Source of the DNA: Endomicrobiales bacterium
GTDB lineage: Bacteria; Elusimicrobiota; Endomicrobiia; Endomicrobiales; JALOBY01
Length of the DNA stretch: 64,000 nt
Direction: 5' to 3'
Assembly: GCA_963796955.1 (NCBI GenBank)
Contig: CAWCNJ010000006.1
Coordinates: 32,001 to 96,000, forward strand
Part shown: piece after piece, positions 1 through 64,000 of the stretch
How the letters are laid out: the number at the start of each line of letters is the position of its first letter
Numbering within the stretch: position 1 is the stretch's first letter
Position numbers and translations under genes: made by a program
Notes under the pieces: model-generated
What the model saw: the letters and a program-made list of their open reading frames with translations, nothing else
What the model was told of the DNA's origin: nothing
Database searches by the model: none

Positions 1-2
1 AG

Positions 3-3000
3 CACGGGGTTTTGGTTAAAACCTCCAGGATAGGCAACGATTACCGCTTGGTCACCAATTGGTACCCTCAGTTAGATGAAAGAGCAAGAAAGCTCAGCCC
101 CTATCTGCTCGACACAGATGAAGCCGTTAAACAGGCCGGGTATACCTATTACGGATCAAAGGATCCTGAGTCTGCTAATCAGCAGCTCACCTTTCCCGAG
201 ACCGAAGAACAGGTGCAGAAAGACAGGGGCATTTCACCGCAAGACTGGAAAAATAAAACGCCTCCCCTGGAACGCAACCGCCTGGTCAGCGTTCACGAAC
301 TTCCGGATTTCGCCGCGGTGGTAACAGAAGAAGATAAGATCGCCCTGGTTAACCGCCACAAGCGCCCTGAAGTCGCGGGCAAGCTTTTAAGGGGCGTGAA
401 CCTGGTGATGCATTGCGCCGACGCGGCCGTACAGATCGCCGAACCCTTATCTCTGAACGACGCGATAATCGCGATCTCTATGAACGTGGTAGAGAACATA
501 CGCGATTCCAAACCAAAGTGGGGCGTCAGATTATCGCGGCATATGCTGCAAGACGCCCTGTGGAAAACCATCCGCGAAAACCCCGAACGCACCTTCACCC
601 CGCGGGAACTCGGTATACTAGCCGCCCACATCGCCTGGAACATGACCCACCCTGATGCGAAGCTGACGCTGCAAGGGGAAAACCCTGGTCCCGACAGCCC
701 GCGGACTATACAGGCGATCGAGGCTTTACGGGAGCAGTACCTTACCGCTTACAATAACGAGTACTTTATCGAAGCCGAATTCCTTATGGTGAAAATACTT
801 GAGAAAATACAGGCTCTGAAAGACCGCGAAACCTATCTGCGCGGCCTGGTGCCATTGCCCTCCGTGGAGGCGGAAGTTTCAACTACCAAGGGCTGGGGCG
901 AGGCTGCAGTCAAAGAGTTTACTGCGAAGGGTATCCTGGTCCCTACCGGGAATGATGAGTACTCCGTTGTCGTGGATTGGCCGAAGGGCGAGGTAGTTTT
1001 AAAAGGACAGGGTAAAACCCAGGCGCTTCACCGCGCGGCGGTAGCATACACACATGAGATGACGCGGCTTGGTCTCTGCGGCCTGGGTGAAGATGGCTAT
1101 CTTAAGGTGCCCAAAGGTCTTAAGGAATTTCTGGAATGGCTGCAGGCGGTGCAGGCCGACGGGAAAACAGGCGGATCGCGCGGCGGCCCGGCGAACACTC
1201 AGTTGAATTTGCCGAGGGTAGAGGATAAGACTACCGGCGAAATAATACAGGTGGGCACTGAGCAGGAGCTGATAGATAAGCTGGGTCGGGAAACGGTTTT
1301 TGCCGCTGATGACCGTGAGATACTGCGTATGGGGGCCGTGCATGAACATGAGTCGTCTTACGAAGAAGATTTTCTTGACCGCCATTATGTAACAGACCCG
1401 AAAATACGAGCTCTGTTAAAGAACGGCATATCCCTGATGAACCGTTCCGAGATGGCAGCCCGGGATATAGTTAATTTCAACCCGCTATTTGCAATCGATT
1501 ATGAGCATATATCAAAACTTGCTATACATTTGGCTAAGTTGATAAACAAAGATGTTCCAACCAATGAGATCAAGGTCTCTGTTGATGATCTGTACCACGC
1601 AATGAAAACAACGTTTTTTGAGGACCCCTGGTTCAACCCGGACGGCAGCCAGGCAGATATATTTGCCGCCCTTGCAAGGATCGGCACCCATATCGGCTTC
1701 AACCTGCAAAACAGGCTGAATGGCCGCGCCCATGTGAAGTTGACTCTGCCGAAGACTGACAAGGTTGCCGAGGCTGCGAACGCCCTTGAAGACGCCTTCG
1801 TGCCTCTGGCGGACGTGCTGGCTATTGATAGTAATGTAGACGCGCACCCTGCCGATTTTTCTCTCCTCGTTGGTAATCCGGATATGCAGTCGTATATTGT
1901 CTTCGCGCAAAAGTGGCTGGAGCGGGCAAAGAAGGGCCACCGTTCCCGCATCTTGATCTCGGGCGGGCGCGGCAGCGGTACGTTGCCGCTTATCGCGAGT
2001 GCACGCCGGTATTTGCCGCCTAAAATTCTTGCCAAAGTCGAACAAATGCTTACTGCCGCAGAAACTGACGAAGGCGTCAAAGAAGCCGATATCACGTATC
2101 AAGTTCTCGTTGCAATGGGACTACCAGAAGAAAAAGAGTTCATGCGGCTAGAGCGGGAATCTCTTACTACCGGTGAGGTCTTAAAAAATAGCAAAAACAT
2201 TCTTGTTGATTGGGCGGCAGAATCAAAAATTAGTGACCCATCAATAGGCATCGTGTGCACCGGTGCCAGAGAGGCCCGCGCCTGGGCAACCGCCCATGCC
2301 GAATGGGCGGACCTGATAAATTCAAGGGGCTGGCGCATTCTTGCCGACCCTTCAAAAACAGTAACAAAAGATTCTTTGCACCAGCTTACTCCCCAGGAGT
2401 TGGCAATGGTCTGTAAAGACATCGTCGGCATCCCCGAAGCCGCCGCAAAACAATTGACCTTGAATATAACCAGCGAAGTCGATGGCCTGAACCCCGCGAA
2501 CAACGATAACCTTGAAAAAATAAGGACGCTCGCTGACGGCGGCAGAGATAACTGGAAACGCGTTTTTGAAAAAACGCAGTCCGTGCGCACCGAAGCTGCC
2601 CCATTGCTCGCCACCGCCCGCCAGGCCCTGAACACTTTAATGACCGCCCTGGGAGATAGAGTAACCTACGCACAAGACCCCAACAATAAAACCACCTGCA
2701 CGATAACCATAACTGATGAGAACGCGGGATCGCAATTGACTATCCCTGAAGCCGCCGGCAGGCCTGGCACCATTGGGGAGATAAAGGCTGAGGAAGTTGA
2801 AAGCCGGAAAGAAGAGCAGGGATTCGACGTGGAAAAATGGTGGACAGGGCTTGGTGAGAACGAGCAAAAGCGGCTTATCGGCGAGCATGAGAAAGCCTAT
2901 TTTGACTGGGTTCATGCGCAGAAAGGGAATGAGGATGACTATAAGATCGCCAGAGAAGCGCTAGTGGATCTGCACAATCCCACGGAAAAAGCTCGCCCGG

Positions 3001-6000
3001 TTTTGCGCGAAGGGATAGATTTTGTAACAGACTCGATGGACGAGGTTAAGCGGGTAACGGTAAACATCCTGAAATTTGATATCGATACCGTCGCCCTGAA
3101 TATCTATCGAAGGCTTCAGGCGACCAACCCAGATCCGAAAGCGAAACTGGAATTGAAAGAAATCGCCGATCTGATGAGAAAGAGCTACGCCGAAGCAGCA
3201 AAGAAGGGCATCCAGCTTTCAATAAAAGACCTTGCCAATATCGCCGCCCACGCCGCCTGGAACCTGACCCACTTTGATGCGCAGTTAACGTTTGGGCCGT
3301 CAATGTCTCCTACGGTAGAAGTCAAATTGCCGGTTTTAGGCGATATGTTCGTGCCGCCGGGTGAGTTACAACCTGTCACAATAGAGGCTGTGGGCGAAAC
3401 CACCGTGAACGGCGACCGCGTGGTGCGCAACCTGCGCTATAACGATGATTGGCATATGGTCGTTTTCAAATTCAAGAGCGGTAAATTTGTGCCGGAAGCT
3501 ATCCTTGAAGTTCCCGATAACGCCGGCAGGTATTCTCTTAACGGCACCAGGCTTGCCATGCAGGTGCCTTACCTGGAAAAGTGGAAGATAGGTATTTTTA
3601 ATGCGGTGAATGGCCGTTATGTGCAGGAGGCGGAACTCCCTGAAATAGGTATGAGCTTTATCACGCCGGACGGCTCAAGCGCCAAGATACAAAATTCCGA
3701 TGAGATCATTCTGAGCGGTGACCGCCTTGCCTGCAGGCTGTTGTATAACGGCAAATGGCATACGGTCGTATTTGAACAGGATGTGCCGGGCATCTGGACC
3801 GCGACAGCGGAACTGCGTGACGAAGGCGCCCCCGCGACAGACATCTATCCTCAGGCGGAGGCAGTTGAACTGCTGGCCTTCAACGGCGATCTTATGATAC
3901 GCAAGGTTACCGGCAAGATCGATTCCAAGCGGATGGTCCAATACATCGTATCCCGGCGCGATCCGAAAGGCGGGTGGCACGACGTTTCACTGCTCCCGGG
4001 CCCGAGAGCCGGCCTTAAGCTGGGTGGCGAGCTGAAGACAGTAGACTCAATAACAACAGATTTTGTGCCGATGGACGGCAACCGTTTCGCCGCGACCGTG
4101 CGCTACGATGATAGTTTTCATACGGTGGTTTTTGAGTTCGATTCGCACGGCCGCCATAGAGCGATCGCTGCCTTCCCTGACTTCGGCGCGCAAGCCGTTG
4201 TTTACGGCCGCGAATTGCCTGTGCCCGTCATGATAGAAGGTATTGCCGGCATGTTCTTCAGCGGCGACAACCTGGTACGGAGTATGAAGTATAAGAACCG
4301 CTACCACATGGCCTACAACATGCTTCCTGCGCCGGTCGAAGCCCCTTCAGCGGCGGCCAATCCCTCGTACAGGGTATTACTTAATAGCCTTGTCGCCATT
4401 TTCGGTCTGGGTTTATTAAATTCCGCCTGCCAGTTGGCCGGGCACCATACTGCGGTCATAGCTAGTCCTGTCATGCTAGTAATAATAATTTTGGTCCTGG
4501 AAGAGCTCAAGCATTCCAGACACAGAAGAGAAGCAGACAGGTTGGCGAATGAAACAATGGATGACGTTGCCAGAAGGATAAATACAAAACCCGGATTTGC
4601 GGAAGCGCCCGGCGAAGGCAATGGCAGCATAGAAGTTATCAATGGTAAGAAGAAAGTCGCCCCGACGCCGGAAGAGTTAAGCGCTATTGTTGACAAACTC
4701 TCAGGCGCCAAAAACAAAATACTCTTTAAAGGTATCGGCAACAAAGATGGATCAAAATTGCCTTCGCTCCGCCTGGACGGCACCGTGGACGCGATAATAC
4801 GGCAGCAGGGCGAACGGATCTGGAATTCGTTGTCGGATGGGGATGAAAGCACGGTCTGGGCTCACATGGATAGTTTGCATCGCCTCGCCAAAATAAAAGA
4901 AGCACGCGCGGGCCGCCAGGTGCAAGTCAGCGCCGATGACGCAAAAATAGCTTTGGGCAGGGGCTTTTGGAAACGCCTGGATTCCGATCCCTGGGAACAG
5001 GAGAGGCTGGTCGCCGTTCATGAGAACCCCGTGGTGCTGAGTCCAAAATTTGTCAGCTGGCATAAGGAAACGAACCCGGGTTACGAAGCGGAGCTTTATA
5101 AAGGCTGGGGAAGAATTAAAGAGATCGCGCAATTTGCCGAACGGTTCGCCGAGGCCGATTTTGAGGACGCCATTGCTGAGATCGCCGCCGAAATAGCCCA
5201 AAAAGTACTGCCGGAAGAATACCGGGCCGACCTCGAAAAAAGCTTTGTAAATAATATCATCCGGATAATTACTACAACAAAAGGAGAGGGAAAAATAACC
5301 GCCCTCCCCGCCCTGGCTACCATGGCCGCCCACGCCGCCCAAAACCGCGCCTGGCAACTAACCGGCCGCCCCGACCTGAGGCTGACGCTGGGTGAAAATG
5401 ATCAATATAATAGCAATCCAGAAGCCAAAGGTAACGCTGTTGGATCAGATACCGCAGAATCTCCGGTGACTGATGTTAATCATTTAAATACATCCCCTAC
5501 TTCCCGTGTCACTGTCGAGCTTTTCGATACCGGGTTGGATCAGCAGGAATTCTCACAGTTCTTTAATGAGGATCCTGCCGTAGCTACTATGTTTAAAACA
5601 CAATTTAATCTGGGCAGAGAAGATGTGGCGACGGTGAATGTACGCTCATATTCCACGGTCGGCCAGCAACGAGAGGTTTTCCTGGTAACGCTGGCCCCCA
5701 AGAAAGAGCCGGAGCGCCGCTATCAATTCATCATGAAGAGGTCGCGCCTGCCATACGCGGGCAATCAGTTCCTGATAGCGCATGAAACGCTTACGAAAGT
5801 CGTTAACCGCAAATTAGGAAACGACTTTGTGCACCTATTCGATGTGGGCGGTCATATAGTTACCACCGGTCCATTACAGCAGGGTATCGTATTTACAAAT
5901 TGCAAGGAAGACCGCAAGGCACAGGCCGCGGTGGTAAGGGAATCTGTCTCCATCTGGCACCAGCTCGGCGGATATTTCATCTACGATATTCATCATCATC

Positions 6001-9000
6001 AGTACCTGGTAGATTATGATCAAAACCATGATAACCCGCAGGCACATCTGGTGGACAAGGGCCATTTCAGGTTGCAGGAAGGCGTGGAGCTAAATTTCCA
6101 GAATATGGGCGGCGAGCTTGAGCCCCGCGCAGGTGACAAAGACCTGTCGGTACTGGGCGGCTGGCTGCAGCCGGTTTCAGAATACAACTTGCTTTTCAGT
6201 TTGCGGGACGGCTTGAATGCCACACCGCCAACAAAGCAGAAAACGAGCGCGTACGTCGATCCCGATATGGAAATGATGGCATTGTACCAACCGTTCGTCT
6301 TTAACGATCAGGCGCTGATACAGGGGATCGTGGAAGCATTGGGGAACGAAAAAGCTGTCGATTTCTTTAAGGCTGTATTAAAAGAAAATGACGTACGCCC
6401 CTCGCGCAACAAAACAGTTCAAGAACTTATGGGTGTCGTCGCACAAAAATACCCTGAGCTGTTCAAGAAGTTGAAGAAACCGGAGGTGTCCTCGATTAAT
6501 GCCAACAGCGAGGAGATGAGTGCGAGTCCTTCTGAAGGTTTGCCTAATACCGGCACAGTTTATCGCCTGTTGGAGGGCAAAGAACATAAGGAAATAGTGA
6601 ACGAACTGTCCAAAAACACTTTCTTTCACCGTGCGTACAATGTCCTTATTGGTGTCCGTAGCGATCTGGATGATCTGGGTAGAGATATGGCGGATGAAGA
6701 TACGGTATACATTGCTAAAAAATTCGAAATGATCTTTGCAAACTACAAAGATCCGGATTTCGTTGAAAAAAACAGCGAGGAACTGAGCAAATACCTTGGC
6801 CAGGTGCAGGGTACACTTAGAAAGGAAATGGGGATGAAAGACGCCTACGAAAAGGATCCAAGGGTTTTGGTGAACCTGTTGGCTCCGCTTTGCATGCATG
6901 AAACTCCGGTCATTGACCATGGTGATGTTGGTTTTATAGTGGCGCTCTCTGAGCGGTTTAACTTTATGCCAGACCAAGTGGCAGAGCAGGCTTCTCTGTT
7001 TGAAAGCAGGAAAGAAAATTCGTTTGCAAAATGTGTTCTTGCCCTCTTTGCGATCGCCCAGGCGCAAGCCGGCATGCGCGAGCCTGGCTCGGCGCGCAAG
7101 TTGATCGGTACTGAGCTCGGCGCCACAGCCATCCAGGCGCTGGATGCGAACCCCGCATTGCTGGCGGCGGAAGCTGTATCTCCGGTTAAAGCTGCCGAGA
7201 ATAGCCTGCCACTGGTGCTTAATGTGGTGAAGACTACAGCGCTGGCGGTGCAGAATGAAATTGATGTGCGTAATCCTGCGGCGCAGATACTGGGGCCGCT
7301 GGCGCAACAGGGGATGGTGTTGTTGGCGACGAAGGATACGATCGAAAAAATGCGGGGGCTTGCGGAGAAGCTGGCGGCTCTGGGTGTTCATGTTACGCTT
7401 ATTACCACGGCGGAAGCGGGCGCTGGTATGGCGCGGGCTGGCTGGCAGGCGGGGGCGGCGCAGCCGTTGTTTGCCGGCGGGCGGTTGACGGCGGGGGTGA
7501 ATACGATATATAAGGGAATTAAATTTTCGCGCACTGAGTACCACAAAGATGGCTCTGCGCCACTGGCGATAATGACGGTTGCCTCGCTGGACCAAAGGCC
7601 GTTGGTATTTGAGGGCGAGGGTGAAGATAGCGACAAAGCCCTGGCTGAAAGAGCGGCTGCTGATGCCGAACTGCTTACGCTTGCAGCCAAAGCGGTTGCC
7701 GACGAAACCGTTGAGGGTGGTGTGCTGGAACGTCCGTTCGGCAATAGAAAGATGTGGGGCCTGGTAGCCGATGGAACGCCTGCTCTTGAAAGTTCTATTG
7801 ATGCCGTTAGTCATTCACTAATGGCTAACTATCAGATAGATAATTGGCGTGATGGCGATGAAGTAAAGAGACTTCTTGAACAGATGGTCCTTGGCTTCAA
7901 ATCTCAAAAGAAGCTTCTAGAGGAATTTCCTCTTGTTAGCTATGAACGACAATCCCGCCAGGTGTTTATGAGTTCGTCCGTTCGGGTTTGCACGGCAAGT
8001 TTGCCCGGCAAGAACCGCACCGGGCGTAATGCGGATAAAGTTGAGTTCGCCAGATGGGCCGCAGGCAAAGGCGCGAATATGCTGTTGTGCAACGACCGCC
8101 TGCCGGGTAGCGAAGACCCGTTCTCCGTAGACGTATTAACCGTTGATCTTGATCGTTTGGTAGACCGTCTGTTTAATGAAGGTGTAATAAGCCGTGATAA
8201 ACGCAGCGATCTGCTGCAAGACCTTAACCCGCTTAGCACTGATGTGACGGACCGGATAAACCTGGCCGACCAAAAGATACTGCGCAAGTGCATGAACACC
8301 GTTGCAGGCGAATTGGCTGTTCTCTGTCGTGAGAAGGGTATAAAGGTGGGAGCTGCCGTGCAGGCAGACGGAGAAAAATTGATCCTGGCGCTCAGCCGCC
8401 AGCAAACACGACAGGCGGCAGCCGCGATGCTGACACCTCATATCGAACTTTCCGGCGTTATATATGGCCAGGATCTCGGCGTTATCGCTAAAGGGCACGT
8501 GCCGGAGCTGATAGAACTGCTTAAAGAAGTTCCTGCCGTAAGCTTTAATTCAAGCGCCTTGAGCTCTGAAGAAGCAGCGGAATTGTTTTCCGCAATCGCC
8601 GATGCCAGGGCCATCGCTATCCGGGCAGGCGACCGCGGCCTGAAAGAAAAAATTATCATTACCGAAACCTCTCCCCAGAATGCTCTGATCGCCGCCCGCT
8701 TCGGCATACGGGCGCACGTTAATGCAGCTAAGGCAGGCGGCGCCGACAACCTTATCTCACAGGCCAATGCCGCCATAATAGTTGATAACGAAGATGATGC
8801 CAGGATGGTCGTTAAAAAAGGTTTCTCGCAGTTGGTAGCAGCCTTCAAAGGTTTTAACGATGATGACGGCAGCCTTAACCGCCTGTCTGACGCGACCAAT
8901 AAAAATGAGCAGGGTTTGCTGGCCATCCTGAAGGCGGCAATGCCGGGATCCCACAGAGAAATTGTGACGCCTGAAGGTAGGTTTAACGCCGGTATAAACG

Positions 9001-9734
9001 AAGGTAATGCATATGGAAACCATATGTTCGGTTACAAGGAAGGCGCTGCCTTGTGCCTTGGCCTGCCGGGTTTTGCAGAGGCAATAAAACATCTTAAGGG
9101 TGTTCTTGCCAACGCTAATTCAACCAGGGAAGACGTTGATAAAGCGCTTGATGCGCTTGAAACCATTATGGCCAGCGCTCTAACAGACGAGGAATCGGAC
9201 AACAAGAGCGATAAGCGCCGGATGCTGAGCAGATTATACGCAGGCATCAAGGCAAGCCGCGCAGTTGCCGCCAACGATGATCATCGCCTGCTTGGTTTCC
9301 AGGTGTATGGTGTCCTTACCTCATTTGTCGGCATTGCGATGCTGGTTGGTCTTGATGAAGGCATTGTGAAAAGTGATATTGATTCCACTGGTCTTATACC
9401 GATAACTCATTTGATGACAGAAGTTTATATCAATGGCCTTACGCCGGAAAAACTGAAAACTGATGTCGCAGCGGTCTCCCCCCGGGCACAAGGTTTGCGC
9501 GCTTTACTGGATAGCACCGCCAATGCCGCCACCGTCACCGCAAGCATTTCATATCAATTCGAACGCCCAACAATAACCATCGGCGATGACCCGCCGCGCG
9601 ATTACCTTACCCTAGCCGCCCGCGCCATGCTGGTTCTGCTTAAAGACAGCGACAGAACCGACCCCAAAGAAGTGCTCGGCTCGGCCACACAGGCCGACGT
9701 TGATCTCTTCGCCGAAGTCCTGCGCGCCGGATAA
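3..9734 (+). CDS. Giant multidomain protein (>=3240 aa), probably 5'-truncated by the window edge; repeated scaffold modules with DUF218-like, beta-repeat, transmembrane, kinase-like and degenerate carbohydrate-enzyme-like regions
   Basis: Uninterrupted 9.7 kb ORF. The frame is open from position 3, upstream of the TTG at 12. Internal repeats (RLxxxHE ... AAHxAxN ... LTL), SGGRG...E...ERESLTT motif and two hydrophobic segments near 4365-4510. Confidence 0.85.
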   Translation, partial: HGVLVKTSRIGNDYRLVTNWYPQLDERARKLSPYLLDTDEAVKQAGYTYYGSKDPESANQQLTFPETEEQVQKDRGISPQDWKNKTPPLERNRLVSVHELPDFAAVVTEEDKIALVNRHKRPEVAGKLLRGVNLVMHCADAAVQIAEPLSLNDAIIAISMNVVENIRDSKPKWGVRLSRHMLQDALWKTIRENPERTFTPRELGILAAHIAWNMTHPDAKLTLQGENPGPDSPRTIQAIEALREQYLTAYNNEYFIEAEFLMVKILEKIQALKDRETYLRGLVPLPSVEAEVSTTKGWGEAAVKEFTAKGILVPTGNDEYSVVVDWPKGEVVLKGQGKTQALHRAAVAYTHEMTRLGLCGLGEDGYLKVPKGLKEFLEWLQAVQADGKTGGSRGGPANTQLNLPRVEDKTTGEIIQVGTEQELIDKLGRETVFAADDREILRMGAVHEHESSYEEDFLDRHYVTDPKIRALLKNGISLMNRSEMAARDIVNFNPLFAIDYEHISKLAIHLAKLINKDVPTNEIKVSVDDLYHAMKTTFFEDPWFNPDGSQADIFAALARIGTHIGFNLQNRLNGRAHVKLTLPKTDKVAEAANALEDAFVPLADVLAIDSNVDAHPADFSLLVGNPDMQSYIVFAQKWLERAKKGHRSRILISGGRGSGTLPLIASARRYLPPKILAKVEQMLTAAETDEGVKEADITYQVLVAMGLPEEKEFMRLERESLTTGEVLKNSKNILVDWAAESKISDPSIGIVCTGAREARAWATAHAEWADLINSRGWRILADPSKTVTKDSLHQLTPQELAMVCKDIVGIPEAAAKQLTLNITSEVDGLNPANNDNLEKIRTLADGGRDNWKRVFEKTQSVRTEAAPLLATARQALNTLMTALGDRVTYAQDPNNKTTCTITITDENAGSQLTIPEAAGRPGTIGEIKAEEVESRKEEQGFDVEKWWTGLGENEQKRLIGEHEKAYFDWVHAQKGNEDDYKIAREALVDLHNPTEKARPVLREGIDFVTDSMDEVKRVTVNILKFDIDTVALNIYRRLQATNPDPKAKLELKEIADLMRKSYAEAAKKGIQLSIKDLANIAAHAAWNLTHFDAQLTFGPSMSPTVEVKLPVLGDMFVPPGELQPVTIEAVGETTVNGDRVVRNLRYNDDWHMVVFKFKSGKFVPEAILEVPDNAGRYSLNGTRLAMQVPYLEKWKIGIFNAVNGRYVQEAELPEIGMSFITPDGSSAKIQNSDEIILSGDRLACRLLYNGKWHTVVFEQDVPGIWTATAELRDEGAPATDIYPQAEAVELLAFNGDLMIRKVTGKIDSKRMVQYIVSRRDPKGGWHDVSLLPGPRAGLKLGGELKTVDSITTDFVPMDGNRFAATVRYDDSFHTVVFEFDSHGRHRAIAAFPDFGAQAVVYGRELPVPVMIEGIAGMFFSGDNLVRSMKYKNRYHMAYNMLPAPVEAPSAAANPSYRVLLNSLVAIFGLGLLNSACQLAGHHTAVIASPVMLVIIILVLEELKHSRHRREADRLANETMDDVARRINTKPGFAEAPGEGNGSIEVINGKKKVAPTPEELSAIVDKLSGAKNKILFKGIGNKDGSKLPSLRLDGTVDAIIRQQGERIWNSLSDGDESTVWAHMDSLHRLAKIKEARAGRQVQVSADDAKIALGRGFWKRLDSDPWEQERLVAVHENPVVLSPKFVSWHKETNPGYEAELYKGWGRIKEIAQFAERFAEADFEDAIAEIAAEIAQKVLPEEYRADLEKSFVNNIIRIITTTKGEGKITALPALATMAAHAAQNRAWQLTGRPDLRLTLGENDQYNSNPEAKGNAVGSDTAESPVTDVNHLNTSPTSRVTVELFDTGLDQQEFSQFFNEDPAVATMFKTQFNLGREDVATVNVRSYSTVGQQREVFLVTLAPKKEPERRYQFIMKRSRLPYAGNQFLIAHETLTKVVNRKLGNDFVHLFDVGGHIVTTGPLQQGIVFTNCKEDRKAQAAVVRESVSIWHQLGGYFIYDIHHHQYLVDYDQNHDNPQAHLVDKGHFRLQEGVELNFQNMGGELEPRAGDKDLSVLGGWLQPVSEYNLLFSLRDGLNATPPTKQKTSAYVDPDMEMMALYQPFVFNDQALIQGIVEALGNEKAVDFFKAVLKENDVRPSRNKTVQELMGVVAQKYPELFKKLKKPEVSSINANSEEMSASPSEGLPNTGTVYRLLEGKEHKEIVNELSKNTFFHRAYNVLIGVRSDLDDLGRDMADEDTVYIAKKFEMIFANYKDPDFVEKNSEELSKYLGQVQGTLRKEMGMKDAYEKDPRVLVNLLAPLCMHETPVIDHGDVGFIVALSERFNFMPDQVAEQASLFESRKENSFAKCVLALFAIAQAQAGMREPGSARKLIGTELGATAIQALDANPALLAAEAVSPVKAAENSLPLVLNVVKTTALAVQNEIDVRNPAAQILGPLAQQGMVLLATKDTIEKMRGLAEKLAALGVHVTLITTAEAGAGMARAGWQAGAAQPLFAGGRLTAGVNTIYKGIKFSRTEYHKDGSAPLAIMTVASLDQRPLVFEGEGEDSDKALAERAAADAELLTLAAKAVADETVEGGVLERPFGNRKMWGLVADGTPALESSIDAVSHSLMANYQIDNWRDGDEVKRLLEQMVLGFKSQKKLLEEFPLVSYERQSRQVFMSSSVRVCTASLPGKNRTGRNADKVEFARWAAGKGANMLLCNDRLPGSEDPFSVDVLTVDLDRLVDRLFNEGVISRDKRSDLLQDLNPLSTDVTDRINLADQKILRKCMNTVAGELAVLCREKGIKVGAAVQADGEKLILALSRQQTRQAAAAMLTPHIELSGVIYGQDLGVIAKGHVPELIELLKEVPAVSFNSSALSSEEAAELFSAIADARAIAIRAGDRGLKEKIIITETSPQNALIAARFGIRAHVNAAKAGGADNLISQANAAIIVDNEDDARMVVKKGFSQLVAAFKGFNDDDGSLNRLSDATNKNEQGLLAILKAAMPGSHREIVTPEGRFNAGINEGNAYGNHMFGYKEGAALCLGLPGFAEAIKHLKGVLANANSTREDVDKALDALETIMASALTDEESDNKSDKRRMLSRLYAGIKASRAVAANDDHRLLGFQVYGVLTSFVGIAMLVGLDEGIVKSDIDSTGLIPITHLMTEVYINGLTPEKLKTDVAAVSPRAQGLRALLDSTANAATVTASISYQFERPTITIGDDPPRDYLTLAARAMLVLLKDSDRTDPKEVLGSATQADVDLFAEVLRAG

Positions 9735-9761
9735 TAAGACCGGGATGGGAAATAGAGGGAC

Positions 9762-9777
9762 TAGGGGACGTTGTTAA
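9762..9777 (+). repeat. Solitary partial copy of the RAYT-element terminal repeat
   Basis: TAGGGGACGTTGTTAA matches 15/16 nt of TAGGGGACGTAGTTAA at 39913-39928. Confidence 0.55.
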
Positions 9778-9811
9778 CTTAGGGTGTTATCGGATCGTCG
9801 TGCAGAGGAAG

Positions 9812-10993
9812 TTATTTTAGGGCAGCTTCAAGCCGGTCTAAGCCGTTCTTGATGTTTCCCATAGAGGTGGCGTAGGACAGGCGCATGAAGCCGGGGGCGT
9901 TGAAGGCATCACCGGGTACCACAGCTATCTTGGCGTGTTCCAGCAGGTAGGCGGCGAATTCTATGCAGGTGTTCACGGTGACTCCACGGTATGTTTTACC
10001 GAGGAGTTTTTTTATGTTGGGGAAAACGTAAAAGGCGCCCTGCGGCATGTTGCAATGAACGCCCTTGATCTTGTTCAGGCGTTCAACTATATAGTTACGG
10101 CGTTTTTCAAATTCGACGCGCATTTCTTCCACGCTGTCCTGCTGGCCAAGGTATGCTTCGGCGGCGGCTTTCAGGGAAATTGATGTGGGGTTAGAAGTGC
10201 TCTGGCTTTGTATGGTAGTCATGGCGTTAATTATTTCTTTGGGGCCCGCGGCGTAGCCGATGCGCCAGCCGGTCATGGCATGAGATTTTGAAACACCATT
10301 AATAAGTACCGTCCACTCTTTAGCCTGCGGCAGCACCGAAGGAAGCGAGACGAACTTAAAGCCGTCAAAAACCAGCTTATCATATATTTCGTCGGCGACC
10401 ATCAGCACTTTCTTCTCTATGCAAACAGCAGCTATCGCTTTAAGGTCTTCCGCGCTGTAAGCGCCTCCGGTAGGGTTGCTAGGTGAATTTATCACCACGG
10501 CTTTTGTTTTCGGCCCTATTGCTTTTGCCAGCTGCTCCGCCGTCATGGTGAAGTTGTGCTTTTCTTTGGTTTTAACAAATTTTACTTTGGCACCGGCAAG
10601 CACCGCCATATCGGGGTAGCTTACCCAGCAGGGCGTGGGGATGATTATCTGGTCGCCGGGATTGAATATCGCTTGAAAGAGGTTGTAGAGGGAATGCTTT
10701 GCGCCGCATGAAACTATGATCTCATTTTCAGAATATACGACGCCCGATTCGCTTTTAATTCTATGAATGATCGCTGCTTTCAGGTCCGGGGTGCCGGAAA
10801 CCGGGCAGTATTTCGTAAAGCCCGCATCGATCGCCTTCTTGGCGGCGTCCTTTATATGCTGCGGCGTGTCAAAGTCAGGTTCGCCGGTGCCGAAAGATAT
10901 TACATCTATGCCTTGCGCTTTAAGGGCTTTGGCTTTGGCGTCTATAGCAAGTGTCGCGGAAGGCTTAACATTAAGAACTCTTTTTGACAGCAT
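9812..10993 (-). CDS. aspC: PLP-dependent aspartate aminotransferase (class I/II)
   Basis: GEPDFDTP, NSPSNPTG, DEIY and SKSHAMTGWRIGY (PLP lysine) motifs; 393 aa. Confidence 0.9.
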   Translation of the reverse strand: MLSKRVLNVKPSATLAIDAKAKALKAQGIDVISFGTGEPDFDTPQHIKDAAKKAIDAGFTKYCPVSGTPDLKAAIIHRIKSESGVVYSENEIIVSCGAKHSLYNLFQAIFNPGDQIIIPTPCWVSYPDMAVLAGAKVKFVKTKEKHNFTMTAEQLAKAIGPKTKAVVINSPSNPTGGAYSAEDLKAIAAVCIEKKVLMVADEIYDKLVFDGFKFVSLPSVLPQAKEWTVLINGVSKSHAMTGWRIGYAAGPKEIINAMTTIQSQSTSNPTSISLKAAAEAYLGQQDSVEEMRVEFEKRRNYIVERLNKIKGVHCNMPQGAFYVFPNIKKLLGKTYRGVTVNTCIEFAAYLLEHAKIAVVPGDAFNAPGFMRLSYATSMGNIKNGLDRLEAALK

Positions 10994-11032
10994 TATAATA
11001 CCTCATAGTCGATATACTCTGATAGCTGCACT

Positions 11033-11097
11033 ATTATAGCGATTGGACAACCTAATGTCAAATAGTATTTGACAATCAGCTGCAATTCTGCTAATAT
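11033..11097. promoter_or_regulatory. Back-to-back sigma70 promoters for aspC (minus) and rplU (plus)
   Basis: Minus strand: TTGACA (11061-11056), 17 bp, TATAAT (11038-11033). Plus strand: TTGACA (11069-11074), 17 bp, TAATAT (11092-11097) with an upstream TG. Confidence 0.7.
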
Positions 11098-11144
11098 TGC
11101 TGTCCAATAGCCCAAATAAAGAACGGTATAGTTAAGAAGTGTCC

Positions 11145-11289
11145 ATCCCGGCACTATGAAGCCGCCGTAAACGCCGGGATTTCGCATACGGCAAAATAAT
11201 AACTACAAAGTTTTTCATCCCGGCACTATGCAGCCGCCGTAAACGCCGGGATTTCGCGGTGCGGCAATAATTACTCCAAGAGGTGCTCC
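11145..11289 (+). repeat. Tandem duplicated structured leader motif (72-bp period) upstream of rplU
   Basis: ATCCCGGCACTATGMAGCCGCCGTAAACGCCGGGATTTCGC at 11145 and 11217, each with an 8-bp stem ATCCCGGC/GCCGGGAT. Confidence 0.85.
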
Positions 11290-11601
11290 ATGTTCGCGAT
11301 AGTCCAAACTGGCGGGAAACAATATAGGGTCGAGGCCGGAGATGTTATTCTGGTTGAGAAGCTTATAGCAGACGCAGGCGCAGATATCGTCATGGATCAG
11401 GTGCTTATGATCGGCGACGGCGACAACGTTACCATCGGCCGCCCGGTAGTTGAAGGCGCCAAGGTCACTGCTTCGGTTGTCAGTCAGGCAAAAGGCCCCA
11501 AGATCATAGTGTTCAAGAAACGCAGCAAAAAAGGCTACAAGAAGACACAGGGACACAGACAGAAATACACAGAGCTTAAGATAAAAGATATCAAAGCTTA
11601 A
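11290..11601 (+). CDS. rplU: 50S ribosomal protein L21
   Basis: MFAIVQTGGKQYRV ... KKTQGHRQKYT signature; AAGAGGTG Shine-Dalgarno. Confidence 0.98.
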   Translation: MFAIVQTGGKQYRVEAGDVILVEKLIADAGADIVMDQVLMIGDGDNVTIGRPVVEGAKVTASVVSQAKGPKIIVFKKRSKKGYKKTQGHRQKYTELKIKDIKA

Positions 11602-11623
11602 TTCAGGGAAGAGGTAATTTAAC

Positions 11624-11890
11624 ATGGCTCATACCAAATCGCAGGGCTCATCATCTAACGGACGCGACTCAGCCGGTCAACGGCTCGGCGTTAAGGCATT
11701 TGGCGACGAAGTTGTGAACGCCGGATCCATTATAGTTCGTCAGCACGGCACCAAATTCCATTGCGGCAAGAATGTGAAGATGGGTTCAGACCATACGATT
11801 TTCGCCACCGCCACCGGCAAAGTGCAGTTCGAGTGGAAAGCGAAAGACAGAAAGTATGTGAACATCGTTCCCGTAGCCGTAAAGAACTAA
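11624..11890 (+). CDS. rpmA: 50S ribosomal protein L27
   Basis: [24 protein letters not shown] ... [11 protein letters not shown] signature; syntenic with rplU. Confidence 0.98.
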
Positions 11891-11914
11891 GACGAAAAAC
11901 AACTCAAAATTTAT

Positions 11915-11967
11915 CAGAGCCCTAAACTGCACAAAGGTAAACTTTACCAGTTTAGGGTTTTCTGTTT
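11915..11967 (+). terminator. Probable intrinsic terminator after rpmA
   Basis: Stem CCCTAAACTG / CAGTTTAGGG followed by TTTTCTGTTT. Confidence 0.55.
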
Positions 11968-11972
11968 GTAAA

Positions 11973-12108
11973 CCGTGTTGACGCGGCAGGCTGTTCGGTG
12001 GAAGAAATTTCCGCATGTTTGACGATCCGCTATGGGAGGCGGCCGTTAGGGCCAGCGGAGCTGGAGGTTCGGAAATTTCTGTAACCGAATAGGCTGACAC
12101 GGCGACAC
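11973..12108 (+). repeat. Long imperfect rod-like palindrome (TGTTTGA/GAGGTT core)
   Basis: Nested pairings CCGTGT/ACACGG, TTCGGT/ACCGAA, AGAAATTTCCG/CGGAAATTTCT and TCCGCT/AGCGGA. Confidence 0.7.
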
Positions 12109-12131
12109 TATATCAATTGCTTACAGTTCTT

Positions 12132-12209
12132 ATCCCGCCACTGTGAGGCTCACACGCCGTTGGCGGCGGGATCTCACGATGGGGCAATAATAACTGCAAG
12201 AGGTGTTCG
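12132..12209 (+). promoter_or_regulatory. Third copy of the rplU leader motif, upstream of obg
   Basis: ATCCCGCC...GGCGGGAT stem (compensatory relative to the rplU copies), then GGCAATAATAACTGCAAGAGGTGTTCGATG, which matches GGCAATAATTACTCCAAGAGGTGCTCCATG before rplU. Confidence 0.7.
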
Positions 12210-13466
12210 ATGTTTATTGATAAGGCACACATTTATGTTTCAGGCGGCAGAGGCGGATCGGGTTCTAACTCGTTTCGCAGGGAAAAGCACGTTCCGTTCG
12301 GCGGCCCGGATGGCGGCAATGGCGGCAAGGGCGGTGATGTATTCCTTGTGGCAGACCAGCATCTAACGACTCTGCTTGACCTTACCTATAAACCTCACTA
12401 CCGGGCCAAAGACGGTCAGCCGGGATCAGGCTGCAACTGCTACGGCCGCTGCGCTGAAGATCTTATAATGAAAGTGCCTTGCGGCACCATAGTGCGCCGC
12501 AGAGGCGAAAGCGATATAGTCGCGGACCTGAAAGAAGACGGGCAGAAGTTTTTAGCGGCTGCCGGCGGCCGCGGCGGCAGAGGTAATTCATCGTTCAAGA
12601 CCAGCCGCAACACCGCTCCCAGAATGTATGAAAAAGGCGAGCCGGGCGTGGATATAGAATTCGACCTTGAATTAAAACTTATCGCTGATGTAGGCCTTGT
12701 AGGTTTCCCGAACGCGGGAAAATCCACGCTTTTGTCTTCAATAAGCGCCGCAACGCCGAAAATAGCGGATTACCCATTTACCACGTTGTCCCCTAACCTT
12801 GGCGTTTCGCAGTACGCAGGCAAAAGCTTCGTGGTCGCCGATATCCCCGGACTTATTGAAGGCGCGCATACAGGCAAGGGCCTGGGTGATGAGTTCTTGC
12901 GTCATATCGAACGTACCCGTATACTGGTGCATATCGTCGACCTCTTCGGTTTTGACGAACATACCGCCTACCAGAATTACAAGACGATCAATAAAGAGCT
13001 TGAGCGTTATTCAAAGAAGCTCGCCTCCAAGAAAATGATAGTTGTCGCTAATAAGGCGGATCTAACGGATGCCGGCAAAAAGCTGACAGAGCTTAAACGC
13101 CATCTTAAGGGCAAAAAGATTTACGAGATATCGGCCGTGACCGGCAAAGGTATAGATGTGCTGCTGGGCGCGATAATAAAAGAGCTGGCTAAACCCGTAA
13201 TGGAGCCTCCCGTTGAAGAGCCGGTTCGCAGGTACGTTTACGAGCCGGATTTCGTGGTCACGATAGCCGAAGACGGCGCCTTCGTTGTCGGCGGTAAGAA
13301 AATAGAAAAGCTCGCAGAGATGTCGGATTTCAATGAAGACGAGTCCCTGCGCCGTTTCCAAAACATCCTCAAGAAAATGGGTGTAGAAAAAGCCATGAAG
13401 GAAAAAGGCGCCGAAGTAGGCGACCTGGTCCGCATAGGCACGTTGGAATTTGAATATCAGAAATGA
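12210..13466 (+). CDS. obgE: GTPase Obg/CgtA with C-terminal OCT domain
   Basis: Gly-rich N-terminus (GGPDGGNGGKGG), GFPNAGKS P-loop, DIPG and NKAD; follows rplU-rpmA. Confidence 0.97.
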   Translation: MFIDKAHIYVSGGRGGSGSNSFRREKHVPFGGPDGGNGGKGGDVFLVADQHLTTLLDLTYKPHYRAKDGQPGSGCNCYGRCAEDLIMKVPCGTIVRRRGESDIVADLKEDGQKFLAAAGGRGGRGNSSFKTSRNTAPRMYEKGEPGVDIEFDLELKLIADVGLVGFPNAGKSTLLSSISAATPKIADYPFTTLSPNLGVSQYAGKSFVVADIPGLIEGAHTGKGLGDEFLRHIERTRILVHIVDLFGFDEHTAYQNYKTINKELERYSKKLASKKMIVVANKADLTDAGKKLTELKRHLKGKKIYEISAVTGKGIDVLLGAIIKELAKPVMEPPVEEPVRRYVYEPDFVVTIAEDGAFVVGGKKIEKLAEMSDFNEDESLRRFQNILKKMGVEKAMKEKGAEVGDLVRIGTLEFEYQK

Positions 13467-13502
13467 AGAACTCGTATTTCTTAGGTTGAAATAAGTGGCA
13501 AA

Positions 13503-15494
13503 ATGACGATGAAAAACTCCCTCGATCCCTCTTTAACAAAAGAGGGAAGAACTATTGAGCAGGGCAAGTCGCAAGTTCCCCTCTTTACTAAAGAGGGGTT
13601 AGGGAAGTTAGGGCGTTGGCCGTTTATTATTTTTTTTGTTGCGCTGGTTTTGCGCCTGGTTTATCTGCTGCAAATTCAGCATACTCCCCTTACTGATTTC
13701 CTTTTAGTAGACTCCAAATTTTATCATGAATGGGCAAAAAGTATTGCGGCCGGCGATTGGCTGGGCGGAACGCGGACCTTTGTTATGGCGCCGCTGTATG
13801 CCTATTTTCTGGCCTTAGTTTATAGCATTACCGGCCCGGTTTTCCAGAACGCGCTGGTTTTGCAGATATTGATCGGTTCATTGTCTTGCGTGTTAGGTTT
13901 TTATGTGACAAAAAAGTATTTCGGCACACAGGCCGCGATCATCGCCGGCATCTGCTGCGCTGTGTACCCCGTTTTTATTTTTTACGACGGCACACTTCTG
14001 AAAGAAAACCTGATGGTGTTCGTTTCGCTCCTCTTTCTTTTTTTGTACCCGGTTGAGCCGGTCCGGAGCCCGGAGCCCGGAGCCCGGATTAACGGCAACA
14101 GACTTATAATATGCGGTATGCTTCTCGGGCTGAACGCACTGATGCGGCCTACGATACTTTTGATGCCTCCTTTGATCGTTGCTTTGGAATACCCTCAGTT
14201 GCGCAGGCTCGCCTTTAAGCGTCTGGCGTGGCTGGTGCTCGGCATTGGGGTGATAATTGCACCTGTTGCCATGCGTAACAAATATGTCGGCGGTGAATGG
14301 GTGGTTACGGTGGCTTCGGGGGGAATGAACTTCTGGACGGGAAACAATCCGGCGGCCCATGGGGCTTATAACGGCGCACCCTTCCTTACCAGCGAAGAAC
14401 CGCAGTTTGAGGATGAAGATTTTAGAAAAGAGGCTTCCCGTCGCAGCGGGCGAGAGCTGACGGAAAGCCAGGCTTCCGACTATTGGTATGGGCAGGGCGT
14501 ACGTTTTCTGGTAAACAACCCGGGGCGGGCCGTATGGCTTTTGTGGCGCAAAACACTGGGCTTCTGGCATACAGTTGAATTACCCTCGGACCTCAATTAC
14601 TATTTTGCACGGGACTTTTCGCCGCTGCTGCGTTTGGATCTTCTTTCGTTCGGCATTTTCGCGCCGCTGGGCATTATGGGCATGGTCCTGGCGTGGCGAA
14701 AATATCCCGCGAGCCGTCTATTGACGCTGTTCGTTGCGGCGAATTTTCTTGCAAGCCTTATCTTTTTCAACTCCTCACGCTACCGCCTGCCTGTCGTTCC
14801 GGTCGTCACAATTTTCGCGGCTTTCTTTATCATGCATGTGTACGATACGTTCTTTGTGCGCAGGCAAAATCTCAGCGTCGAGCTGGATCTGAAATTGTTC
14901 GCCCCCTTGATCGCGTTGCTGGTCCTGTGCAATTATCATGACACGATGCTTAACGCTATCGCCCGGACACGCTTAAGCTACCGCAATGCGTCGGCCATTT
15001 ACCTGAATGCCGGTAACGTTCAGCGGGCCGCGGATATGGCGCAGCGCGCTGTCGCGATAGACCCTGCATACGCCCTCGGCTGGCAGCAGTATTCTAACGC
15101 GCTTTTGAGGCTGGGACGCACCGACGAGGCGAAGGCGGCTTTTGAGCGGGCCGCGGCCTTAGATTCAGTACATCGCGATGCCCGTTTTGAACGGTCGCTT
15201 CCAAAAACAGGGCAAGAACAATTTGAGGCTCTGCTTAAACAATATCCGGGCAAAGAGAAAGAGATACACAACAACCTCGGCCTGATGTACCTTAAACGCG
15301 GAGAATTTGACGCGGCAGAAAAGGAATTTCGCAGCGCGATAGCCATTGATAGCAGGTATGAAAAAGCATATTATAATCTGGGGCTGGTATTCGAAAGGCG
15401 GAAAGATACGGCGCAGGCGCGCGCGTACTATGAAAAAGCGCTGGCAATAGATCCCAATTACGAAAAAGCGAAGACGAAGCTTGGCAGACAATAA
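13503..15494 (+). CDS. Polytopic GT-C (ArnT/PMT-like, family 39) glycosyltransferase with C-terminal TPR repeats
   Basis: Many TM helices, DSKFYHEWA, APLYAYFLA, GGMNFWTGNNP and SRYRLP motifs; TPR consensus HNNLG...AYYNLG. Confidence 0.8.
   Translation: MTMKNSLDPSLTKEGRTIEQGKSQVPLFTKEGLGKLGRWPFIIFFVALVLRLVYLLQIQHTPLTDFLLVDSKFYHEWAKSIAAGDWLGGTRTFVMAPLYAYFLALVYSITGPVFQNALVLQILIGSLSCVLGFYVTKKYFGTQAAIIAGICCAVYPVFIFYDGTLLKENLMVFVSLLFLFLYPVEPVRSPEPGARINGNRLIICGMLLGLNALMRPTILLMPPLIVALEYPQLRRLAFKRLAWLVLGIGVIIAPVAMRNKYVGGEWVVTVASGGMNFWTGNNPAAHGAYNGAPFLTSEEPQFEDEDFRKEASRRSGRELTESQASDYWYGQGVRFLVNNPGRAVWLLWRKTLGFWHTVELPSDLNYYFARDFSPLLRLDLLSFGIFAPLGIMGMVLAWRKYPASRLLTLFVAANFLASLIFFNSSRYRLPVVPVVTIFAAFFIMHVYDTFFVRRQNLSVELDLKLFAPLIALLVLCNYHDTMLNAIARTRLSYRNASAIYLNAGNVQRAADMAQRAVAIDPAYALGWQQYSNALLRLGRTDEAKAAFERAAALDSVHRDARFERSLPKTGQEQFEALLKQYPGKEKEIHNNLGLMYLKRGEFDAAEKEFRSAIAIDSRYEKAYYNLGLVFERRKDTAQARAYYEKALAIDPNYEKAKTKLGRQ
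13515..13609. repeat. REP-like paired hairpin element embedded in frame in the 5' end of the GT-C gene
   Basis: TCCCTCTTTAACAAAAGAGGGA and CCCCTCTTTACTAAAGAGGGG hairpins bracketed by AACTCCC...GGGAAGTT. Confidence 0.7.
14063..14088 (+). repeat. Heptamer tandem repeat (CCGGAGC)x3+ inside CDS
   Basis: CCGGAGC CCGGAGC CCGGAGC CCGGA, encoding RSPEPGAR between TM segments. Confidence 0.8.
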
Positions 15495-15516
15495 AGAAAG
15501 TACTACAATAAATATA

Positions 15517-15894
15517 ATGAGATCATCTCCTAAATACTGGCTTCCGGTACTTCTCTGGTGCAGTTTGATATTTTATCTTTCCAGTATACAGCATCTTGAT
15601 ACGGGCTGGGGCATGTCCGACTTTATACTGCGCAAATGCGCGCATATGTTCGAATACGGGGTGCTGTATTTGTTTTCACGCCGTGCATTTGCAAAAACAA
15701 CCTCTCTGCCTCCGACGGCGGCGGCATTCGTCTTCACGGTGCTGTACGCCGCCAGCGATGAGTTCCACCAGTCTTTTGTACCCACCCGCGGGCCTTCCGT
15801 GAAGGATGTATTGATAGATTCGACCGGCGCCTACATTACGCTGCGTCTGAACGGCTGGTGGCTGGCGCGCCAACCGTTAAAAACTTCACGATGA
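15517..15894 (+). CDS. vanZ: VanZ-family membrane protein
   Basis: RKCAHMFEYGVL and YAASDEFHQSFVPTRGPSVKDVLID motifs; ATG at 15517 preferred over the overlapping TTG at 15481. Confidence 0.85.
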   Translation: MRSSPKYWLPVLLWCSLIFYLSSIQHLDTGWGMSDFILRKCAHMFEYGVLYLFSRRAFAKTTSLPPTAAAFVFTVLYAASDEFHQSFVPTRGPSVKDVLIDSTGAYITLRLNGWWLARQPLKTSR

Positions 15895-16742
15895 GAACAC
15901 GCTACCGCACTATTGCCTGTTTCCTGCTGCCTATTGCCTGTTGTTTATCCGGTTGCGGCGGTCCCGAGCGTTTGTTCAACAAAGCTCAGGCGCTTGAAGG
16001 CAAGGGCTATTTTGTAGAAGCCGGCATAACCTATGATAAACTCGCAAAAAAATATCCCGCTGCCGCCCTTGCGCCCGAGGCGCTTTATCGCATTGGCCGC
16101 ATTTACCAGAAAAAATTAAAGTTGTTCTCTTATTCCACGCGGTACTATCTTTCCGTTATAGAAAAATATTCTTCCGCTCAGCAGTGGACGGCTCTTGCGG
16201 GACAGGGTTTGCTTACCTCCCCCGATTACTTCCCGCTGCACGCCGGTAATTTCTGGATAGAAGGCGATTCTGATACCGGCGGCGTAAATATGCGCGCCGA
16301 GTGGAACTGCGGGGTCATCTCATCCGGGACTTGGGTGATAGCCCGTCGTATATCAGCCGGCTCGCATTTTGTAAAGGAAATAAAGCAATATTACCGGATA
16401 AAGGGCTCTCAGCTGTGCCAGTTCTCCAGCCAGCAGGAGGATACGGGTGTTGTCATATTGTCATACCCTTTTGAAAAAGGCCGCAGCTGGCGGACCGTGA
16501 GCGATGGTAAATGGATGGAATACCGGGTGGAAGCTACGGATGAGCGGATAGCTGTAAAGGCAGGCAGCTTCCCCGGCTGCCTTAAGATAGGCGAACGCAA
16601 CCTTGCCTACCCGGGCTCAGTAAAATACAATTACTATGCCCCTGAGACCGGCTGGGTGCTTACAACCACCGCCCTGGTCGGCGGCACCGAACACCGCAGC
16701 ACCGAACTGTTGAGCTGCAAGGTGTTCCCGGAGGAATTTTAA
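15891..16742 (+). CDS. TPR-containing lipoprotein
   Basis: Lipobox LSGC; TPR-like APEALYRIGRIY; C-terminal VKAGSFPGCLKI...YYAPETGWV beta domain; ATGA overlap with vanZ. Confidence 0.7.
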   Translation: MRTRYRTIACFLLPIACCLSGCGGPERLFNKAQALEGKGYFVEAGITYDKLAKKYPAAALAPEALYRIGRIYQKKLKLFSYSTRYYLSVIEKYSSAQQWTALAGQGLLTSPDYFPLHAGNFWIEGDSDTGGVNMRAEWNCGVISSGTWVIARRISAGSHFVKEIKQYYRIKGSQLCQFSSQQEDTGVVILSYPFEKGRSWRTVSDGKWMEYRVEATDERIAVKAGSFPGCLKIGERNLAYPGSVKYNYYAPETGWVLTTTALVGGTEHRSTELLSCKVFPEEF

Positions 16743-17107
16743 TGGCCAGGGTCAACGAAGATTCCAACTGGCGCAGGGCGGAGCGCTTTAACGCAGCAGC
16801 CCGGATAACGGTGACCGCCGGCAAAGACAAGTTCTCCGGTATCATGCGGGACATCAGCCTGAAGGGAATATCCTTCAGGAGCGAAGATCTGATAGAAACG
16901 GAAGAGACCTGTCTTTTTGAGATCGCGCTGCCCGACGGCCCCGTGGTGAAGACGAAAGGCATCTTCATGTGGAAGAGACCGCTGGGGCGCGAACATCTCT
17001 ACGGTGTGGATTTCACCAGGATCGGTTTTTTCGCCAACCGGCGGCTAAAAAAATGGCTGGCCCATCGCGCCGAGATCTTCAAAGGGAAAGTCTGGAAGCC
17101 GAATTAG
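16742..17107 (+). CDS. PilZ domain protein
   Basis: RRAERF and DISLKG motifs (RxxxR, DxSxxG). Confidence 0.85.
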   Translation: MARVNEDSNWRRAERFNAAARITVTAGKDKFSGIMRDISLKGISFRSEDLIETEETCLFEIALPDGPVVKTKGIFMWKRPLGREHLYGVDFTRIGFFANRRLKKWLAHRAEIFKGKVWKPN

Positions 17108-17937
17108 AAGAGAAATACCGGCCCTGCCATAGTGAAGGAGTTCTTCTCGTATTTATCGCCGAAATAATCATATTTTACCGAGATGCCGATAGCGCGTGAG
17201 AGCATGAAGTCAAGGCGGTTGCGCGCGGTGAACTGCGCTTCATCCCCGTTCTTAAAGCGCGTATAGAACTTGGTGTCAAAACGGATAAAGTGCAGGAACT
17301 CCAGTTCCGCTTTTATGCCGACCGACATATAATCCAGCACCACAGTGGAGTCGGCGCTGAAACCGTTGCGGTTGCGTCCCGCGATAGGCATACCCTCGGA
17401 AGCAACCGAGGTGTCCACCCGCTCATTAAAATAACCGAGAAAGGGCATGATGCGCTGTTCGCCGAGCGCAAAGGCAACGCCGGCGATAGGATGCAGGCCC
17501 CAGACGGAAGTGTTCACGTTCAACGAGGCGAGCGGTGAAACGTCGCTGCCGGTGACGTGCGTAAACACGTTTATGTAGTCGGCGTAAAAGCCTACCGCCG
17601 GCCGTACCGTTTGTCCCCTGTTAAAATAATAGATCCCGTAGAAAAGATAGCCGTTCTCAGTACTCTTATCAAGCTTGGAGTAATGCCCCATGCTGCCGAC
17701 GGTAAAATCAGGGGTCAGGTACAGCATATTCATCGCGTAGAGCGGCCCTGAATCAGAGAGGGTGTGCGCTGAGCCCGGGGGTGAATCGTAGTTAATATCG
17801 CTTATGGTGTAACCGCCCATCGGCGAAATAAGGAAGAAACTTCTGTCCCGCCCCTCCTGCTCCTGCGCAAAAACATACGTGCACCCAATTACCAAAACCG
17901 CTGCAACCCATCCCGCCGCCGAACGAAAACGTGCCAT
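17104..17937 (-). CDS. Putative outer-membrane beta-barrel protein
   Basis: Signal peptide ending VFA, alternating aromatic beta-strands, C-terminal Phe. Confidence 0.6.
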   Translation of the reverse strand: MARFRSAAGWVAAVLVIGCTYVFAQEQEGRDRSFFLISPMGGYTISDINYDSPPGSAHTLSDSGPLYAMNMLYLTPDFTVGSMGHYSKLDKSTENGYLFYGIYYFNRGQTVRPAVGFYADYINVFTHVTGSDVSPLASLNVNTSVWGLHPIAGVAFALGEQRIMPFLGYFNERVDTSVASEGMPIAGRNRNGFSADSTVVLDYMSVGIKAELEFLHFIRFDTKFYTRFKNGDEAQFTARNRLDFMLSRAIGISVKYDYFGDKYEKNSFTMAGPVFLF

Positions 17938-17963
17938 GTACCCCTCCCTCAGTTTTTATGTTT

Positions 17964-18758
17964 TCAACTATAGCTGTGCAGACCCCTCGTTACAAAATTC
18001 AACCCTACGAACGTGAACAGAATGATCCCAAAACCGCATAGGACCAGATACGCGGCTTTTCTGCCGCTCAGCTCCCTAAACCACCGCAGGTGCAGGTACG
18101 CCAGATAAAAAAGCCAGGTGATAAGGGCCCAGGTCTCTTTAGGGTCCCAGCTCCAGTAACTGCCCCAGGCGGTATTGGCCCAGACCGCGCCGGTGCTGAG
18201 CCCTATGGTCATGAATATGAAGGCGAATGCGATCACGCGGTAGCCGAAGATATCATCAAGGCGCTCGCTGAGAATGTTGTTGTTTTGTTGTGAGGAGGAG
18301 GCGAAAAGATAGATGATGCCGCCGCTGAAAGCTAAGCCCGCCGCGCCGTAGCCTACCAGATAGGCACTGACATGTATCAGCAGCCAGTTGCTTTTTAACG
18401 CGGGCAAAAGGGGTTTCGCTCCCGGATCCAGCAATGCCGCGTACCCCAGGGACAGCAGAGCCATGAGGGCCGGCACTTCGATCGGGAACGTCAGCCGGTA
18501 GGCGAACTCAAAGAACGAAACGCACAACGTCAGGCAGAAAGAAAAGAGTATCAACGTTTCGCCGAGATCCGCCATAGGCGGGTGGCCGGTAACGAACCAT
18601 TGCGCCGCAAGCCATACGGCGGTGCTCATGGTTCCCAGGGTAAACAGCGGTTTAACCAGTTTTGAGCCGTGTCTATAGCCGAACGCGTTACCGGCTATAG
18701 AAAGTACCATCACAAAAAAATAACAGAACAACGCCGCATTTATAAGAGCTTCACGCAT
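17964..18758 (-). CDS. ccsA: System II cytochrome c biogenesis protein CcsA/ResC
   Basis: WWD motif GAVWANTAWGSYWSWDPKETW, conserved His residues, C-terminal GLHSY. Confidence 0.93.
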   Translation of the reverse strand: MREALINAALFCYFFVMVLSIAGNAFGYRHGSKLVKPLFTLGTMSTAVWLAAQWFVTGHPPMADLGETLILFSFCLTLCVSFFEFAYRLTFPIEVPALMALLSLGYAALLDPGAKPLLPALKSNWLLIHVSAYLVGYGAAGLAFSGGIIYLFASSSQQNNNILSERLDDIFGYRVIAFAFIFMTIGLSTGAVWANTAWGSYWSWDPKETWALITWLFYLAYLHLRWFRELSGRKAAYLVLCGFGIILFTFVGLNFVTRGLHSYS

Positions 18759-19257
18759 TATCCGACCCGCGTTCTAATTTTCTAACCGGCGATCTTTCAT
18801 ACACAGATAAAATGACCCCGGCATTTAAAAGCAGAAGGCCGGCAAAGACCAGCGGCATTCCAGGATCTTTCACCACGTCAATGCCGGACCAGGACGGATC
18901 CTGCGGATCATACGAGGCCTGATAAAAAGAATATCCCTTATAAGAAACAGGATGGTTTACCGTTAAAACACGTGACTGTTCCGGGAAGCCTTTATCCGTT
19001 ATTCTCAGCGAGCTCTTAAAGTTGTCGATCGAGCCGTTGGGGGCCTTGTCGATCTTGAAATCTTCCAGGAATATTGTAAAGCCCAGACCCTTCGTCACCA
19101 TGCCGTCGCGGTATCTGTCGCTTCCTGTTCCGGCGCGCAGGAAGACCGTGCCGCGCTCGCGCAGGCAGTACGTCCACAAACCGCCCGTTATCAAAACAAC
19201 AACGGCAGCATGGCTGACTATTTTCCCCAGGGTGCTTCCCGTACGGATATCGGTCAT
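18751..19257 (-). CDS. resB: Short ResB/CcsB-like cytochrome c biogenesis protein
   Basis: VNHPVSYKGYSFYQASY and VVKDPGMPLVFAG motifs; overlaps ccsA. Confidence 0.75.
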   Translation of the reverse strand: MTDIRTGSTLGKIVSHAAVVVLITGGLWTYCLRERGTVFLRAGTGSDRYRDGMVTKGLGFTIFLEDFKIDKAPNGSIDNFKSSLRITDKGFPEQSRVLTVNHPVSYKGYSFYQASYDPQDPSWSGIDVVKDPGMPLVFAGLLLLNAGVILSVYERSPVRKLERGSDNA

Positions 19258-19386
19258 AGGGCTATAGTAACAATAAGGAAGCCTTTTTCCCGTAGCGTGT
19301 TTCTTCTTGGGGCAGACTTTTTTCTCCCCTTGCGGGGAAAAGAGGGGGGAGTTAGGATTAAGTGTAGTGCGGGTGGATTTGTAGGG

Positions 19387-21498
19387 TTAAAAACCGCTTT
19401 GTTCTTCGGTGCCTATCTGGTTCACCACGGGGGCATTTTCATCTTCTATGGGGGTGTTAACCTGTGACTCTTTGACTTCATTCGCCTTAAAATAATAATT
19501 CTTCGGCTCGCTGCCTTTTAAAAAAGATTCCAGGTACGCGCCCGGCGTGCGGCTGAGCGCCAGCAGCCCGGTCTTCGGGTCCACCAGAGTAAATACCACA
19601 TCTTCAGGCGGACTGAACTGCTGCACCGGTTCGCCCGCCAGCGCGCCCTTCATAAAATTAGTCCAGATCGGGCAGGAAATCTTTCCGCCCGTGTTTTTAT
19701 TGCCGAGCGGGGAATGGTCGTCATAGCCCACCCACACGCCTGCGACCAGCTGCGGTGTGTAGCCCATGAACCAGGCGTCCGTGAAATCATTCGTGGTGCC
19801 CGTTTTGCCGGCCGCCGGCCTGCCCAGCTCCAGCGCCGCCATACCGGTGCCGTGCAGCACAACGCCGTGCAAAAGGTTGGTCATAACAAAGCAGGTCTGC
19901 GGGGAAAGCACGCTGGATTCCGCCGGTGAATTTTCTTCCAGCACCCGGCCGTCCTTGTCTTCGACACGCACGATGGAATACGGTTCGGTGCGTATGCCCC
20001 CTGAATCCAGCACGGAATACGCCCCGACCATTTCCAGCAGTGTCACGTCGCTTGATCCCAGCGCGAGGGAAAGCGTATTCGTCAGGGAACTTTTAATACC
20101 CATACGGCGGGCGTAATCGATAGCCCGCATCGGCCCCACATCCCGCAGGATGCGTATGGCGCAGGCGTTCAGCGAGTGTTCCAGAGCCGATCTCAACAGC
20201 ACTTTCCCGAAATATTTTTTAGCGTAGTTTTCCGGAATCCACACCTTCATCGGATCCTTTAATTCGTCCGCGGTCAGGCGCGTAAGATACCCCGTGGCAT
20301 CCGGTTCCAGCCGCCAATCCCTGCCGTCGTTTACAAAGACCATCTGTGTGTCGTCTACCACCGAGACCGGCGTGAAGCCGTTCTCTATCGCCGCGGTGTA
20401 GATGAACGGCTTGAAAGAAGAGCCCGGCTGCCGTTTTGCCTGCACGGCGCGGTTGAACTGCGACAGCCTGAAATCCCTGCCGCCCACCATGGCGCGGATG
20501 CCCCCGGTCTTCGGGTCTATGGCGAGCAGGGCGCCCTGCACCGCCTGAAAAGTAGATTTATGGGTCGTGTAATATTCCATGCGTTCGCTATCGAAGGCCG
20601 TGAGCCCTTCGCCCATGGCTTTTTCAGCGGCCTTCTGGGCTTTCAGGTCCAGGGTCGTATAAATAGAAAGGCCGCCCTGATAGATCATTTTGCTGCCGTA
20701 CTTCGGTTCCAGCTGCAGGCGCACCTGTTCAATAAAATACGGCGCGATAGCGGTGGGTATGGCCACTTTTTCAGAGATTATGGGGTAACTGTTCGCCGCC
20801 TTCTCCTCGTCGGCTTTAATATAGCCGAGCGAGCGCATGCGCATAAGCACGGTAGCGCGACGGCTGCGGGCGCGTTCGGCGTTATTGAACGGCGAATAAT
20901 AATTCGGCGCTCTCGGCAGGCCGGCGATCATGGCGCATTCGGCCAGGTTCAGGTCTTTAACATGCTTCGCGAAATAAATGCGCGCGGCCGATTCAACGCC
21001 GTAGGCGCCCGCGCCGAAATAGATCTGGTTAAGATAGAGCTGCAGTATTTCTTCTTTTGAGTAATTGCGTTCCAGCTGCAGGGTAAGCAGGACTTCTTTA
21101 ACTTTGCGGGACAGTGTTTTCTCGGACGTAAGGAATATTGTTTTGGCCAGCTGCTGGGTTATGGTGGAGCCGCCCTGCGCCGCCCGGTGCTTAACGATAT
21201 TGTTGAAGGCCGCCCGGATTATCCCTTTCGGCGAAATGCCCCAATGCTTGAAGAAATCCGCATCCTCGGTAGCTATCACGGCGTTTTGCAGATCCACCGG
21301 GATCTCTTTGAGCGGTGTCAGGGACCTTCTCTCAGTGAAGAGCTCGGTTATCAGCTGCCCTTTACAGTCGTATATTTTTGTAACAAGCGAAGGGGTGTAA
21401 TCCTCCAGCTTGTTGACAGAAGGAAGTTCTATGGAGCCTGCCGGAAGGATGCATTGGAACAACAGGGCTGCGGTGAGCAACGCGCGTAATATATTCAT
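19387..21498 (-). CDS. mrcA: Penicillin-binding protein 1A (class A transglycosylase/transpeptidase)
   Basis: EDADFFKHWG, GGSTITQQLAK, RKVKE, SSFK (SxxK), SLN and KTG motifs. Confidence 0.95.
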   Translation of the reverse strand: MNILRALLTAALLFQCILPAGSIELPSVNKLEDYTPSLVTKIYDCKGQLITELFTERRSLTPLKEIPVDLQNAVIATEDADFFKHWGISPKGIIRAAFNNIVKHRAAQGGSTITQQLAKTIFLTSEKTLSRKVKEVLLTLQLERNYSKEEILQLYLNQIYFGAGAYGVESAARIYFAKHVKDLNLAECAMIAGLPRAPNYYSPFNNAERARSRRATVLMRMRSLGYIKADEEKAANSYPIISEKVAIPTAIAPYFIEQVRLQLEPKYGSKMIYQGGLSIYTTLDLKAQKAAEKAMGEGLTAFDSERMEYYTTHKSTFQAVQGALLAIDPKTGGIRAMVGGRDFRLSQFNRAVQAKRQPGSSFKPFIYTAAIENGFTPVSVVDDTQMVFVNDGRDWRLEPDATGYLTRLTADELKDPMKVWIPENYAKKYFGKVLLRSALEHSLNACAIRILRDVGPMRAIDYARRMGIKSSLTNTLSLALGSSDVTLLEMVGAYSVLDSGGIRTEPYSIVRVEDKDGRVLEENSPAESSVLSPQTCFVMTNLLHGVVLHGTGMAALELGRPAAGKTGTTNDFTDAWFMGYTPQLVAGVWVGYDDHSPLGNKNTGGKISCPIWTNFMKGALAGEPVQQFSPPEDVVFTLVDPKTGLLALSRTPGAYLESFLKGSEPKNYYFKANEVKESQVNTPIEDENAPVVNQIGTEEQSGF

Positions 21499-21504
21499 AT
21501 AATT

Positions 21505-21533
21505 ATTATACCGCAAAGCGGGGCGGTTGTCAA
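21505..21533 (-). promoter_or_regulatory. Consensus sigma70 promoter, probably leaderless PBP1A mRNA
   Basis: TTGACA, 17 bp, TATAAT on the minus strand; the ATG at 21498 lies 6 nt downstream of the -10 box. Confidence 0.65.
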
Positions 21534-21562
21534 AAAACTACGTATATTATATAATTACTCCC

Positions 21563-23217
21563 ATGACGATAAAATTCACGGGACAACTATTATTGACGGT
21601 GTTGTTAGCGGGGGTGCTTTCGGCCTTCGGCGCCCCCGGGCCGCCGCACCGGCCGCTGCGCAAAAAAAATATGCGGTGCTGCTGGCCGATTTCGACGACG
21701 CGAACATTTCTACCGCCGCTATCAGGACTTTAGAAAGTCTTCCTTCTTTAAAAATAGCCGCCGTGTCGCGCGGCGCGGGAACTTCCAAATATGGGAAAGA
21801 AATGGAAACACTCGTTAAGGCGGGTCGTATCGAACCGGTGGTCTCCCTGACGGACGAGCCGGCGCTGCCGCTGATCTATGAATTCTCCACTTCAACGTCA
21901 ACGGATTTGCGCTTCGCCTGGCCCGACGATGTGGCTGATATTGTGGCGCGCGGTCAGGAACGGGTACTGCAAATCTGGCCGAGATCACCAAAAGGATTGC
22001 TGTTGGAGACCGGCGCCCTGGACGCGAATATCATGCCGCTTTTGAAAGCGCTCGATATTTCCTGGGTGGCGCTGCCTGCCGAAACCGCCGAGCGGAACAA
22101 TGAGTTTCCCGCAGGAGCATTCGACGGATGCGCGGTACTGCGCTATCGCACCATTGATTCACCGGGCGGTTTGGCCGCGGGCATCCGCGGTTCGTCGGCA
22201 CCGGTAGAGGTCTATATGATCGCGCACGCCTCACGGCTGACGCGAACGGAATTCGGCGCCTATGCGCAAGCGCTGCATGGCGCCGGCGCGGAAGCCGTGC
22301 TGCCGTCAATGGTCCCGAAAGCGCTGCAGCCCGCGCTCGATGCAAAACAGATCTCCGCCGATCTAAGCCGTTACACCGCCCGCAAGGACCTCTGGAAAAA
22401 ACTGGCCGCGGCAAGAACGGAGATAGAAAATTATAAGAATTCCGGGAACGCACAGCCCAAGACGCTTGAGGCCGCGCGCACCGAGTTGTACCATCTCTAC
22501 GCTTCACCATTGATCATGGCGCCGCAGCGGGCGGTGACGCAGGAAGAGGAACAGGGATTCCAGGCGGGCTTGTTCAACGTCTATCAGCTGGCGGGCAGGC
22601 AAATGCCGGCGGACCTGAACAATGGCGCGCCCTCCACCGCCGAACTTTTTATCTCGAGCGCGTCGGGCCAGTACCTGGTAGAATGTTCCAGCTATAATTT
22701 TGTGTATCATAACCCGCCCCGGGCTGACGGCGGCCCGGCGATAGCCAGCTTTTCCATGCAGCTGAACGATGAGGAAGTTTCCTACGCCGTAGCGCTTACC
22801 GGGCCTGCCCTGCCGGCTACCGCCTATGTGGACGTCTACATGGACCTGAACAACAGGCGCGGCGCCGGTTCCACTACCATGCTGCTGCCGATGACGGACG
22901 GGTACCTTGATCCCGAGGATGCCTGGGAATTCGCTTTGCAGATCGGACACGCGCAGGCGGTGCTTTACCGTGCCGGCCGGTTCCAAAACGCGGTAGTCGC
23001 GACCTTCAAAACAAAGAAGCCTTTTGAGGTTTCCGTGCCGCGCTCCTTCCTTAAGGGTAACGCTTTGCGGTGGGGTTATCAGGCAGTACTGGTCTCACCT
23101 TCAACGCAAAAAGATATTTTCGATATCTCGGATTTTCTGGTGAAAAACGAAGTGCAGCGCCTCAAAGTACTGAAGAATAAACCGACGTATCTGCCGGCCG
23201 CCAGGGTAAATAAATGA
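21563..23217 (+). pseudogene. Secreted protein with GH57-like N-terminal and glucodextranase/DOMON-like C-terminal region; signal peptide is out of frame (frameshift or sequencing error)
   Basis: Signal peptide MTIKFTGQLLLTVLLAGVLSAFG from ATG 21563 is one base out of frame with the 513-aa ORF 21676-23217; VDVYMDLNNRRGAG...DAWEFAL motif. Confidence 0.55.
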
Positions 23218-23627
23218 AGAATGGGGACACGATGAAAGAAGCCTTCAAGGTGCTGGTGGCAGAAGACGACCGTCAAATGTCCGCGATATTTTGCGCCGTG
23301 CTTAAAAAACAGGGCTACGCGGTGGAAAGCGTTTTCGACGGCGCCGAAGCCTTGAAGGTGCTGAGATCCTGGAAACCTCATTTAGTGGTGTTGGATGTGA
23401 TGCTGCCGGTGGTAGATGGTTTTCATGTGTGCCAGACGGTCAACGAGGATCATTCGTTCGACCCGCGCCCGAAGATACTTATCGTTTCAGGCCGCGGCAG
23501 CGACTGGGACCAGAACCTGGGTGCGGCCTGCGGCGCCGAAGATTATCTGGTAAAACCTTTCAGCAACCAGTATTTTTTGGATAAGGTTAAGGGTATTGCA
23601 GCCGCACGATCAGACGGATCCGTCTGA
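23214..23627 (+). CDS. Single-domain response regulator receiver
   Basis: VLVAEDD, LDVMLP, DG and KPF motifs. Confidence 0.9.
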   Translation: MKNGDTMKEAFKVLVAEDDRQMSAIFCAVLKKQGYAVESVFDGAEALKVLRSWKPHLVVLDVMLPVVDGFHVCQTVNEDHSFDPRPKILIVSGRGSDWDQNLGAACGAEDYLVKPFSNQYFLDKVKGIAAARSDGSV

Positions 23628-23647
23628 TCAGACCGATCGGTCGGATC
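23608..23647. repeat. 9-bp-periodic GATC palindromic array between convergent genes
   Basis: GATC at 23608, 23617, 23626, 23635 and 23644 (GATCAGACG GATCCGTCT GATCAGACC GATCGGTCG GATC). Confidence 0.8.
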
Positions 23648-23648
23648 T

Positions 23649-24560
23649 TTAAACATAACTGCTTTTAGGATTCTGTTTCGCTTTCCTCAGCTGGTCCTTG
23701 GCTTTTTCCAACGATTGCGCGTGATGGGTCACTTTTGCCGGATCTATCTGGGCGATACCCAGTGAGATCGTCATTAACGGGAATTGCTGTTCCCTGCCTT
23801 CGCCGTCCGTACCCCACAGATAGCCGCGCTTTCTCACATCCTCGTCGTATTGCTGCGGCACCAGCGCGTCAAAATCCCGTACCAGGCGTTCGGCTATGGC
23901 GTAGGCCTTGTTCGGCTGGCAGGCCAGCATAAAATCATCGGCGCCCATGTGCGCTATGAAATCCGACTTGGAGCCCAGCTCTGCGATGGCGCCGCGCAGG
24001 ATAACCGAGACCAGTTTAATAACGATGTCGCCGCGTTCGAACCCGTACTTCCCGTTGAAAGCGCGCAGGTTGTTAATGTCGGTATGCAGCAGCGCGAAGC
24101 TTTCTCCCGTTTCAAGACGCCGTTTGATCTCCGCCTCCATGGAAGTGTTGCCCGGCAACCCTGAGAGGGTGTTGGCGGCCCTGCTTTCCCGGGCACGGCG
24201 CAGCAGCCACTCGGAACGCGCGGTCAGCTCCAGCGGCTCGAAAGGTTTTCCCAGGTACTCATCGGCGCCCAGTTTTATGCCGGTGATCCGGTCTTTGGTT
24301 TTTGTCAGCGAGGTAAGGATTATAACGGGTGTCAGCCACAGGCCCGGGTTGTCCCGTATCTTTTCGCACACTTCAAAGCCTGTCATTTTCGGCATGTTGA
24401 CATCCAACACCACCAGATCCGGTTTTTCGGCAAGAGCCAGATTATAGGCCTCTTCTCCGTCGGACGCCGCGAGCACCGCGTACCCTTCCGTCTCGAACGT
24501 GAATTTCAACAGCTCTTGAACTTCCAGATCGTCATCCGCGATCAAAATGCGCGCTGGCAT
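23649..24560 (-). CDS. Response regulator with GGDEF-like diguanylate cyclase domain (variant GADDF)
   Basis: Receiver domain (ADDD, LDVNMP, KPF), then LSGLPGN, DINNLRAFNGKYGFERGD and HMGADDF. Confidence 0.85.
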   Translation of the reverse strand: MPARILIADDDLEVQELLKFTFETEGYAVLAASDGEEAYNLALAEKPDLVVLDVNMPKMTGFEVCEKIRDNPGLWLTPVIILTSLTKTKDRITGIKLGADEYLGKPFEPLELTARSEWLLRRARESRAANTLSGLPGNTSMEAEIKRRLETGESFALLHTDINNLRAFNGKYGFERGDIVIKLVSVILRGAIAELGSKSDFIAHMGADDFMLACQPNKAYAIAERLVRDFDALVPQQYDEDVRKRGYLWGTDGEGREQQFPLMTISLGIAQIDPAKVTHHAQSLEKAKDQLRKAKQNPKSSYV

Positions 24561-24571
24561 GGCACGTCCTT

Positions 24572-26077
24572 TTAAAAAAGTATTAGTACGATAACACCGA
24601 CAATCACCGCGATCGAAAGAATGCCCAGGGATGTGGAGGCGAAAGATTCGCTCTTTTCTTTAAGCTTCTTTTCAATGGAGCCGGTATGGGTTTTGACGGC
24701 CGCGTTCTTTACCTTATAGACCGTCAGTCTGGTCTGGGAAACAACGCCGGCCCGGTTGCGCGCCGCAAAAACGATCTCGTTGGCGCCGTTCTCCGGGATA
24801 ATGGCCGATACAAAATGGCCGTTCTCGTCTATTACCGCCGGCTTATTGTTTATGGTCAGCGTTGTTCCCGGTTTGGTGGTACCTTCAATATGCACGAATT
24901 CCGTATCCACCTCATCCTGATCCTTAGGCGTCTCTATAACTATCTCAGGCGGCGCTGCGTCGATTATGAATTGCACTGCCACCGAGAATTTCCCTTCAAA
25001 ACCCATGTCATCTACATACGACAGCCGGTAAAAATAGGTTCCATCACCCAGGCCGTATTTCTGCGTGTCGATGCGGGCTTTGTCGGTGATCGGATTGACT
25101 TCATCCACCAGCACGGTATTGAAAGAAGAGCTGCTTGATATCTGTATGTGGTAGCGGTTCACTCCGGCCCGGGCGCCCAGCGACTTGCTTTTGCTTTTTG
25201 CCGGTCCTTCGACGGGCGCCGCATTCCTGACGGCCGGTTCCTTAACATTAAGTTCCAGATAATGGGATTTTACCGTCGTAACGCCGACCGTCGAATGCAA
25301 GTTCCCTCCGGCAGGCGCGTTGAGCTCCGTCATGTCCAGTTCCGGCGGCAGCTCTCTGGCCAGTGAAGGCGGCTGGCGAAAGCGCACTTCCGTACCGAAG
25401 CCTTTGTTGACGGTCACGGTACGTCCCTGGGCGGTTACGTCGACATTTCCCTCATAAACTTCGACGAGTGTGGTTTTATCCTCTTTTAACTTGGTGCGGA
25501 AATCGGGCCGCTCTCCGTGTGCCACGATCTTCGGGTCTACGACGGTATCGGCCGTCAGGACCTTTGTCTGCGAGGCGCGCACGCCGCCCGATAAAAGATC
25601 TATCTCTTCCCGGGATTTTTCAGGCCGGAGTATGATCAGGGAATTCTCGTCCAGCTGCAAAACTTCGCCGGAAGGGAACTTTACTTTCGCGCGCGATTCC
25701 TGCAGCGTGCGCAGACCGTCCTCGTTAAACAGGTCCATGTTCGTGGTGGCCGTTTTCCATTCGGCTTCCGATTTCCTGCGAAAGCGCACGTCGTTAAGCA
25801 CATACACCAGGTGGGCCGCCCTCAGCGTTTCCTTTATCAACAGCATGGGCACCACAAGTTTTACGCCCGGTAAAATAACATTCGGGTCGGAAGAGGTCAT
25901 CTTGTTGTATTTCAATATTTCCGGCCAGCGCTGAGGGTCTTTCAGGTAATAATTAGCCACGCTCCAGAGCGTCTGGCCTTCTTTAACGGTAATTTCCTGC
26001 AGCACCTCGGCGAATGCCGTCTGAACGGCAAATAGCGCGGCAATGCAAAGGATCATTATCTTTGATGTGCGGATCAT
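24572..26077 (-). CDS. Secreted/membrane-anchored LysM + FecR + Ig-like domain protein
   Basis: Signal peptide; LysM VKEGQTLWSVANYYL; FecR-like DGLRT...LDENS...VEVYEGNV; C-terminal TM helix. Confidence 0.75.
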   Translation of the reverse strand: MIRTSKIMILCIAALFAVQTAFAEVLQEITVKEGQTLWSVANYYLKDPQRWPEILKYNKMTSSDPNVILPGVKLVVPMLLIKETLRAAHLVYVLNDVRFRRKSEAEWKTATTNMDLFNEDGLRTLQESRAKVKFPSGEVLQLDENSLIILRPEKSREEIDLLSGGVRASQTKVLTADTVVDPKIVAHGERPDFRTKLKEDKTTLVEVYEGNVDVTAQGRTVTVNKGFGTEVRFRQPPSLARELPPELDMTELNAPAGGNLHSTVGVTTVKSHYLELNVKEPAVRNAAPVEGPAKSKSKSLGARAGVNRYHIQISSSSSFNTVLVDEVNPITDKARIDTQKYGLGDGTYFYRLSYVDDMGFEGKFSVAVQFIIDAAPPEIVIETPKDQDEVDTEFVHIEGTTKPGTTLTINNKPAVIDENGHFVSAIIPENGANEIVFAARNRAGVVSQTRLTVYKVKNAAVKTHTGSIEKKLKEKSESFASTSLGILSIAVIVGVIVLILF

Positions 26078-28218
26078 GCGTGGACCTCGGATTTCAGCAC
26101 TTCCTGTTTCAGGTTCTTCGGCAGTGTGAAAATGAATTTAGAGCCGGACCCCACGGTGGATTCGGCCCAGATCCTGCCGTTATGGGACTCTACGATGTAG
26201 CGGCAGATGGTAAGGCCAAGGCCGGTGCCGCCTTTGTGCTGGCCGGCTACCTGCTGATATTTGTCGAATATTTTTCCGATGTAGTCCGTCGGTATGCCCT
26301 CGCCGGTATCGGCGACGGTTGCCTGGATGATATCACCGGTATCTTCCAGTTTGATGGTTATGCTGCCCTCTTCAGGCGTAAATTTAAGGGCATTGCCCAC
26401 CAGGTTCGCGAGCACCCTTTCCAGCAGTTCGATATCCGCGTTTATCAGGGGCAGGTTCTCCGGCGCTTCCAGCAGCAGCTTCACGTTCTTGCGCATCGCC
26501 TGACCTTCAGCTACTTCTATGACCCTCTGAGAAAGCATTTTAAGGTCGGTCGGCGCCAGGCTTAACGCTTTGCGGCCGGATTCCATCTTCGCCACGTCCA
26601 GGATGTCGTTTATCAGGTTCAGCAGGCGGCTTGAGGCGCGGTCTATCGTCTCAAGCATTTTGTGCTGCTGCGCGGTGATGGGCCCCGCGACGCCGTCTAT
26701 AAGGAATCTCAGGAAGCCGCGAATGGAGGTCATGGGGTTGCGCAGGTCGTGCGTTATGGAATGCAGGAAATCATCTTTCATGCGGTCCAGCTCGCGCTCC
26801 AGGGTGATGTTATGCAGTACGGTGACGACGCCCAGTTTTTCGTTCTTCTCCGGCGTCAGCACCTCTTGCGATGAAACCGAATAAAAGCTGGCCATGCCGC
26901 TGACCGAAAGATCAACTTCCTTTACCAGATTTTTCGCGGGATTATCGATGACCTCTTTGAGCGCCGGTTTCATGGGTTCCGCGGTCACGAAGTCCCAGAT
27001 AGACTTGTTCTGCAGATCGCTGTTCGGCAGGTTCAGCAGCAGGCGGGCCGGTTCGTTGACCAGCTGTACCAGATCGTTCTTATCGGTCATGATAATACCG
27101 TCGGCGATAGAATAGATCAGCGCCTCGTTCTTGATCTTTTCCGCGGCGATCTTGTCTACCTGCATGGCATCGTACACCTGCAGGGCTTCGGTCATGGCGT
27201 TGAAGGTCTCGGCGAAATCGCGCAGCTCGTCGTGGGTCTTCACGGTGATACGGGCATTGAAATCGTTTTGCCCTACCCGTCGGGCGGCGTGCGTCAGGGC
27301 CACCAGGGGGTTGGTAAGCGTGCGGGCAATGAACAACGCCAGCAGCGCCGCGGCGAACAGGGAGATCAGCACCAGCAGGATCGCCTGCCGCGTCATCTGG
27401 CGCACGGAGATGTAGGCTTCGTCCTTGTCCTGCTGGATAACCACGCCCCAATGCAGACCGGTGACCGGCGCGTAGGCGCCTACCATCCATTTTTTAGTCT
27501 GCGGGTCCTGATATTCGCTGGAGCCCACGGTTACCGCTTTAACTACCTGCCCGACGATGGGCAGGTTCATGGCGTTCGTTTTTGCAATGGCAAGCTCAGT
27601 TTTGGGATGAGCGATAATGCGTCCCTTGCCGTCCACCAGAAAGCCGTAGCCGGTGGAGGCGATCTTTGTGCCCGCTATTTTGTTCCACAGGCTTTTAAGG
27701 GAGACGGTGGTATACAGGCACAGTTGTTTGGAAAAGGGATACACGATATTTATCTGGGGGTTTTGGCCTGCGAAATACACATCGCTGATAGAAGATTCCG
27801 TCGGTGATTGCCAGAATTTGACGAACGTGAGGTCCTGTTCGCGGGAAAGAAGCTTGGGGTCTTTCTCCAGATCGGGGTTGTAGGCCTTCATCAACTCCGC
27901 ACCTTTTGAGTCGACTATCGATATGGCGACGAGGTTTTCATTGGAATCCAGCATGGTTTGCAGCACGGCCTGCCGGTCGCTCCAGGCCATTTGTCCCGCA
28001 AGCGTTTTGTTAACGTAGCTTATCTCCCGGTCAAGTTCCTGCAGGTAGGAACGCACGTTGTCGGCCAGCGATGCCGCGAGATTCGTTTGCAGCTCAAGGA
28101 TGGCCGCCTGCATGCCTGTTTTGTTAATGATCGTGGTGCGCCATCCCACCACAATAGCAGGCAGCACGGCAAGCAATGTCAATATAAGAAAAAATTTGGG
28201 AAAAAGCCGGAGCTTCAT
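26074..28218 (-). CDS. Sensor histidine kinase (Cache, HAMP, PAS, HisKA, HATPase)
   Basis: Two TM helices, HDLRNPMTSI H-box, NLVGNALKF, DTGEG and GGTGLGL. Confidence 0.93.
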   Translation of the reverse strand: MKLRLFPKFFLILTLLAVLPAIVVGWRTTIINKTGMQAAILELQTNLAASLADNVRSYLQELDREISYVNKTLAGQMAWSDRQAVLQTMLDSNENLVAISIVDSKGAELMKAYNPDLEKDPKLLSREQDLTFVKFWQSPTESSISDVYFAGQNPQINIVYPFSKQLCLYTTVSLKSLWNKIAGTKIASTGYGFLVDGKGRIIAHPKTELAIAKTNAMNLPIVGQVVKAVTVGSSEYQDPQTKKWMVGAYAPVTGLHWGVVIQQDKDEAYISVRQMTRQAILLVLISLFAAALLALFIARTLTNPLVALTHAARRVGQNDFNARITVKTHDELRDFAETFNAMTEALQVYDAMQVDKIAAEKIKNEALIYSIADGIIMTDKNDLVQLVNEPARLLLNLPNSDLQNKSIWDFVTAEPMKPALKEVIDNPAKNLVKEVDLSVSGMASFYSVSSQEVLTPEKNEKLGVVTVLHNITLERELDRMKDDFLHSITHDLRNPMTSIRGFLRFLIDGVAGPITAQQHKMLETIDRASSRLLNLINDILDVAKMESGRKALSLAPTDLKMLSQRVIEVAEGQAMRKNVKLLLEAPENLPLINADIELLERVLANLVGNALKFTPEEGSITIKLEDTGDIIQATVADTGEGIPTDYIGKIFDKYQQVAGQHKGGTGLGLTICRYIVESHNGRIWAESTVGSGSKFIFTLPKNLKQEVLKSEVHA

Positions 28219-28259
28219 GTACTAAGTCTAGGGGAAAAGCGCACTAAAGTCAACGAGTT

Positions 28260-29420
28260 TTACTTCTGCTTTAAAAGGGAAAGCTGGGTGAGAGTCGTTT
28301 GCAAGGTTTGCTTGAACGCTTCCATTTCGGTTTTCGCTACGCTTTCGGAGGCTGGGAACTTCATGGCGAGATAATTAAAAAAATGGCCGTTCAACGAGAT
28401 GCGAAAATCAAGATGGGGGCCGGTGGCAAGGCCGGTCATGCCGACAAAACCGATCAGCTGGCCCTGTTGCACCCGGGCACCCCTGTGGATCCCGTGGGCG
28501 TAGCCGTTCAGGTGGCCATAGCAGGTATTGTAGCCGTTGGCGTGTTTCAGTTCTATGAAATTCCCAAAGCCGCCTTTTCTGCCGGCATACATGACCACGC
28601 CGCTGGCGACCGCTGAAACAGGCGTGCCTTTCGGGGCGGCGTAATCTATGCCCAGGTGCGGCCTGAAATATTTCAGCACAGGATGAAAGCGGCGCAGCGT
28701 GAAAAAAGAGCTGATGCGGCGGAACTGCAGCGGCGCGCGCAGGAAGGCTTTACGCAAGGACTCGCCTTCGGGTGTGTAATAATCGGTCTTGCCGGAAGGA
28801 TGAAGGAACAATACCGCGGTATGTTCATGGCCGGAGGCTATGTATTGGGCGCCGGTTATCGCGCCGTTCAGCGTCTGGCCGTCGTCGGCGACCTGTTGTT
28901 CCCATAGTATGCGGAATGTGTCGCCCGCGCGGGGCTCGGTCAGAAAGTCCACCTGCCAGGCAAAAATATCGGTAAAATTCATTATTACGTCAGGGGTTAT
29001 CCCGCGGGAAGCCATGCCTTCCCACAACGTGCCTTTTATGGTGCCCTGCGCTGAACGCACTACTGTTTTGAAAGGTTTTGTTTTCTTCCTGGCCGTGATC
29101 ATACTGTCGGTGGACTTTCTGACCTCATAAAAATCCATCTTGCTCTGATGATAGGTAAAGCGTTCCCAGTGGGACGCGGTGTCGGTTACCAGCTCATAGG
29201 CATCGCCGGCGCGGCAATAGCGGGGATCAAATACCGTGCTGAAGTGCTTAACGATCTCGGCGCTTTCGCCATTGCCGAGGCCGGTATTTTCCAGGCTCTC
29301 GCCAAGCGTTTCGCCGTTATCGAGCGTATAATGTTTGGATACCGTTGTCGGTGTTTCAGTTTTTTTATGGCAGGCGGTGCAGGCAAAAACGATAATGAAC
29401 AGCAGGGCAACTTTCTTCAT
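28260..29420 (-). CDS. M23 family murein DD-endopeptidase (MepM-like)
   Basis: HLGIDYAAP and TGPHLDF M23 motifs; N-terminal signal/lipobox-like segment. Confidence 0.9.
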   Translation of the reverse strand: MKKVALLFIIVFACTACHKKTETPTTVSKHYTLDNGETLGESLENTGLGNGESAEIVKHFSTVFDPRYCRAGDAYELVTDTASHWERFTYHQSKMDFYEVRKSTDSMITARKKTKPFKTVVRSAQGTIKGTLWEGMASRGITPDVIMNFTDIFAWQVDFLTEPRAGDTFRILWEQQVADDGQTLNGAITGAQYIASGHEHTAVLFLHPSGKTDYYTPEGESLRKAFLRAPLQFRRISSFFTLRRFHPVLKYFRPHLGIDYAAPKGTPVSAVASGVVMYAGRKGGFGNFIELKHANGYNTCYGHLNGYAHGIHRGARVQQGQLIGFVGMTGLATGPHLDFRISLNGHFFNYLAMKFPASESVAKTEMEAFKQTLQTTLTQLSLLKQK

Positions 29421-29514
29421 GCTCACGTATTGTATCATTTAAGCCCTATTTTGACAAACACCTTCGAGATTTGATAGCATTAACGTTCAATTGAAGCTAC
29501 TCTCAGGAGTCTAT

Positions 29515-30723
29515 ATGGCAACGATCCGTCCGTTCAACGGTGTGCGCTACAACGCTGGCGAAATAACCAAACTTATCTGCCCCCCCTATGACGTGATCTC
29601 TCCGGAGGAGAAGGTGCGCCTCAAGAAAAGATCACCGGCTAATATGGTTGCCATAGAGCTGTCCGATGCCTCCGGTGGACGGAACAAATATCAGAACGCG
29701 GCTGCCCTGTTCAAACAATGGCAGCACAAGGGCATTATGGTGGAAGACGGCATACCCTCATTCTATCTGTACGAACAGGCTTTTAACGATCACGGCAAAA
29801 AGGCCGTGCGCACCGGCTTCTTCGCTTCGCTGAAACTGGAGAACCCGCATACCGGCGCGGTAAAGCCCCACGAAAAAACACTGGCAAAACCAAAGGCCGA
29901 CCGTCTCAGCCTTTTACGCGCGGTCAAGGCGAACCTCAGTCCGATCTTCGGCCTGTTCGGCGACAAAAAAGCGGTTTTCGCCGGTATCAGCGCAAAGATC
30001 AAACGCACCGCCCCGGATGCCACGGCGAAAGACAGTGAAGGCACCGTTCATAAACTCTGGCGCCTGGAAGACGCTCCTCAATGCAAGGCGCTTATGAAAC
30101 TGCTTGCCGGCCAGAATGTTTTTATCGCCGACGGCCATCACCGCTATGAGACCGCCTGGAATTATGCGCAGGAAATGGCCAAAAAGAACGGTAAGCAGCC
30201 GGATGCCGAATATAATTACGTAATGACCTTTCTGTGCCCCATGCAGGATAAGGGTCTGGTGATCTGGCCCACGCACCGCGTAGCAGGAATGCCTTCGGGG
30301 CTTCAAGAAAATATAGCAAAGAACTTCAATATTCTAACTGAGTCAGATTTCAAGAAACTGTCTCAGAAGAACCCGCAGCCGCTTAAGTTGGTAATTAATG
30401 GCAAAGCTTCGACACTTACCGTTAAGAATAAGAACATCCTTACTAACGCCATGCCGGACAAATGCAGCGCGTACAGGGAACTGGGCGTAAGCATTTTGCA
30501 TTCCCTGCTTTTCGCGAATGTGGACCCGGCTTCCATAACGTACGTAAAAGATGAAAAAGAGGCTGTTGCGCTTGCTAAAAAAACATGCCGCATCGCGGTG
30601 ATAGTACCGCCCACGCCCATGAAGGCGATAGAAGATATCGCGCTTGCCGGCCAGGTAATGCCGCAAAAATCCACCTATTTTTTCCCGAAAGTTGCGACCG
30701 GCATAGTGATCCATAAGGTGTAA
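29515..30723 (+). CDS. DUF1015 family protein
   Basis: PPYDVIS, PHEKT, IADGHHRYET and MPQKSTYFFPK motifs; AGGAG RBS before ATG 29515. Confidence 0.88.
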   Translation: MATIRPFNGVRYNAGEITKLICPPYDVISPEEKVRLKKRSPANMVAIELSDASGGRNKYQNAAALFKQWQHKGIMVEDGIPSFYLYEQAFNDHGKKAVRTGFFASLKLENPHTGAVKPHEKTLAKPKADRLSLLRAVKANLSPIFGLFGDKKAVFAGISAKIKRTAPDATAKDSEGTVHKLWRLEDAPQCKALMKLLAGQNVFIADGHHRYETAWNYAQEMAKKNGKQPDAEYNYVMTFLCPMQDKGLVIWPTHRVAGMPSGLQENIAKNFNILTESDFKKLSQKNPQPLKLVINGKASTLTVKNKNILTNAMPDKCSAYRELGVSILHSLLFANVDPASITYVKDEKEAVALAKKTCRIAVIVPPTPMKAIEDIALAGQVMPQKSTYFFPKVATGIVIHKV

Positions 30724-31188
30724 ATGTATAACTCAGTAGATATTATTTGCGCCGCGGCCCTGTTGGTGCTGGGGCTGTTCGGGTACCACACGGGCGCTAT
30801 CGCCAGCGTATTTTATTTGATCAGCGGTTTTGCCGGTGTTTTCGTGGCGCAGAAGTTTTCCGCCACGCTGCACGTCCCCTTTGCCGTATTGTTCCTTGCC
30901 GTTACCCTGGGGCTGATCGCCTTCGGCATTTTCTCCCGGGCGATGGCGCGTTTATTCCTGCTGGGGTTTTTCGACCGGTTGGTCGGGTTCGGTATCGGTG
31001 TTGTGCTTGGCATTTTTTTACTTGCCGTTGTTCTTGCGCCCGGTGCAGAGAAATTTTCGCAGTCAGTAAAAGACAAAGTGCATGCGTCGTACGTATCAAA
31101 ACGGCTGCTGCCGCTGGTAATGGCAAAATTGCCGGGCTTGAAAGATGTGTCTGAAACCGTTTGTAAAACGGGGGGAATATGCAAGTAA
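30724..31188 (+). CDS. cvpA: CvpA (colicin V production) family membrane protein
   Basis: N-terminal D..GY..G pattern, four TM segments and DRLVGFGIG motif. Confidence 0.7.
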   Translation: MYNSVDIICAAALLVLGLFGYHTGAIASVFYLISGFAGVFVAQKFSATLHVPFAVLFLAVTLGLIAFGIFSRAMARLFLLGFFDRLVGFGIGVVLGIFLLAVVLAPGAEKFSQSVKDKVHASYVSKRLLPLVMAKLPGLKDVSETVCKTGGICK

Positions 31189-31721
31189 GGATAAAGAACA
31201 CTGCGCTGCAAATTAAACACGACGATCTGCTGAACGTGGCTTGCGATGTTATAGTCAACCCGGTAACACCCGATCTGTGGATGAAAAAAGGTCTTTCGGC
31301 CGCGATACTGGCCAGGGGCGGAGACCAGATAGCCAAAGAAGCGGCGGCATGCCACTATGTGGAATTCGGCGAGATCTGCAAAACCTCGGCGGGGCTGCTG
31401 CCGTTCAAGGCCATATACCACGCCTCCGTCATACCACACGACGCCCAGGTGAACCGCGAGGCTATTTCAAAAGCGGTCTCACGGTGTCTGCAGCAGGCGG
31501 AAAGCGACGGTTTTTTAAGTATCGCGATACCCATGTTGAGCTCCGCGATGGCCAAAGTGCCGTACGACACGTACGCGGGTATCATGCTGACGACCGGCAT
31601 TGAATATCTGATGCATGCCGAATCGAAGATAAACCATGTCATATTCTGTTCGTTTAACCCGGATTCGTATAACGCGTTCGTCGCCCAATTAAAAGTTTTG
31701 CGTCAGGAATACTTAATATAA
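31179..31721 (+). CDS. Macro domain protein (divergent)
   Basis: DVIVNP, AAILARGG, YHASV and SIAIP layout of a macrodomain. Confidence 0.75.
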   Translation: MQVRIKNTALQIKHDDLLNVACDVIVNPVTPDLWMKKGLSAAILARGGDQIAKEAAACHYVEFGEICKTSAGLLPFKAIYHASVIPHDAQVNREAISKAVSRCLQQAESDGFLSIAIPMLSSAMAKVPYDTYAGIMLTTGIEYLMHAESKINHVIFCSFNPDSYNAFVAQLKVLRQEYLI

Positions 31722-31730
31722 GAGGATGCC

Positions 31731-32603
31731 ATGAAAAAACTAAAGCTGGGTTTGCCTAAGGGAAGTTTGCAGGAATCTACGACGGAGTTGTTCCGCAAGG
31801 CGGGCATCAAGATATCTACGACCAGCCGCTCTTATTTTCCGGCCTGCGATGATGAAGAAGTCGAGATCATGATGGTGCGCAGCCAGGAAATGGCAAAATA
31901 CGTGGAAGACGGCGTGTTCGACGCGGGCCTTACCGGCCACGACTGGATCTGCGAGACCGGTGCGAAGGTGACCGAGGTCGCGGAACTGCTGTACGCGAAA
32001 AGCGGTTTTCGCCCGGTGCGCTGGGTGCTGGCCGTGCCGAACGATTCAAAGATACACGCCCTGAAAGACCTGAACGGCAAGCGCGTAGCGACGGAACTGA
32101 TCAACTACACGAAAAAATATCTCACCAAGAATAAAATTAAATGCGAAGTGGAATTTTCCTGGGGCGCGACGGAAGCCAAGGCGCCGCAGCTGGTGGACGC
32201 GATCGTGGAGCTGACTGAGACCGGTTCTTCCCTGCGGGCCAACAATCTGCGCATCGTGCAGGATGTGCTGGTATCCTCCACCCGCTTCATAGCCAACGGT
32301 GCCGCTATGAAAGACGCCTGGAAACGCCAGAAGATAGAGAATATCGCCATTTTGCTGAAAGGCGCCCTTGCCGCCGAAGGCATGGTGGGCATAAAGCTGA
32401 ACGTGGCGCAGAAAAATTTGACCGCGATCACCAAGCTGCTGCCGGCGCTGCGCAAGCCGACCATCTCCTCTCTCAGCGAGCCGGGCTGGGTAGCGCTTGA
32501 AGTTATCATGGAAGAAAAAACCGTCAAAAAACTGATACCGGCCCTGAAACGCGCCGGCGCCGAAGGCATCATAGAGTATCCGCTCAACAAAATAATATAC
32601 TAA
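31731..32603 (+). CDS. hisG: ATP phosphoribosyltransferase (long form)
   Basis: [23 protein letters not shown] and [12 protein letters not shown] motifs; C-terminal regulatory domain with PTIS. Confidence 0.96.
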
Positions 32604-32615
32604 TAAGGCAGGCCA

Positions 32616-34097
32616 ATGACAGTTCGCGTAAGGTTCGCTCCATCACCGACGGGATATTTGCACATAGGCGGCGCCCGTACGGCGTTGTTTAACTGGCTTT
32701 TCGCGAGAAAAATGAAAGGTACTTTTATTTTGCGCATAGAAGATACCGATGAAGCGCGGTCAACCGAAGAATCCGTCAACGCGATACTGAGAAGCATGGA
32801 ATGGCTGAACCTTAACTGGGACGAAGGCCCCCAGACGCGCGAAGACCATTCGGTGAAAGGCAATTACGGACCGTATTTTCAGATGGTGCGTAAGGACCAG
32901 GGTATCTACCAGAAATATATCGATCAATTGCTTGCCTCGGGCAAAGCGTATAAATGTTACTGCACCACGGAAGAGCTGGACGCCATGCGTACCAGGCAGA
33001 CCGCTGCCAAGCAGAACCCGCGCTACGACGGCACATGCCGCTGCCTGGACGCTGAGCAGAGAGCCGCAAAAGAAGCCGCGGGCAAGACGGCAGTGATACG
33101 TTTCGCTATGCCCTCAGACGGCTCCGTGCACGTGGATGATATTATCCGCGGCCGCGTGACCTTTGAGAACGGCCAGCTGGATGATTTTGTACTGATGAAG
33201 CCCAACGGCGTGCCGACCTACAATTTTGCCTGCGTAATAGACGACCATCTTATGGAAATATCGCACGTGATCAGAGGCGACGACCATTTGTCCAACACGC
33301 CGCGCCAGGTGCACATTTACCACACGCTCGGCTGGGCCTTGCCGCAATTCGCGCACCTGTCCATGATCCTGGGCCCCGACGGAACGCGCCTTTCCAAGCG
33401 CCACGGCCACACCTCTGTTATGGAATACCGCAACGAAGGCTACCTGCCGGAAGCGCTGATAAATTATCTGGCCCTGCTTGGCTGGTCCACGGAAGACAGC
33501 CAGCAGCTGTTCGAACTTAACGATCTTATAGAAAAATTCTCACTGGAACGCTGCTCAAAAAGCCCGGCCGTTTTTGACCCCCAGAAGCTGCACTGGATGA
33601 ACGGCGAATATATCCGTAACCTGACCAATGAACAATTTATAAACCGCTTCAAATTCTGGCTGCGCCACGCACCGACGGAGTTCCCCTTCGCCGTCTGGGA
33701 CGAAAGCGTTATGGAAAAAGCCGTCGCCATGGAGCACGATAAAGCCAAAACCCTAAAGGATGTTCCCGGTTTAATTGACATCTTCTTGCTTGATAAGGTA
33801 GAATATGTTCCCGAAGCTGTAGAAAAAGTTTTCAAAGCCGCCAGCGCCAAAGACGTGCTGTTAAAAGTGGTGGAGCGCCTCCCGGCACAACAAGATTTTT
33901 CACCCGAAGCCCTGGAAGCCTTCGCAAGAGCCTTAGCCGTAGAAATGGGTGTGGGAAATGGCAAAATATTCCACCCGATAAGAGTAGCTATTTCCGGCCG
34001 TACCAATGGACCAAGCCTTTTTCATATGATGGAACTGATGGGACGCGAAACAGTAATGAAGCGCCTGAACGAAACATTAGAAAAGTTCTTTAAATAG
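32616..34097 (+). CDS. gltX: Glutamate--tRNA ligase
   Basis: RFAPSPTGYLHIGGAR, RIEDTD, LSKR and Zn-site CYC...C motifs. Confidence 0.97.
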   Translation: MTVRVRFAPSPTGYLHIGGARTALFNWLFARKMKGTFILRIEDTDEARSTEESVNAILRSMEWLNLNWDEGPQTREDHSVKGNYGPYFQMVRKDQGIYQKYIDQLLASGKAYKCYCTTEELDAMRTRQTAAKQNPRYDGTCRCLDAEQRAAKEAAGKTAVIRFAMPSDGSVHVDDIIRGRVTFENGQLDDFVLMKPNGVPTYNFACVIDDHLMEISHVIRGDDHLSNTPRQVHIYHTLGWALPQFAHLSMILGPDGTRLSKRHGHTSVMEYRNEGYLPEALINYLALLGWSTEDSQQLFELNDLIEKFSLERCSKSPAVFDPQKLHWMNGEYIRNLTNEQFINRFKFWLRHAPTEFPFAVWDESVMEKAVAMEHDKAKTLKDVPGLIDIFLLDKVEYVPEAVEKVFKAASAKDVLLKVVERLPAQQDFSPEALEAFARALAVEMGVGNGKIFHPIRVAISGRTNGPSLFHMMELMGRETVMKRLNETLEKFFK

Positions 34098-34219
34098 AAA
34101 TATTCCGTTGAAGTTAGAAGTAGAAGTAAGAAGTTATGCGGCCGCGAAGCCAGCCGCGACGTTGTTGTTGAGGTTAGATGTATTTGTTCATAGCGAAAAA
34201 GTATCTGTTTTATATTAAG

Positions 34220-34320
34220 TTGAGTAGCCCCGTGGCCCGCAGTCCGAGGAATAACGAGGACGAGTCTTGCGGGGGGCGCGAGTCGGTGAGCGCCCTGGCA
34301 CCACTGGCTGGCAAGCTCAA
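34220..34320 (+). repeat. Structured palindromic element upstream of tRNA-Gln
   Basis: TTGAG/CTCAA ends, CCCGCA/TGCGGG stem enclosing GTCCGA...CGAGTC, GGGCGC/GCGCCC hairpin. Confidence 0.4.
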
Positions 34321-34347
34321 TGGGTTGTTATAGATTGCAGTTTCGCT

Positions 34348-34421
34348 TGCCCCGTGGTGTAACGGTAACACAATCGCCTCTGGAGCGGTCATTCATGGTT
34401 CGAATCCATGCGGGGCAGCCA
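34348..34421 (+). tRNA. tRNA-Gln (anticodon CUG)
   Basis: Acceptor TGCCCCG/CGGGGCA, anticodon arm ATCGC-CT-CTG-GA-GCGGT, T-loop GGTTCGAATCC, encoded CCA. Confidence 0.96.
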
Positions 34422-34580
34422 GTTTTTCCAGAAAAAGACCGACCATAAAGAATTCCGAAGCTCGAAGTCCGCACCAGCGGCCTCCGGGCTTTTTTTGTCT
34501 CAAAATTACATGCAACTAATCGCTGCATTATATGGTCTAATATATAAGGCCGAGACCGTGACATCCGGCATTGAGGGAAC

Positions 34581-37500
34581 ATGCAACTGCTTCACGAACT
34601 TTTTGAAAAAAGCGCGGATCTATATCCTGATAAGATAGCTGTTCAAAGCGGCGACCGGGTTTTCACCTATGGAACTATAGAACAAAATGCCAACAGGCTT
34701 GCCCATGTTTTTCAAGAGCATGGCGCAAAGCCTGAAAGCCTTGTCGCCATACTTTTACCAAGGAGCGAATGGCTTTATTGCTCCATGCTGGCAACCCTTA
34801 AAGCGGGCGCCGCCTACCTGCCCCTTGACCCTGAAACCCCGCCGGAGAGAATTAACTATATCCTTGAAGATGCTAACGTCACATTCGTTATTACAACTAA
34901 CGAACTTGCCGCCAAAGTTCATAAAACTAAAGTCTTATATTTAGAAAAAGTAATGGCTGAGCTCTCATCATTGCCCGCCTTGCGGCTGTTTCCCGCTAAG
35001 ACCGGCGTTGATCCCGAAAATCTCTGTTATGTGATATACACCTCCGGAACCACTGGCCGCCCTAAAGGCGCAATGGTAGAGCATAGGAACGTGGTAAGCC
35101 TTGTCCAGGCGGAGTGCGGCCTCTACGGGATAAAACAGGAGGACAGGGTATTTCAGTTCGCTTCGCCCGCCTTTGATGCCTCAGTTGAAGAGATCTGGAT
35201 GGCCTTTGCCAACGGCGCTGCATTGATAGCCGGCACCCCGGATATCATCAGGTCCGGCCCCGATTTTTCCAAACATCTTGAATGCCTTGGCGTTACAGTC
35301 CTCTCCTGCGTGCCTACCTTTATAGCGATGCTGGATAAGGATATCTCAACCCTGCGCCTGCTCATTTTTGGCGGCGAGGAATGCCCGCCCGCGTTAGCGG
35401 CCCGCTGGTTTAAACCTGGCAGAAAGGTTTTTAACACATACGGCCCGACAGAAGGAACGGTTATTACAACAGCGGCCTTGCTTGAAAGCATTAAACCCGT
35501 TAATATCGGCCAGCCTATTGCCGGATACAAAGTCTATATTCTGGACGTATTGGGAAATCAACTTCCTCAGGGCGAAGCGGGCGAGCTTTGTATAGCGGGC
35601 ACCGGCGTTGTGCGCGGCTATCTGGGCCAGCCTGAGCTCACCGCAAAAAAATTCACCACAATTATGAATGCCGATGGGATCCGCGAGCGGATCTATCACT
35701 CGGGCGATAAGGCGAGATATTTGCCGGATGGCAACCTTGAATTCCTCGGCAGGCTGGATGATCAGGTTAAAGTCCGTGGCTACCGCATCGAGCGCGGCGA
35801 GGTCGAGGCTGTTTTGGCAGAGGTACCGCAGATCCAGGCGGCCGCGGTGGATGTTTTTAAAGCGACCGACCAGTTGGCGGCCTGGGTTGTTCTGTGCCCG
35901 GGGCAAATTCTTGACCGTAAAATGGTACGGGAATATCTTTCCAAAAAACTTCCTGATTACATGATCCCCGCATTCCTTGAGCAGATCGATACGTTGCCGT
36001 TAACCACCTCAGGTAAGATCGACCGGGCCCGTTTGCCGGCTCCCAAAATAGCTATGGGAGAACATAAGCGCGATTATATCGCACCGTGCACCGAAGCGGA
36101 AAAAGCCATCGCTTCTGTCTGGCAGAAAGTATTAAAACGCCCCGCTATTTCGATCACCGATGATTTTTTCCTCGATCTGGACGGCCACTCTTTGCTCGCC
36201 GCGATGATAGTGTCTCAGCTGCGCCAAAATGAAGCATTCTCCCATGTTTCGGTTGGCGATATGTATAATGCCCCCACGGTGGAAAAACTGTCGGGCCTTC
36301 TAGAGAAAAAGAAAGATACTGATAAAAAGGTTTCAAACAAAACCGATAACTTCCGGCCGGTTTCCCGTTCAGCGTATATACTATGCACGGTCGCACAGGC
36401 CTTTGGGGTATTGTTTTTATGCGGCATCAACATCGCGCAATGGTTAGGCGCTTTCTTAACCTATGGCTATCTGGCTGTGGCAGATTACCCTGTTAAAATC
36501 TGTTTGATCGTTGCCACCATAGTTTTGCTGCTTATAACCCCCGCGACACTGTTCCTTTCAGTAATTTTAAAATGGCTCCTGCTCGGCAAAATAAAGCCTG
36601 GAAAATATCCGCTGTGGGGTTGGTTCTATTTCCGTTATTGGCTTGTGCGCTCGATAGTCCGGGCCGTGCCCGTGCATTATCTTGACGGCACCCCGTATCT
36701 CAATGTATATTATCGCCTCATGGGTGCCAGGATCGGCAAGCATGTTTTCATCGCCTCGCACGGCCTGGCTTCTTTTGATCTTTTAACCGTTGGTGACGGC
36801 TCCAGCATCGGCCTTAACAGCTCGGTGGATGGTGTTTCTGTTTACAACGGTATGCTTCATTTAGCCCCGGTAACTATCGGCGCGCGCTGTTACGTAGGTA
36901 ATCGCAGCGTGCTCGGCGGCGATAACGTTATGGAAGACGGCTCAAGCCTTGGCGACCTTTCCGTCCTCGCCGCCGGCGAGCGGATAACTGAGGGAAAAGT
37001 ATGGAACGGCTCGCCGGCCGAGCCCACCGGCACAAGAAAACTTGAACCGTTTGCGAAACCATGGACTATGTGGTCGTGGGCTATATACAGTTTCGGCATA
37101 TTTCTTTTCCCGTTAGTGATCACCGCGGCGGTAATGCCGGGCATAATGGTAATAACCGAGCTTGGCCACGCGGCGGAGGGTTATGCCTTCCTGCTTGCCG
37201 CGCCTTTGATAGCGGTTTCATTCGTTATTTTCCTCAGCTTGGAGTTGTGGCTTTGCAAATGGCTGATAGTAGGCCGGCTTAAGCCCGGGCGCTACCCGAT
37301 CAAGAGTTTCTGGTATATAAAAACCTGGTTCTTCAACCAGCTTATGACCATGAGCACCGATGTTACAGAGTCATTATACGAAACACTGTACGCCGCCCCC
37401 TGGTTACGCTCACTGGGCGCCAGGATAGGCAAACGCGTAGAGATAGCCGCCGTAGAACTTATTCAGCCCGATCTGCTGATCCTCGGCGAAGAAAGCATGA

Positions 37501-38462
37501 TAGCCGACCTTGCGCTCATAGGCGCGCCGGAAGTTAACGACGGCTGGGCAACCATTGCTGAGGTTAAAACAGGGAAGCGGGTTTTCCTTGGCAACAGCGC
37601 CGTTATCCCATCCGGCACAGTACTTGAAGATAACGTTCTTATCGGTTTAATGTCCAAGCCGCCCGATAACGCGGGAAAACCCGTAGCAGCCGCCACCAGC
37701 TGGTTCGGCTCACCCGCCATAGCCATGCCCCAGCGTTATAAGAGCGGTGATTTTCAGGAATCAGTTACATACCATCCCTCAGGCAAGCTTATAGCCATGA
37801 GAATGTCCATTGAGCTCTTCCGCATATTTTTACCTTCGACAATATTTATTGTTCTTGCCTCCCTTATCATCACCGCGACCGATATTCTGCAGGATTACAT
37901 CCATTTCCACCATTGGTTATTGCTGCTGCCCTTTCTGTACGCGATCGCCGGCATTTTGGGCATCGGTATAACGGTAATGCTTAAATGGCTCATAGCTGGA
38001 CGTTATAAACCTCAAGAAAGGCCGCTCTGGAGCCCGTTCGTCTGGCGCAACGATCTTATCAACGCCGTATACTCTAATTTTTGCGAACACTTTTTCCTGA
38101 CCATGCTGCGCGGCACACCCTTTATCTCCTGGGCTCTGCGCCTTTTCGGCATGCGCATAGGCAAGCGATGCTACATAGATTCCACCTGGTACACAGAATT
38201 TGACCTTATCGATATCGGCGATGACGTCGCATTGAACGAGAATGCCAACCTGCAGACCCATTTATTCGAGGACAGGATCATCAAAATGGGCCCCGTATCC
38301 ATCGCCTCCCAAACAAGCGTAGGCAGCATGTCCACGGTCCTCTATAATTGCAAAATGGATGAAGGCAGCATCCTCGACGACCTGTCCCTGATGATGAAAG
38401 GCGAAGTTTTACCAGCCAACACCCGCTGGCAGGGCATACCGGCGCAGTCGTCCAAAGAGTAA
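34581..38462 (+). CDS. Pls/PosA-family NRPS-like synthetase (A-T plus three TM/hexapeptide-repeat units, no C or TE domain)
   Basis: A-domain YTSGTTGRPKG, NTYGPTE and SGKIDR; T-domain DGHSL; three repeats of TM pair + GARIGK + beta-helix; LQTHLFEDR C-terminal motif. Confidence 0.9.
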   Translation: MQLLHELFEKSADLYPDKIAVQSGDRVFTYGTIEQNANRLAHVFQEHGAKPESLVAILLPRSEWLYCSMLATLKAGAAYLPLDPETPPERINYILEDANVTFVITTNELAAKVHKTKVLYLEKVMAELSSLPALRLFPAKTGVDPENLCYVIYTSGTTGRPKGAMVEHRNVVSLVQAECGLYGIKQEDRVFQFASPAFDASVEEIWMAFANGAALIAGTPDIIRSGPDFSKHLECLGVTVLSCVPTFIAMLDKDISTLRLLIFGGEECPPALAARWFKPGRKVFNTYGPTEGTVITTAALLESIKPVNIGQPIAGYKVYILDVLGNQLPQGEAGELCIAGTGVVRGYLGQPELTAKKFTTIMNADGIRERIYHSGDKARYLPDGNLEFLGRLDDQVKVRGYRIERGEVEAVLAEVPQIQAAAVDVFKATDQLAAWVVLCPGQILDRKMVREYLSKKLPDYMIPAFLEQIDTLPLTTSGKIDRARLPAPKIAMGEHKRDYIAPCTEAEKAIASVWQKVLKRPAISITDDFFLDLDGHSLLAAMIVSQLRQNEAFSHVSVGDMYNAPTVEKLSGLLEKKKDTDKKVSNKTDNFRPVSRSAYILCTVAQAFGVLFLCGINIAQWLGAFLTYGYLAVADYPVKICLIVATIVLLLITPATLFLSVILKWLLLGKIKPGKYPLWGWFYFRYWLVRSIVRAVPVHYLDGTPYLNVYYRLMGARIGKHVFIASHGLASFDLLTVGDGSSIGLNSSVDGVSVYNGMLHLAPVTIGARCYVGNRSVLGGDNVMEDGSSLGDLSVLAAGERITEGKVWNGSPAEPTGTRKLEPFAKPWTMWSWAIYSFGIFLFPLVITAAVMPGIMVITELGHAAEGYAFLLAAPLIAVSFVIFLSLELWLCKWLIVGRLKPGRYPIKSFWYIKTWFFNQLMTMSTDVTESLYETLYAAPWLRSLGARIGKRVEIAAVELIQPDLLILGEESMIADLALIGAPEVNDGWATIAEVKTGKRVFLGNSAVIPSGTVLEDNVLIGLMSKPPDNAGKPVAAATSWFGSPAIAMPQRYKSGDFQESVTYHPSGKLIAMRMSIELFRIFLPSTIFIVLASLIITATDILQDYIHFHHWLLLLPFLYAIAGILGIGITVMLKWLIAGRYKPQERPLWSPFVWRNDLINAVYSNFCEHFFLTMLRGTPFISWALRLFGMRIGKRCYIDSTWYTEFDLIDIGDDVALNENANLQTHLFEDRIIKMGPVSIASQTSVGSMSTVLYNCKMDEGSILDDLSLMMKGEVLPANTRWQGIPAQSSKE

Positions 38463-38465
38463 GCA

Positions 38466-39071
38466 ATGAAAATACCTGATAACGAAATTCATGTGTGGTC
38501 TAGTGAGTCAGAAGATAAAAACTTCTGCCGCCAGATCCTTTCCCAATATACAGGTGAAGCCCCCGATGAAATGGTATTCACCAAAAACCAATGGGGCAAA
38601 CCTGAATTACAAGATAATCCGGGAATATTCTTTAATCTCTCCCACACCGAAGGATTTACCGTTTTAGCCGTTACCAACTTCCCCGGCATAGGCATAGATA
38701 TAGAAAAAATAGTGCCGATAGATGAAAGAACGGCCCTGGCCAAAACCTGCCTTTCAGCCCGGGAGCTCCAACAAATGGAACAAGTCCCGCCAGAAAATTG
38801 GGAACCAGCCTTCTACGACTACTGGACCAGAAAAGAATCCGTGATAAAAGCCCTAGGCAAAGGTTTGTCCACCAGCTTGCAGAGTTTTTCCGTCCCACTA
38901 AGCCAAACCTGGTCAAAAGTAACCCTGGCCCAGCAAACCTGGTACCTAAAACCCTTAACCCTACCCCACCCCTGGACAGGCGCCCTAACCGCCGCCCGAA
39001 AATACCCTATCATGGAATATAAATACATCCATGTCACAGATTTTGCAAGAATCGCAGCTACTTGTATTTGA
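38466..39071 (+). CDS. Sfp-type 4'-phosphopantetheinyl transferase
   Basis: GKP, FNLSH, IGIDIE and WTRKESVIKALGKGL motifs. Confidence 0.93.
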   Translation: MKIPDNEIHVWSSESEDKNFCRQILSQYTGEAPDEMVFTKNQWGKPELQDNPGIFFNLSHTEGFTVLAVTNFPGIGIDIEKIVPIDERTALAKTCLSARELQQMEQVPPENWEPAFYDYWTRKESVIKALGKGLSTSLQSFSVPLSQTWSKVTLAQQTWYLKPLTLPHPWTGALTAARKYPIMEYKYIHVTDFARIAATCI

Positions 39072-39282
39072 GGCGATTACTATAGATAATCGCTTCATGA
39101 CGAGTACTGAAAACGCTGGATATTGGCCACTCTCCTTACCTGATCCGCTTTCCACAGGGAATATCTTTGTTCCGCTATTGTAAATAAATCGCAAGAGCGG
39201 TATAATAACTCATCTCCATGGGGGAGATCGACCAAACCCCGTAAAATCCCTCAAGTTGTATATTATCTCATAAGGAGTAGAT

Positions 39283-39915
39283 ATGCTCAAAATGGAACAG
39301 ATCAAGCTTCTAAAACCAAAATTCAATGGCGGCAAAACCGTGATGATGGCGCTGAAGAACAGGAAAACCGTGCGCGTGATTGGCGGTAAAAAACTGACCG
39401 CTCAGCAGTTATCCAACCTCCTGTGGGCCGCCTGCGGCGTTAACCGGAAAAAAGGCCCCTTCGGGGCTTCCGGCAGAACCGCCGCCTCCGCCAGCAATTC
39501 ACAGGAAATAGAGCTTTACGTGGCTATGGCGGATGGGGTTTGCCTTTATGACCCTAACGCGCACAGCCTAAAACCGGTAGTTGGGCAAGACCTGCGACCA
39601 TACGCCATTAATTACGGCCAAAGAAAGATCAGCGCCGATGCACCTGTAAGGATATTATATGTAGTTGACCTCGCGAAATTCCGCACAGCAGGCTTCCAGG
39701 AGCCAGGCCTGTGGGACCCGGAAATACAAAAATCCTATTATTACGTCGACATCGGCCTGATAGCCGGTAACGTAGCCCTGTTCGCCGCCGCAACAGGAAT
39801 GGCCGCCTGGTTCCACAACTGCCAGAAGGAAAAACTCACATCAAAACTAAAGCTGCGCCCGGATCAGAAAGTCCTATTCGCCCAAACCATAGGCTGGCCG
39901 CAGAAGGATTGTTAG
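39283..39915 (+). CDS. Nitroreductase / SagB-like FMN oxidoreductase
   Basis: ALKNRKTVR, LSNLLWAACG and RTAASASNSQE motifs; AAGGAG RBS. Confidence 0.85.
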   Translation: MLKMEQIKLLKPKFNGGKTVMMALKNRKTVRVIGGKKLTAQQLSNLLWAACGVNRKKGPFGASGRTAASASNSQEIELYVAMADGVCLYDPNAHSLKPVVGQDLRPYAINYGQRKISADAPVRILYVVDLAKFRTAGFQEPGLWDPEIQKSYYYVDIGLIAGNVALFAAATGMAAWFHNCQKEKLTSKLKLRPDQKVLFAQTIGWPQKDC

Positions 39916-39939
39916 GGGACGTAGTTAAGTATGTAAGTA

Positions 39940-39969
39940 TTGACAACGTTAGACTTTAATAAATATAAT
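39940..39969 (+). promoter_or_regulatory. Promoter of the Y1 transposase (-35 partly within the left IR), probably leaderless
   Basis: TTGACA 39940-39945, 18 bp, TATAAT 39964-39969, ATG at 39975. Confidence 0.65.
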
Positions 39970-39974
39970 AACTT

Positions 39975-40979
39975 ATGCCCAGACAAGGACGAATAAACAT
40001 TGAAGGTGGAATATATCACGTAATTCAGCGAGGAATAGAGCGAAAAGCGATATTTCATGATGATGCTGACCGTGAGATGTTTCTAAGCAGATTATCTGAA
40101 GGACTAAAAGAAACCGGGCACAAATGTTATGGTTGGGCGCTGATGCCCAATCATTTTCATTTATTGATAAGAACCGGCGCAAAACCATTAAGCGACCTGA
40201 TGCGGGTATTGTTAACGGGGTATGCGTTGTGCTTTAATAAGAAATACAAGCGAAGCGGCTATGTGTACCAGGGAAGATATAAATCAATATTGTGCCAGGA
40301 AGATAATTATCTGATGGAATTGGTAAGATATATACACCTAAACCCTCTGAGGGGAAAGATCGTAAAAGATATGCAGGAATTGAAGGCGTATAAATGGACT
40401 GGCCATAGCGTAATAATGGGTAACAGAAAGGCACCATGGCAGAGCAGCGACGAAGTTCTGGGATATTTTGGAAAGAAGAAAAGTGAAGCTGTGAGGGAAT
40501 ATGAAAAATTTGTAGCGCAGGCAAAAGATATGCCAAGGCGGGAAGATTTGACTGGCGGCGGCTTGATAAGGAGCGCGGGCGGTTGGAGCGGATTGATGGA
40601 CTTAAGGCGGTCAAAAGAGCGTTGGATGGCAGATGAACGAATCTTGGGTGATGGTGATTTTGTAGACAGAGTATTAAATACAGTTGAAGAAAAAGTTAAC
40701 CGGAAGGAACAGTTACAACGCGAAGGCTGGAATAAAGAAAAACTGGTAGAGCAGGTGTGTAAGCTAACAGGCATAACGAAAAAAGAAATATACAGATACA
40801 GCAAGAACAGTAAAATAGCAGAAGCGAGAAAACTTCTTACATATTGGGGAAACAAGGAATTAGGCATGAGTGGAATGGAGCTGGCAGAGATGCTAGGAAT
40901 CACAAGGTCAGCAGTTTCACAAAGCATAAAACAAGGGGAAGCAATTGCCGCAAGGTATGGTCAATACTTACATACTTAA
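39975..40979 (+). CDS. REP-associated tyrosine transposase-like HUH/Y1 enzyme with C-terminal DnaA_C/TrpR-like HTH
   Basis: YHVIQRG, LMPNHFHLL (HUH), QGRYKS and YIHLNP motifs; C-terminal HTH (GMELAEMLGITRSAVSQ). Confidence 0.9.
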   Translation: MPRQGRINIEGGIYHVIQRGIERKAIFHDDADREMFLSRLSEGLKETGHKCYGWALMPNHFHLLIRTGAKPLSDLMRVLLTGYALCFNKKYKRSGYVYQGRYKSILCQEDNYLMELVRYIHLNPLRGKIVKDMQELKAYKWTGHSVIMGNRKAPWQSSDEVLGYFGKKKSEAVREYEKFVAQAKDMPRREDLTGGGLIRSAGGWSGLMDLRRSKERWMADERILGDGDFVDRVLNTVEEKVNRKEQLQREGWNKEKLVEQVCKLTGITKKEIYRYSKNSKIAEARKLLTYWGNKELGMSGMELAEMLGITRSAVSQSIKQGEAIAARYGQYLHT

Positions 40980-40987
40980 CTATGGAC

Positions 40988-41815
40988 TTAACCCGTTTTT
41001 GTGGACACAAGAGCGGGTAATTTTGCCTCGAACTGTGTGGGGCTAAGATACCCCAACGTTGAGTGCATTCTCTTGCGATTATAAAATATTTCGATGTACT
41101 CAAACAACTGTGCTCTCGCTTCTTCGCGAGAATTGAATCTGGCGTCGTTTTGTAATTCGTACTTCAATGTCTTGAAGAAGCTCTCTGCAACAGCGTTGTC
41201 CCAGCAATTTCCTTTGCGGCTCATGCTCATCTGAATGTTATGCTCTTTTAATCTAGCCTGAAACGCATAGCTCTTATACTGGCTACCCTGGTCCGAGTGA
41301 TGAATCAACGGCCCCGTCGGTCTGCGACTCTCAATGGCCATTTCCAGGGCATTCACTATAAGGCGCTCCGTCATCTGGCCGTGAATGGCCCAACCAACGA
41401 CCCTGCGCGAATAAAGGTCTAGCACAACCGCCAGATGAACCCATCCGGAACCTGTCCAGAACGTCGTCATGTCTGCGACCCAGACCCGGTTTGGTTCAGG
41501 AACATTGAACTGTTGTTGCACCAGGTTGTCAGCTGCTATAGCTGTCTTAAACACTCGTTTCCATCGCATACGGCGATGTGGCGCTGCAACGATACCGTTC
41601 TTTCTCATCAGTCTTGCTACGCGCTTTCGTCCCAGCTTTAAACCTTCGGACTTCAGCGCTTCATGAATTCGGGGAGCTCCGTATACTTTCCGGTTTTTAT
41701 CATAAATGCCCCGAATTTTGCTCAGTAATACGGTGTCTGTCCGGCTATGCTTGCTTTGACCGCGCGATTTCCATGCATAATATCCGGATCTGGAAACCGA
41801 CAGAACATCGCACAT
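40988..41815 (-). CDS. IS3 transposase OrfB (DDE integrase core)
   Basis: WVADMT, DLYSRRVVGW, HHSDQGSQY, CWDNAVAESFF and YNRKRMHSTLGY motifs. Confidence 0.95.
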   Translation of the reverse strand: MCDVLSVSRSGYYAWKSRGQSKHSRTDTVLLSKIRGIYDKNRKVYGAPRIHEALKSEGLKLGRKRVARLMRKNGIVAAPHRRMRWKRVFKTAIAADNLVQQQFNVPEPNRVWVADMTTFWTGSGWVHLAVVLDLYSRRVVGWAIHGQMTERLIVNALEMAIESRRPTGPLIHHSDQGSQYKSYAFQARLKEHNIQMSMSRKGNCWDNAVAESFFKTLKYELQNDARFNSREEARAQLFEYIEIFYNRKRMHSTLGYLSPTQFEAKLPALVSTKTG

Positions 41816-41820
41816 TGTTG

Positions 41821-42159
41821 CTATTCTGAAGTCCCGTTCGTGTTCCCTGATGAACCGGAATCGTTCAATGCGTCCTTGGCAAAGTAAATTAGGCTTTTTT
41901 TTAAAACGTCCCGCTCTTCGCGCAAGCGTTTGTTCTCTCGGCGAAGATCTTCTAGCTCTGTGTTGGGGGTGTTGTGGCCAACACCGGGAAATGCTTCAGT
42001 GGTTTTTTTATCAACCTCGGTTCGCCACTTGTAAAGATGATGTACGGGCAACTCAAGCTCGCGGGCTACTTCGGCAACACTTTTGCCGCTTACCTGCGTC
42101 CGGCGAACTGCTTCAAGCTTGAACTCCCGATTGTAACGCATCCGGTCTCTCTTTTGCAT
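41821..42159 (-). CDS. IS3 transposase OrfA (HTH + leucine zipper), -1 frameshift to OrfB
   Basis: YNREFKLEAV...LRRENKRLREERDVLKKS; slippery A8G on the minus strand at 41902-41894. Confidence 0.92.
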   Translation of the reverse strand: MQKRDRMRYNREFKLEAVRRTQVSGKSVAEVARELELPVHHLYKWRTEVDKKTTEAFPGVGHNTPNTELEDLRRENKRLREERDVLKKSLIYFAKDALNDSGSSGNTNGTSE

Positions 42160-42359
42160 CGGACACCTCCAGGGTCTTCATATTATACCCTTTTCTGTGT
42201 CCACTAAACCGGGGCAAGTCCACTACGTCCCCTATGCTAAAAGGGTTTTAATGTCTCCAAACTTGAAAAGACGCCGCAAGGAAACACGGACGTTGTTAGG
42301 TAATTAGGTATCGGTTTTGCAACGTAATCAATGGTCTAAATAGGAATAATCAAATAATG

Positions 42360-42401
42360 AAAGCCTGAAGTTCGTCGGCCGCGAAACTTCGGGCTTTTTT
42401 T
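42360..42401. terminator. Intrinsic terminator-like hairpin
   Basis: AAAGCCTGAAGTT / AACTTCGGGCTTT stem followed by a T run. Confidence 0.55.
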
Positions 42402-42542
42402 ATTTGTCTAATGTATATCGGGCGTGGAAAGGCGTCAGGTGCTGCGCTATGCGGGTCATGGCGCGGGCGGTATTTAAGAGTATTATCAATATTGAGAACA
42501 ATACTATGACATAAGACGGTTATGTTTAAAGGCAGGTATCCT

Positions 42543-43343
42543 ATGAGAAAAATTTCACTTATTTTTGCGGCGTTGTTATTGAGTTCGGCTGCCATGGCGG
42601 ATATCGTATATTTAAAGGACGGTCAGGCGTTGCGTGGTAATGTGGTCTCGCAGGATGAAAATACGGTGGTTATAGAGACCTATAACGGCAATACCGAAAC
42701 GCTGGATAGAAAATACGTGGACAGGGTAAGCGAAGATGATACCTACAGCAACTATCGCAAGAGAATGAGACGCGGATACGAAAGCGGCGAGGGGTGGACG
42801 AGCGATGAATGGATATTTAAGTTCGGGGTGGATTTTGACGGTAAGCATGAAACCTCTAACAGCAATCTTTTTATAGTAGGGCAGGGAAATACTTCCCTTG
42901 ACGGAACGCAGGATGTGAATTCCGGGGTGGGTTTCGGCCTGGAATATGTGACCTACGACACCCAACACCTCGGTTTCGGCGGCGGTATAACCATTCAGGG
43001 TTCCCGCGGGTTGGCGGATGTTACCGGCAATTTCAGCTTTACGCCGATCTACGCGCTGGCGAAATGGCGCACGGCGTCCGACAGGCGCAACCACTATAAG
43101 TATCTGATCGGCCAGCTGGGTTACAACTTTTTCAGCGGCGACCGCGATTATCGGGGCGATAACGGCAGCCTGGACGGCGGCTTATATTTCGGCGCTGGCG
43201 CCGGTGTTACGCTTAACCGGGTGCAGTTTGAGTTGTTGTACACCGAAGATCGCGGCAAGGTACGGGCTTCGGGCTTCGACTTCGTTGAATCCGGCGATAT
43301 ACGTTATTCGAAATTGGGTTTGACCGTCGGCTTCCTGTTCTAA
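42543..43343 (+). CDS. Outer-membrane beta-barrel protein with small N-terminal domain
   Basis: Signal peptide ending AMA, DIVYLKDG motif, amphipathic strands, C-terminal GFLF. Confidence 0.7.
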   Translation: MRKISLIFAALLLSSAAMADIVYLKDGQALRGNVVSQDENTVVIETYNGNTETLDRKYVDRVSEDDTYSNYRKRMRRGYESGEGWTSDEWIFKFGVDFDGKHETSNSNLFIVGQGNTSLDGTQDVNSGVGFGLEYVTYDTQHLGFGGGITIQGSRGLADVTGNFSFTPIYALAKWRTASDRRNHYKYLIGQLGYNFFSGDRDYRGDNGSLDGGLYFGAGAGVTLNRVQFELLYTEDRGKVRASGFDFVESGDIRYSKLGLTVGFLF

Positions 43344-43366
43344 ATATTATCGTAAAGGAAAAAATT

Positions 43367-45583
43367 ATGAAGAGAATCATTCAAGCAGCTTCCCTGCTCC
43401 TGTTGTTAACCTTCGCTTTGGCGGGCCCTCTGAGGGCGGCAGCCGCGAACCCTTCGGATGAAGATCTGTGGCCGAAAGTCGTTAAGGGCGAGAACGCCGT
43501 GTTCAAGGTTTACCAGCCGCAGGTAGATGCCTGGGACGGATTCACTCTTCAGGCGCATTCGGCCATCAGCGTGCAGAAATCCGCCGGTGACAGCCACGTC
43601 GCGTATGGGGTTGCCAGCTTTACGGCAAAGACGATCGTCAATAAAGTTTCAAGGATCGTCGATTTTGAAGATCTCAAGATAAATGATCTCAGTTTCCCTT
43701 CCGATCCTGCTAAGGAAAAACCCTATCTGGACGACCTGCGCAAGACGGCTCCTCTGCAGATGAAAAGCATAGCCTTGGACCGGCTTGAGGCGAACCTTGA
43801 TATATTGGAAGAACAAAAAAAGGGCGAGGCCCACCGGCTTAACAACGAGCCGCCGAGAATACTTTTTTCGGATAAGCTTGCCGTGCTGGTGCTGATAGAC
43901 GGGGATCCGGTGTTCGGTCCGGTCAAAGGCACAACGCTTTCCCGGGTGCTGAATACGCACGTGTTGTTATTGAAGGACAGCGCCAACAGGTATTACCTGC
44001 ACGTCTTCGGCGGGTATATGCAGGCGGATAACATGAACGGTCCCTGGGCGCCGGCCGCTAAACCGCCGCAGGGCGCCGAGACGGCGGAGAAAGAAACGAA
44101 AGGGTTGGACCTTATGGACGCCGCTGCCGACACTACCGATAACAAGACCCCGCCTCCGTCATTGGCGAAGGGGGATATTCCCGTGGTATATGTCTCAACC
44201 GTGCCCGCGGAACTGATAGTGACCGAGGGGGAACCGAATTTTGTGCCGCTGGAAGGCACTAAGCTGCTGTATGTCTCCAATACCTCGGCCAATGTCTTCG
44301 AAGAAATGCGCGGACAGAAGCTGTACGTGCTTGCCTCGGGAAGGTGGTTCCGCGCCCCCTCAAAGGACGGGCCGTGGGAATATGTTCCGGCGGATAAGCT
44401 CCCCGACGACTTCGCTAATATTTCAGATAACAGCACCAAGGAGAACGTAAAAGCCTCCATTCCCGGAACGCCGCAGGCGCAGGAAGCACTGATCGCCAAC
44501 AATATACCGGACACCTCAAAAATAGACCGTTCTTCCGCTAAAATAGATATAAAGATAGACGGTGAGCCTGTGATCAAGCCGATAGAAGGAACCTCACTGT
44601 CGTATGTTTTCAACTGCTCCCTGCCGCTTATCAGGGTTGATGAGGATAGCTGGTTCGCCGTATATAACGGGGTGTGGTTCAACGCAAAAAGCGTTGACGG
44701 CCCCTGGACCGTTGCAGATTCTGTGCCGCCGGTAATATACTCCATTCCCACCGATTCACCCCTGCATTACGTTACGTATGTGCGGATCTACGATGCGAAC
44801 GACCGGTATGTGTACGAGGGCTACACCCCGGGCTATTACGGTACCGTGGTAAGCCGCGACGGTACGGTGGTATACGGCACGGGTTACGCCTATCCGTCAT
44901 ATATCGGTAACGATTATTGGTATCCGCCGATGTATACCTACGGCTTCGGCAGCGATCTGTGCTGGACGCCGTGGTATGGCTGGAGTTTCGGGTTCGGCTT
45001 CGGTTGGGGCTTTGGGCCCGCCTGGTTCGACCTTGATTTCCCCTTCTTTTTCCACGACAGGTTCTTCAACAGGTTCGGCGAGCGCCACCGCAGGTTCGGG
45101 AATTTTGGCCATTTCGGCAGGGCTTATAACTCAAGAAATGGTATGATAATAACCGGTCATGGCCAGCCTCACGCGATCAGAAATGTTTTCCACGGCGGCA
45201 GCAGCAGAATGGGCACCGCTCTCGGCGGAAGCCGCCATGTCTACGGTACCAGGTCGGGCCATGTCTATTCTTATACGCCGCGGGGGAATACCGGCTCCTG
45301 GGGCTCTTTGGGCCGTCAGCCCAGGCAGGTGCCCTCAGTGGGCAGGGAAGCGCCAAACTCGCTTAACCGCGAAATGCGCGGCAGGGAGACCGGCGAAACA
45401 CGGTTCCGCAGTTTCAGGGAAAATCGCGGTATGGGCAGCTGGGGCGGGCATGAAAGCGGCCCCGCGCAAAGCCCGGGTACCACGGCGCCTGAAGCGCCGC
45501 GAGGCGGTGCCGGAAGCTCTGGAAGCTCCGGAGGGTCCGGAGGCGGCGGCGGTCACATGGGCGGTTGGGGCGGACGGCGGTAA
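43367..45583 (+). CDS. Secreted hypothetical protein with three xGPW repeats and a Gly/Arg-rich low-complexity tail
   Basis: Signal peptide; repeats ending NGPW, DGPW, DGPW; GWSFGFGFGWG; Gly-rich C-terminus. Confidence 0.65.
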   Translation: MKRIIQAASLLLLLTFALAGPLRAAAANPSDEDLWPKVVKGENAVFKVYQPQVDAWDGFTLQAHSAISVQKSAGDSHVAYGVASFTAKTIVNKVSRIVDFEDLKINDLSFPSDPAKEKPYLDDLRKTAPLQMKSIALDRLEANLDILEEQKKGEAHRLNNEPPRILFSDKLAVLVLIDGDPVFGPVKGTTLSRVLNTHVLLLKDSANRYYLHVFGGYMQADNMNGPWAPAAKPPQGAETAEKETKGLDLMDAAADTTDNKTPPPSLAKGDIPVVYVSTVPAELIVTEGEPNFVPLEGTKLLYVSNTSANVFEEMRGQKLYVLASGRWFRAPSKDGPWEYVPADKLPDDFANISDNSTKENVKASIPGTPQAQEALIANNIPDTSKIDRSSAKIDIKIDGEPVIKPIEGTSLSYVFNCSLPLIRVDEDSWFAVYNGVWFNAKSVDGPWTVADSVPPVIYSIPTDSPLHYVTYVRIYDANDRYVYEGYTPGYYGTVVSRDGTVVYGTGYAYPSYIGNDYWYPPMYTYGFGSDLCWTPWYGWSFGFGFGWGFGPAWFDLDFPFFFHDRFFNRFGERHRRFGNFGHFGRAYNSRNGMIITGHGQPHAIRNVFHGGSSRMGTALGGSRHVYGTRSGHVYSYTPRGNTGSWGSLGRQPRQVPSVGREAPNSLNREMRGRETGETRFRSFRENRGMGSWGGHESGPAQSPGTTAPEAPRGGAGSSGSSGGSGGGGGHMGGWGGRR

Positions 45584-45586
45584 CAT

Positions 45587-46666
45587 ATGCTAAAAAATAT
45601 TATTATCATCTTTACCATATGTGCGGCATTTACAGGGGGCATACAGGCTATGGAAAATAAAACAGATACGGCAACTTTCGCCGGCGGGTGTTTTTGGTGC
45701 ATGGTGCATCCGTTCGACACGTATGCCGGCGTCAGCAAGGTCGTTTCGGGTTATGCCGGCGGTACGGGCAAGAGCCCTACCTATGAGGATTACGCTGAAA
45801 AAGGGTATGTAGAGGCCGTACAGATAACCTTCGACCCTTCCGTCATATCGTATGAACGGTTGCTGGATATATTCTGGAAGCAGATAGATCCGACGGACGC
45901 CGGCGGTGAGTTCGTCGACCGCGGGCCGCAGTACCGCTCTGCCATATTTTATCATGACAACGAACAAAAACAGACGGCACTGAAAACGAAACAGGAACTG
46001 GCCTCCTCGGGCAAATTCACAAAACCGATCGTTACGGAAATACTGCCGTTCACTAATTTTTACCCCGCCGAGGATTATCACCAGGATTATTACAAAAAAA
46101 ATCCGGTGAAATATAAATATTACCGCCATAACGCCGGCAGGGACCAGTTCCTGAACAAGGTCTGGAAGGATCAGCGCAACACGCCTGAGCTGACGGGCTC
46201 CACCGCCACCGTTAGTTCCGCAATATCAAAAGATGAACTTAAAAGCAGGCTGAGCCCGATACAATATGAGGTTACGCAGCTGAAGGGCACCGAAAAGCCC
46301 TTTAAGAACGAATACTGGGACAATGAACGCGACGGCATTTATGTGGATATCGTTTCGGGCGAGCCGCTGTTCAGCTCTCTCGATAAATTTGATTCGGCTA
46401 CCGGGTGGCCCAGCTTTACGCGCCCGCTGGAACCGGATAATATCGTTGAGAAACCTGACAACACCCTGTTCGTTACCAGAACAGAGGTGCGCAGCAAGCA
46501 CGGGGACTCCCATCTGGGCCACGTTTTTAAGGACGGCCCGAAACCGACGGGACTGCGTTATTGCATGAACTCAGCGGCCCTCCGGTTCATCTCAAAAGAA
46601 AATCTCGAAAAAGAAGGCTACGGGCAATACACGAAGCTGTTCGAGAACCAGCTGCAGCATAGATAA
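45587..46666 (+). CDS. msrAB: Exported bifunctional methionine sulfoxide reductase MsrA/MsrB
   Basis: GGCFWC (MsrA), [20 protein letters not shown] and RYCMNS (MsrB); N-terminal signal peptide. Confidence 0.95.
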
Positions 46667-46696
46667 TGATTCCCTGTTCGGGGTGAGGTTGGGCGT

Positions 46697-47383
46697 TTGA
46701 AAATATCGATAATAATACCGGTGTACCATGAAGCCGCTCGGATCAACGCGCTGCTGGAAGAGTTGCGCTCGGGCGGGGCCGGTAAACCTTTTGAAATTAT
46801 CGTCGTGGATGGAAGCCCGTCTAAAGATACGCTGCGGGTTATAACAGATCCGGACGTGAAACAAAGGGTTTCCGCCAAGGGGCGCGCCGCGCAGATGAAT
46901 GCCGGCGCATCTATGGCCGGCGGCGACATCCTCCTGTTCCTGCATGCCGACACGCGTTTGCCTCAAGACGCTTTGCAGGATATTACCGCTCAAGTGCGTC
47001 TGGGCTTTGATGCCGGCGCCTTCGAATTAAAACTGGATTCCGCTCATCCCTTCCTTCGTTTTGTGTCGTTTACCGCCTCTTTCAGGTCCAAACTCCTCAA
47101 GATGCCCTTCGGCGATCAGGCGCTGTTCGTTAAGACCGGTATGTTCCGGTCGATAGGCGGCTTTACGGATATGGCGTTGATGGAAGATTTTGACCTGATG
47201 AAAAGGCTGAAGAAAAAGGGCTGCCGTATAGGTATCATAGATAAACCGGTGATCTCATCGGCGAGGAAGTGGGAGAGCGGCGGCATATACCGCAACACCG
47301 TTCGAAATCATTTGATGCGGCTGCTCTATCGTTTCGGAGCGGCCCCGGCCGTGCTTGAAAAATTCTATTATGGCGAACAATGA
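46697..47383 (+). CDS. GT2 glycosyltransferase, TIGR04283-like (arsenosugar biosynthesis-associated)
   Basis: ISIIIPV, GRAAQMNAGA, LLFLHADT, FGDQALF, MEDF and SSARKW motifs. Confidence 0.85.
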   Translation: MKISIIIPVYHEAARINALLEELRSGGAGKPFEIIVVDGSPSKDTLRVITDPDVKQRVSAKGRAAQMNAGASMAGGDILLFLHADTRLPQDALQDITAQVRLGFDAGAFELKLDSAHPFLRFVSFTASFRSKLLKMPFGDQALFVKTGMFRSIGGFTDMALMEDFDLMKRLKKKGCRIGIIDKPVISSARKWESGGIYRNTVRNHLMRLLYRFGAAPAVLEKFYYGEQ

Positions 47384-48917
47384 ATGTGTGGCGGTCTTTC
47401 TTAAATACCCCCAAAGGGGAAAAGTTAAGACGAGGCTCGCAAAAGGAATAGGCAGCACCAGTGCGACCTCTCTTTACGCTGCCATGGTGGAAAAGATAGT
47501 CCATGAGGCGAAAAACTCGGGGCGTGTTGTTGCCGTATTCTGTTCGCCGGCGAATGCGTTGCCTGCGATACGACAATGGCTGGGCACAGGCTGTCTGTAT
47601 TTCACTCAAAAAGGGCGCGGCCTTGGCGCCCGCATGAGGAACGCGTTTACCGAGCTCTTTGAAGCCGGGTACGAAAATGTCGTGCTGAGCGGCAGCGATA
47701 TACCGGCGTTGGATAAAACTATTTTTGTGAAAGCCTTTAAGGCGTTACAGGGCACCGGCGCGGCGCTTGGACCGAGCGTTGACGGCGGTTATTATCTGAT
47801 CGGATCAGCTAAAAGGTCGTTTAACGGTGATATCTTTAAGGGTATACCCTGGAGCGGTCCTGACGTGTTTTTCCAAACGGTCGCCGCCGCGCGGAAGAAT
47901 AATATAATCTTTACGCTGCTGCCCCGGCTGCGCGATATAGACGATGCCGACGGGCTGGAGGCCGGTATGATCGAGAGTTTTCAACAGCGTCTGAAAAAGG
48001 CCGGCCATTTTCCGCTTAAAGCGGATTCCGTCGGTGTGCTGCAGCTGAACGTCGGCAGGAAATGCAACCTATCCTGCGCTCATTGCCACGTAGAGGCGGG
48101 CCCGCACAGAACGGAAGTTATGGGCAGGGAAACCTTTGCCGACTGCCTGAATGTGATAAAGAACGCGCCGGGTATCCACACCGTTGATATAACGGGCGGA
48201 GCCCCGGAGCTGAACCCGTCCCTGGAATGGTTCCTGGGTGAAGTTTCAAAGCTTTCCCGGCGGCTTATCGTCCGCACGAATCTGGCCATACTGACAGAAA
48301 AGCCGTACAAAAAATTTATCGGTATCTATGCAGCCAACAAGATCGAGGTTTGCGGTTCGCTTCCCTGCTATCTTTCAGAAAATGCAGACAGTCAGCGGGG
48401 CAAGGGGAATTTCGCCAAATGCGTTGAGGCGCTGCAGGCGTTGAACACCCTCGGTTACGGCAAAGAAGGTTCCGGTCTTATACTGGATCTGGTACACAAC
48501 CCTGTGGAGGCTGCCCTGCCAGGCCCGCAAAAAGATTTGGAAGAGGCCTACAAAAAACATTTGAAGGCCGGTTACAACATAGAGTTCAATACCCTGTTCT
48601 GCCTGACCAATATTCCTGTTGGACGGTATCGTAAGACGCTTAGAGAGGAAGGACGGCTTGAAACGTATATGCAGGCATTGGCGAACGCCTACAACCCTGC
48701 CACGATACAGAGCGTTATGTGCAGGAACACGGTTTCCGTGGGCTGGGACGGCCGGCTCTATGACTGTGATTTTAACCAGATGCTGGAAATGCCGGCGGGA
48801 ACTTCCATAAAAGATTTTGACGGTACCAGGCTGAAGGATCGTACCATTCAGACCGGCAGCCACTGCTACGGTTGTACCGCAGGAAGCGGTTCTTCCTGCC
48901 AGGGGACGGTTATTTGA
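47370..48917 (+). CDS. arsS: Fusion of DUF2064/TIGR04282-like glycosyltransferase and ArsS-like radical SAM protein
   Basis: N-half GKVKTRLA, GSDIP, LGPSVDGGYYLIG, LRDIDD; C-half CNLSCAHC, DITGGAPE, MCRNTVSVGWDGRLYDCDFNQ and HCYGCTAGSGSSC. Confidence 0.82.
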   Translation: MANNECVAVFLKYPQRGKVKTRLAKGIGSTSATSLYAAMVEKIVHEAKNSGRVVAVFCSPANALPAIRQWLGTGCLYFTQKGRGLGARMRNAFTELFEAGYENVVLSGSDIPALDKTIFVKAFKALQGTGAALGPSVDGGYYLIGSAKRSFNGDIFKGIPWSGPDVFFQTVAAARKNNIIFTLLPRLRDIDDADGLEAGMIESFQQRLKKAGHFPLKADSVGVLQLNVGRKCNLSCAHCHVEAGPHRTEVMGRETFADCLNVIKNAPGIHTVDITGGAPELNPSLEWFLGEVSKLSRRLIVRTNLAILTEKPYKKFIGIYAANKIEVCGSLPCYLSENADSQRGKGNFAKCVEALQALNTLGYGKEGSGLILDLVHNPVEAALPGPQKDLEEAYKKHLKAGYNIEFNTLFCLTNIPVGRYRKTLREEGRLETYMQALANAYNPATIQSVMCRNTVSVGWDGRLYDCDFNQMLEMPAGTSIKDFDGTRLKDRTIQTGSHCYGCTAGSGSSCQGTVI

Positions 48918-49567
48918 AAAAGCTGACGAAAGTAGTTTTATTCATTGTAGTGATCGCCGTTCTTGCCCTGGCCGCCCATCAGCTGGGACTCGGCGAGCGC
49001 CTTGCCCAGTTACGGGAATGGATCATCTCGCTTGGGTATTGGGGTCCGCTGGTTTTTATGATTGTTTACGCGTTTGCGGTAACTCTGCTGGTGCCGGCGT
49101 CGGCGTTGACCATTACCGCAGGGGCGATCTTCGGCTCGGGGTGGGGCGTCGTGGTGGTAAGTATTGCCTCGAGCGCCGGCGCGGCGCTGTCTTTTGTTAT
49201 AGCGCGTTATTTCGCGCGCGATCTGGTTGAGGCTTGGGCCCGCAGGAACCGGAGCTTTGCGAAACTGTACGAACTTACCGGCAGCAAGGGCGGTGTGATA
49301 GTGGCGCTGACCAGGCTGGTGCCTTTGTTCCCCTACACGCTGTTGAATTATGGTTTCGGTTTAACAAAAGTTGGCTTTAAGACATATTTATTCTGGTCGT
49401 GGTTGTGCATGCTGCCGGGCACGGTCCTCTATGTCGTCGGCGGCGATGTGGTCGTAAAAACCATCATGCGCGGCAAATTGCCCTGGGTCCTTATCGGTGT
49501 GCTGGCGGCCGTTATTGTCCTGCTTGGCGTGCTGGTGAGTTTCGCTCAAAGAAGGTTAAAAGAATGA
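48914..49567 (+). CDS. TVP38/TMEM64 (DedA/VTT) membrane protein
   Basis: LTITAGAIFG, RYFAR and RLVPLFPYTLLNYGFG motifs. Confidence 0.88.
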   Translation: MKKLTKVVLFIVVIAVLALAAHQLGLGERLAQLREWIISLGYWGPLVFMIVYAFAVTLLVPASALTITAGAIFGSGWGVVVVSIASSAGAALSFVIARYFARDLVEAWARRNRSFAKLYELTGSKGGVIVALTRLVPLFPYTLLNYGFGLTKVGFKTYLFWSWLCMLPGTVLYVVGGDVVVKTIMRGKLPWVLIGVLAAVIVLLGVLVSFAQRRLKE

Positions 49568-50994
49568 AATACGAATATCATGCCATCATTATCGGCGGCG
49601 GCAGCGCGGGCCTTACCGTCGCCTCTGGTTGCGCGGCGCTGGGCGCCGGGGTTGCGCTCATAGAAAAAGGAAAAATGGGCGGCGACTGCCTTAACAACGG
49701 CTGTGTGCCCAGTAAGGCGTTCTTAAGGTCGGCGCATCTGCTTAACGAAATACGGTCCTCGGACCGTCTGAATATCACGGCGAAATATGAAGCGGTCGAT
49801 ATTAAGCGTATCATGGAACGGGTGCGCAACATCATTGGGGCTATCGCTCCGCATGATTCAAAAGAGCGTTTTGAAAAACTGGGCGTCAGCGTTATACGGG
49901 GGGAGGCTGTGCTGCTGGACAACCATCGCGTGAAAGCGAACGGCGTAACCCTGACCGGTAAGCATATCGTTATCGCCGCCGGCTCAAAGCCTGCGCTGCC
50001 GCCGATCCCCGGGTTAAAAGACGTGCCGTATTTTACCAACGAAAGCATTTTTAATATCGATGCGCTGCCGAAACATCTGCTGGTGCTCGGCGCGGGCCCC
50101 ATCGGCCTGGAGCTCGGCCAGGCCTTCAAGTATCTGGGGAGCGAGGTTTCCATAATAGATCTGCTTCCCTGTCTGTTGCCAAATGATGATGCGGAGGCCG
50201 GCCGCCTTTTGGGACAAAAGCTTGCCGGGGAAGGCGTCAATTTCCATCTCGGTTCAAAGATCATCGGGACAAAGCCGGTGCCCGGCGGCGTTGCCGTGAC
50301 CGTTGAAAAGAACGGCGTGCTGCAGGAGCTGGCGGGCGATATGCTGCTGGTAGCGCTCGGCCGTGCGCCGGCGGTAAAGGGCCTGGGACTTGAAAATGCC
50401 GGTGTGAAGCTCGATGAGCGCGGCTATATCGTCACGGATGACCGGTTCCTGACGAGCGCCGGGAATATTTATGCCTGCGGCGACTGCGCCGTGGTAGGCG
50501 GCCATGGCCCCTATCAATTCACGCATACCGCCGGTTATCAGGGAGCCATCGTGGCGCGCAACCTGATAGTACCTTTTAAGGGATCCATGGACCACGCCAT
50601 TGTTCCCTGGGTCACGTATACCACACCTGAGGTGGCCCATGTCGGCCTCACGGAACACGTCGCGGCGGACCGCGGTCTGTTCGGCCATTCTATCGTCGTA
50701 GATCTTGATAATGCCGACCGTTCTAAAACCGACGGCGAAGAAGGCGGTTTTCTGAAGCTGGTCGTAGGAAGCAACGGCCGTGTTGTCGGTGTTACTATCG
50801 TTGCTGAGAAAGCGGGAGAGATGATAGGGGCCGGCATACTGGCTGTAAAAAATAAACTCAAACCTTCGGTGTTCGCCTCCCTGATGTTCCCCTATCCGAC
50901 CCAGTCGGAACTCTACAAGACGGCCGCCTACCTTTCGTTGAAGGATTCTTTCAAGCCCTGGATGAAAAACCTGGTTAAAAAATTCTTGATCTGA
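49564..50994 (+). CDS. Class I pyridine nucleotide-disulfide oxidoreductase (MerA/Lpd-like, no C-terminal Cys pair)
   Basis: GGGSAG, GGDCLNNGCVPSK, GAGPIG, FTH and YPTQSE motifs. Confidence 0.88.
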   Translation: MKYEYHAIIIGGGSAGLTVASGCAALGAGVALIEKGKMGGDCLNNGCVPSKAFLRSAHLLNEIRSSDRLNITAKYEAVDIKRIMERVRNIIGAIAPHDSKERFEKLGVSVIRGEAVLLDNHRVKANGVTLTGKHIVIAAGSKPALPPIPGLKDVPYFTNESIFNIDALPKHLLVLGAGPIGLELGQAFKYLGSEVSIIDLLPCLLPNDDAEAGRLLGQKLAGEGVNFHLGSKIIGTKPVPGGVAVTVEKNGVLQELAGDMLLVALGRAPAVKGLGLENAGVKLDERGYIVTDDRFLTSAGNIYACGDCAVVGGHGPYQFTHTAGYQGAIVARNLIVPFKGSMDHAIVPWVTYTTPEVAHVGLTEHVAADRGLFGHSIVVDLDNADRSKTDGEEGGFLKLVVGSNGRVVGVTIVAEKAGEMIGAGILAVKNKLKPSVFASLMFPYPTQSELYKTAAYLSLKDSFKPWMKNLVKKFLI

Positions 50995-51122
50995 CGATAC
51001 CCCGGGAAACTGATCAGTGTCCGGTAGCGCCCGGCTATGGTCTGAGATTTTTATGTTTGCGATAATATCAGCTGATACTATTTCAAACTAAATTCTCTAG
51101 TTTTCGATCCCCGGGGGACACT

Positions 51123-51314
51123 ATGGATAACTACAGGTGTAAGGTGTGCGGCTATGTTTACGAGCCGGCCGAAGGCGACGCCAGCCAGCATGTAACGCCC
51201 AATACGCCTTTTGAAAGCCTGCCGGATGACTGGCTTTGCCCGGAATGCGGCGCCGACCAGGCGGAGTTCGAGATGGTGGACGAGTGCGACAGGCCTGTTC
51301 AGGATGTTATATGA
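51123..51314 (+). CDS. Rubredoxin
   Basis: CKVCGYVY ... LPDDWLCPECG. Confidence 0.93.
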   Translation: MDNYRCKVCGYVYEPAEGDASQHVTPNTPFESLPDDWLCPECGADQAEFEMVDECDRPVQDVI

Positions 51315-51934
51315 AGAGCGGCAAAAAGGCGGTTTTCTTTCCGGGTCTGGCTGCCGTTTTGCTTATAGCAGGCTGTGCCACCACGCTGATAACCTCCAGC
51401 TGGCGGGACAGGAACTATACCGCCTACCCGAACAAGATACTGGTTATCGCCATCGCAAAAAGCCCCTCTGAAAAAAGATCCTTTGAAGATGACTTTGTCG
51501 GCCTGCTGAAAGCCCGGGGAAATGACGCGATAGCCGGCTACGCCGTTATCCCGGATGAAGTGCAGGAAGACACCGCGGCGATATCTGCGGCGATGTATAA
51601 AACCGGTTCCGATACGCTGCTGGTAACAAGGCTTGCCTCGAAAGACTCGATCTGCACCTACGGCAATGACCCTTCCGTCCCCAATATGTACCCAAGCTAC
51701 TACAACACCTGGCGGGATTACTGCGGGAACGTATATTCGAACCGGAACGCGCCCTATTACGTGTATGAAGATGTTTACGCGGCGATAGAAACGAACATGT
51801 ACTCCGGACAGAAAGACGATCTGGTCTGGTCGGCCTCCTCGACCAGCGAGATCTACGGCAGTGACCAGCGGTATATCAGGTCGTATACGGACGTTATGGT
51901 AAAAACTATGGCACGGCGTCATTTGATCAAATAA
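51311..51934 (+). CDS. Putative lipoprotein
   Basis: Lipobox IAGC; ATGA overlap with the rubredoxin stop. Confidence 0.7.
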   Translation: MKSGKKAVFFPGLAAVLLIAGCATTLITSSWRDRNYTAYPNKILVIAIAKSPSEKRSFEDDFVGLLKARGNDAIAGYAVIPDEVQEDTAAISAAMYKTGSDTLLVTRLASKDSICTYGNDPSVPNMYPSYYNTWRDYCGNVYSNRNAPYYVYEDVYAAIETNMYSGQKDDLVWSASSTSEIYGSDQRYIRSYTDVMVKTMARRHLIK

Positions 51935-52166
51935 CGGGGGCTTTATGGCATATCTGAAAAAATTAAGTGACTTTTGTTTTGAATATTTTCTGGGAAAATT
52001 GTTTTTCGGCGGATCGTTCTACCTGTATAAAAGCCGGCATAACAGTATTCGCAAATAAAAAATATGATATAATTGAAACTTGGCAGGAGTTCTATATTTA
52101 AAATCACTTGAATGATGGGTGATTTTTTTTGCTTTAAAAATCCGTGCCGCCGGGGAACGTATAATC

Positions 52167-52682
52167 ATGCTGAAATTATTTTATAAAATATTAAAAACGC
52201 CGCAGCAGGTGATAGATGTTCCAGGCGGATGCAGCCAGGCCGATATCATGGCCGTCGGCGAAAAGATACAGTATAACGTTAAGCGCCTGTTCCGGGGCTC
52301 TCTGGCTATCCGGCATATTGACGCCGGCTCCGACAATGCCTGCGAACAGGAACTTACCGCGCTCTCCAACAGTTTCTACGATATCGAACGTTTCGGTATT
52401 AATTTTGTCGCTTCCCCCAGACACGCCGATATGCTTTTGGTCTCCGGTCCCGTTACACGCAACATGGCGGAGGCCCTCAAAAAGTCGTATGAGGCGATGC
52501 CTGCGCCGAAGCTGGTCATCGCCGTGGGTGACGATGCTATAGACGGGGGAATATATACAGGCAACTACGCCGTATTGGATGGTGTTGCTTCCGTGCTGCC
52601 CGTGAATTATGTTATCCCGGGAGATCCGCCTTCCCCAAAAACGATCCTGTGCTATTTACTCAACATATTGGAAAAGGTATGA
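52167..52682 (+). CDS. NuoB/HyfI-like (Ehr small) subunit with Cys->Asp substitutions
   Basis: SLAIRHIDAGSDNACEQE, YDIERFG, SPRHADMLLVSGPVT, VGDDA and PGDPP. Confidence 0.85.
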   Translation: MLKLFYKILKTPQQVIDVPGGCSQADIMAVGEKIQYNVKRLFRGSLAIRHIDAGSDNACEQELTALSNSFYDIERFGINFVASPRHADMLLVSGPVTRNMAEALKKSYEAMPAPKLVIAVGDDAIDGGIYTGNYAVLDGVASVLPVNYVIPGDPPSPKTILCYLLNILEKV

Positions 52683-54724
52683 GCGTTATTCTTTCTCAAA
52701 CCGGTTTTTTTGCGTTGTTCGCCTTGTTCGCCGTCGCCGGCGCCGGTTCCCTGCTGCTGGGCAAATATGACGAGCTGGCAAATAAATGGAACAGTATATT
52801 CTCAGCGCTCGGCTCGTTGTATGGTGTGGTTTTCGCTCTGTGCGCGATATTGTCTGGGCACACACTGGCTTTTTCATACAGCTCCGATCTCTTCCCGCTT
52901 CTCTTTCTTTCTTTCCGTATAGACATGCTTTCGGCCTATTTTATCTTTATCATTTCATCGATCGCCCTCTGGTGTTCGCTGTACGGTCTGGGCTACCTGC
53001 GGCATTACTACAAGAAATATAACCTCGGTGTGCTGGGTTTCTTTTATAATCTGCTGGTCGGCAGCCTCATGCTGGTCGTAACCGCGTCGAACGGCATATT
53101 CTTTTTGCTGGCCTGGGAACTTATGGCTATCGCGTCATATTTTCTTATCGTGTACGAACGTGATGAACCGGCGAATATCAAGGCCGGCTTCCTGTATTTT
53201 GTCATGACTTACGGGGCGACCGCCTTCATTATCGCCGCATTCCTGTTGTGCTACAAATACACCGGGTCGTTTGATTTTACTGCCATACACAACGGGATCG
53301 GCACCATGCCCGCGGCGGTTAAGGATCTGGTTTTCTTTCTGGCGGTGATCGGTTTCGGTACCAAGGCCGGCATCATTCCTTTTCACATCTGGCTTCCCGC
53401 GGCACACTCGGCGGCTCCTTCAAATGTCTCCGCCTTCCTTTCCGGTGTCATGATAAAAACAGGCATATACATGATGATCAGGATGTTTTTAGAGCTGCTG
53501 CAGCCGGCGCCCCTCTGGTGGGGCCAGGTGATCCTGGTTATCGGCTCAGTATCGGCGCTGCTGGGCGTTCTGTACGCTCTGACCGAACACGATATCAAAA
53601 GGCTGCTCGCGTATCACAGCATAGAAAATATCGGTATCATCCTGCTGGGTCTTGGCAGCGCGATGGTTTTTTCCTCTCTGGGGATGGCGCCTCTGGCGCT
53701 GCTCAGCCTTACCGCCGCCCTATTTCATACGCTCAACCACGCCACGTTCAAGTCGCTGCTTTTCCTGAGCGCCGGCTCGGTCATCAACCAGATGCACACC
53801 CGCAACATGGAAGAATACGGCGGCCTTATCAAGTACATGCCGCAGACGGCTTTTTTCTTTCTGATCGGTTCCATGGCGATATCGGCGCTGCCGCCCTTTA
53901 ACGGTTTTTTCAGCGAATGGCTTACCTACCAATCCCTTTTCCAGGGGATAAGTACGCTGGACCCGTCCACCAAGTGGATCTTTATTTTCGCGGCCGGCGC
54001 CCTTGCTTTTACGGGCGGTCTTGCCATCGCCTGTTTCGTAAAAGTCTTCGGTGTAACTTTTCTTGCACGCCCCAGAAGCCCGCGCGTGGCCGAAGCCGGG
54101 GAATCTTCTCCGGCGCTTCTTATCAGCATGGGGGCGCTTGCGTTGCTGTCCTTGTTGTTCGGGGTTTTTTCAGGGCCGTTGTCCGCCCTGCTGCAAACAG
54201 TATCGCATAGTATGGGCATGTACAAGACACAACCGCCGACCGTGGTTTCCTCGGGGTTGAGCCTTACCACGAACAACGGTTTTTCTTCTGTTTCCGGCCC
54301 GGCGTTTTTCCTTTTCTTCGCCGCGGTGCTCATAGCTGCGGCCTTTGTGGTACGGCGTTTTGTTTATAAAACCCAGAACGTCCGGGAAGGCGAGACCTGG
54401 AACTGCGGCACCCCGCTGACCCCCCGCATGGAGATAACGGCCGCGGGATTCAGCCGTTCCATCATCATGATCTACCGAGGCGTTCTAAAACCCAGCATAC
54501 AGCACGAGATAGAATACCACGACTCCGAAAGCCGCTACCTGCCGAAATCCCGGACGGTCATTATCGGCGTAAAAGATGTGCACAATTCGTATATCTACCG
54601 GCCGCTGAACCGGGTCTTTAACGCGTTGTCCCAGCGGGCCAAGAAAATTCAGACCGGTAATATCAATGTCTACATTTTGTATATATTCATAACGCTGGTC
54701 ATAGCGTTGTACTGGGTGCTCTAG
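52679..54724 (+). CDS. hyfB: HyfB/NuoL-like antiporter-type membrane subunit
   Basis: WELM, GFGTKAGIIPFHIWLPAAH, LLAYHSIENIG and ALPPFNGFFSEW motifs. Confidence 0.88.
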   Translation: MSVILSQTGFFALFALFAVAGAGSLLLGKYDELANKWNSIFSALGSLYGVVFALCAILSGHTLAFSYSSDLFPLLFLSFRIDMLSAYFIFIISSIALWCSLYGLGYLRHYYKKYNLGVLGFFYNLLVGSLMLVVTASNGIFFLLAWELMAIASYFLIVYERDEPANIKAGFLYFVMTYGATAFIIAAFLLCYKYTGSFDFTAIHNGIGTMPAAVKDLVFFLAVIGFGTKAGIIPFHIWLPAAHSAAPSNVSAFLSGVMIKTGIYMMIRMFLELLQPAPLWWGQVILVIGSVSALLGVLYALTEHDIKRLLAYHSIENIGIILLGLGSAMVFSSLGMAPLALLSLTAALFHTLNHATFKSLLFLSAGSVINQMHTRNMEEYGGLIKYMPQTAFFFLIGSMAISALPPFNGFFSEWLTYQSLFQGISTLDPSTKWIFIFAAGALAFTGGLAIACFVKVFGVTFLARPRSPRVAEAGESSPALLISMGALALLSLLFGVFSGPLSALLQTVSHSMGMYKTQPPTVVSSGLSLTTNNGFSSVSGPAFFLFFAAVLIAAAFVVRRFVYKTQNVREGETWNCGTPLTPRMEITAAGFSRSIIMIYRGVLKPSIQHEIEYHDSESRYLPKSRTVIIGVKDVHNSYIYRPLNRVFNALSQRAKKIQTGNINVYILYIFITLVIALYWVL

Positions 54725-54725
54725 C

Positions 54726-55652
54726 ATGAGATCTTTATGCTGGCTGCTTCAACTATTATTCATACCGCTGCTCTCGCCGCTCTGTATCGGCGTGATAAAA
54801 AAAGTGAAGGCCCGGCTACAGAACCGCAGGGGCGCGGGTGTTCTGCAGCCGTATAAAGATCTCTGGAAGCTTTTCCATAAGGACGAAGTTATCAGCCGGG
54901 ACGCCTCCTGGATCTTCCGCTGGGCGCCTTACATTGTTTTTACCGTGACCATCGTTGTGGGCGCCAGTATTCCGCTGTTCGCTTCTTTTGTGAGAAATGC
55001 CTATACCGGCGACATTTTGCTGATCGTATACACCCTGGCTCTGGGCGCCTTCTTTCTGGCGCTGGGAGGCCTTGACGCCGGCAGCACCTTCGGCGGCTTC
55101 AGCGCAAGCCGCGAAATGACGATCACGGCGCTGGCGGAGGGCGGCTTTATATTCTCTCTGCTGACCCTTGCGATCATAACCGGCACCACTAATGTTTTCG
55201 CGATAGCCGATAAAGGCGCCTTGCTGCAGGGCCAGTCGTTCTTAGCGGCGCTGCTGGCGTTCAGCGGATTTTTTATCATATTGCTCGCCGAGAGCGCGCG
55301 CTTTCCCTTTGACAACCCGGCCACGCACCTGGAGCTTACCATGATCCATGAGGCCATGCTGCTGGAATATTCCGGCAAACGCCTGGCGCTGATGGAATGG
55401 GCGGCGGCCAACAAACTATTGATCTTTATCGCGCTCGGCGCGAACCTGTTTTTTCATTCCGCGCTTGCGCAAAGCGCCGCACTGCTGCCGGTAGTCTTAA
55501 GCCTGCTGTTGTTCGGCGCAAAGGCTGCGGTCTTCTGTCTCATGATAGCGTTCCTGGAATCAGGCATGGCAAAATATCGTTTTTTCAGGCTGCCGGACCT
55601 GTTAATGGTGGCATTCATACTGAACGCGATAGCCATAGGATTGGGTAAATAA
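54726..55652 (+). CDS. hyfC: HyfC/NuoH-like membrane subunit
   Basis: KARLQNRRG, QPYKDLWKL and ESARFPFDNPATHLELTMIHEAM motifs. Confidence 0.9.
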   Translation: MRSLCWLLQLLFIPLLSPLCIGVIKKVKARLQNRRGAGVLQPYKDLWKLFHKDEVISRDASWIFRWAPYIVFTVTIVVGASIPLFASFVRNAYTGDILLIVYTLALGAFFLALGGLDAGSTFGGFSASREMTITALAEGGFIFSLLTLAIITGTTNVFAIADKGALLQGQSFLAALLAFSGFFIILLAESARFPFDNPATHLELTMIHEAMLLEYSGKRLALMEWAAANKLLIFIALGANLFFHSALAQSAALLPVVLSLLLFGAKAAVFCLMIAFLESGMAKYRFFRLPDLLMVAFILNAIAIGLGK

Positions 55653-55653
55653 T

Positions 55654-56301
55654 ATGTCAATGTTATCACTGGAAATGTTATCGGGGATCGTTTTCCTGAG
55701 TATCGTATTCCTGCATATCACAAAAAAGAATTACGAGGCCGTGCTCGCCTACAACATCCAGTCCCTGGCGGTCGTAATTATCCTTTTCAACTCGTACTTT
55801 GAGACGGGTAATATATTCCTGCTGCTGATAGCCCTGTTGGTGCTCAGCCTTAAAGTTATACTGGCCCATATTTTCTTCGTGAGATTGATAAACAAATATG
55901 AGCTTACATTTTCCGTGACAACGTATCTGGAAACACCCGTAGCCCTGATATTTATCGCCGTTGTGACCGGTATTGCGCATTCCACCAAATTCATGCCGCT
56001 GACCAGGATGATACCCGCCAATCAGGTGCCGCTCTCCCTGGCTCTTTCAGCGATCTTTACCGCTCTTTTACTGATAGTTAACCGCAAGGGCGCACTCTCG
56101 CAGATCATCAGCATACTCTCTCTGGAAAACAGCATTGTGGTGTTCTCCATGTTCGCCGGTCTTGAGCAATCGCCGGTTTTTCAAGTCGGCATGATATTCA
56201 ATATTTTCGTATGGCTTATGATAACGACGGTTTTTATCTCCATGATCTATAAACATTACGGCACGCTTGATATAACATCCATGAAGCACCTGAGGGAATA
56301 A
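55654..56301 (+). CDS. hyfE: HyfE-like membrane subunit
   Basis: Multi-TM protein with LENS motif, located between hyfC and hyfF. Confidence 0.75.
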   Translation: MSMLSLEMLSGIVFLSIVFLHITKKNYEAVLAYNIQSLAVVIILFNSYFETGNIFLLLIALLVLSLKVILAHIFFVRLINKYELTFSVTTYLETPVALIFIAVVTGIAHSTKFMPLTRMIPANQVPLSLALSAIFTALLLIVNRKGALSQIISILSLENSIVVFSMFAGLEQSPVFQVGMIFNIFVWLMITTVFISMIYKHYGTLDITSMKHLRE

Positions 56302-56305
56302 AGGT

Positions 56306-57748
56306 ATGTTACTCAGTATAATTTTCCTGTCATTTTTAACCGCCGCGGCTGCCGGTCTTATGGCCAAAAGCAGGTCGCGCCTGGAATACGGTTCGCTTGC
56401 CGCTATAATTATTTCACTGGCCGCTTCATTCGCAATAGCGTTCAGGGTCGCATCCGCAGGCCACTATTCGCCGTTCTCTCTCTTCCATGTGGATGCCTTC
56501 GGCGCCGTATTGCTGCTGGTAATTTCCGTCGTAGGGTGCTCAACGGTTGTCTATTCCATACCGTACCTGCGTAAAGAAACTGAAAAAGAGATCATCGGTT
56601 TCAGCCGGGTAAAACAGTATTACGTGTTATTGAATTTATTTTTTATCGCCTTGTATCTGGCGGTTTCGGCCAGCAGCCCCATAGTTGCTTTTATAGCGAT
56701 AGAGGCGACAACGCTTTCAACGGCGCTGCTGGTAAGTTTCTATAACAAGCCGTCCACCGTCGAGGCTGCCTGGAAGTATGTGATAATCAATTCCGTAGGA
56801 TTGTTGCTGGGATTCTTCGGCACCCTGCTGTATTTCTCTCCTTTCAGGCTTGCGGCGATGAACGGCGCCATCAGCTGGCAATTCCTTGCTGAAAACGCGA
56901 CGCGCATGGATCCGCTGACCGCCAAGATCGCCTTCGTCTTTGTGATCATCGGCTACGGCACCAAGGCCGGTTTCGCCCCCATGCACACCTGGAAGCCCGA
57001 TGCCTATAGCAAGGCGCCCTCCGCCCTTGGCGCCATGCTTTCCGGCGCGGTGCTTCCGGTTTCCTTTCTGCTGCTGCTGAAATTCAAACGGATAACGGAT
57101 ATCGCTATCGGCATAACGTTCAGCCAGCATTTAATGATCGCGTTCGGGCTGCTGTCCATAATCGTTGCCGCGGTGATCATGTTCAGCTCAAATAATTATA
57201 AACGGCTTCTGGCCTATTCCAGCATAGAGAACGCAGGCGTCATGGCGCTCGGTTTTTCGTTCGGCGGCCTGGGAGTCTTTGCGGCCATCCTGCATTTGAT
57301 ATACCATTCACTGGTAAAAGTGGTAACGTTCTTCGCTGCCGGGAACTTGCTGCTGAAATACAGCTCGTCTAAAATTAATAACGTTAAGGGCGCCTTGAAA
57401 GTATTGCCGGTAACCAGCGTGCTGTTTATCGCGGGATTTTTGGTGGTTACGGGTCTTCCGCCGTTCGGCATATTCCTTACGAAAATGCTGATCCTCAGCG
57501 CGGGCATTAAGATCTACCCCGTTGCGGCTATAACCGCTCTCATTTTCATGACGCTTGTTTTTATCGGGTTCCTTAAACACGTTTCGGCCATGTTCTTCGG
57601 CGCGCCGCCCGCCGGTATAGAGGCCGGCGAAGGTTCGGTCTGGCTGGTAGTGCCTTCCTGCGTGTGCCTGGCTTTGATTCTGTTGTTAAGTTTTTATATG
57701 CCGCCGTTCCTGTATAAACTAATACGCGAGAGCGCCTTAAGGTATTGA
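56306..57748 (+). CDS. hyfF: HyfF-like antiporter-type membrane subunit
   Basis: EATTL, EAAWKY, GYGTKAGFAPMHTWKPDA and KRLLAYSSIE motifs. Confidence 0.9.
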   Translation: MLLSIIFLSFLTAAAAGLMAKSRSRLEYGSLAAIIISLAASFAIAFRVASAGHYSPFSLFHVDAFGAVLLLVISVVGCSTVVYSIPYLRKETEKEIIGFSRVKQYYVLLNLFFIALYLAVSASSPIVAFIAIEATTLSTALLVSFYNKPSTVEAAWKYVIINSVGLLLGFFGTLLYFSPFRLAAMNGAISWQFLAENATRMDPLTAKIAFVFVIIGYGTKAGFAPMHTWKPDAYSKAPSALGAMLSGAVLPVSFLLLLKFKRITDIAIGITFSQHLMIAFGLLSIIVAAVIMFSSNNYKRLLAYSSIENAGVMALGFSFGGLGVFAAILHLIYHSLVKVVTFFAAGNLLLKYSSSKINNVKGALKVLPVTSVLFIAGFLVVTGLPPFGIFLTKMLILSAGIKIYPVAAITALIFMTLVFIGFLKHVSAMFFGAPPAGIEAGEGSVWLVVPSCVCLALILLLSFYMPPFLYKLIRESALRY

Positions 57749-59271
57749 TCATGACAACTATGAAACCGGAACAAATTATCGAAGTACCGGCCGCTGATAT
57801 TCAAAACGTTATCAGCCGCATCCGCGATGAAAAGCAACTGCGCCTGAAACTGCTTACCGCTACCGACGAACGGTCGCAGCAGGGCCATTTTAAGATCTGG
57901 TACATTTTCTTAAACCCGGAAAGCCGGAGCTGGCAGATATTTTATATAACGCCCACCGGGACGGAATTCCCTTCGGTCGCACATATCCTCCATGAGGCCT
58001 GGGACTACGAAAGGAAGATACAAACATTTTTCGGTCTTACACCGGCCGGCCACCCGGACGCACGGCCTCTCCTGCTGCATGAGAATTGGCCTGAGGATCT
58101 CTTCCCGCTCAGAAAAGATTTCCCGTGGCAGACACGGCCGCCGGCAGCCAATGGCACTTATCATTTCCAGAAAGTTAAGGGCGAAGGGATTTATGAAGTT
58201 TCCGTGGGTCCGGTACACGCCGGCATAATAGAGCCGGGTTATTTTAAGATCAGCGTTGCGGGCGAAATGATGGTGCTGCTGGAGCCGCGGCTTGGCTACA
58301 CCCATAAAGGCAGCGAAAAACTATTTGAGACGCTGCCGCTTGCCAAAAAGATAAAGCTGTCGGAAAAAATATCAGGCGACAGCTCGTTCAGCCATTCGCT
58401 GGCTTTTTGCCAGGCGCTGGAGCAGCTTGCCTCCATAACCGTTCCCCGGCGTATGCGCTATCTCAGGGTAATTTACGGTGAGTTGGAGCGGTTGGCAAAC
58501 CACCTGGGCGATATCGGCGCCCTGACGCTTGATTGCGGCTATAATTTCGGCGGTGCGCAAAACGGCCGGCTGCGCGAGGTGCTGATGCAAATGAATGAAC
58601 GCCTTACCGGCAGCCGTTTTCTGCGGGGCGTGAATGTTGTCGGCGGTGTTACCAGGGATATTTCCGCTCAAGACGGTGAGAGGTTAGGTAAGGAGCTGGC
58701 AGGTATCGCGGTAGATTTTACCGAAATAATCGAAGTCATGAAAAATAGCTCGTCTCTTCTGAACCGGTTAAAGGGAGCGGGCGCGCTTCCGCACCGGCTT
58801 GCTTTCGACCGCGGTGTCCTTGGCGTAGCCGCCAAAGCGCTTGGCCTGGAGTACGACACGCGCCTTGATATGCCCTACGCCGCCTATGATGAACTGGCGC
58901 CGGAAAGGATAGAACCCGAACTGAGCGGCGATGCCTACGCCAGATTCAGTGTGCGCGTTAAAGAAGTTTATACCTCAATAAAACTTATCCAGGAGGCCCT
59001 GCGCACCCTGCCTGCAATGGACGGGCCGCTGCCGCAAAATATCGTTTTCGAAAAAAATTCCTTCGCGCTCGGCTGCGTTGAAGGCTGGCGCGGGGAAATA
59101 CTCTATTTTGTTGCCACGGACTCTCAGGGTACTATCTGCCGCGTCGCCCCGCGGGATCCGTCTTTCATCAACTGGCCGCTGCTGAAAAATTCGGCCTTCG
59201 ATAACATTATCCCCGATTTCCCGCTGATAAATAAAAGCTACAATCTGTCGTATTCCGGGAACGATCTGTAG
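57745..59271 (+). CDS. HyfG/NuoCD-like large subunit lacking Ni-binding CxxC motifs (Ehr large subunit)
   Basis: GPVHAGIIEPG, GYTHKGSEK, ELERLANH and RDPSFINW; L1 position reads EKISGDSS, L2 position reads NKSYNLSYSGNDL. Confidence 0.88.
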   Translation: MIMTTMKPEQIIEVPAADIQNVISRIRDEKQLRLKLLTATDERSQQGHFKIWYIFLNPESRSWQIFYITPTGTEFPSVAHILHEAWDYERKIQTFFGLTPAGHPDARPLLLHENWPEDLFPLRKDFPWQTRPPAANGTYHFQKVKGEGIYEVSVGPVHAGIIEPGYFKISVAGEMMVLLEPRLGYTHKGSEKLFETLPLAKKIKLSEKISGDSSFSHSLAFCQALEQLASITVPRRMRYLRVIYGELERLANHLGDIGALTLDCGYNFGGAQNGRLREVLMQMNERLTGSRFLRGVNVVGGVTRDISAQDGERLGKELAGIAVDFTEIIEVMKNSSSLLNRLKGAGALPHRLAFDRGVLGVAAKALGLEYDTRLDMPYAAYDELAPERIEPELSGDAYARFSVRVKEVYTSIKLIQEALRTLPAMDGPLPQNIVFEKNSFALGCVEGWRGEILYFVATDSQGTICRVAPRDPSFINWPLLKNSAFDNIIPDFPLINKSYNLSYSGNDL

Positions 59272-59295
59272 AAATAGCGCATAGGAGAAGCCATT

Positions 59296-60957
59296 GTGTT
59301 GCGACCGAAATTGTTCGATGTGTTCAAGTCGTACGACAGTAAAAAGTTCACGAAAGACGCGGTAGCCGGGGTGGTGGTGGGCATCGTCGCCCTGCCGCTG
59401 GCCATCGCGTTCGCCATCGCCTCCGGCGTAACGCCTGATAAAGGGCTTTACACCGCGATCGTAGCCGGTTTTCTTATCTCGGCGCTGGGCGGCAGCCGCG
59501 TGCAGATAGGCGGCCCGACGGGGGCCTTCGTGGTTATCGTCTATGGTATTATCCAGCAGCACGGCATCGACGGCTTGCTTGTGGCGACGATCATGGCCGG
59601 TATCATACTGATGATCATGGGTTTTGCCAAACTTGGCGGTGTCATAAAATTCATTCCCTACGCGGTAACGGTGGGCTTCACCCTGGGCATAGCTTTTTTA
59701 ATTTTTACCGGGCAGATAAGCGATATGCTGGGTCTCGGCCTGAGAGGCCTGCCTGCGGATTTTTTTGATAAGATGGGGATCGTTATGCGGCATGTGCCGC
59801 AATTCAGCATTTCAGCCGTTTGCATAGCCCTGGCGACTATGGCAACGATCGCCCTGTGCGGCAAAATATCCAGGCGCATACCCGGCTCGCTTATCGCTAT
59901 CATCGGCACCTCCGCCGCCGCCTATTTCCTGAAGCTGCCGGTTGAGACGATCGGTTCGCGTTTCGGCGCCATACCGCATACCCTGCCAATGCCCGTGGTC
60001 CCGCACATAAATTTCAATATGGTACGAAGCCTGATCAACCCCGCTATCACTATCGCCATGCTCGGCGCCATTGAATCGCTGCTCTCCGCGGTAGTAGCCG
60101 ACGGCATGATAGGCGGACGGCACCGTTCAAACATGGAGCTTATAGGTCAGGGCGTAGCGAACATCGTCTCGCCCCTGTTCGGCGGCCTGCCGGCGACCGG
60201 CGCTATCGCCCGTACCGCCACGAACGTTAAAAACGGCGGTCGCACACCCATAGCCGGTATCATTCACGCCATCACGTTGTTGCTGCTCATGCTGTTCTTC
60301 GGCGGCATGGCTGGGCGCATACCGCTCGCCTGCCTGGCAGGTATTCTTATGGTAGTGGCCTATCACATGTCAGAGTGGCGTTCAGCGGTCTCCATCGTAA
60401 AAACCGCCCGCACCAGCGCTTTGGTACTCATTGTCACCTTCATACTGACGGTGGCAGTAGACCTTACGGTTGCTATAGAGGTTGGCCTGTTGCTTGCGAT
60501 CGTGATATTCATCCGCAGCATGAGCATGCACACGAATATCGCCATGATCACGCCCGAAGAAGAGGATCCCGTGGCGGAAACGGATTTTGACACCACCCAG
60601 ATACTGCAAACCGTGCTGCCAAAAGGCGCCGTGCTGTATGAAGTTAACGGTCCTCTGTTCTTCGGCGCCGTCTACAAATTCCGCGAGGCGCTTGAAGGCA
60701 TAGAAAAACCGCCCAAAGTGCTGATAGTGCAAATGGAACAGGCGCCCATGATAGACGCTACCGGTACCCATCTTTTGGAAGAGACATTTCGCTCCATGAG
60801 CGCGCATGGCACCGTTTTCGTTGTCTGCTGTATGCGTCCCGCCGTACTGAACATGTTCAAACGCGCCGGCCTCTTCGACTATCTGCACGATGAGAACATC
60901 TGCGAAACCCTTGCCTGTGCCATAGCCCGCGCCCGCGCTATTTGCCTTTCTAAATAG
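59296..60957 (+). CDS. SulP/SLC26 anion transporter with STAS domain
   Basis: LPLAIAFAIASG, GGPTGAF, ESLLSAVVAD, TGAIART, GPLFFGA and IDATG motifs. Confidence 0.93.
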   Translation: MLRPKLFDVFKSYDSKKFTKDAVAGVVVGIVALPLAIAFAIASGVTPDKGLYTAIVAGFLISALGGSRVQIGGPTGAFVVIVYGIIQQHGIDGLLVATIMAGIILMIMGFAKLGGVIKFIPYAVTVGFTLGIAFLIFTGQISDMLGLGLRGLPADFFDKMGIVMRHVPQFSISAVCIALATMATIALCGKISRRIPGSLIAIIGTSAAAYFLKLPVETIGSRFGAIPHTLPMPVVPHINFNMVRSLINPAITIAMLGAIESLLSAVVADGMIGGRHRSNMELIGQGVANIVSPLFGGLPATGAIARTATNVKNGGRTPIAGIIHAITLLLLMLFFGGMAGRIPLACLAGILMVVAYHMSEWRSAVSIVKTARTSALVLIVTFILTVAVDLTVAIEVGLLLAIVIFIRSMSMHTNIAMITPEEEDPVAETDFDTTQILQTVLPKGAVLYEVNGPLFFGAVYKFREALEGIEKPPKVLIVQMEQAPMIDATGTHLLEETFRSMSAHGTVFVVCCMRPAVLNMFKRAGLFDYLHDENICETLACAIARARAICLSK

Positions 60958-61061
60958 CAGACCGGACCGGGTGAAGTTATCAACGGCCGGGTTTTTTGCC
61001 GAGTTCGGCATATTTATTGTATAATGTCGCTTCAATCGCAACTACTCTCAGGAGGACGTAC

Positions 61062-62735
61062 ATGGCCAAGATACAGGTGTCAGAATTACAGATGGAACGC
61101 TCAAAATTTAAGCCGGTTTTGCCGGCTATACTTAAGAATGGGGCCGGCTCGGTTGTGCCGAAAAAAGGGAAGATCACTAAAAGCATTTCCGACCACGAAA
61201 CAGTGAATGCCTTGTTCCCTGCAACCTACGGCTTGCCGATGATAGGGTTTTCGAAAGGCAAAAGCAATGTCGGCAAAAAGGCCGTTAAAATCGGCGTGGT
61301 TCTTTCAGGCGGGCAGGCGCCCGGCGGGCATAATGTGATAGCCGGCCTTTACGACGGCCTGAAAAAAGCCAACCCAAAAAATAAGCTTATCGGTTTCCTG
61401 GGCGGGCCTTCGGGCATTCTGGATAACAAATGGAAAGAAATTACCGGGCCTTTGATGGACGAATACCGCAATACCGGCGGTTTTGATATTATCCAGTCCG
61501 GACGCACTAAAATAGAAACCCCTGAGCAGTTCGCGCTTACAAAAAAAAATATCCTGGCCAATAAGATAGATGCTCTTGTGGTTGTCGGCGGTGACGATTC
61601 CAACACCAACGCCGCCCTGCTTGCCGAGTACTTTGTTAAAGAAGACACCGGCGTCAGCGTTGTAGGGGTGCCCAAAACGATAGACGGCGATCTGAAGAAT
61701 GATGCGATCGAAACCTCATTTGGTTTTGATACCGCCACCAAGATCTACGCCGAGATGGTGGGCAACGTTTGCCGCGACGTAAATTCCGCCCAGAAGTACT
61801 GGCACTTTGTGCGTCTTATGGGCCGCAGCGCCAGCCACATTACGCTGGAAGTCGGCTTTAAGACCCAGCCAAACGTTGTGCTTATAGGCGAGGAAGTGCT
61901 CTCCAAACAGCTGCGCTTGTCGCAGGTCGTGGAAACCATCACTGACGTTATCATCGCCCGCGCTGAAAAGAAAAAGAACTTCGGCGTCGTGCTGGTGCCC
62001 GAAGGTTTAATAGAGTTCGTGCCGGAAATGAAAGAACTAATTTCGTCCCTGAATGATGTGCTTGCCGATAACGAAGAGGCGATCAATGCCGTAAACCACA
62101 TGGATGACAAGCGGAACATCGTTTACGCCAAACTCCCTTCGCATCTTTCAGCGCTTATGAAGTCTTTGCCGGATGCGATCGAAGCCCAGCTGATGCTGGA
62201 ACGCGACCCGCACGGCAACGTACAGGTCTCTCTTATTGAGACGGAAAAATTGCTTATAGAGATGGTGAGAGAACGCCTTATGCAGCTCAAGAAACAGGGT
62301 GTATACACCGGCAAGTTCGCCGCCATAACCCATTTCTTCGGCTACGAAGGCCGCTGCGGCGCACCCAGCAACTTTGACGCGAATTATACGTACGCCCTCG
62401 GCTACAACGCCGCCGTCCTTGCGTTGAACGGCTTTACCGGCTATCTTTCATCAGTGCGCAAGCTTACCAAACCCGCAGCCCAGTGGGAATGCGGCGGTGT
62501 GCCCCTTACCATGATGATGAACATAGAGCGCCGCAAAGGCAAAGAAAAGCCGGTGATCCAAAAAGCCCTTGTCCGCCTCGACGATGCCCCCTTCAAAGAG
62601 TTGGTAAAGAACCGCGAAACCTGGGCTAAGACCGAAAGCTACCTTTTTCCCGGCCCCATCCAGTACTTCGGCCCCGCCGTTGTCACAGAAATGACGACGA
62701 AAACATTACAGTACGAACAGTCTGGAAAGAAATAA
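61062..62735 (+). CDS. pfp: Pyrophosphate-dependent phosphofructokinase (long clade)
   Basis: SGGQAPGG, GGDDSNT, PKTIDGD, MGRSASH and FGYEGR motifs; AGGAGG RBS. Confidence 0.95.
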   Translation: MAKIQVSELQMERSKFKPVLPAILKNGAGSVVPKKGKITKSISDHETVNALFPATYGLPMIGFSKGKSNVGKKAVKIGVVLSGGQAPGGHNVIAGLYDGLKKANPKNKLIGFLGGPSGILDNKWKEITGPLMDEYRNTGGFDIIQSGRTKIETPEQFALTKKNILANKIDALVVVGGDDSNTNAALLAEYFVKEDTGVSVVGVPKTIDGDLKNDAIETSFGFDTATKIYAEMVGNVCRDVNSAQKYWHFVRLMGRSASHITLEVGFKTQPNVVLIGEEVLSKQLRLSQVVETITDVIIARAEKKKNFGVVLVPEGLIEFVPEMKELISSLNDVLADNEEAINAVNHMDDKRNIVYAKLPSHLSALMKSLPDAIEAQLMLERDPHGNVQVSLIETEKLLIEMVRERLMQLKKQGVYTGKFAAITHFFGYEGRCGAPSNFDANYTYALGYNAAVLALNGFTGYLSSVRKLTKPAAQWECGGVPLTMMMNIERRKGKEKPVIQKALVRLDDAPFKELVKNRETWAKTESYLFPGPIQYFGPAVVTEMTTKTLQYEQSGKK

Positions 62736-62746
62736 GACGATTAATT

Positions 62747-62803
62747 AACAAACAACGAACCGCGTGAGACCTGTTTAGGGTTTTGCGCGGTTTTGTTTTT
62801 GTT
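62747..62803 (+). terminator. Intrinsic terminator after pfp
   Basis: AACCGCG / CGCGGTT stem with flanking A-rich and T-rich tails. Confidence 0.6.
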
Positions 62804-62821
62804 AGATGAAATAAGGTCGGT

Positions 62822-63009
62822 CTTGGCAATTTTGTACTACGTAAATCCGGCTAACCATTTCGGGATTGCGATCTTCGCCGGCTCAGAACTTGCCCCACAC
62901 CCCCATTCAAAATACTTAGGAGTGGGGCTTCAAACAGCTGAGCCGAAGGAATGAAGATCGCAACCCTCATTGGCGGTTAGAAGGATTTACTCCGCACAAA
63001 ACAGCCAAG
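62822..63009 (-). repeat. Rod-like palindromic element (CTGTTTGA/AAGTT core on minus strand)
   Basis: Nested pairs CTTGGC/GCCAAG, GTAAATCC/GGATTTAC, CTAACC/GGTTAG, TTGCGATCTTC/GAAGATCGCAA, CGGCTCAG/CTGAGCCG and GCCCCAC/GTGGGGC. Confidence 0.8.
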
Positions 63010-63034
63010 CCCTCCTATCTCTCGCAGAAAAACC

Positions 63035-63240
63035 GCGTCTCAGTGGATCCGGGTTTCCTGCAGGTCCGAACTCGATGCGTCAATGAGAGAGGTATTTTCG
63101 TTCCTTCGGGAGCGCCTGTTTGAAACCCCGCTCCGATATCTGTTGAATTTGGGGGTGCGGGGGAGAGTTCGCTCCCGCAGAAAATGCCGAACGAAATGCA
63201 TCGACTGAGGCCAGCGGGAAATCCGGATCCACTGAGACGC
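63035..63240 (+). repeat. Rod-like palindromic element with perfect 18-bp terminal IR (CTGTTTGA/GAGTT core)
   Basis: GCGTCTCAGTGGATCCGG / CCGGATCCACTGAGACGC; inner TCGATGC/GCATCGA, CGGGAGCG/CGCTCCCG and CCCCGC/GCGGGG. Confidence 0.82.
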
Positions 63241-63259
63241 CAAACGAGGAGAAATCCAA

Positions 63260-64000
63260 CTAGCGCGGGCGTTTGGTTTTGAAGTAAGGTTTGTTGTTGT
63301 GGTGTTTAGAAGATGACCGGTGCTGGGTAGCACCATGCCACGGCGCAGTTGGGTTACGTATTTCGTCTTTCTGGCGTTGTTTGCCGGAGGTGGTGCGTTC
63401 GCAGGGGATGTAGTTGCCGGCCATATCGGTACCGCAATAGTACATTAACGATGATTTGGTGGAAGGGGTGGGAGTAAATATTTGTACCTGTTCAGGCATA
63501 ATTTTGAGGCCGCCTTTAAGGAAATCTTTCAGGCGCAGCATGTGGCTCATGGTGCAGCCGGGGTGCGCGGCCATTAAATAGTAGGTCATGAAATATTTCT
63601 TGCTTTGCTTTTTGCATTCCTCGTCGAAGGCAGTTTTAAAGCGCATAAGGGGTTTTATAGTCGGTTTGCCCATAAGCGTCAGAACATCATTGTCGTAATG
63701 CTCTGGCGCCAGTTTTATCTGGCCCGAGACATGAAAACCTACCAGCTGGGCTATGTAGGCGGGGCCCCATTTTTTGTCGGCATCAACGATGTCGTGGCGG
63801 ATACCGGAAGAAATGAATACTTTTTTAATTCCCGGTAACAGTAACAAGCGTTTAAGCAAATCTATTTGCTGCTGGTGACCGAAGGAAAGGTTAGGGCATA
63901 CCTGCGGCAGAAGGCAGTGGCGGTTAAGGCAGGGCGAGCCGCCTTTGTTACAAAGACTGGCGAACATATTCGCCGTCGCGCCGCCTACGTCATAAATGAT
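63260..64000 (-). CDS. ygiQ: YgiQ-family radical SAM protein, C-terminal part (5' end outside window)
   Basis: DVGGATANM at the window edge; KKVFISSGIRHD, HVSGQIKLAPEH, AAHPGC and EQVQIFTPTP motifs. Confidence 0.88.
   Translation of the reverse strand: MIYDVGGATANMFASLCNKGGSPCLNRHCLLPQVCPNLSFGHQQQIDLLKRLLLLPGIKKVFISSGIRHDIVDADKKWGPAYIAQLVGFHVSGQIKLAPEHYDNDVLTLMGKPTIKPLMRFKTAFDEECKKQSKKYFMTYYLMAAHPGCTMSHMLRLKDFLKGGLKIMPEQVQIFTPTPSTKSSLMYYCGTDMAGNYIPCERTTSGKQRQKDEIRNPTAPWHGATQHRSSSKHHNNKPYFKTKRPR

Follow-up and report, generated by a model that had tools for sequence, protein, structure and literature searches.

What are the long, rod-like palindromes found in the 64,000-nucleotide stretch of Endomicrobiales DNA analyzed here (hereafter the window), and do they act as folded nucleic acid or simply end transcripts? 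The preliminary description had flagged four of them and proposed that an asymmetric loop, TGTTTGA facing GAGTT, sits at the same position within stems sharing little sequence, pointing to a functional RNA or single-stranded DNA (ssDNA) motif and not to ordinary terminators. We favor, with a probability of about 0.5, the hypothesis that the rods belong to a structured, non-coding repeat family present in many intergenic copies, which folds as RNA and has expanded in a mobile-element-like manner. As to their affiliation, they are best read as a new head-variant within a class of structured, mobile-element-like repeats already on record but so far unexplained.

Rod-like elements in the window

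Three of the four flagged elements withstood comparison with shuffled sequences, with 0 of 200 shuffles equally stable in each case. The first (E1, an A-type rod at 63035-63240 on the forward strand; model core 63046-63229) folds at -116.9 kcal/mol (63030-63245; z = -10.1), and the second (E2, a B-type rod at 62822-63009 on the reverse strand; model core 62826-63005) at -100.0 kcal/mol (62815-63015; z = -9.0). They form the right and left arms, respectively, of a divergent doublet, and the spacer between their 5' ends, read directly from the sequence, is ~25 nt long (63010-63034). Covariance-model scores were 89.4 bits (R1), 122.4 bits (R2, at 63067-63209) and 56.2 bits (R3, E = 5.5e-14) for E1, and 195.1, 114 and 64.6 bits, respectively, for E2. 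The third (E3, a C-type short rod at 11985-12098 on the forward strand; full hairpin 11973-12108), recognized by its fold (11968-12112; -64.3 kcal/mol, z = -5.0) and a weak R2 match in the window search (15.7 bits, E = 0.11), joins the family by way of a homologue, C10:50257-50351, which has the canonical loop (CAUGUUUGAG...CGAGUUCGG), scores 26 bits (E = 0.006 genome-wide) and matches E3 by blastn (87.5% over 32 nt, E = 1e-4). E3 is probably a distant relative, its membership in the family being weak. The fourth element, at 34220-34320, did not survive: its fold is not above chance (z = -1.3, matched by 21 of 200 shuffles; z = -0.7 on the opposite strand) and it gave no covariance-model match at E ≤ 10. 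It sits directly upstream of a tRNA gene (34348-34418).

The position claimed for the loop was confirmed in all three minimum free energy folds, where the asymmetric loop directly under the apical hairpin has TGTTTGA as its 5' strand, opposite GAGTT, AAGTT or GAGGTT as its 3' strand. The two sides are at 63117-63123 and 63165-63169 (+) in E1, at 62930-62936 and 62887-62891 (-, AAGTT) in E2, and at 12016-12022 and 12064-12069 (+, GAGGTT) in E3. Sequence and alignments identify a second conserved loop in E1 (CAATGAG at 63081-63087 and CGAAATG at 63192-63198, +), which the first reading of this DNA had overlooked and which is absent from E3.

Conserved loops and covarying stems

The rods have two asymmetric internal loops with kept sequence, CAAUGAG / CGAAAUG and CUGUYUGA / GAGUU, and the core-loop columns (TGTTTGA/GAGTT) are invariant across A and B copies. 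The initial claim that the stems have little sequence in common was overstated, since five further copies in this genome match E2 at 85-90% identity over 161-177 nt and three others match E1 at 74-83%; E1 and E2 share 75% identity across their 77-nt cores. MAFFT and RNAalifold applied to A and B copies jointly gave a poor consensus, and a model-based alignment was used instead. In the resulting model-fitted alignments, which favor the structure and should be read accordingly, 91.5% of the cells of alignment A4 were paired, as opposed to 35-52% when the partners were slid (0 of 500 shuffles as high), 46 of the 59 pairs had changes on both sides, and G-U exceeded A-C in the helices 3 to 9 fold (26:3, 29:8, 118:31 and 97:32). 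Selection acts on both the structure and the loop sequence of one folded strand, as had been supposed.

Kink-turns consist of a C helix, a short bulge, tandem G.A / A.G pairs and an NC helix, and are often bound by proteins of the L7Ae family. Judged by eye against this definition, both loops have GA on both strands beside a helix and a 4-nt bulge. The apical loops contain neither an AYGGAY nor a GGA motif. Across phyla, the core is very strongly conserved (~30 core nucleotides are kept), with GGCGAGGACUGUYUGAG - hairpin - CGAGUUCCGCAGCC being near-universal, whereas the sequence of the first loop (CAAUGAG / CGAAAUG) is not kept and a helix takes its place in some copies of genome G006.

A rod with two conserved loops, a core so strongly kept across phyla, and a multi-copy but sporadic occurrence like that of small ribozymes might suggest a new self-cleaving or otherwise catalytic RNA, in which the two loops of one rod would dock in the fashion of the hairpin ribozyme. 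We consider this very unlikely: the Rfam ribozyme families are unmatched, and one of the two putative docking partners is the loop whose sequence varies, or which is lost to a helix, as just described.

Copies in this genome and in other phyla

The proposal that the rods form a family was borne out by covariance-model searches, which recovered 10 clear copies in this genome in two subfamilies (A and B), plus two copies of a short third type, with the best matches reaching E = 1e-45, and further carriers in the phylum. The B copies are 85-90% identical among themselves. Three head-to-head pairs occur in this genome and all three are divergent. Overall, 11 of 11 close doublets (three from this genome, one from G003 and seven from other phyla) have their arms oriented 5' end facing 5' end; single units occur too. 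No clear target-site duplication of the kind expected of a MITE stands out next to the B copies.

Within the phylum, 20 of 151 sampled genomes were carriers based on the covariance models. The highest per-genome counts were at least 20, 13, 13, 12 and 10 matches, all lower bounds because the survey scored 21 candidates per genome. Beyond the phylum, a motif scan located the exact core motif in stretches from many phyla, at least 124 in all, and 53 of the 80 motif loci examined from other phyla had a model match; two motif matches (L147 and L148) lie within long open frames and are probably due to chance. Model R3, a cross-phylum model built only from other phyla with this genome excluded, recovers seven copies in this genome at E ≤ 5.5e-14. 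The distribution is sporadic, carriers usually have anywhere from several copies to more than 20, and 0 of 150 other sampled Pseudomonadota carry the family. This scale, i.e., many copies in many phyla and, in most relatives, the pseudoknot tail described next, had escaped the first reading.

A predicted triple-helix tail in relatives

Most relatives outside this genome have an H-type pseudoknot 3' of the rod, and a GC hairpin lies beyond this tail. Among 39 tails, 90.0% of cells were paired (43-59% in slid controls), with changes on both sides at 13 of 18 pairs. Further, the three strands of the pseudoknot change in step in other phyla, and loop 1 matches the purine strand of stem 2 in parallel register; together, these two observations predict that the tail forms a U.A-U / C+.G-C triple helix. 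The copies of this genome have no tail and a longer basal stem. The U-rich tail motif was found nowhere in this genome, nor do the window rods contain the three consecutive blocks of an intrastrand triplex. C-rich, triplex-type repeats are present elsewhere in this genome as separate entities that do not adjoin the rods.

Comparison with known families

No Rfam family matches the rods: at gathering thresholds the window returned tRNA only, at E ≤ 10 the region around the doublet returned only noise, and at E ≤ 0.1 nine loci of other phyla returned nothing. Known self-cleaving ribozymes, 6S RNA and SRP RNA gave no Rfam model match; hammerhead, hairpin ribozyme, group II intron domain V, box C/D, retron msd, 6S RNA and SRP RNA were also dropped by eye. 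Literature searches with the letters of the core motif and with words found nothing on the element.

Imperfect palindromic rods of 100-200 nt, present in many intergenic copies, in either orientation and sometimes co-transcribed with operons, are familiar from ERIC/IRU, Correia, bcr1 and REPIN repeats. To our knowledge, these are each confined to a single genus or family, and several have known mobilizing enzymes or terminal repeats. The present rods differ in keeping ~30 core nucleotides across phyla, in their asymmetric loops and in showing no link to a transposase in the Y1 searches described below. Similar to integron attC sites, which the preliminary description had offered as an analogy, they have a folded single strand with conserved unpaired bases and variable stems and apex; unlike attC, their loops are conserved in sequence and the copies are dispersed or head-to-head instead of forming same-direction cassette arrays. 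No attC R-box (GTTRRRY-type) signature was evident on inspection by eye, and on box signature and array layout the rods do not class as attC sites.

A close resemblance is to TwoAYGGAY RNA (Rfam RF01731; Weinberg et al. 2010), likewise a sporadic intergenic repeat in many copies whose basal stem is long. The Minerva preprint (bioRxiv 10.64898/2026.09.22.753630) describes an extended TwoAYGGAY in Pseudomonadota with a pseudoknot at its 3' end, doublets that are divergent in 68.4% of cases and an expansion termed "mobile-element-like". Doublets are mostly divergent in both systems (68.4% in the preprint vs. 11 of 11 here), and this genome combines multiple copies (10 to 12) with an excess of divergent doublets (3 of 3). 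The 3' pseudoknot of the extended TwoAYGGAY is absent from this genome and present in relatives of its rods. Moreover, RF01731 matches were followed by the same tail (stem 1, pyrimidine loop, stem 2, GC hairpin) at four of the six loci listed, and the rod model gave weak matches at the same place and strand in 6 of 24 TwoAYGGAY loci (13.8-20.2 bits). The head is different: instead of two AYGGAY hairpins on a common basal stem, there is a single hairpin over the CUGUYUGAG / CGAGUU loop, and RF01731 has no match in this genome at E ≤ 1, in the window, or in nine other-phyla loci at E ≤ 0.1. By head and model match, the rods are not members of TwoAYGGAY itself.

The BoxC/PIT/TMECO repeats are short, highly conserved and strictly intergenic in E. 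coli and other bacteria and, according to Holder et al. 2015 (PMC4666352, citing Hoyne et al. 2000), have no tie to the function of neighboring genes. The same paper reports that E. coli BoxC/TMECO folds into an intrastrand triplex in vitro and that no triplex signal was detected for TMECO in vivo (PMC4666352). The three-block intrastrand triplex is a likeness to the tails of the relatives, which show three-strand covariation, and not to the window rods, which do not belong to this group. Those tails differ from BoxC/PIT/TMECO in being U-rich, of the pyrimidine type, placed within a covarying pseudoknot and joined to a 125-nt rod. These comparisons suggest that the window rods, TwoAYGGAY and BoxC/PIT are orphan repeats representing modules of one system, with interchangeable heads on a common tail.

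Gene context and transcription signals

Among 52 copies in the phylum, the downstream gene was convergent in 36 of 49 cases, and copies between same-direction genes were antisense (25) more often than in sense (10); three solo B copies lie in sense between same-direction genes. The neighbors are unrelated, diverse housekeeping genes, and no recurrent partner gene was found among 99 phylum ORFs, 106 ORFs flanking other-phyla copies and 18 of this genome. In three families, a copy is present at one locus between the genes for RNase E/G and an aminotransferase, which looks like long retention as opposed to recent hopping. Upstream flanks are AT-rich with TAnnnT-like boxes near the rod start, and ~45 nt upstream are common to copies within subfamilies. 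A scan of 62500-63500 for sigma-70-like promoters returned 0 sites. No RNA run was found to contain 62600-63400.

It is hardly credible that the rods are ordinary terminators, or chance palindromes with a heptamer in common by chance. Copies are indeed intergenic and often at gene ends, and a GC hairpin lies 3' of the tail of relatives, but most copies have no U-run downstream and many are antisense to their neighbors. The z values of -5 to -10, the covariation in stems (alignment A4) and tail, the genome-wide model matches (down to E 1e-45), the phylum survey and the R3 matches all contradict this view. Near the doublet, a simple scan found one intrinsic-terminator-like hairpin (62757-62793, +), outside the element and belonging to the upstream phosphofructokinase-family gene (60996-62732, Pfam PFK), so that the original rejection of ordinary terminators stands.

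An unlikely alternative is that the copies are host-serving genes for trans-acting small RNAs, i.e., very stable, independent transcripts whose number reflects ordinary duplication. Under this hypothesis, the rod would close the 5' end, the triple-helix knot of relatives would cap the 3' end, and a conserved protein would be bound or titrated through the loop motifs, a role suggested for TwoAYGGAY with respect to Csr/Rsm. The convergent and antisense placement relative to neighbors fits own transcription units, and the AT-rich, partly common upstream flanks, the copy kept at the RNase E/G - aminotransferase junction, and the at least 13 diverged copies retained by a 1.4 Mb genome devoid of Y1 transposase and reverse transcriptase point the same way. 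However, the occurrence is sporadic across phyla, near-identical copies and contig breaks at copies are seen, the apical loops have no AYGGAY or GGA, neither a Ro60 nor an L7Ae partner was found in the carriers examined, two promoters would have to fit into the 25-135 nt between the arms of a doublet, and the scan found no promoter consensus.

Candidate mover and partner genes

Five carriers were searched for genes that could move or bind the element. Y1 transposase (PF01797) is missing in two (G001 and G038, with at least 13 and at least 12 copies, respectively) and has 4 matches in this genome, 5 in G006 and 15 in G002; of 11 Y1 loci, a single one lies within 1.5 kb of a copy, and one Y1 gene is 486 nt from a copy. 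Reverse transcriptase (PF00078) is missing in four of the five, and Ro60/TROVE (PF05731) and L7Ae-family genes in all five. These distributions led us to reject a REP/REPIN-RAYT system, a SINE-like retroelement-derived repeat and a bacterial Y RNA, respectively, as identities of the rods (based on Y1, PF00078 and PF05731). The carrier without Y1 transposase or reverse transcriptase that holds at least 13 diverged copies is small (1.4 Mb) and 99% complete.

Intrastrand triplexes of the T.A-T / C+.G-C type are classic DNA structures. We also weighed, as a rather improbable reading, an ssDNA element whose rod and pyrimidine-type triplex tail would fold during replication or transfer to serve as substrate for a recombinase or transposase (HUH/Y1 or another enzyme), modeled on REP/REPIN-RAYT, IS200/IS605 ends, attC or BoxC/PIT repeats. 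The triplex chemistry would suit such an element, as would the in vitro folding of BoxC/TMECO described in PMC4666352, and the strand bias relative to neighbors (25 vs. 10) could mirror leading and lagging strands. The Y1 genes of this genome, G006 and G002, including the one close to a copy, also speak for it. On the other hand, two copy-rich carriers have no Y1_Tnp and proximity to Y1 loci is rare, which tells against the HUH/REP-like substrate of the preliminary description; the two arms do not duplicate a single REP, their loops being conserved in asymmetric form, and PMC4666352 reports no in vivo triplex signal for TMECO.

Proposed mechanism and implications

Returning to the structured RNA repeat that we favor, one named strand folds into the long rod, with helices kept by compensating substitutions. 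This strand would be RNA, although the tests used here do not separate RNA from ssDNA, and it may be transcribed from the element on its own or as part of a larger unit, as would be the case for the three in-sense solo B copies. The loops, with GA on both strands as in k-turn-like motifs, would be the surface read by a putative factor that copies, moves or is titrated by the element, and the mobile-element-like expansion would rely on functions encoded outside it. We counted the matches at contig ends and the consistently divergent doublets for mobile-element-like behavior. Counted against the favored explanation were the lack of promoter sites at the doublet, the failure to find a target-site duplication, empty site or mobilizing gene, the Y1 and reverse transcriptase genes missing in several carriers, and the copy retained at the RNase E/G - aminotransferase junction.

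A bolder and, in our estimation, improbable extension is a protein-less class of mobile elements in ten or more phyla, triple-helix-capped in most lineages and multiplying via a folded single strand, either driven by host enzymes or self-catalyzed, of which TwoAYGGAY would be one head-variant. For the repeat as favored here, it is important that a ~30-nt core and a three-strand knot are kept among Elusimicrobiota-like bacteria, Burkholderiales, Saccharibacteria and Actinomycetota, in an element that no RNA family library includes. The covariance models, the defined core, the doublet geometry and the natural tail-less variants of this genome provide handles for finding what copies or binds it.

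In practical terms, copies break assemblies and are easily confused with terminators or with genes for small RNAs. Several motif matches lie at contig ends. Contigs from four metagenome DNA runs yielded short pieces only, with no joint across the element (empty site); one contig of 260 nt covers the doublet junction, and one B-like copy was found with a different flank.

Folding of the flagged stretches and related copies in the genome

Three of the four rod-like palindromes flagged in the window fold into long rods well past shuffled controls, namely E1, an A-type rod (63035-63240, +; -116.9 kcal/mol and z -10.1 for 63030-63245), E2, a B-type rod (62822-63009, -; -100.0 kcal/mol and z -9.0 for 62815-63015), and E3, a short C-type rod (11973-12108, +; -64.3 kcal/mol and z -5.0 for 11968-12112). 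In these folds, the asymmetric loop beneath the apical hairpin has TGTTTGA on one strand, 5', and GAGTT, AAGTT or GAGGTT on the opposite, 3', strand; that is, the loop motifs do occupy equivalent structural positions, and the preliminary description was largely correct. The fourth stretch (34220-34320) was dropped as a family member, since it folds at chance level (34215-34325; z -1.3, with 21 of 200 shuffles equally good) and has no covariance-model match. A tRNA gene (34348-34418, +; Rfam, 58.8 bits) lies immediately 3' of it.

The stems, described initially as unrelated, are related by sequence: in this 2.1-Mb, 11-contig, 81%-complete genome, E2 shares 85-90% identity across 161-177 nt with five other loci, and E1 74-83% with three (blastn). 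A covariance model built from six E2-like (B) copies gave 16 matches genome-wide, ten of which are proper-strand loci (six B and four A) and six reverse-strand echoes of B palindromes. Besides the loop noted originally, CAAUGAG / CGAAAUG forms another conserved loop of the rods, which also carry a UUCCUUCGG stretch. Doublets with facing 5' ends occur on contig C1 (2537-2714, -, with 2746-2926, +), on contig C7 (74187-74386, -, with 74463-74643, +) and in the window (E2 with E1). Each of the three solo B copies occupies a gap between two same-direction genes and is in sense with them. E3 scores 15.7 bits with the general rod model, R2 (E 0.11 for the window), and has a clear homologue with the canonical loop at C10:50257-50351 (26 bits); we regard the two, with reserve, as a short third type of the family. 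Three palindromes of about 200-250 nt that are nearly perfect (C6:187991-188250, C1:614-873 and C4:381326-381585; -157 to -172 kcal/mol) lack the family loop motif on their better-folding strand, the C1 palindrome having one loop heptamer on its other strand.

Selection on structure

In a model-aligned set that joins the four A copies to seven from five further genomes of the order, 91.5% of cells are paired and 46 of 59 pairs show changes on both sides, values reached by none of 500 shuffles, with slid partners at 35-52%. The alignments were fitted to the model and are hence biased towards structure; given the effect size and the slid controls, the rod helices are convincing despite this bias. 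Further, G-U pairs are commoner than A-C pairs in four alignments (26:3, 29:8, 118:31 and 97:32), and the named strand is thus the one that folds. A ribozyme carries little probability, and Rfam holds no family that matches the rods.

Distribution of the family

Of 104 genomes of the order, 5 have the family by the B-only model; R2 detects it in 20 of the 151 genomes sampled across the phylum, with 20, 13, 13, 12 and 10 matches in single genomes (21 candidates per genome scored). The typical unit is about 125 nt (52 copies, seven genomes) and reads CCCC..GRGCYG..AUGAG..AUUUUU..GGCGAGGA-CUGUYUGAG-hairpin-CGAGUU-CCGCAGCC..AAAAAU..CGAAURGCYC..GGGG. Its exact core, GAGGACTGTYTGAG-N15-45-CGAGTTCC, occurs in at least 124 stretches (one genome per species scanned), and the matches listed include Burkholderiales, Gallionellaceae, Nitrospirota, Myxococcota, Campylobacterota, Actinomycetota, Bacteroidaceae, Lachnospiraceae, Omnitrophota and Patescibacteria, among others. 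R2 matched 53 of 80 exact-core loci (60 matches in total); a few of the R2-negative loci resemble chance matches, being inside long open frames. The cross-phylum model R3 was trained on foreign copies alone and recovers seven copies of the studied genome at E <= 5.5e-14, so the link from the window rods to the cross-phylum family is not circular. With R3, none of 150 other sampled Pseudomonadota gave a match (few candidates scored per genome). The distribution is thus sporadic.

The 3' tail and its predicted triplex

The rod is followed by a tail in all other genomes examined, and nowhere in the studied genome. The tail runs in the order stem 1 5' side, UUUCUUUU, stem 2 5' side (..UUUUCUUUG), stem 1 3' side, 2-3 nt and stem 2 3' side (CAAAGAAAA..), and a GC hairpin usually comes next. 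Across 39 tails, 90.0% of the pseudoknot's cells are paired, falling to 43-59% with slid partners, and both sides change at 13 of 18 pairs. The first loop can be read as a Hoogsteen partner of the purine strand in parallel register, and the three strands vary in step across other lineages (UUUCUUCU with AAAGAAGA, UUCUUUC with AAGAAAG, UUUUCUUUC with AAAAGAAAG, UUCUCUUU with AAGAGAAA); this sequence match and co-change predict a U.A-U / C+.G-C major-groove triplex. In one near-identical subfamily of genome G006 the common sequence stops immediately 3' of the purine strand; if transcripts stop there too, their 3' end would be capped by the knot.

An extra hairpin module of 40-60 nt lies between rod and knot at six loci of G006 (L066, L067, L069, L072, L073 and L075) and two of G008 (L080 and L081), which points to modular build-up. 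REP-like short palindromes (GGAUUCCAGA..UCUGGAAUGACGGC) occur about 45-90 nt upstream of one copy subfamily (L066-L075, G006), and in some copies a similar palindrome replaces the post-knot GC hairpin.

Relation to described RNA classes

The Minerva preprint (bioRxiv 10.64898/2026.09.22.753630) describes extended TwoAYGGAY RNAs of Pseudomonadota, which have a 3' pseudoknot besides their long basal stem and reach median copy numbers of 11-23, their AYGGAY loops being proposed as Csr/Rsm sites. The corresponding Rfam model, RF01731, has matches in 11 of 151 sampled Pseudomonadota. The tail architecture of the rod relatives also follows RF01731 matches (4 of 6 loci inspected), and the rod model gives weak matches at equal place and strand at 6 of 24 RF01731 loci; hence, the window elements belong with the TwoAYGGAY class. 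Their head is different: one hairpin sits above the CUGUYUGAG / CGAGUU loop in place of the two AYGGAY hairpins. In the studied genome, they also differ from the extended form in being tail-less.

Another repeat family, with a unit of about 100 nt, AACUCCCCUC..UCCCCUCUUG-AACN-CAAGAGGGGA..CUUCCCUCUU..AAAGAGGGA..GAGGGAGUU, has five sites outside the window, three of them inside 1.1 kb on C7 (C5:5190-5225, +; C6:14050-14085, -; C7:84411-84446, 85024-85059 and 85506-85541, all -). Its C-rich blocks could form an intrastrand triplex of the BoxC/TMECO kind. Holder et al. 2015 (PMC4666352) describe the BoxC/PIT/TMECO repeats of E. coli as intergenic intrastrand-triplex repeats of unknown function and report that an in-vivo triplex signal was absent.

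Genomic context and possible nature of the rods

Among 52 copies in the phylum (crude ORF calls), the downstream gene is convergent at 36 of 49; between same-direction genes 25 copies are antisense and 10 sense, and 11 lie between convergent and 3 between divergent genes. We also give little weight to plain terminators, which the preliminary description had already set aside. Close doublets are divergent in 11 of 11 cases. Where the RNase E/G gene and a class I/II aminotransferase gene converge, three families have a copy (L065 in G006, L081 in G008, L084 in G001), with reversed orientation at one of the three. Copies also adjoin a dinB-type polymerase gene in two genomes (L102 in G002; L001, C1:2537-4308, in the studied genome), and two convergent copies bracket lexA-dinB in G002.

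The original proposal of a functional folded RNA or ssDNA motif holds in kind, with several candidate mechanisms. We consider it about an even chance that the rods are a mobile-element-like structured repeat acting as a folded RNA strand, whose GA-rich, k-turn-like loops would be read by some factor. No empty site was found in the short DNA contigs compared, and no RNA-sequencing run was found that contains the doublet region (62600-63400). A host-serving small-RNA gene family seems unlikely, and a single-stranded-DNA substrate is rather improbable. The copies' neighbours are unrelated housekeeping genes, and none of four genes looked for is a consistent partner: L7Ae and Ro60 are each missing from 5 of 5 carriers, reverse transcriptase from 4 of 5 and Y1 transposase from 2 of 5, with a copy near 1 of 11 Y1 loci.

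In the window itself, a 334-aa ORF (39975-40979, +) that adjoins no rod has an IS200-like Y1 transposase domain (PF01797 at 40011-40337); the genome has four PF01797 matches in all. A giant open frame (3-9734, +; at least 3243 aa) extends past the window start.
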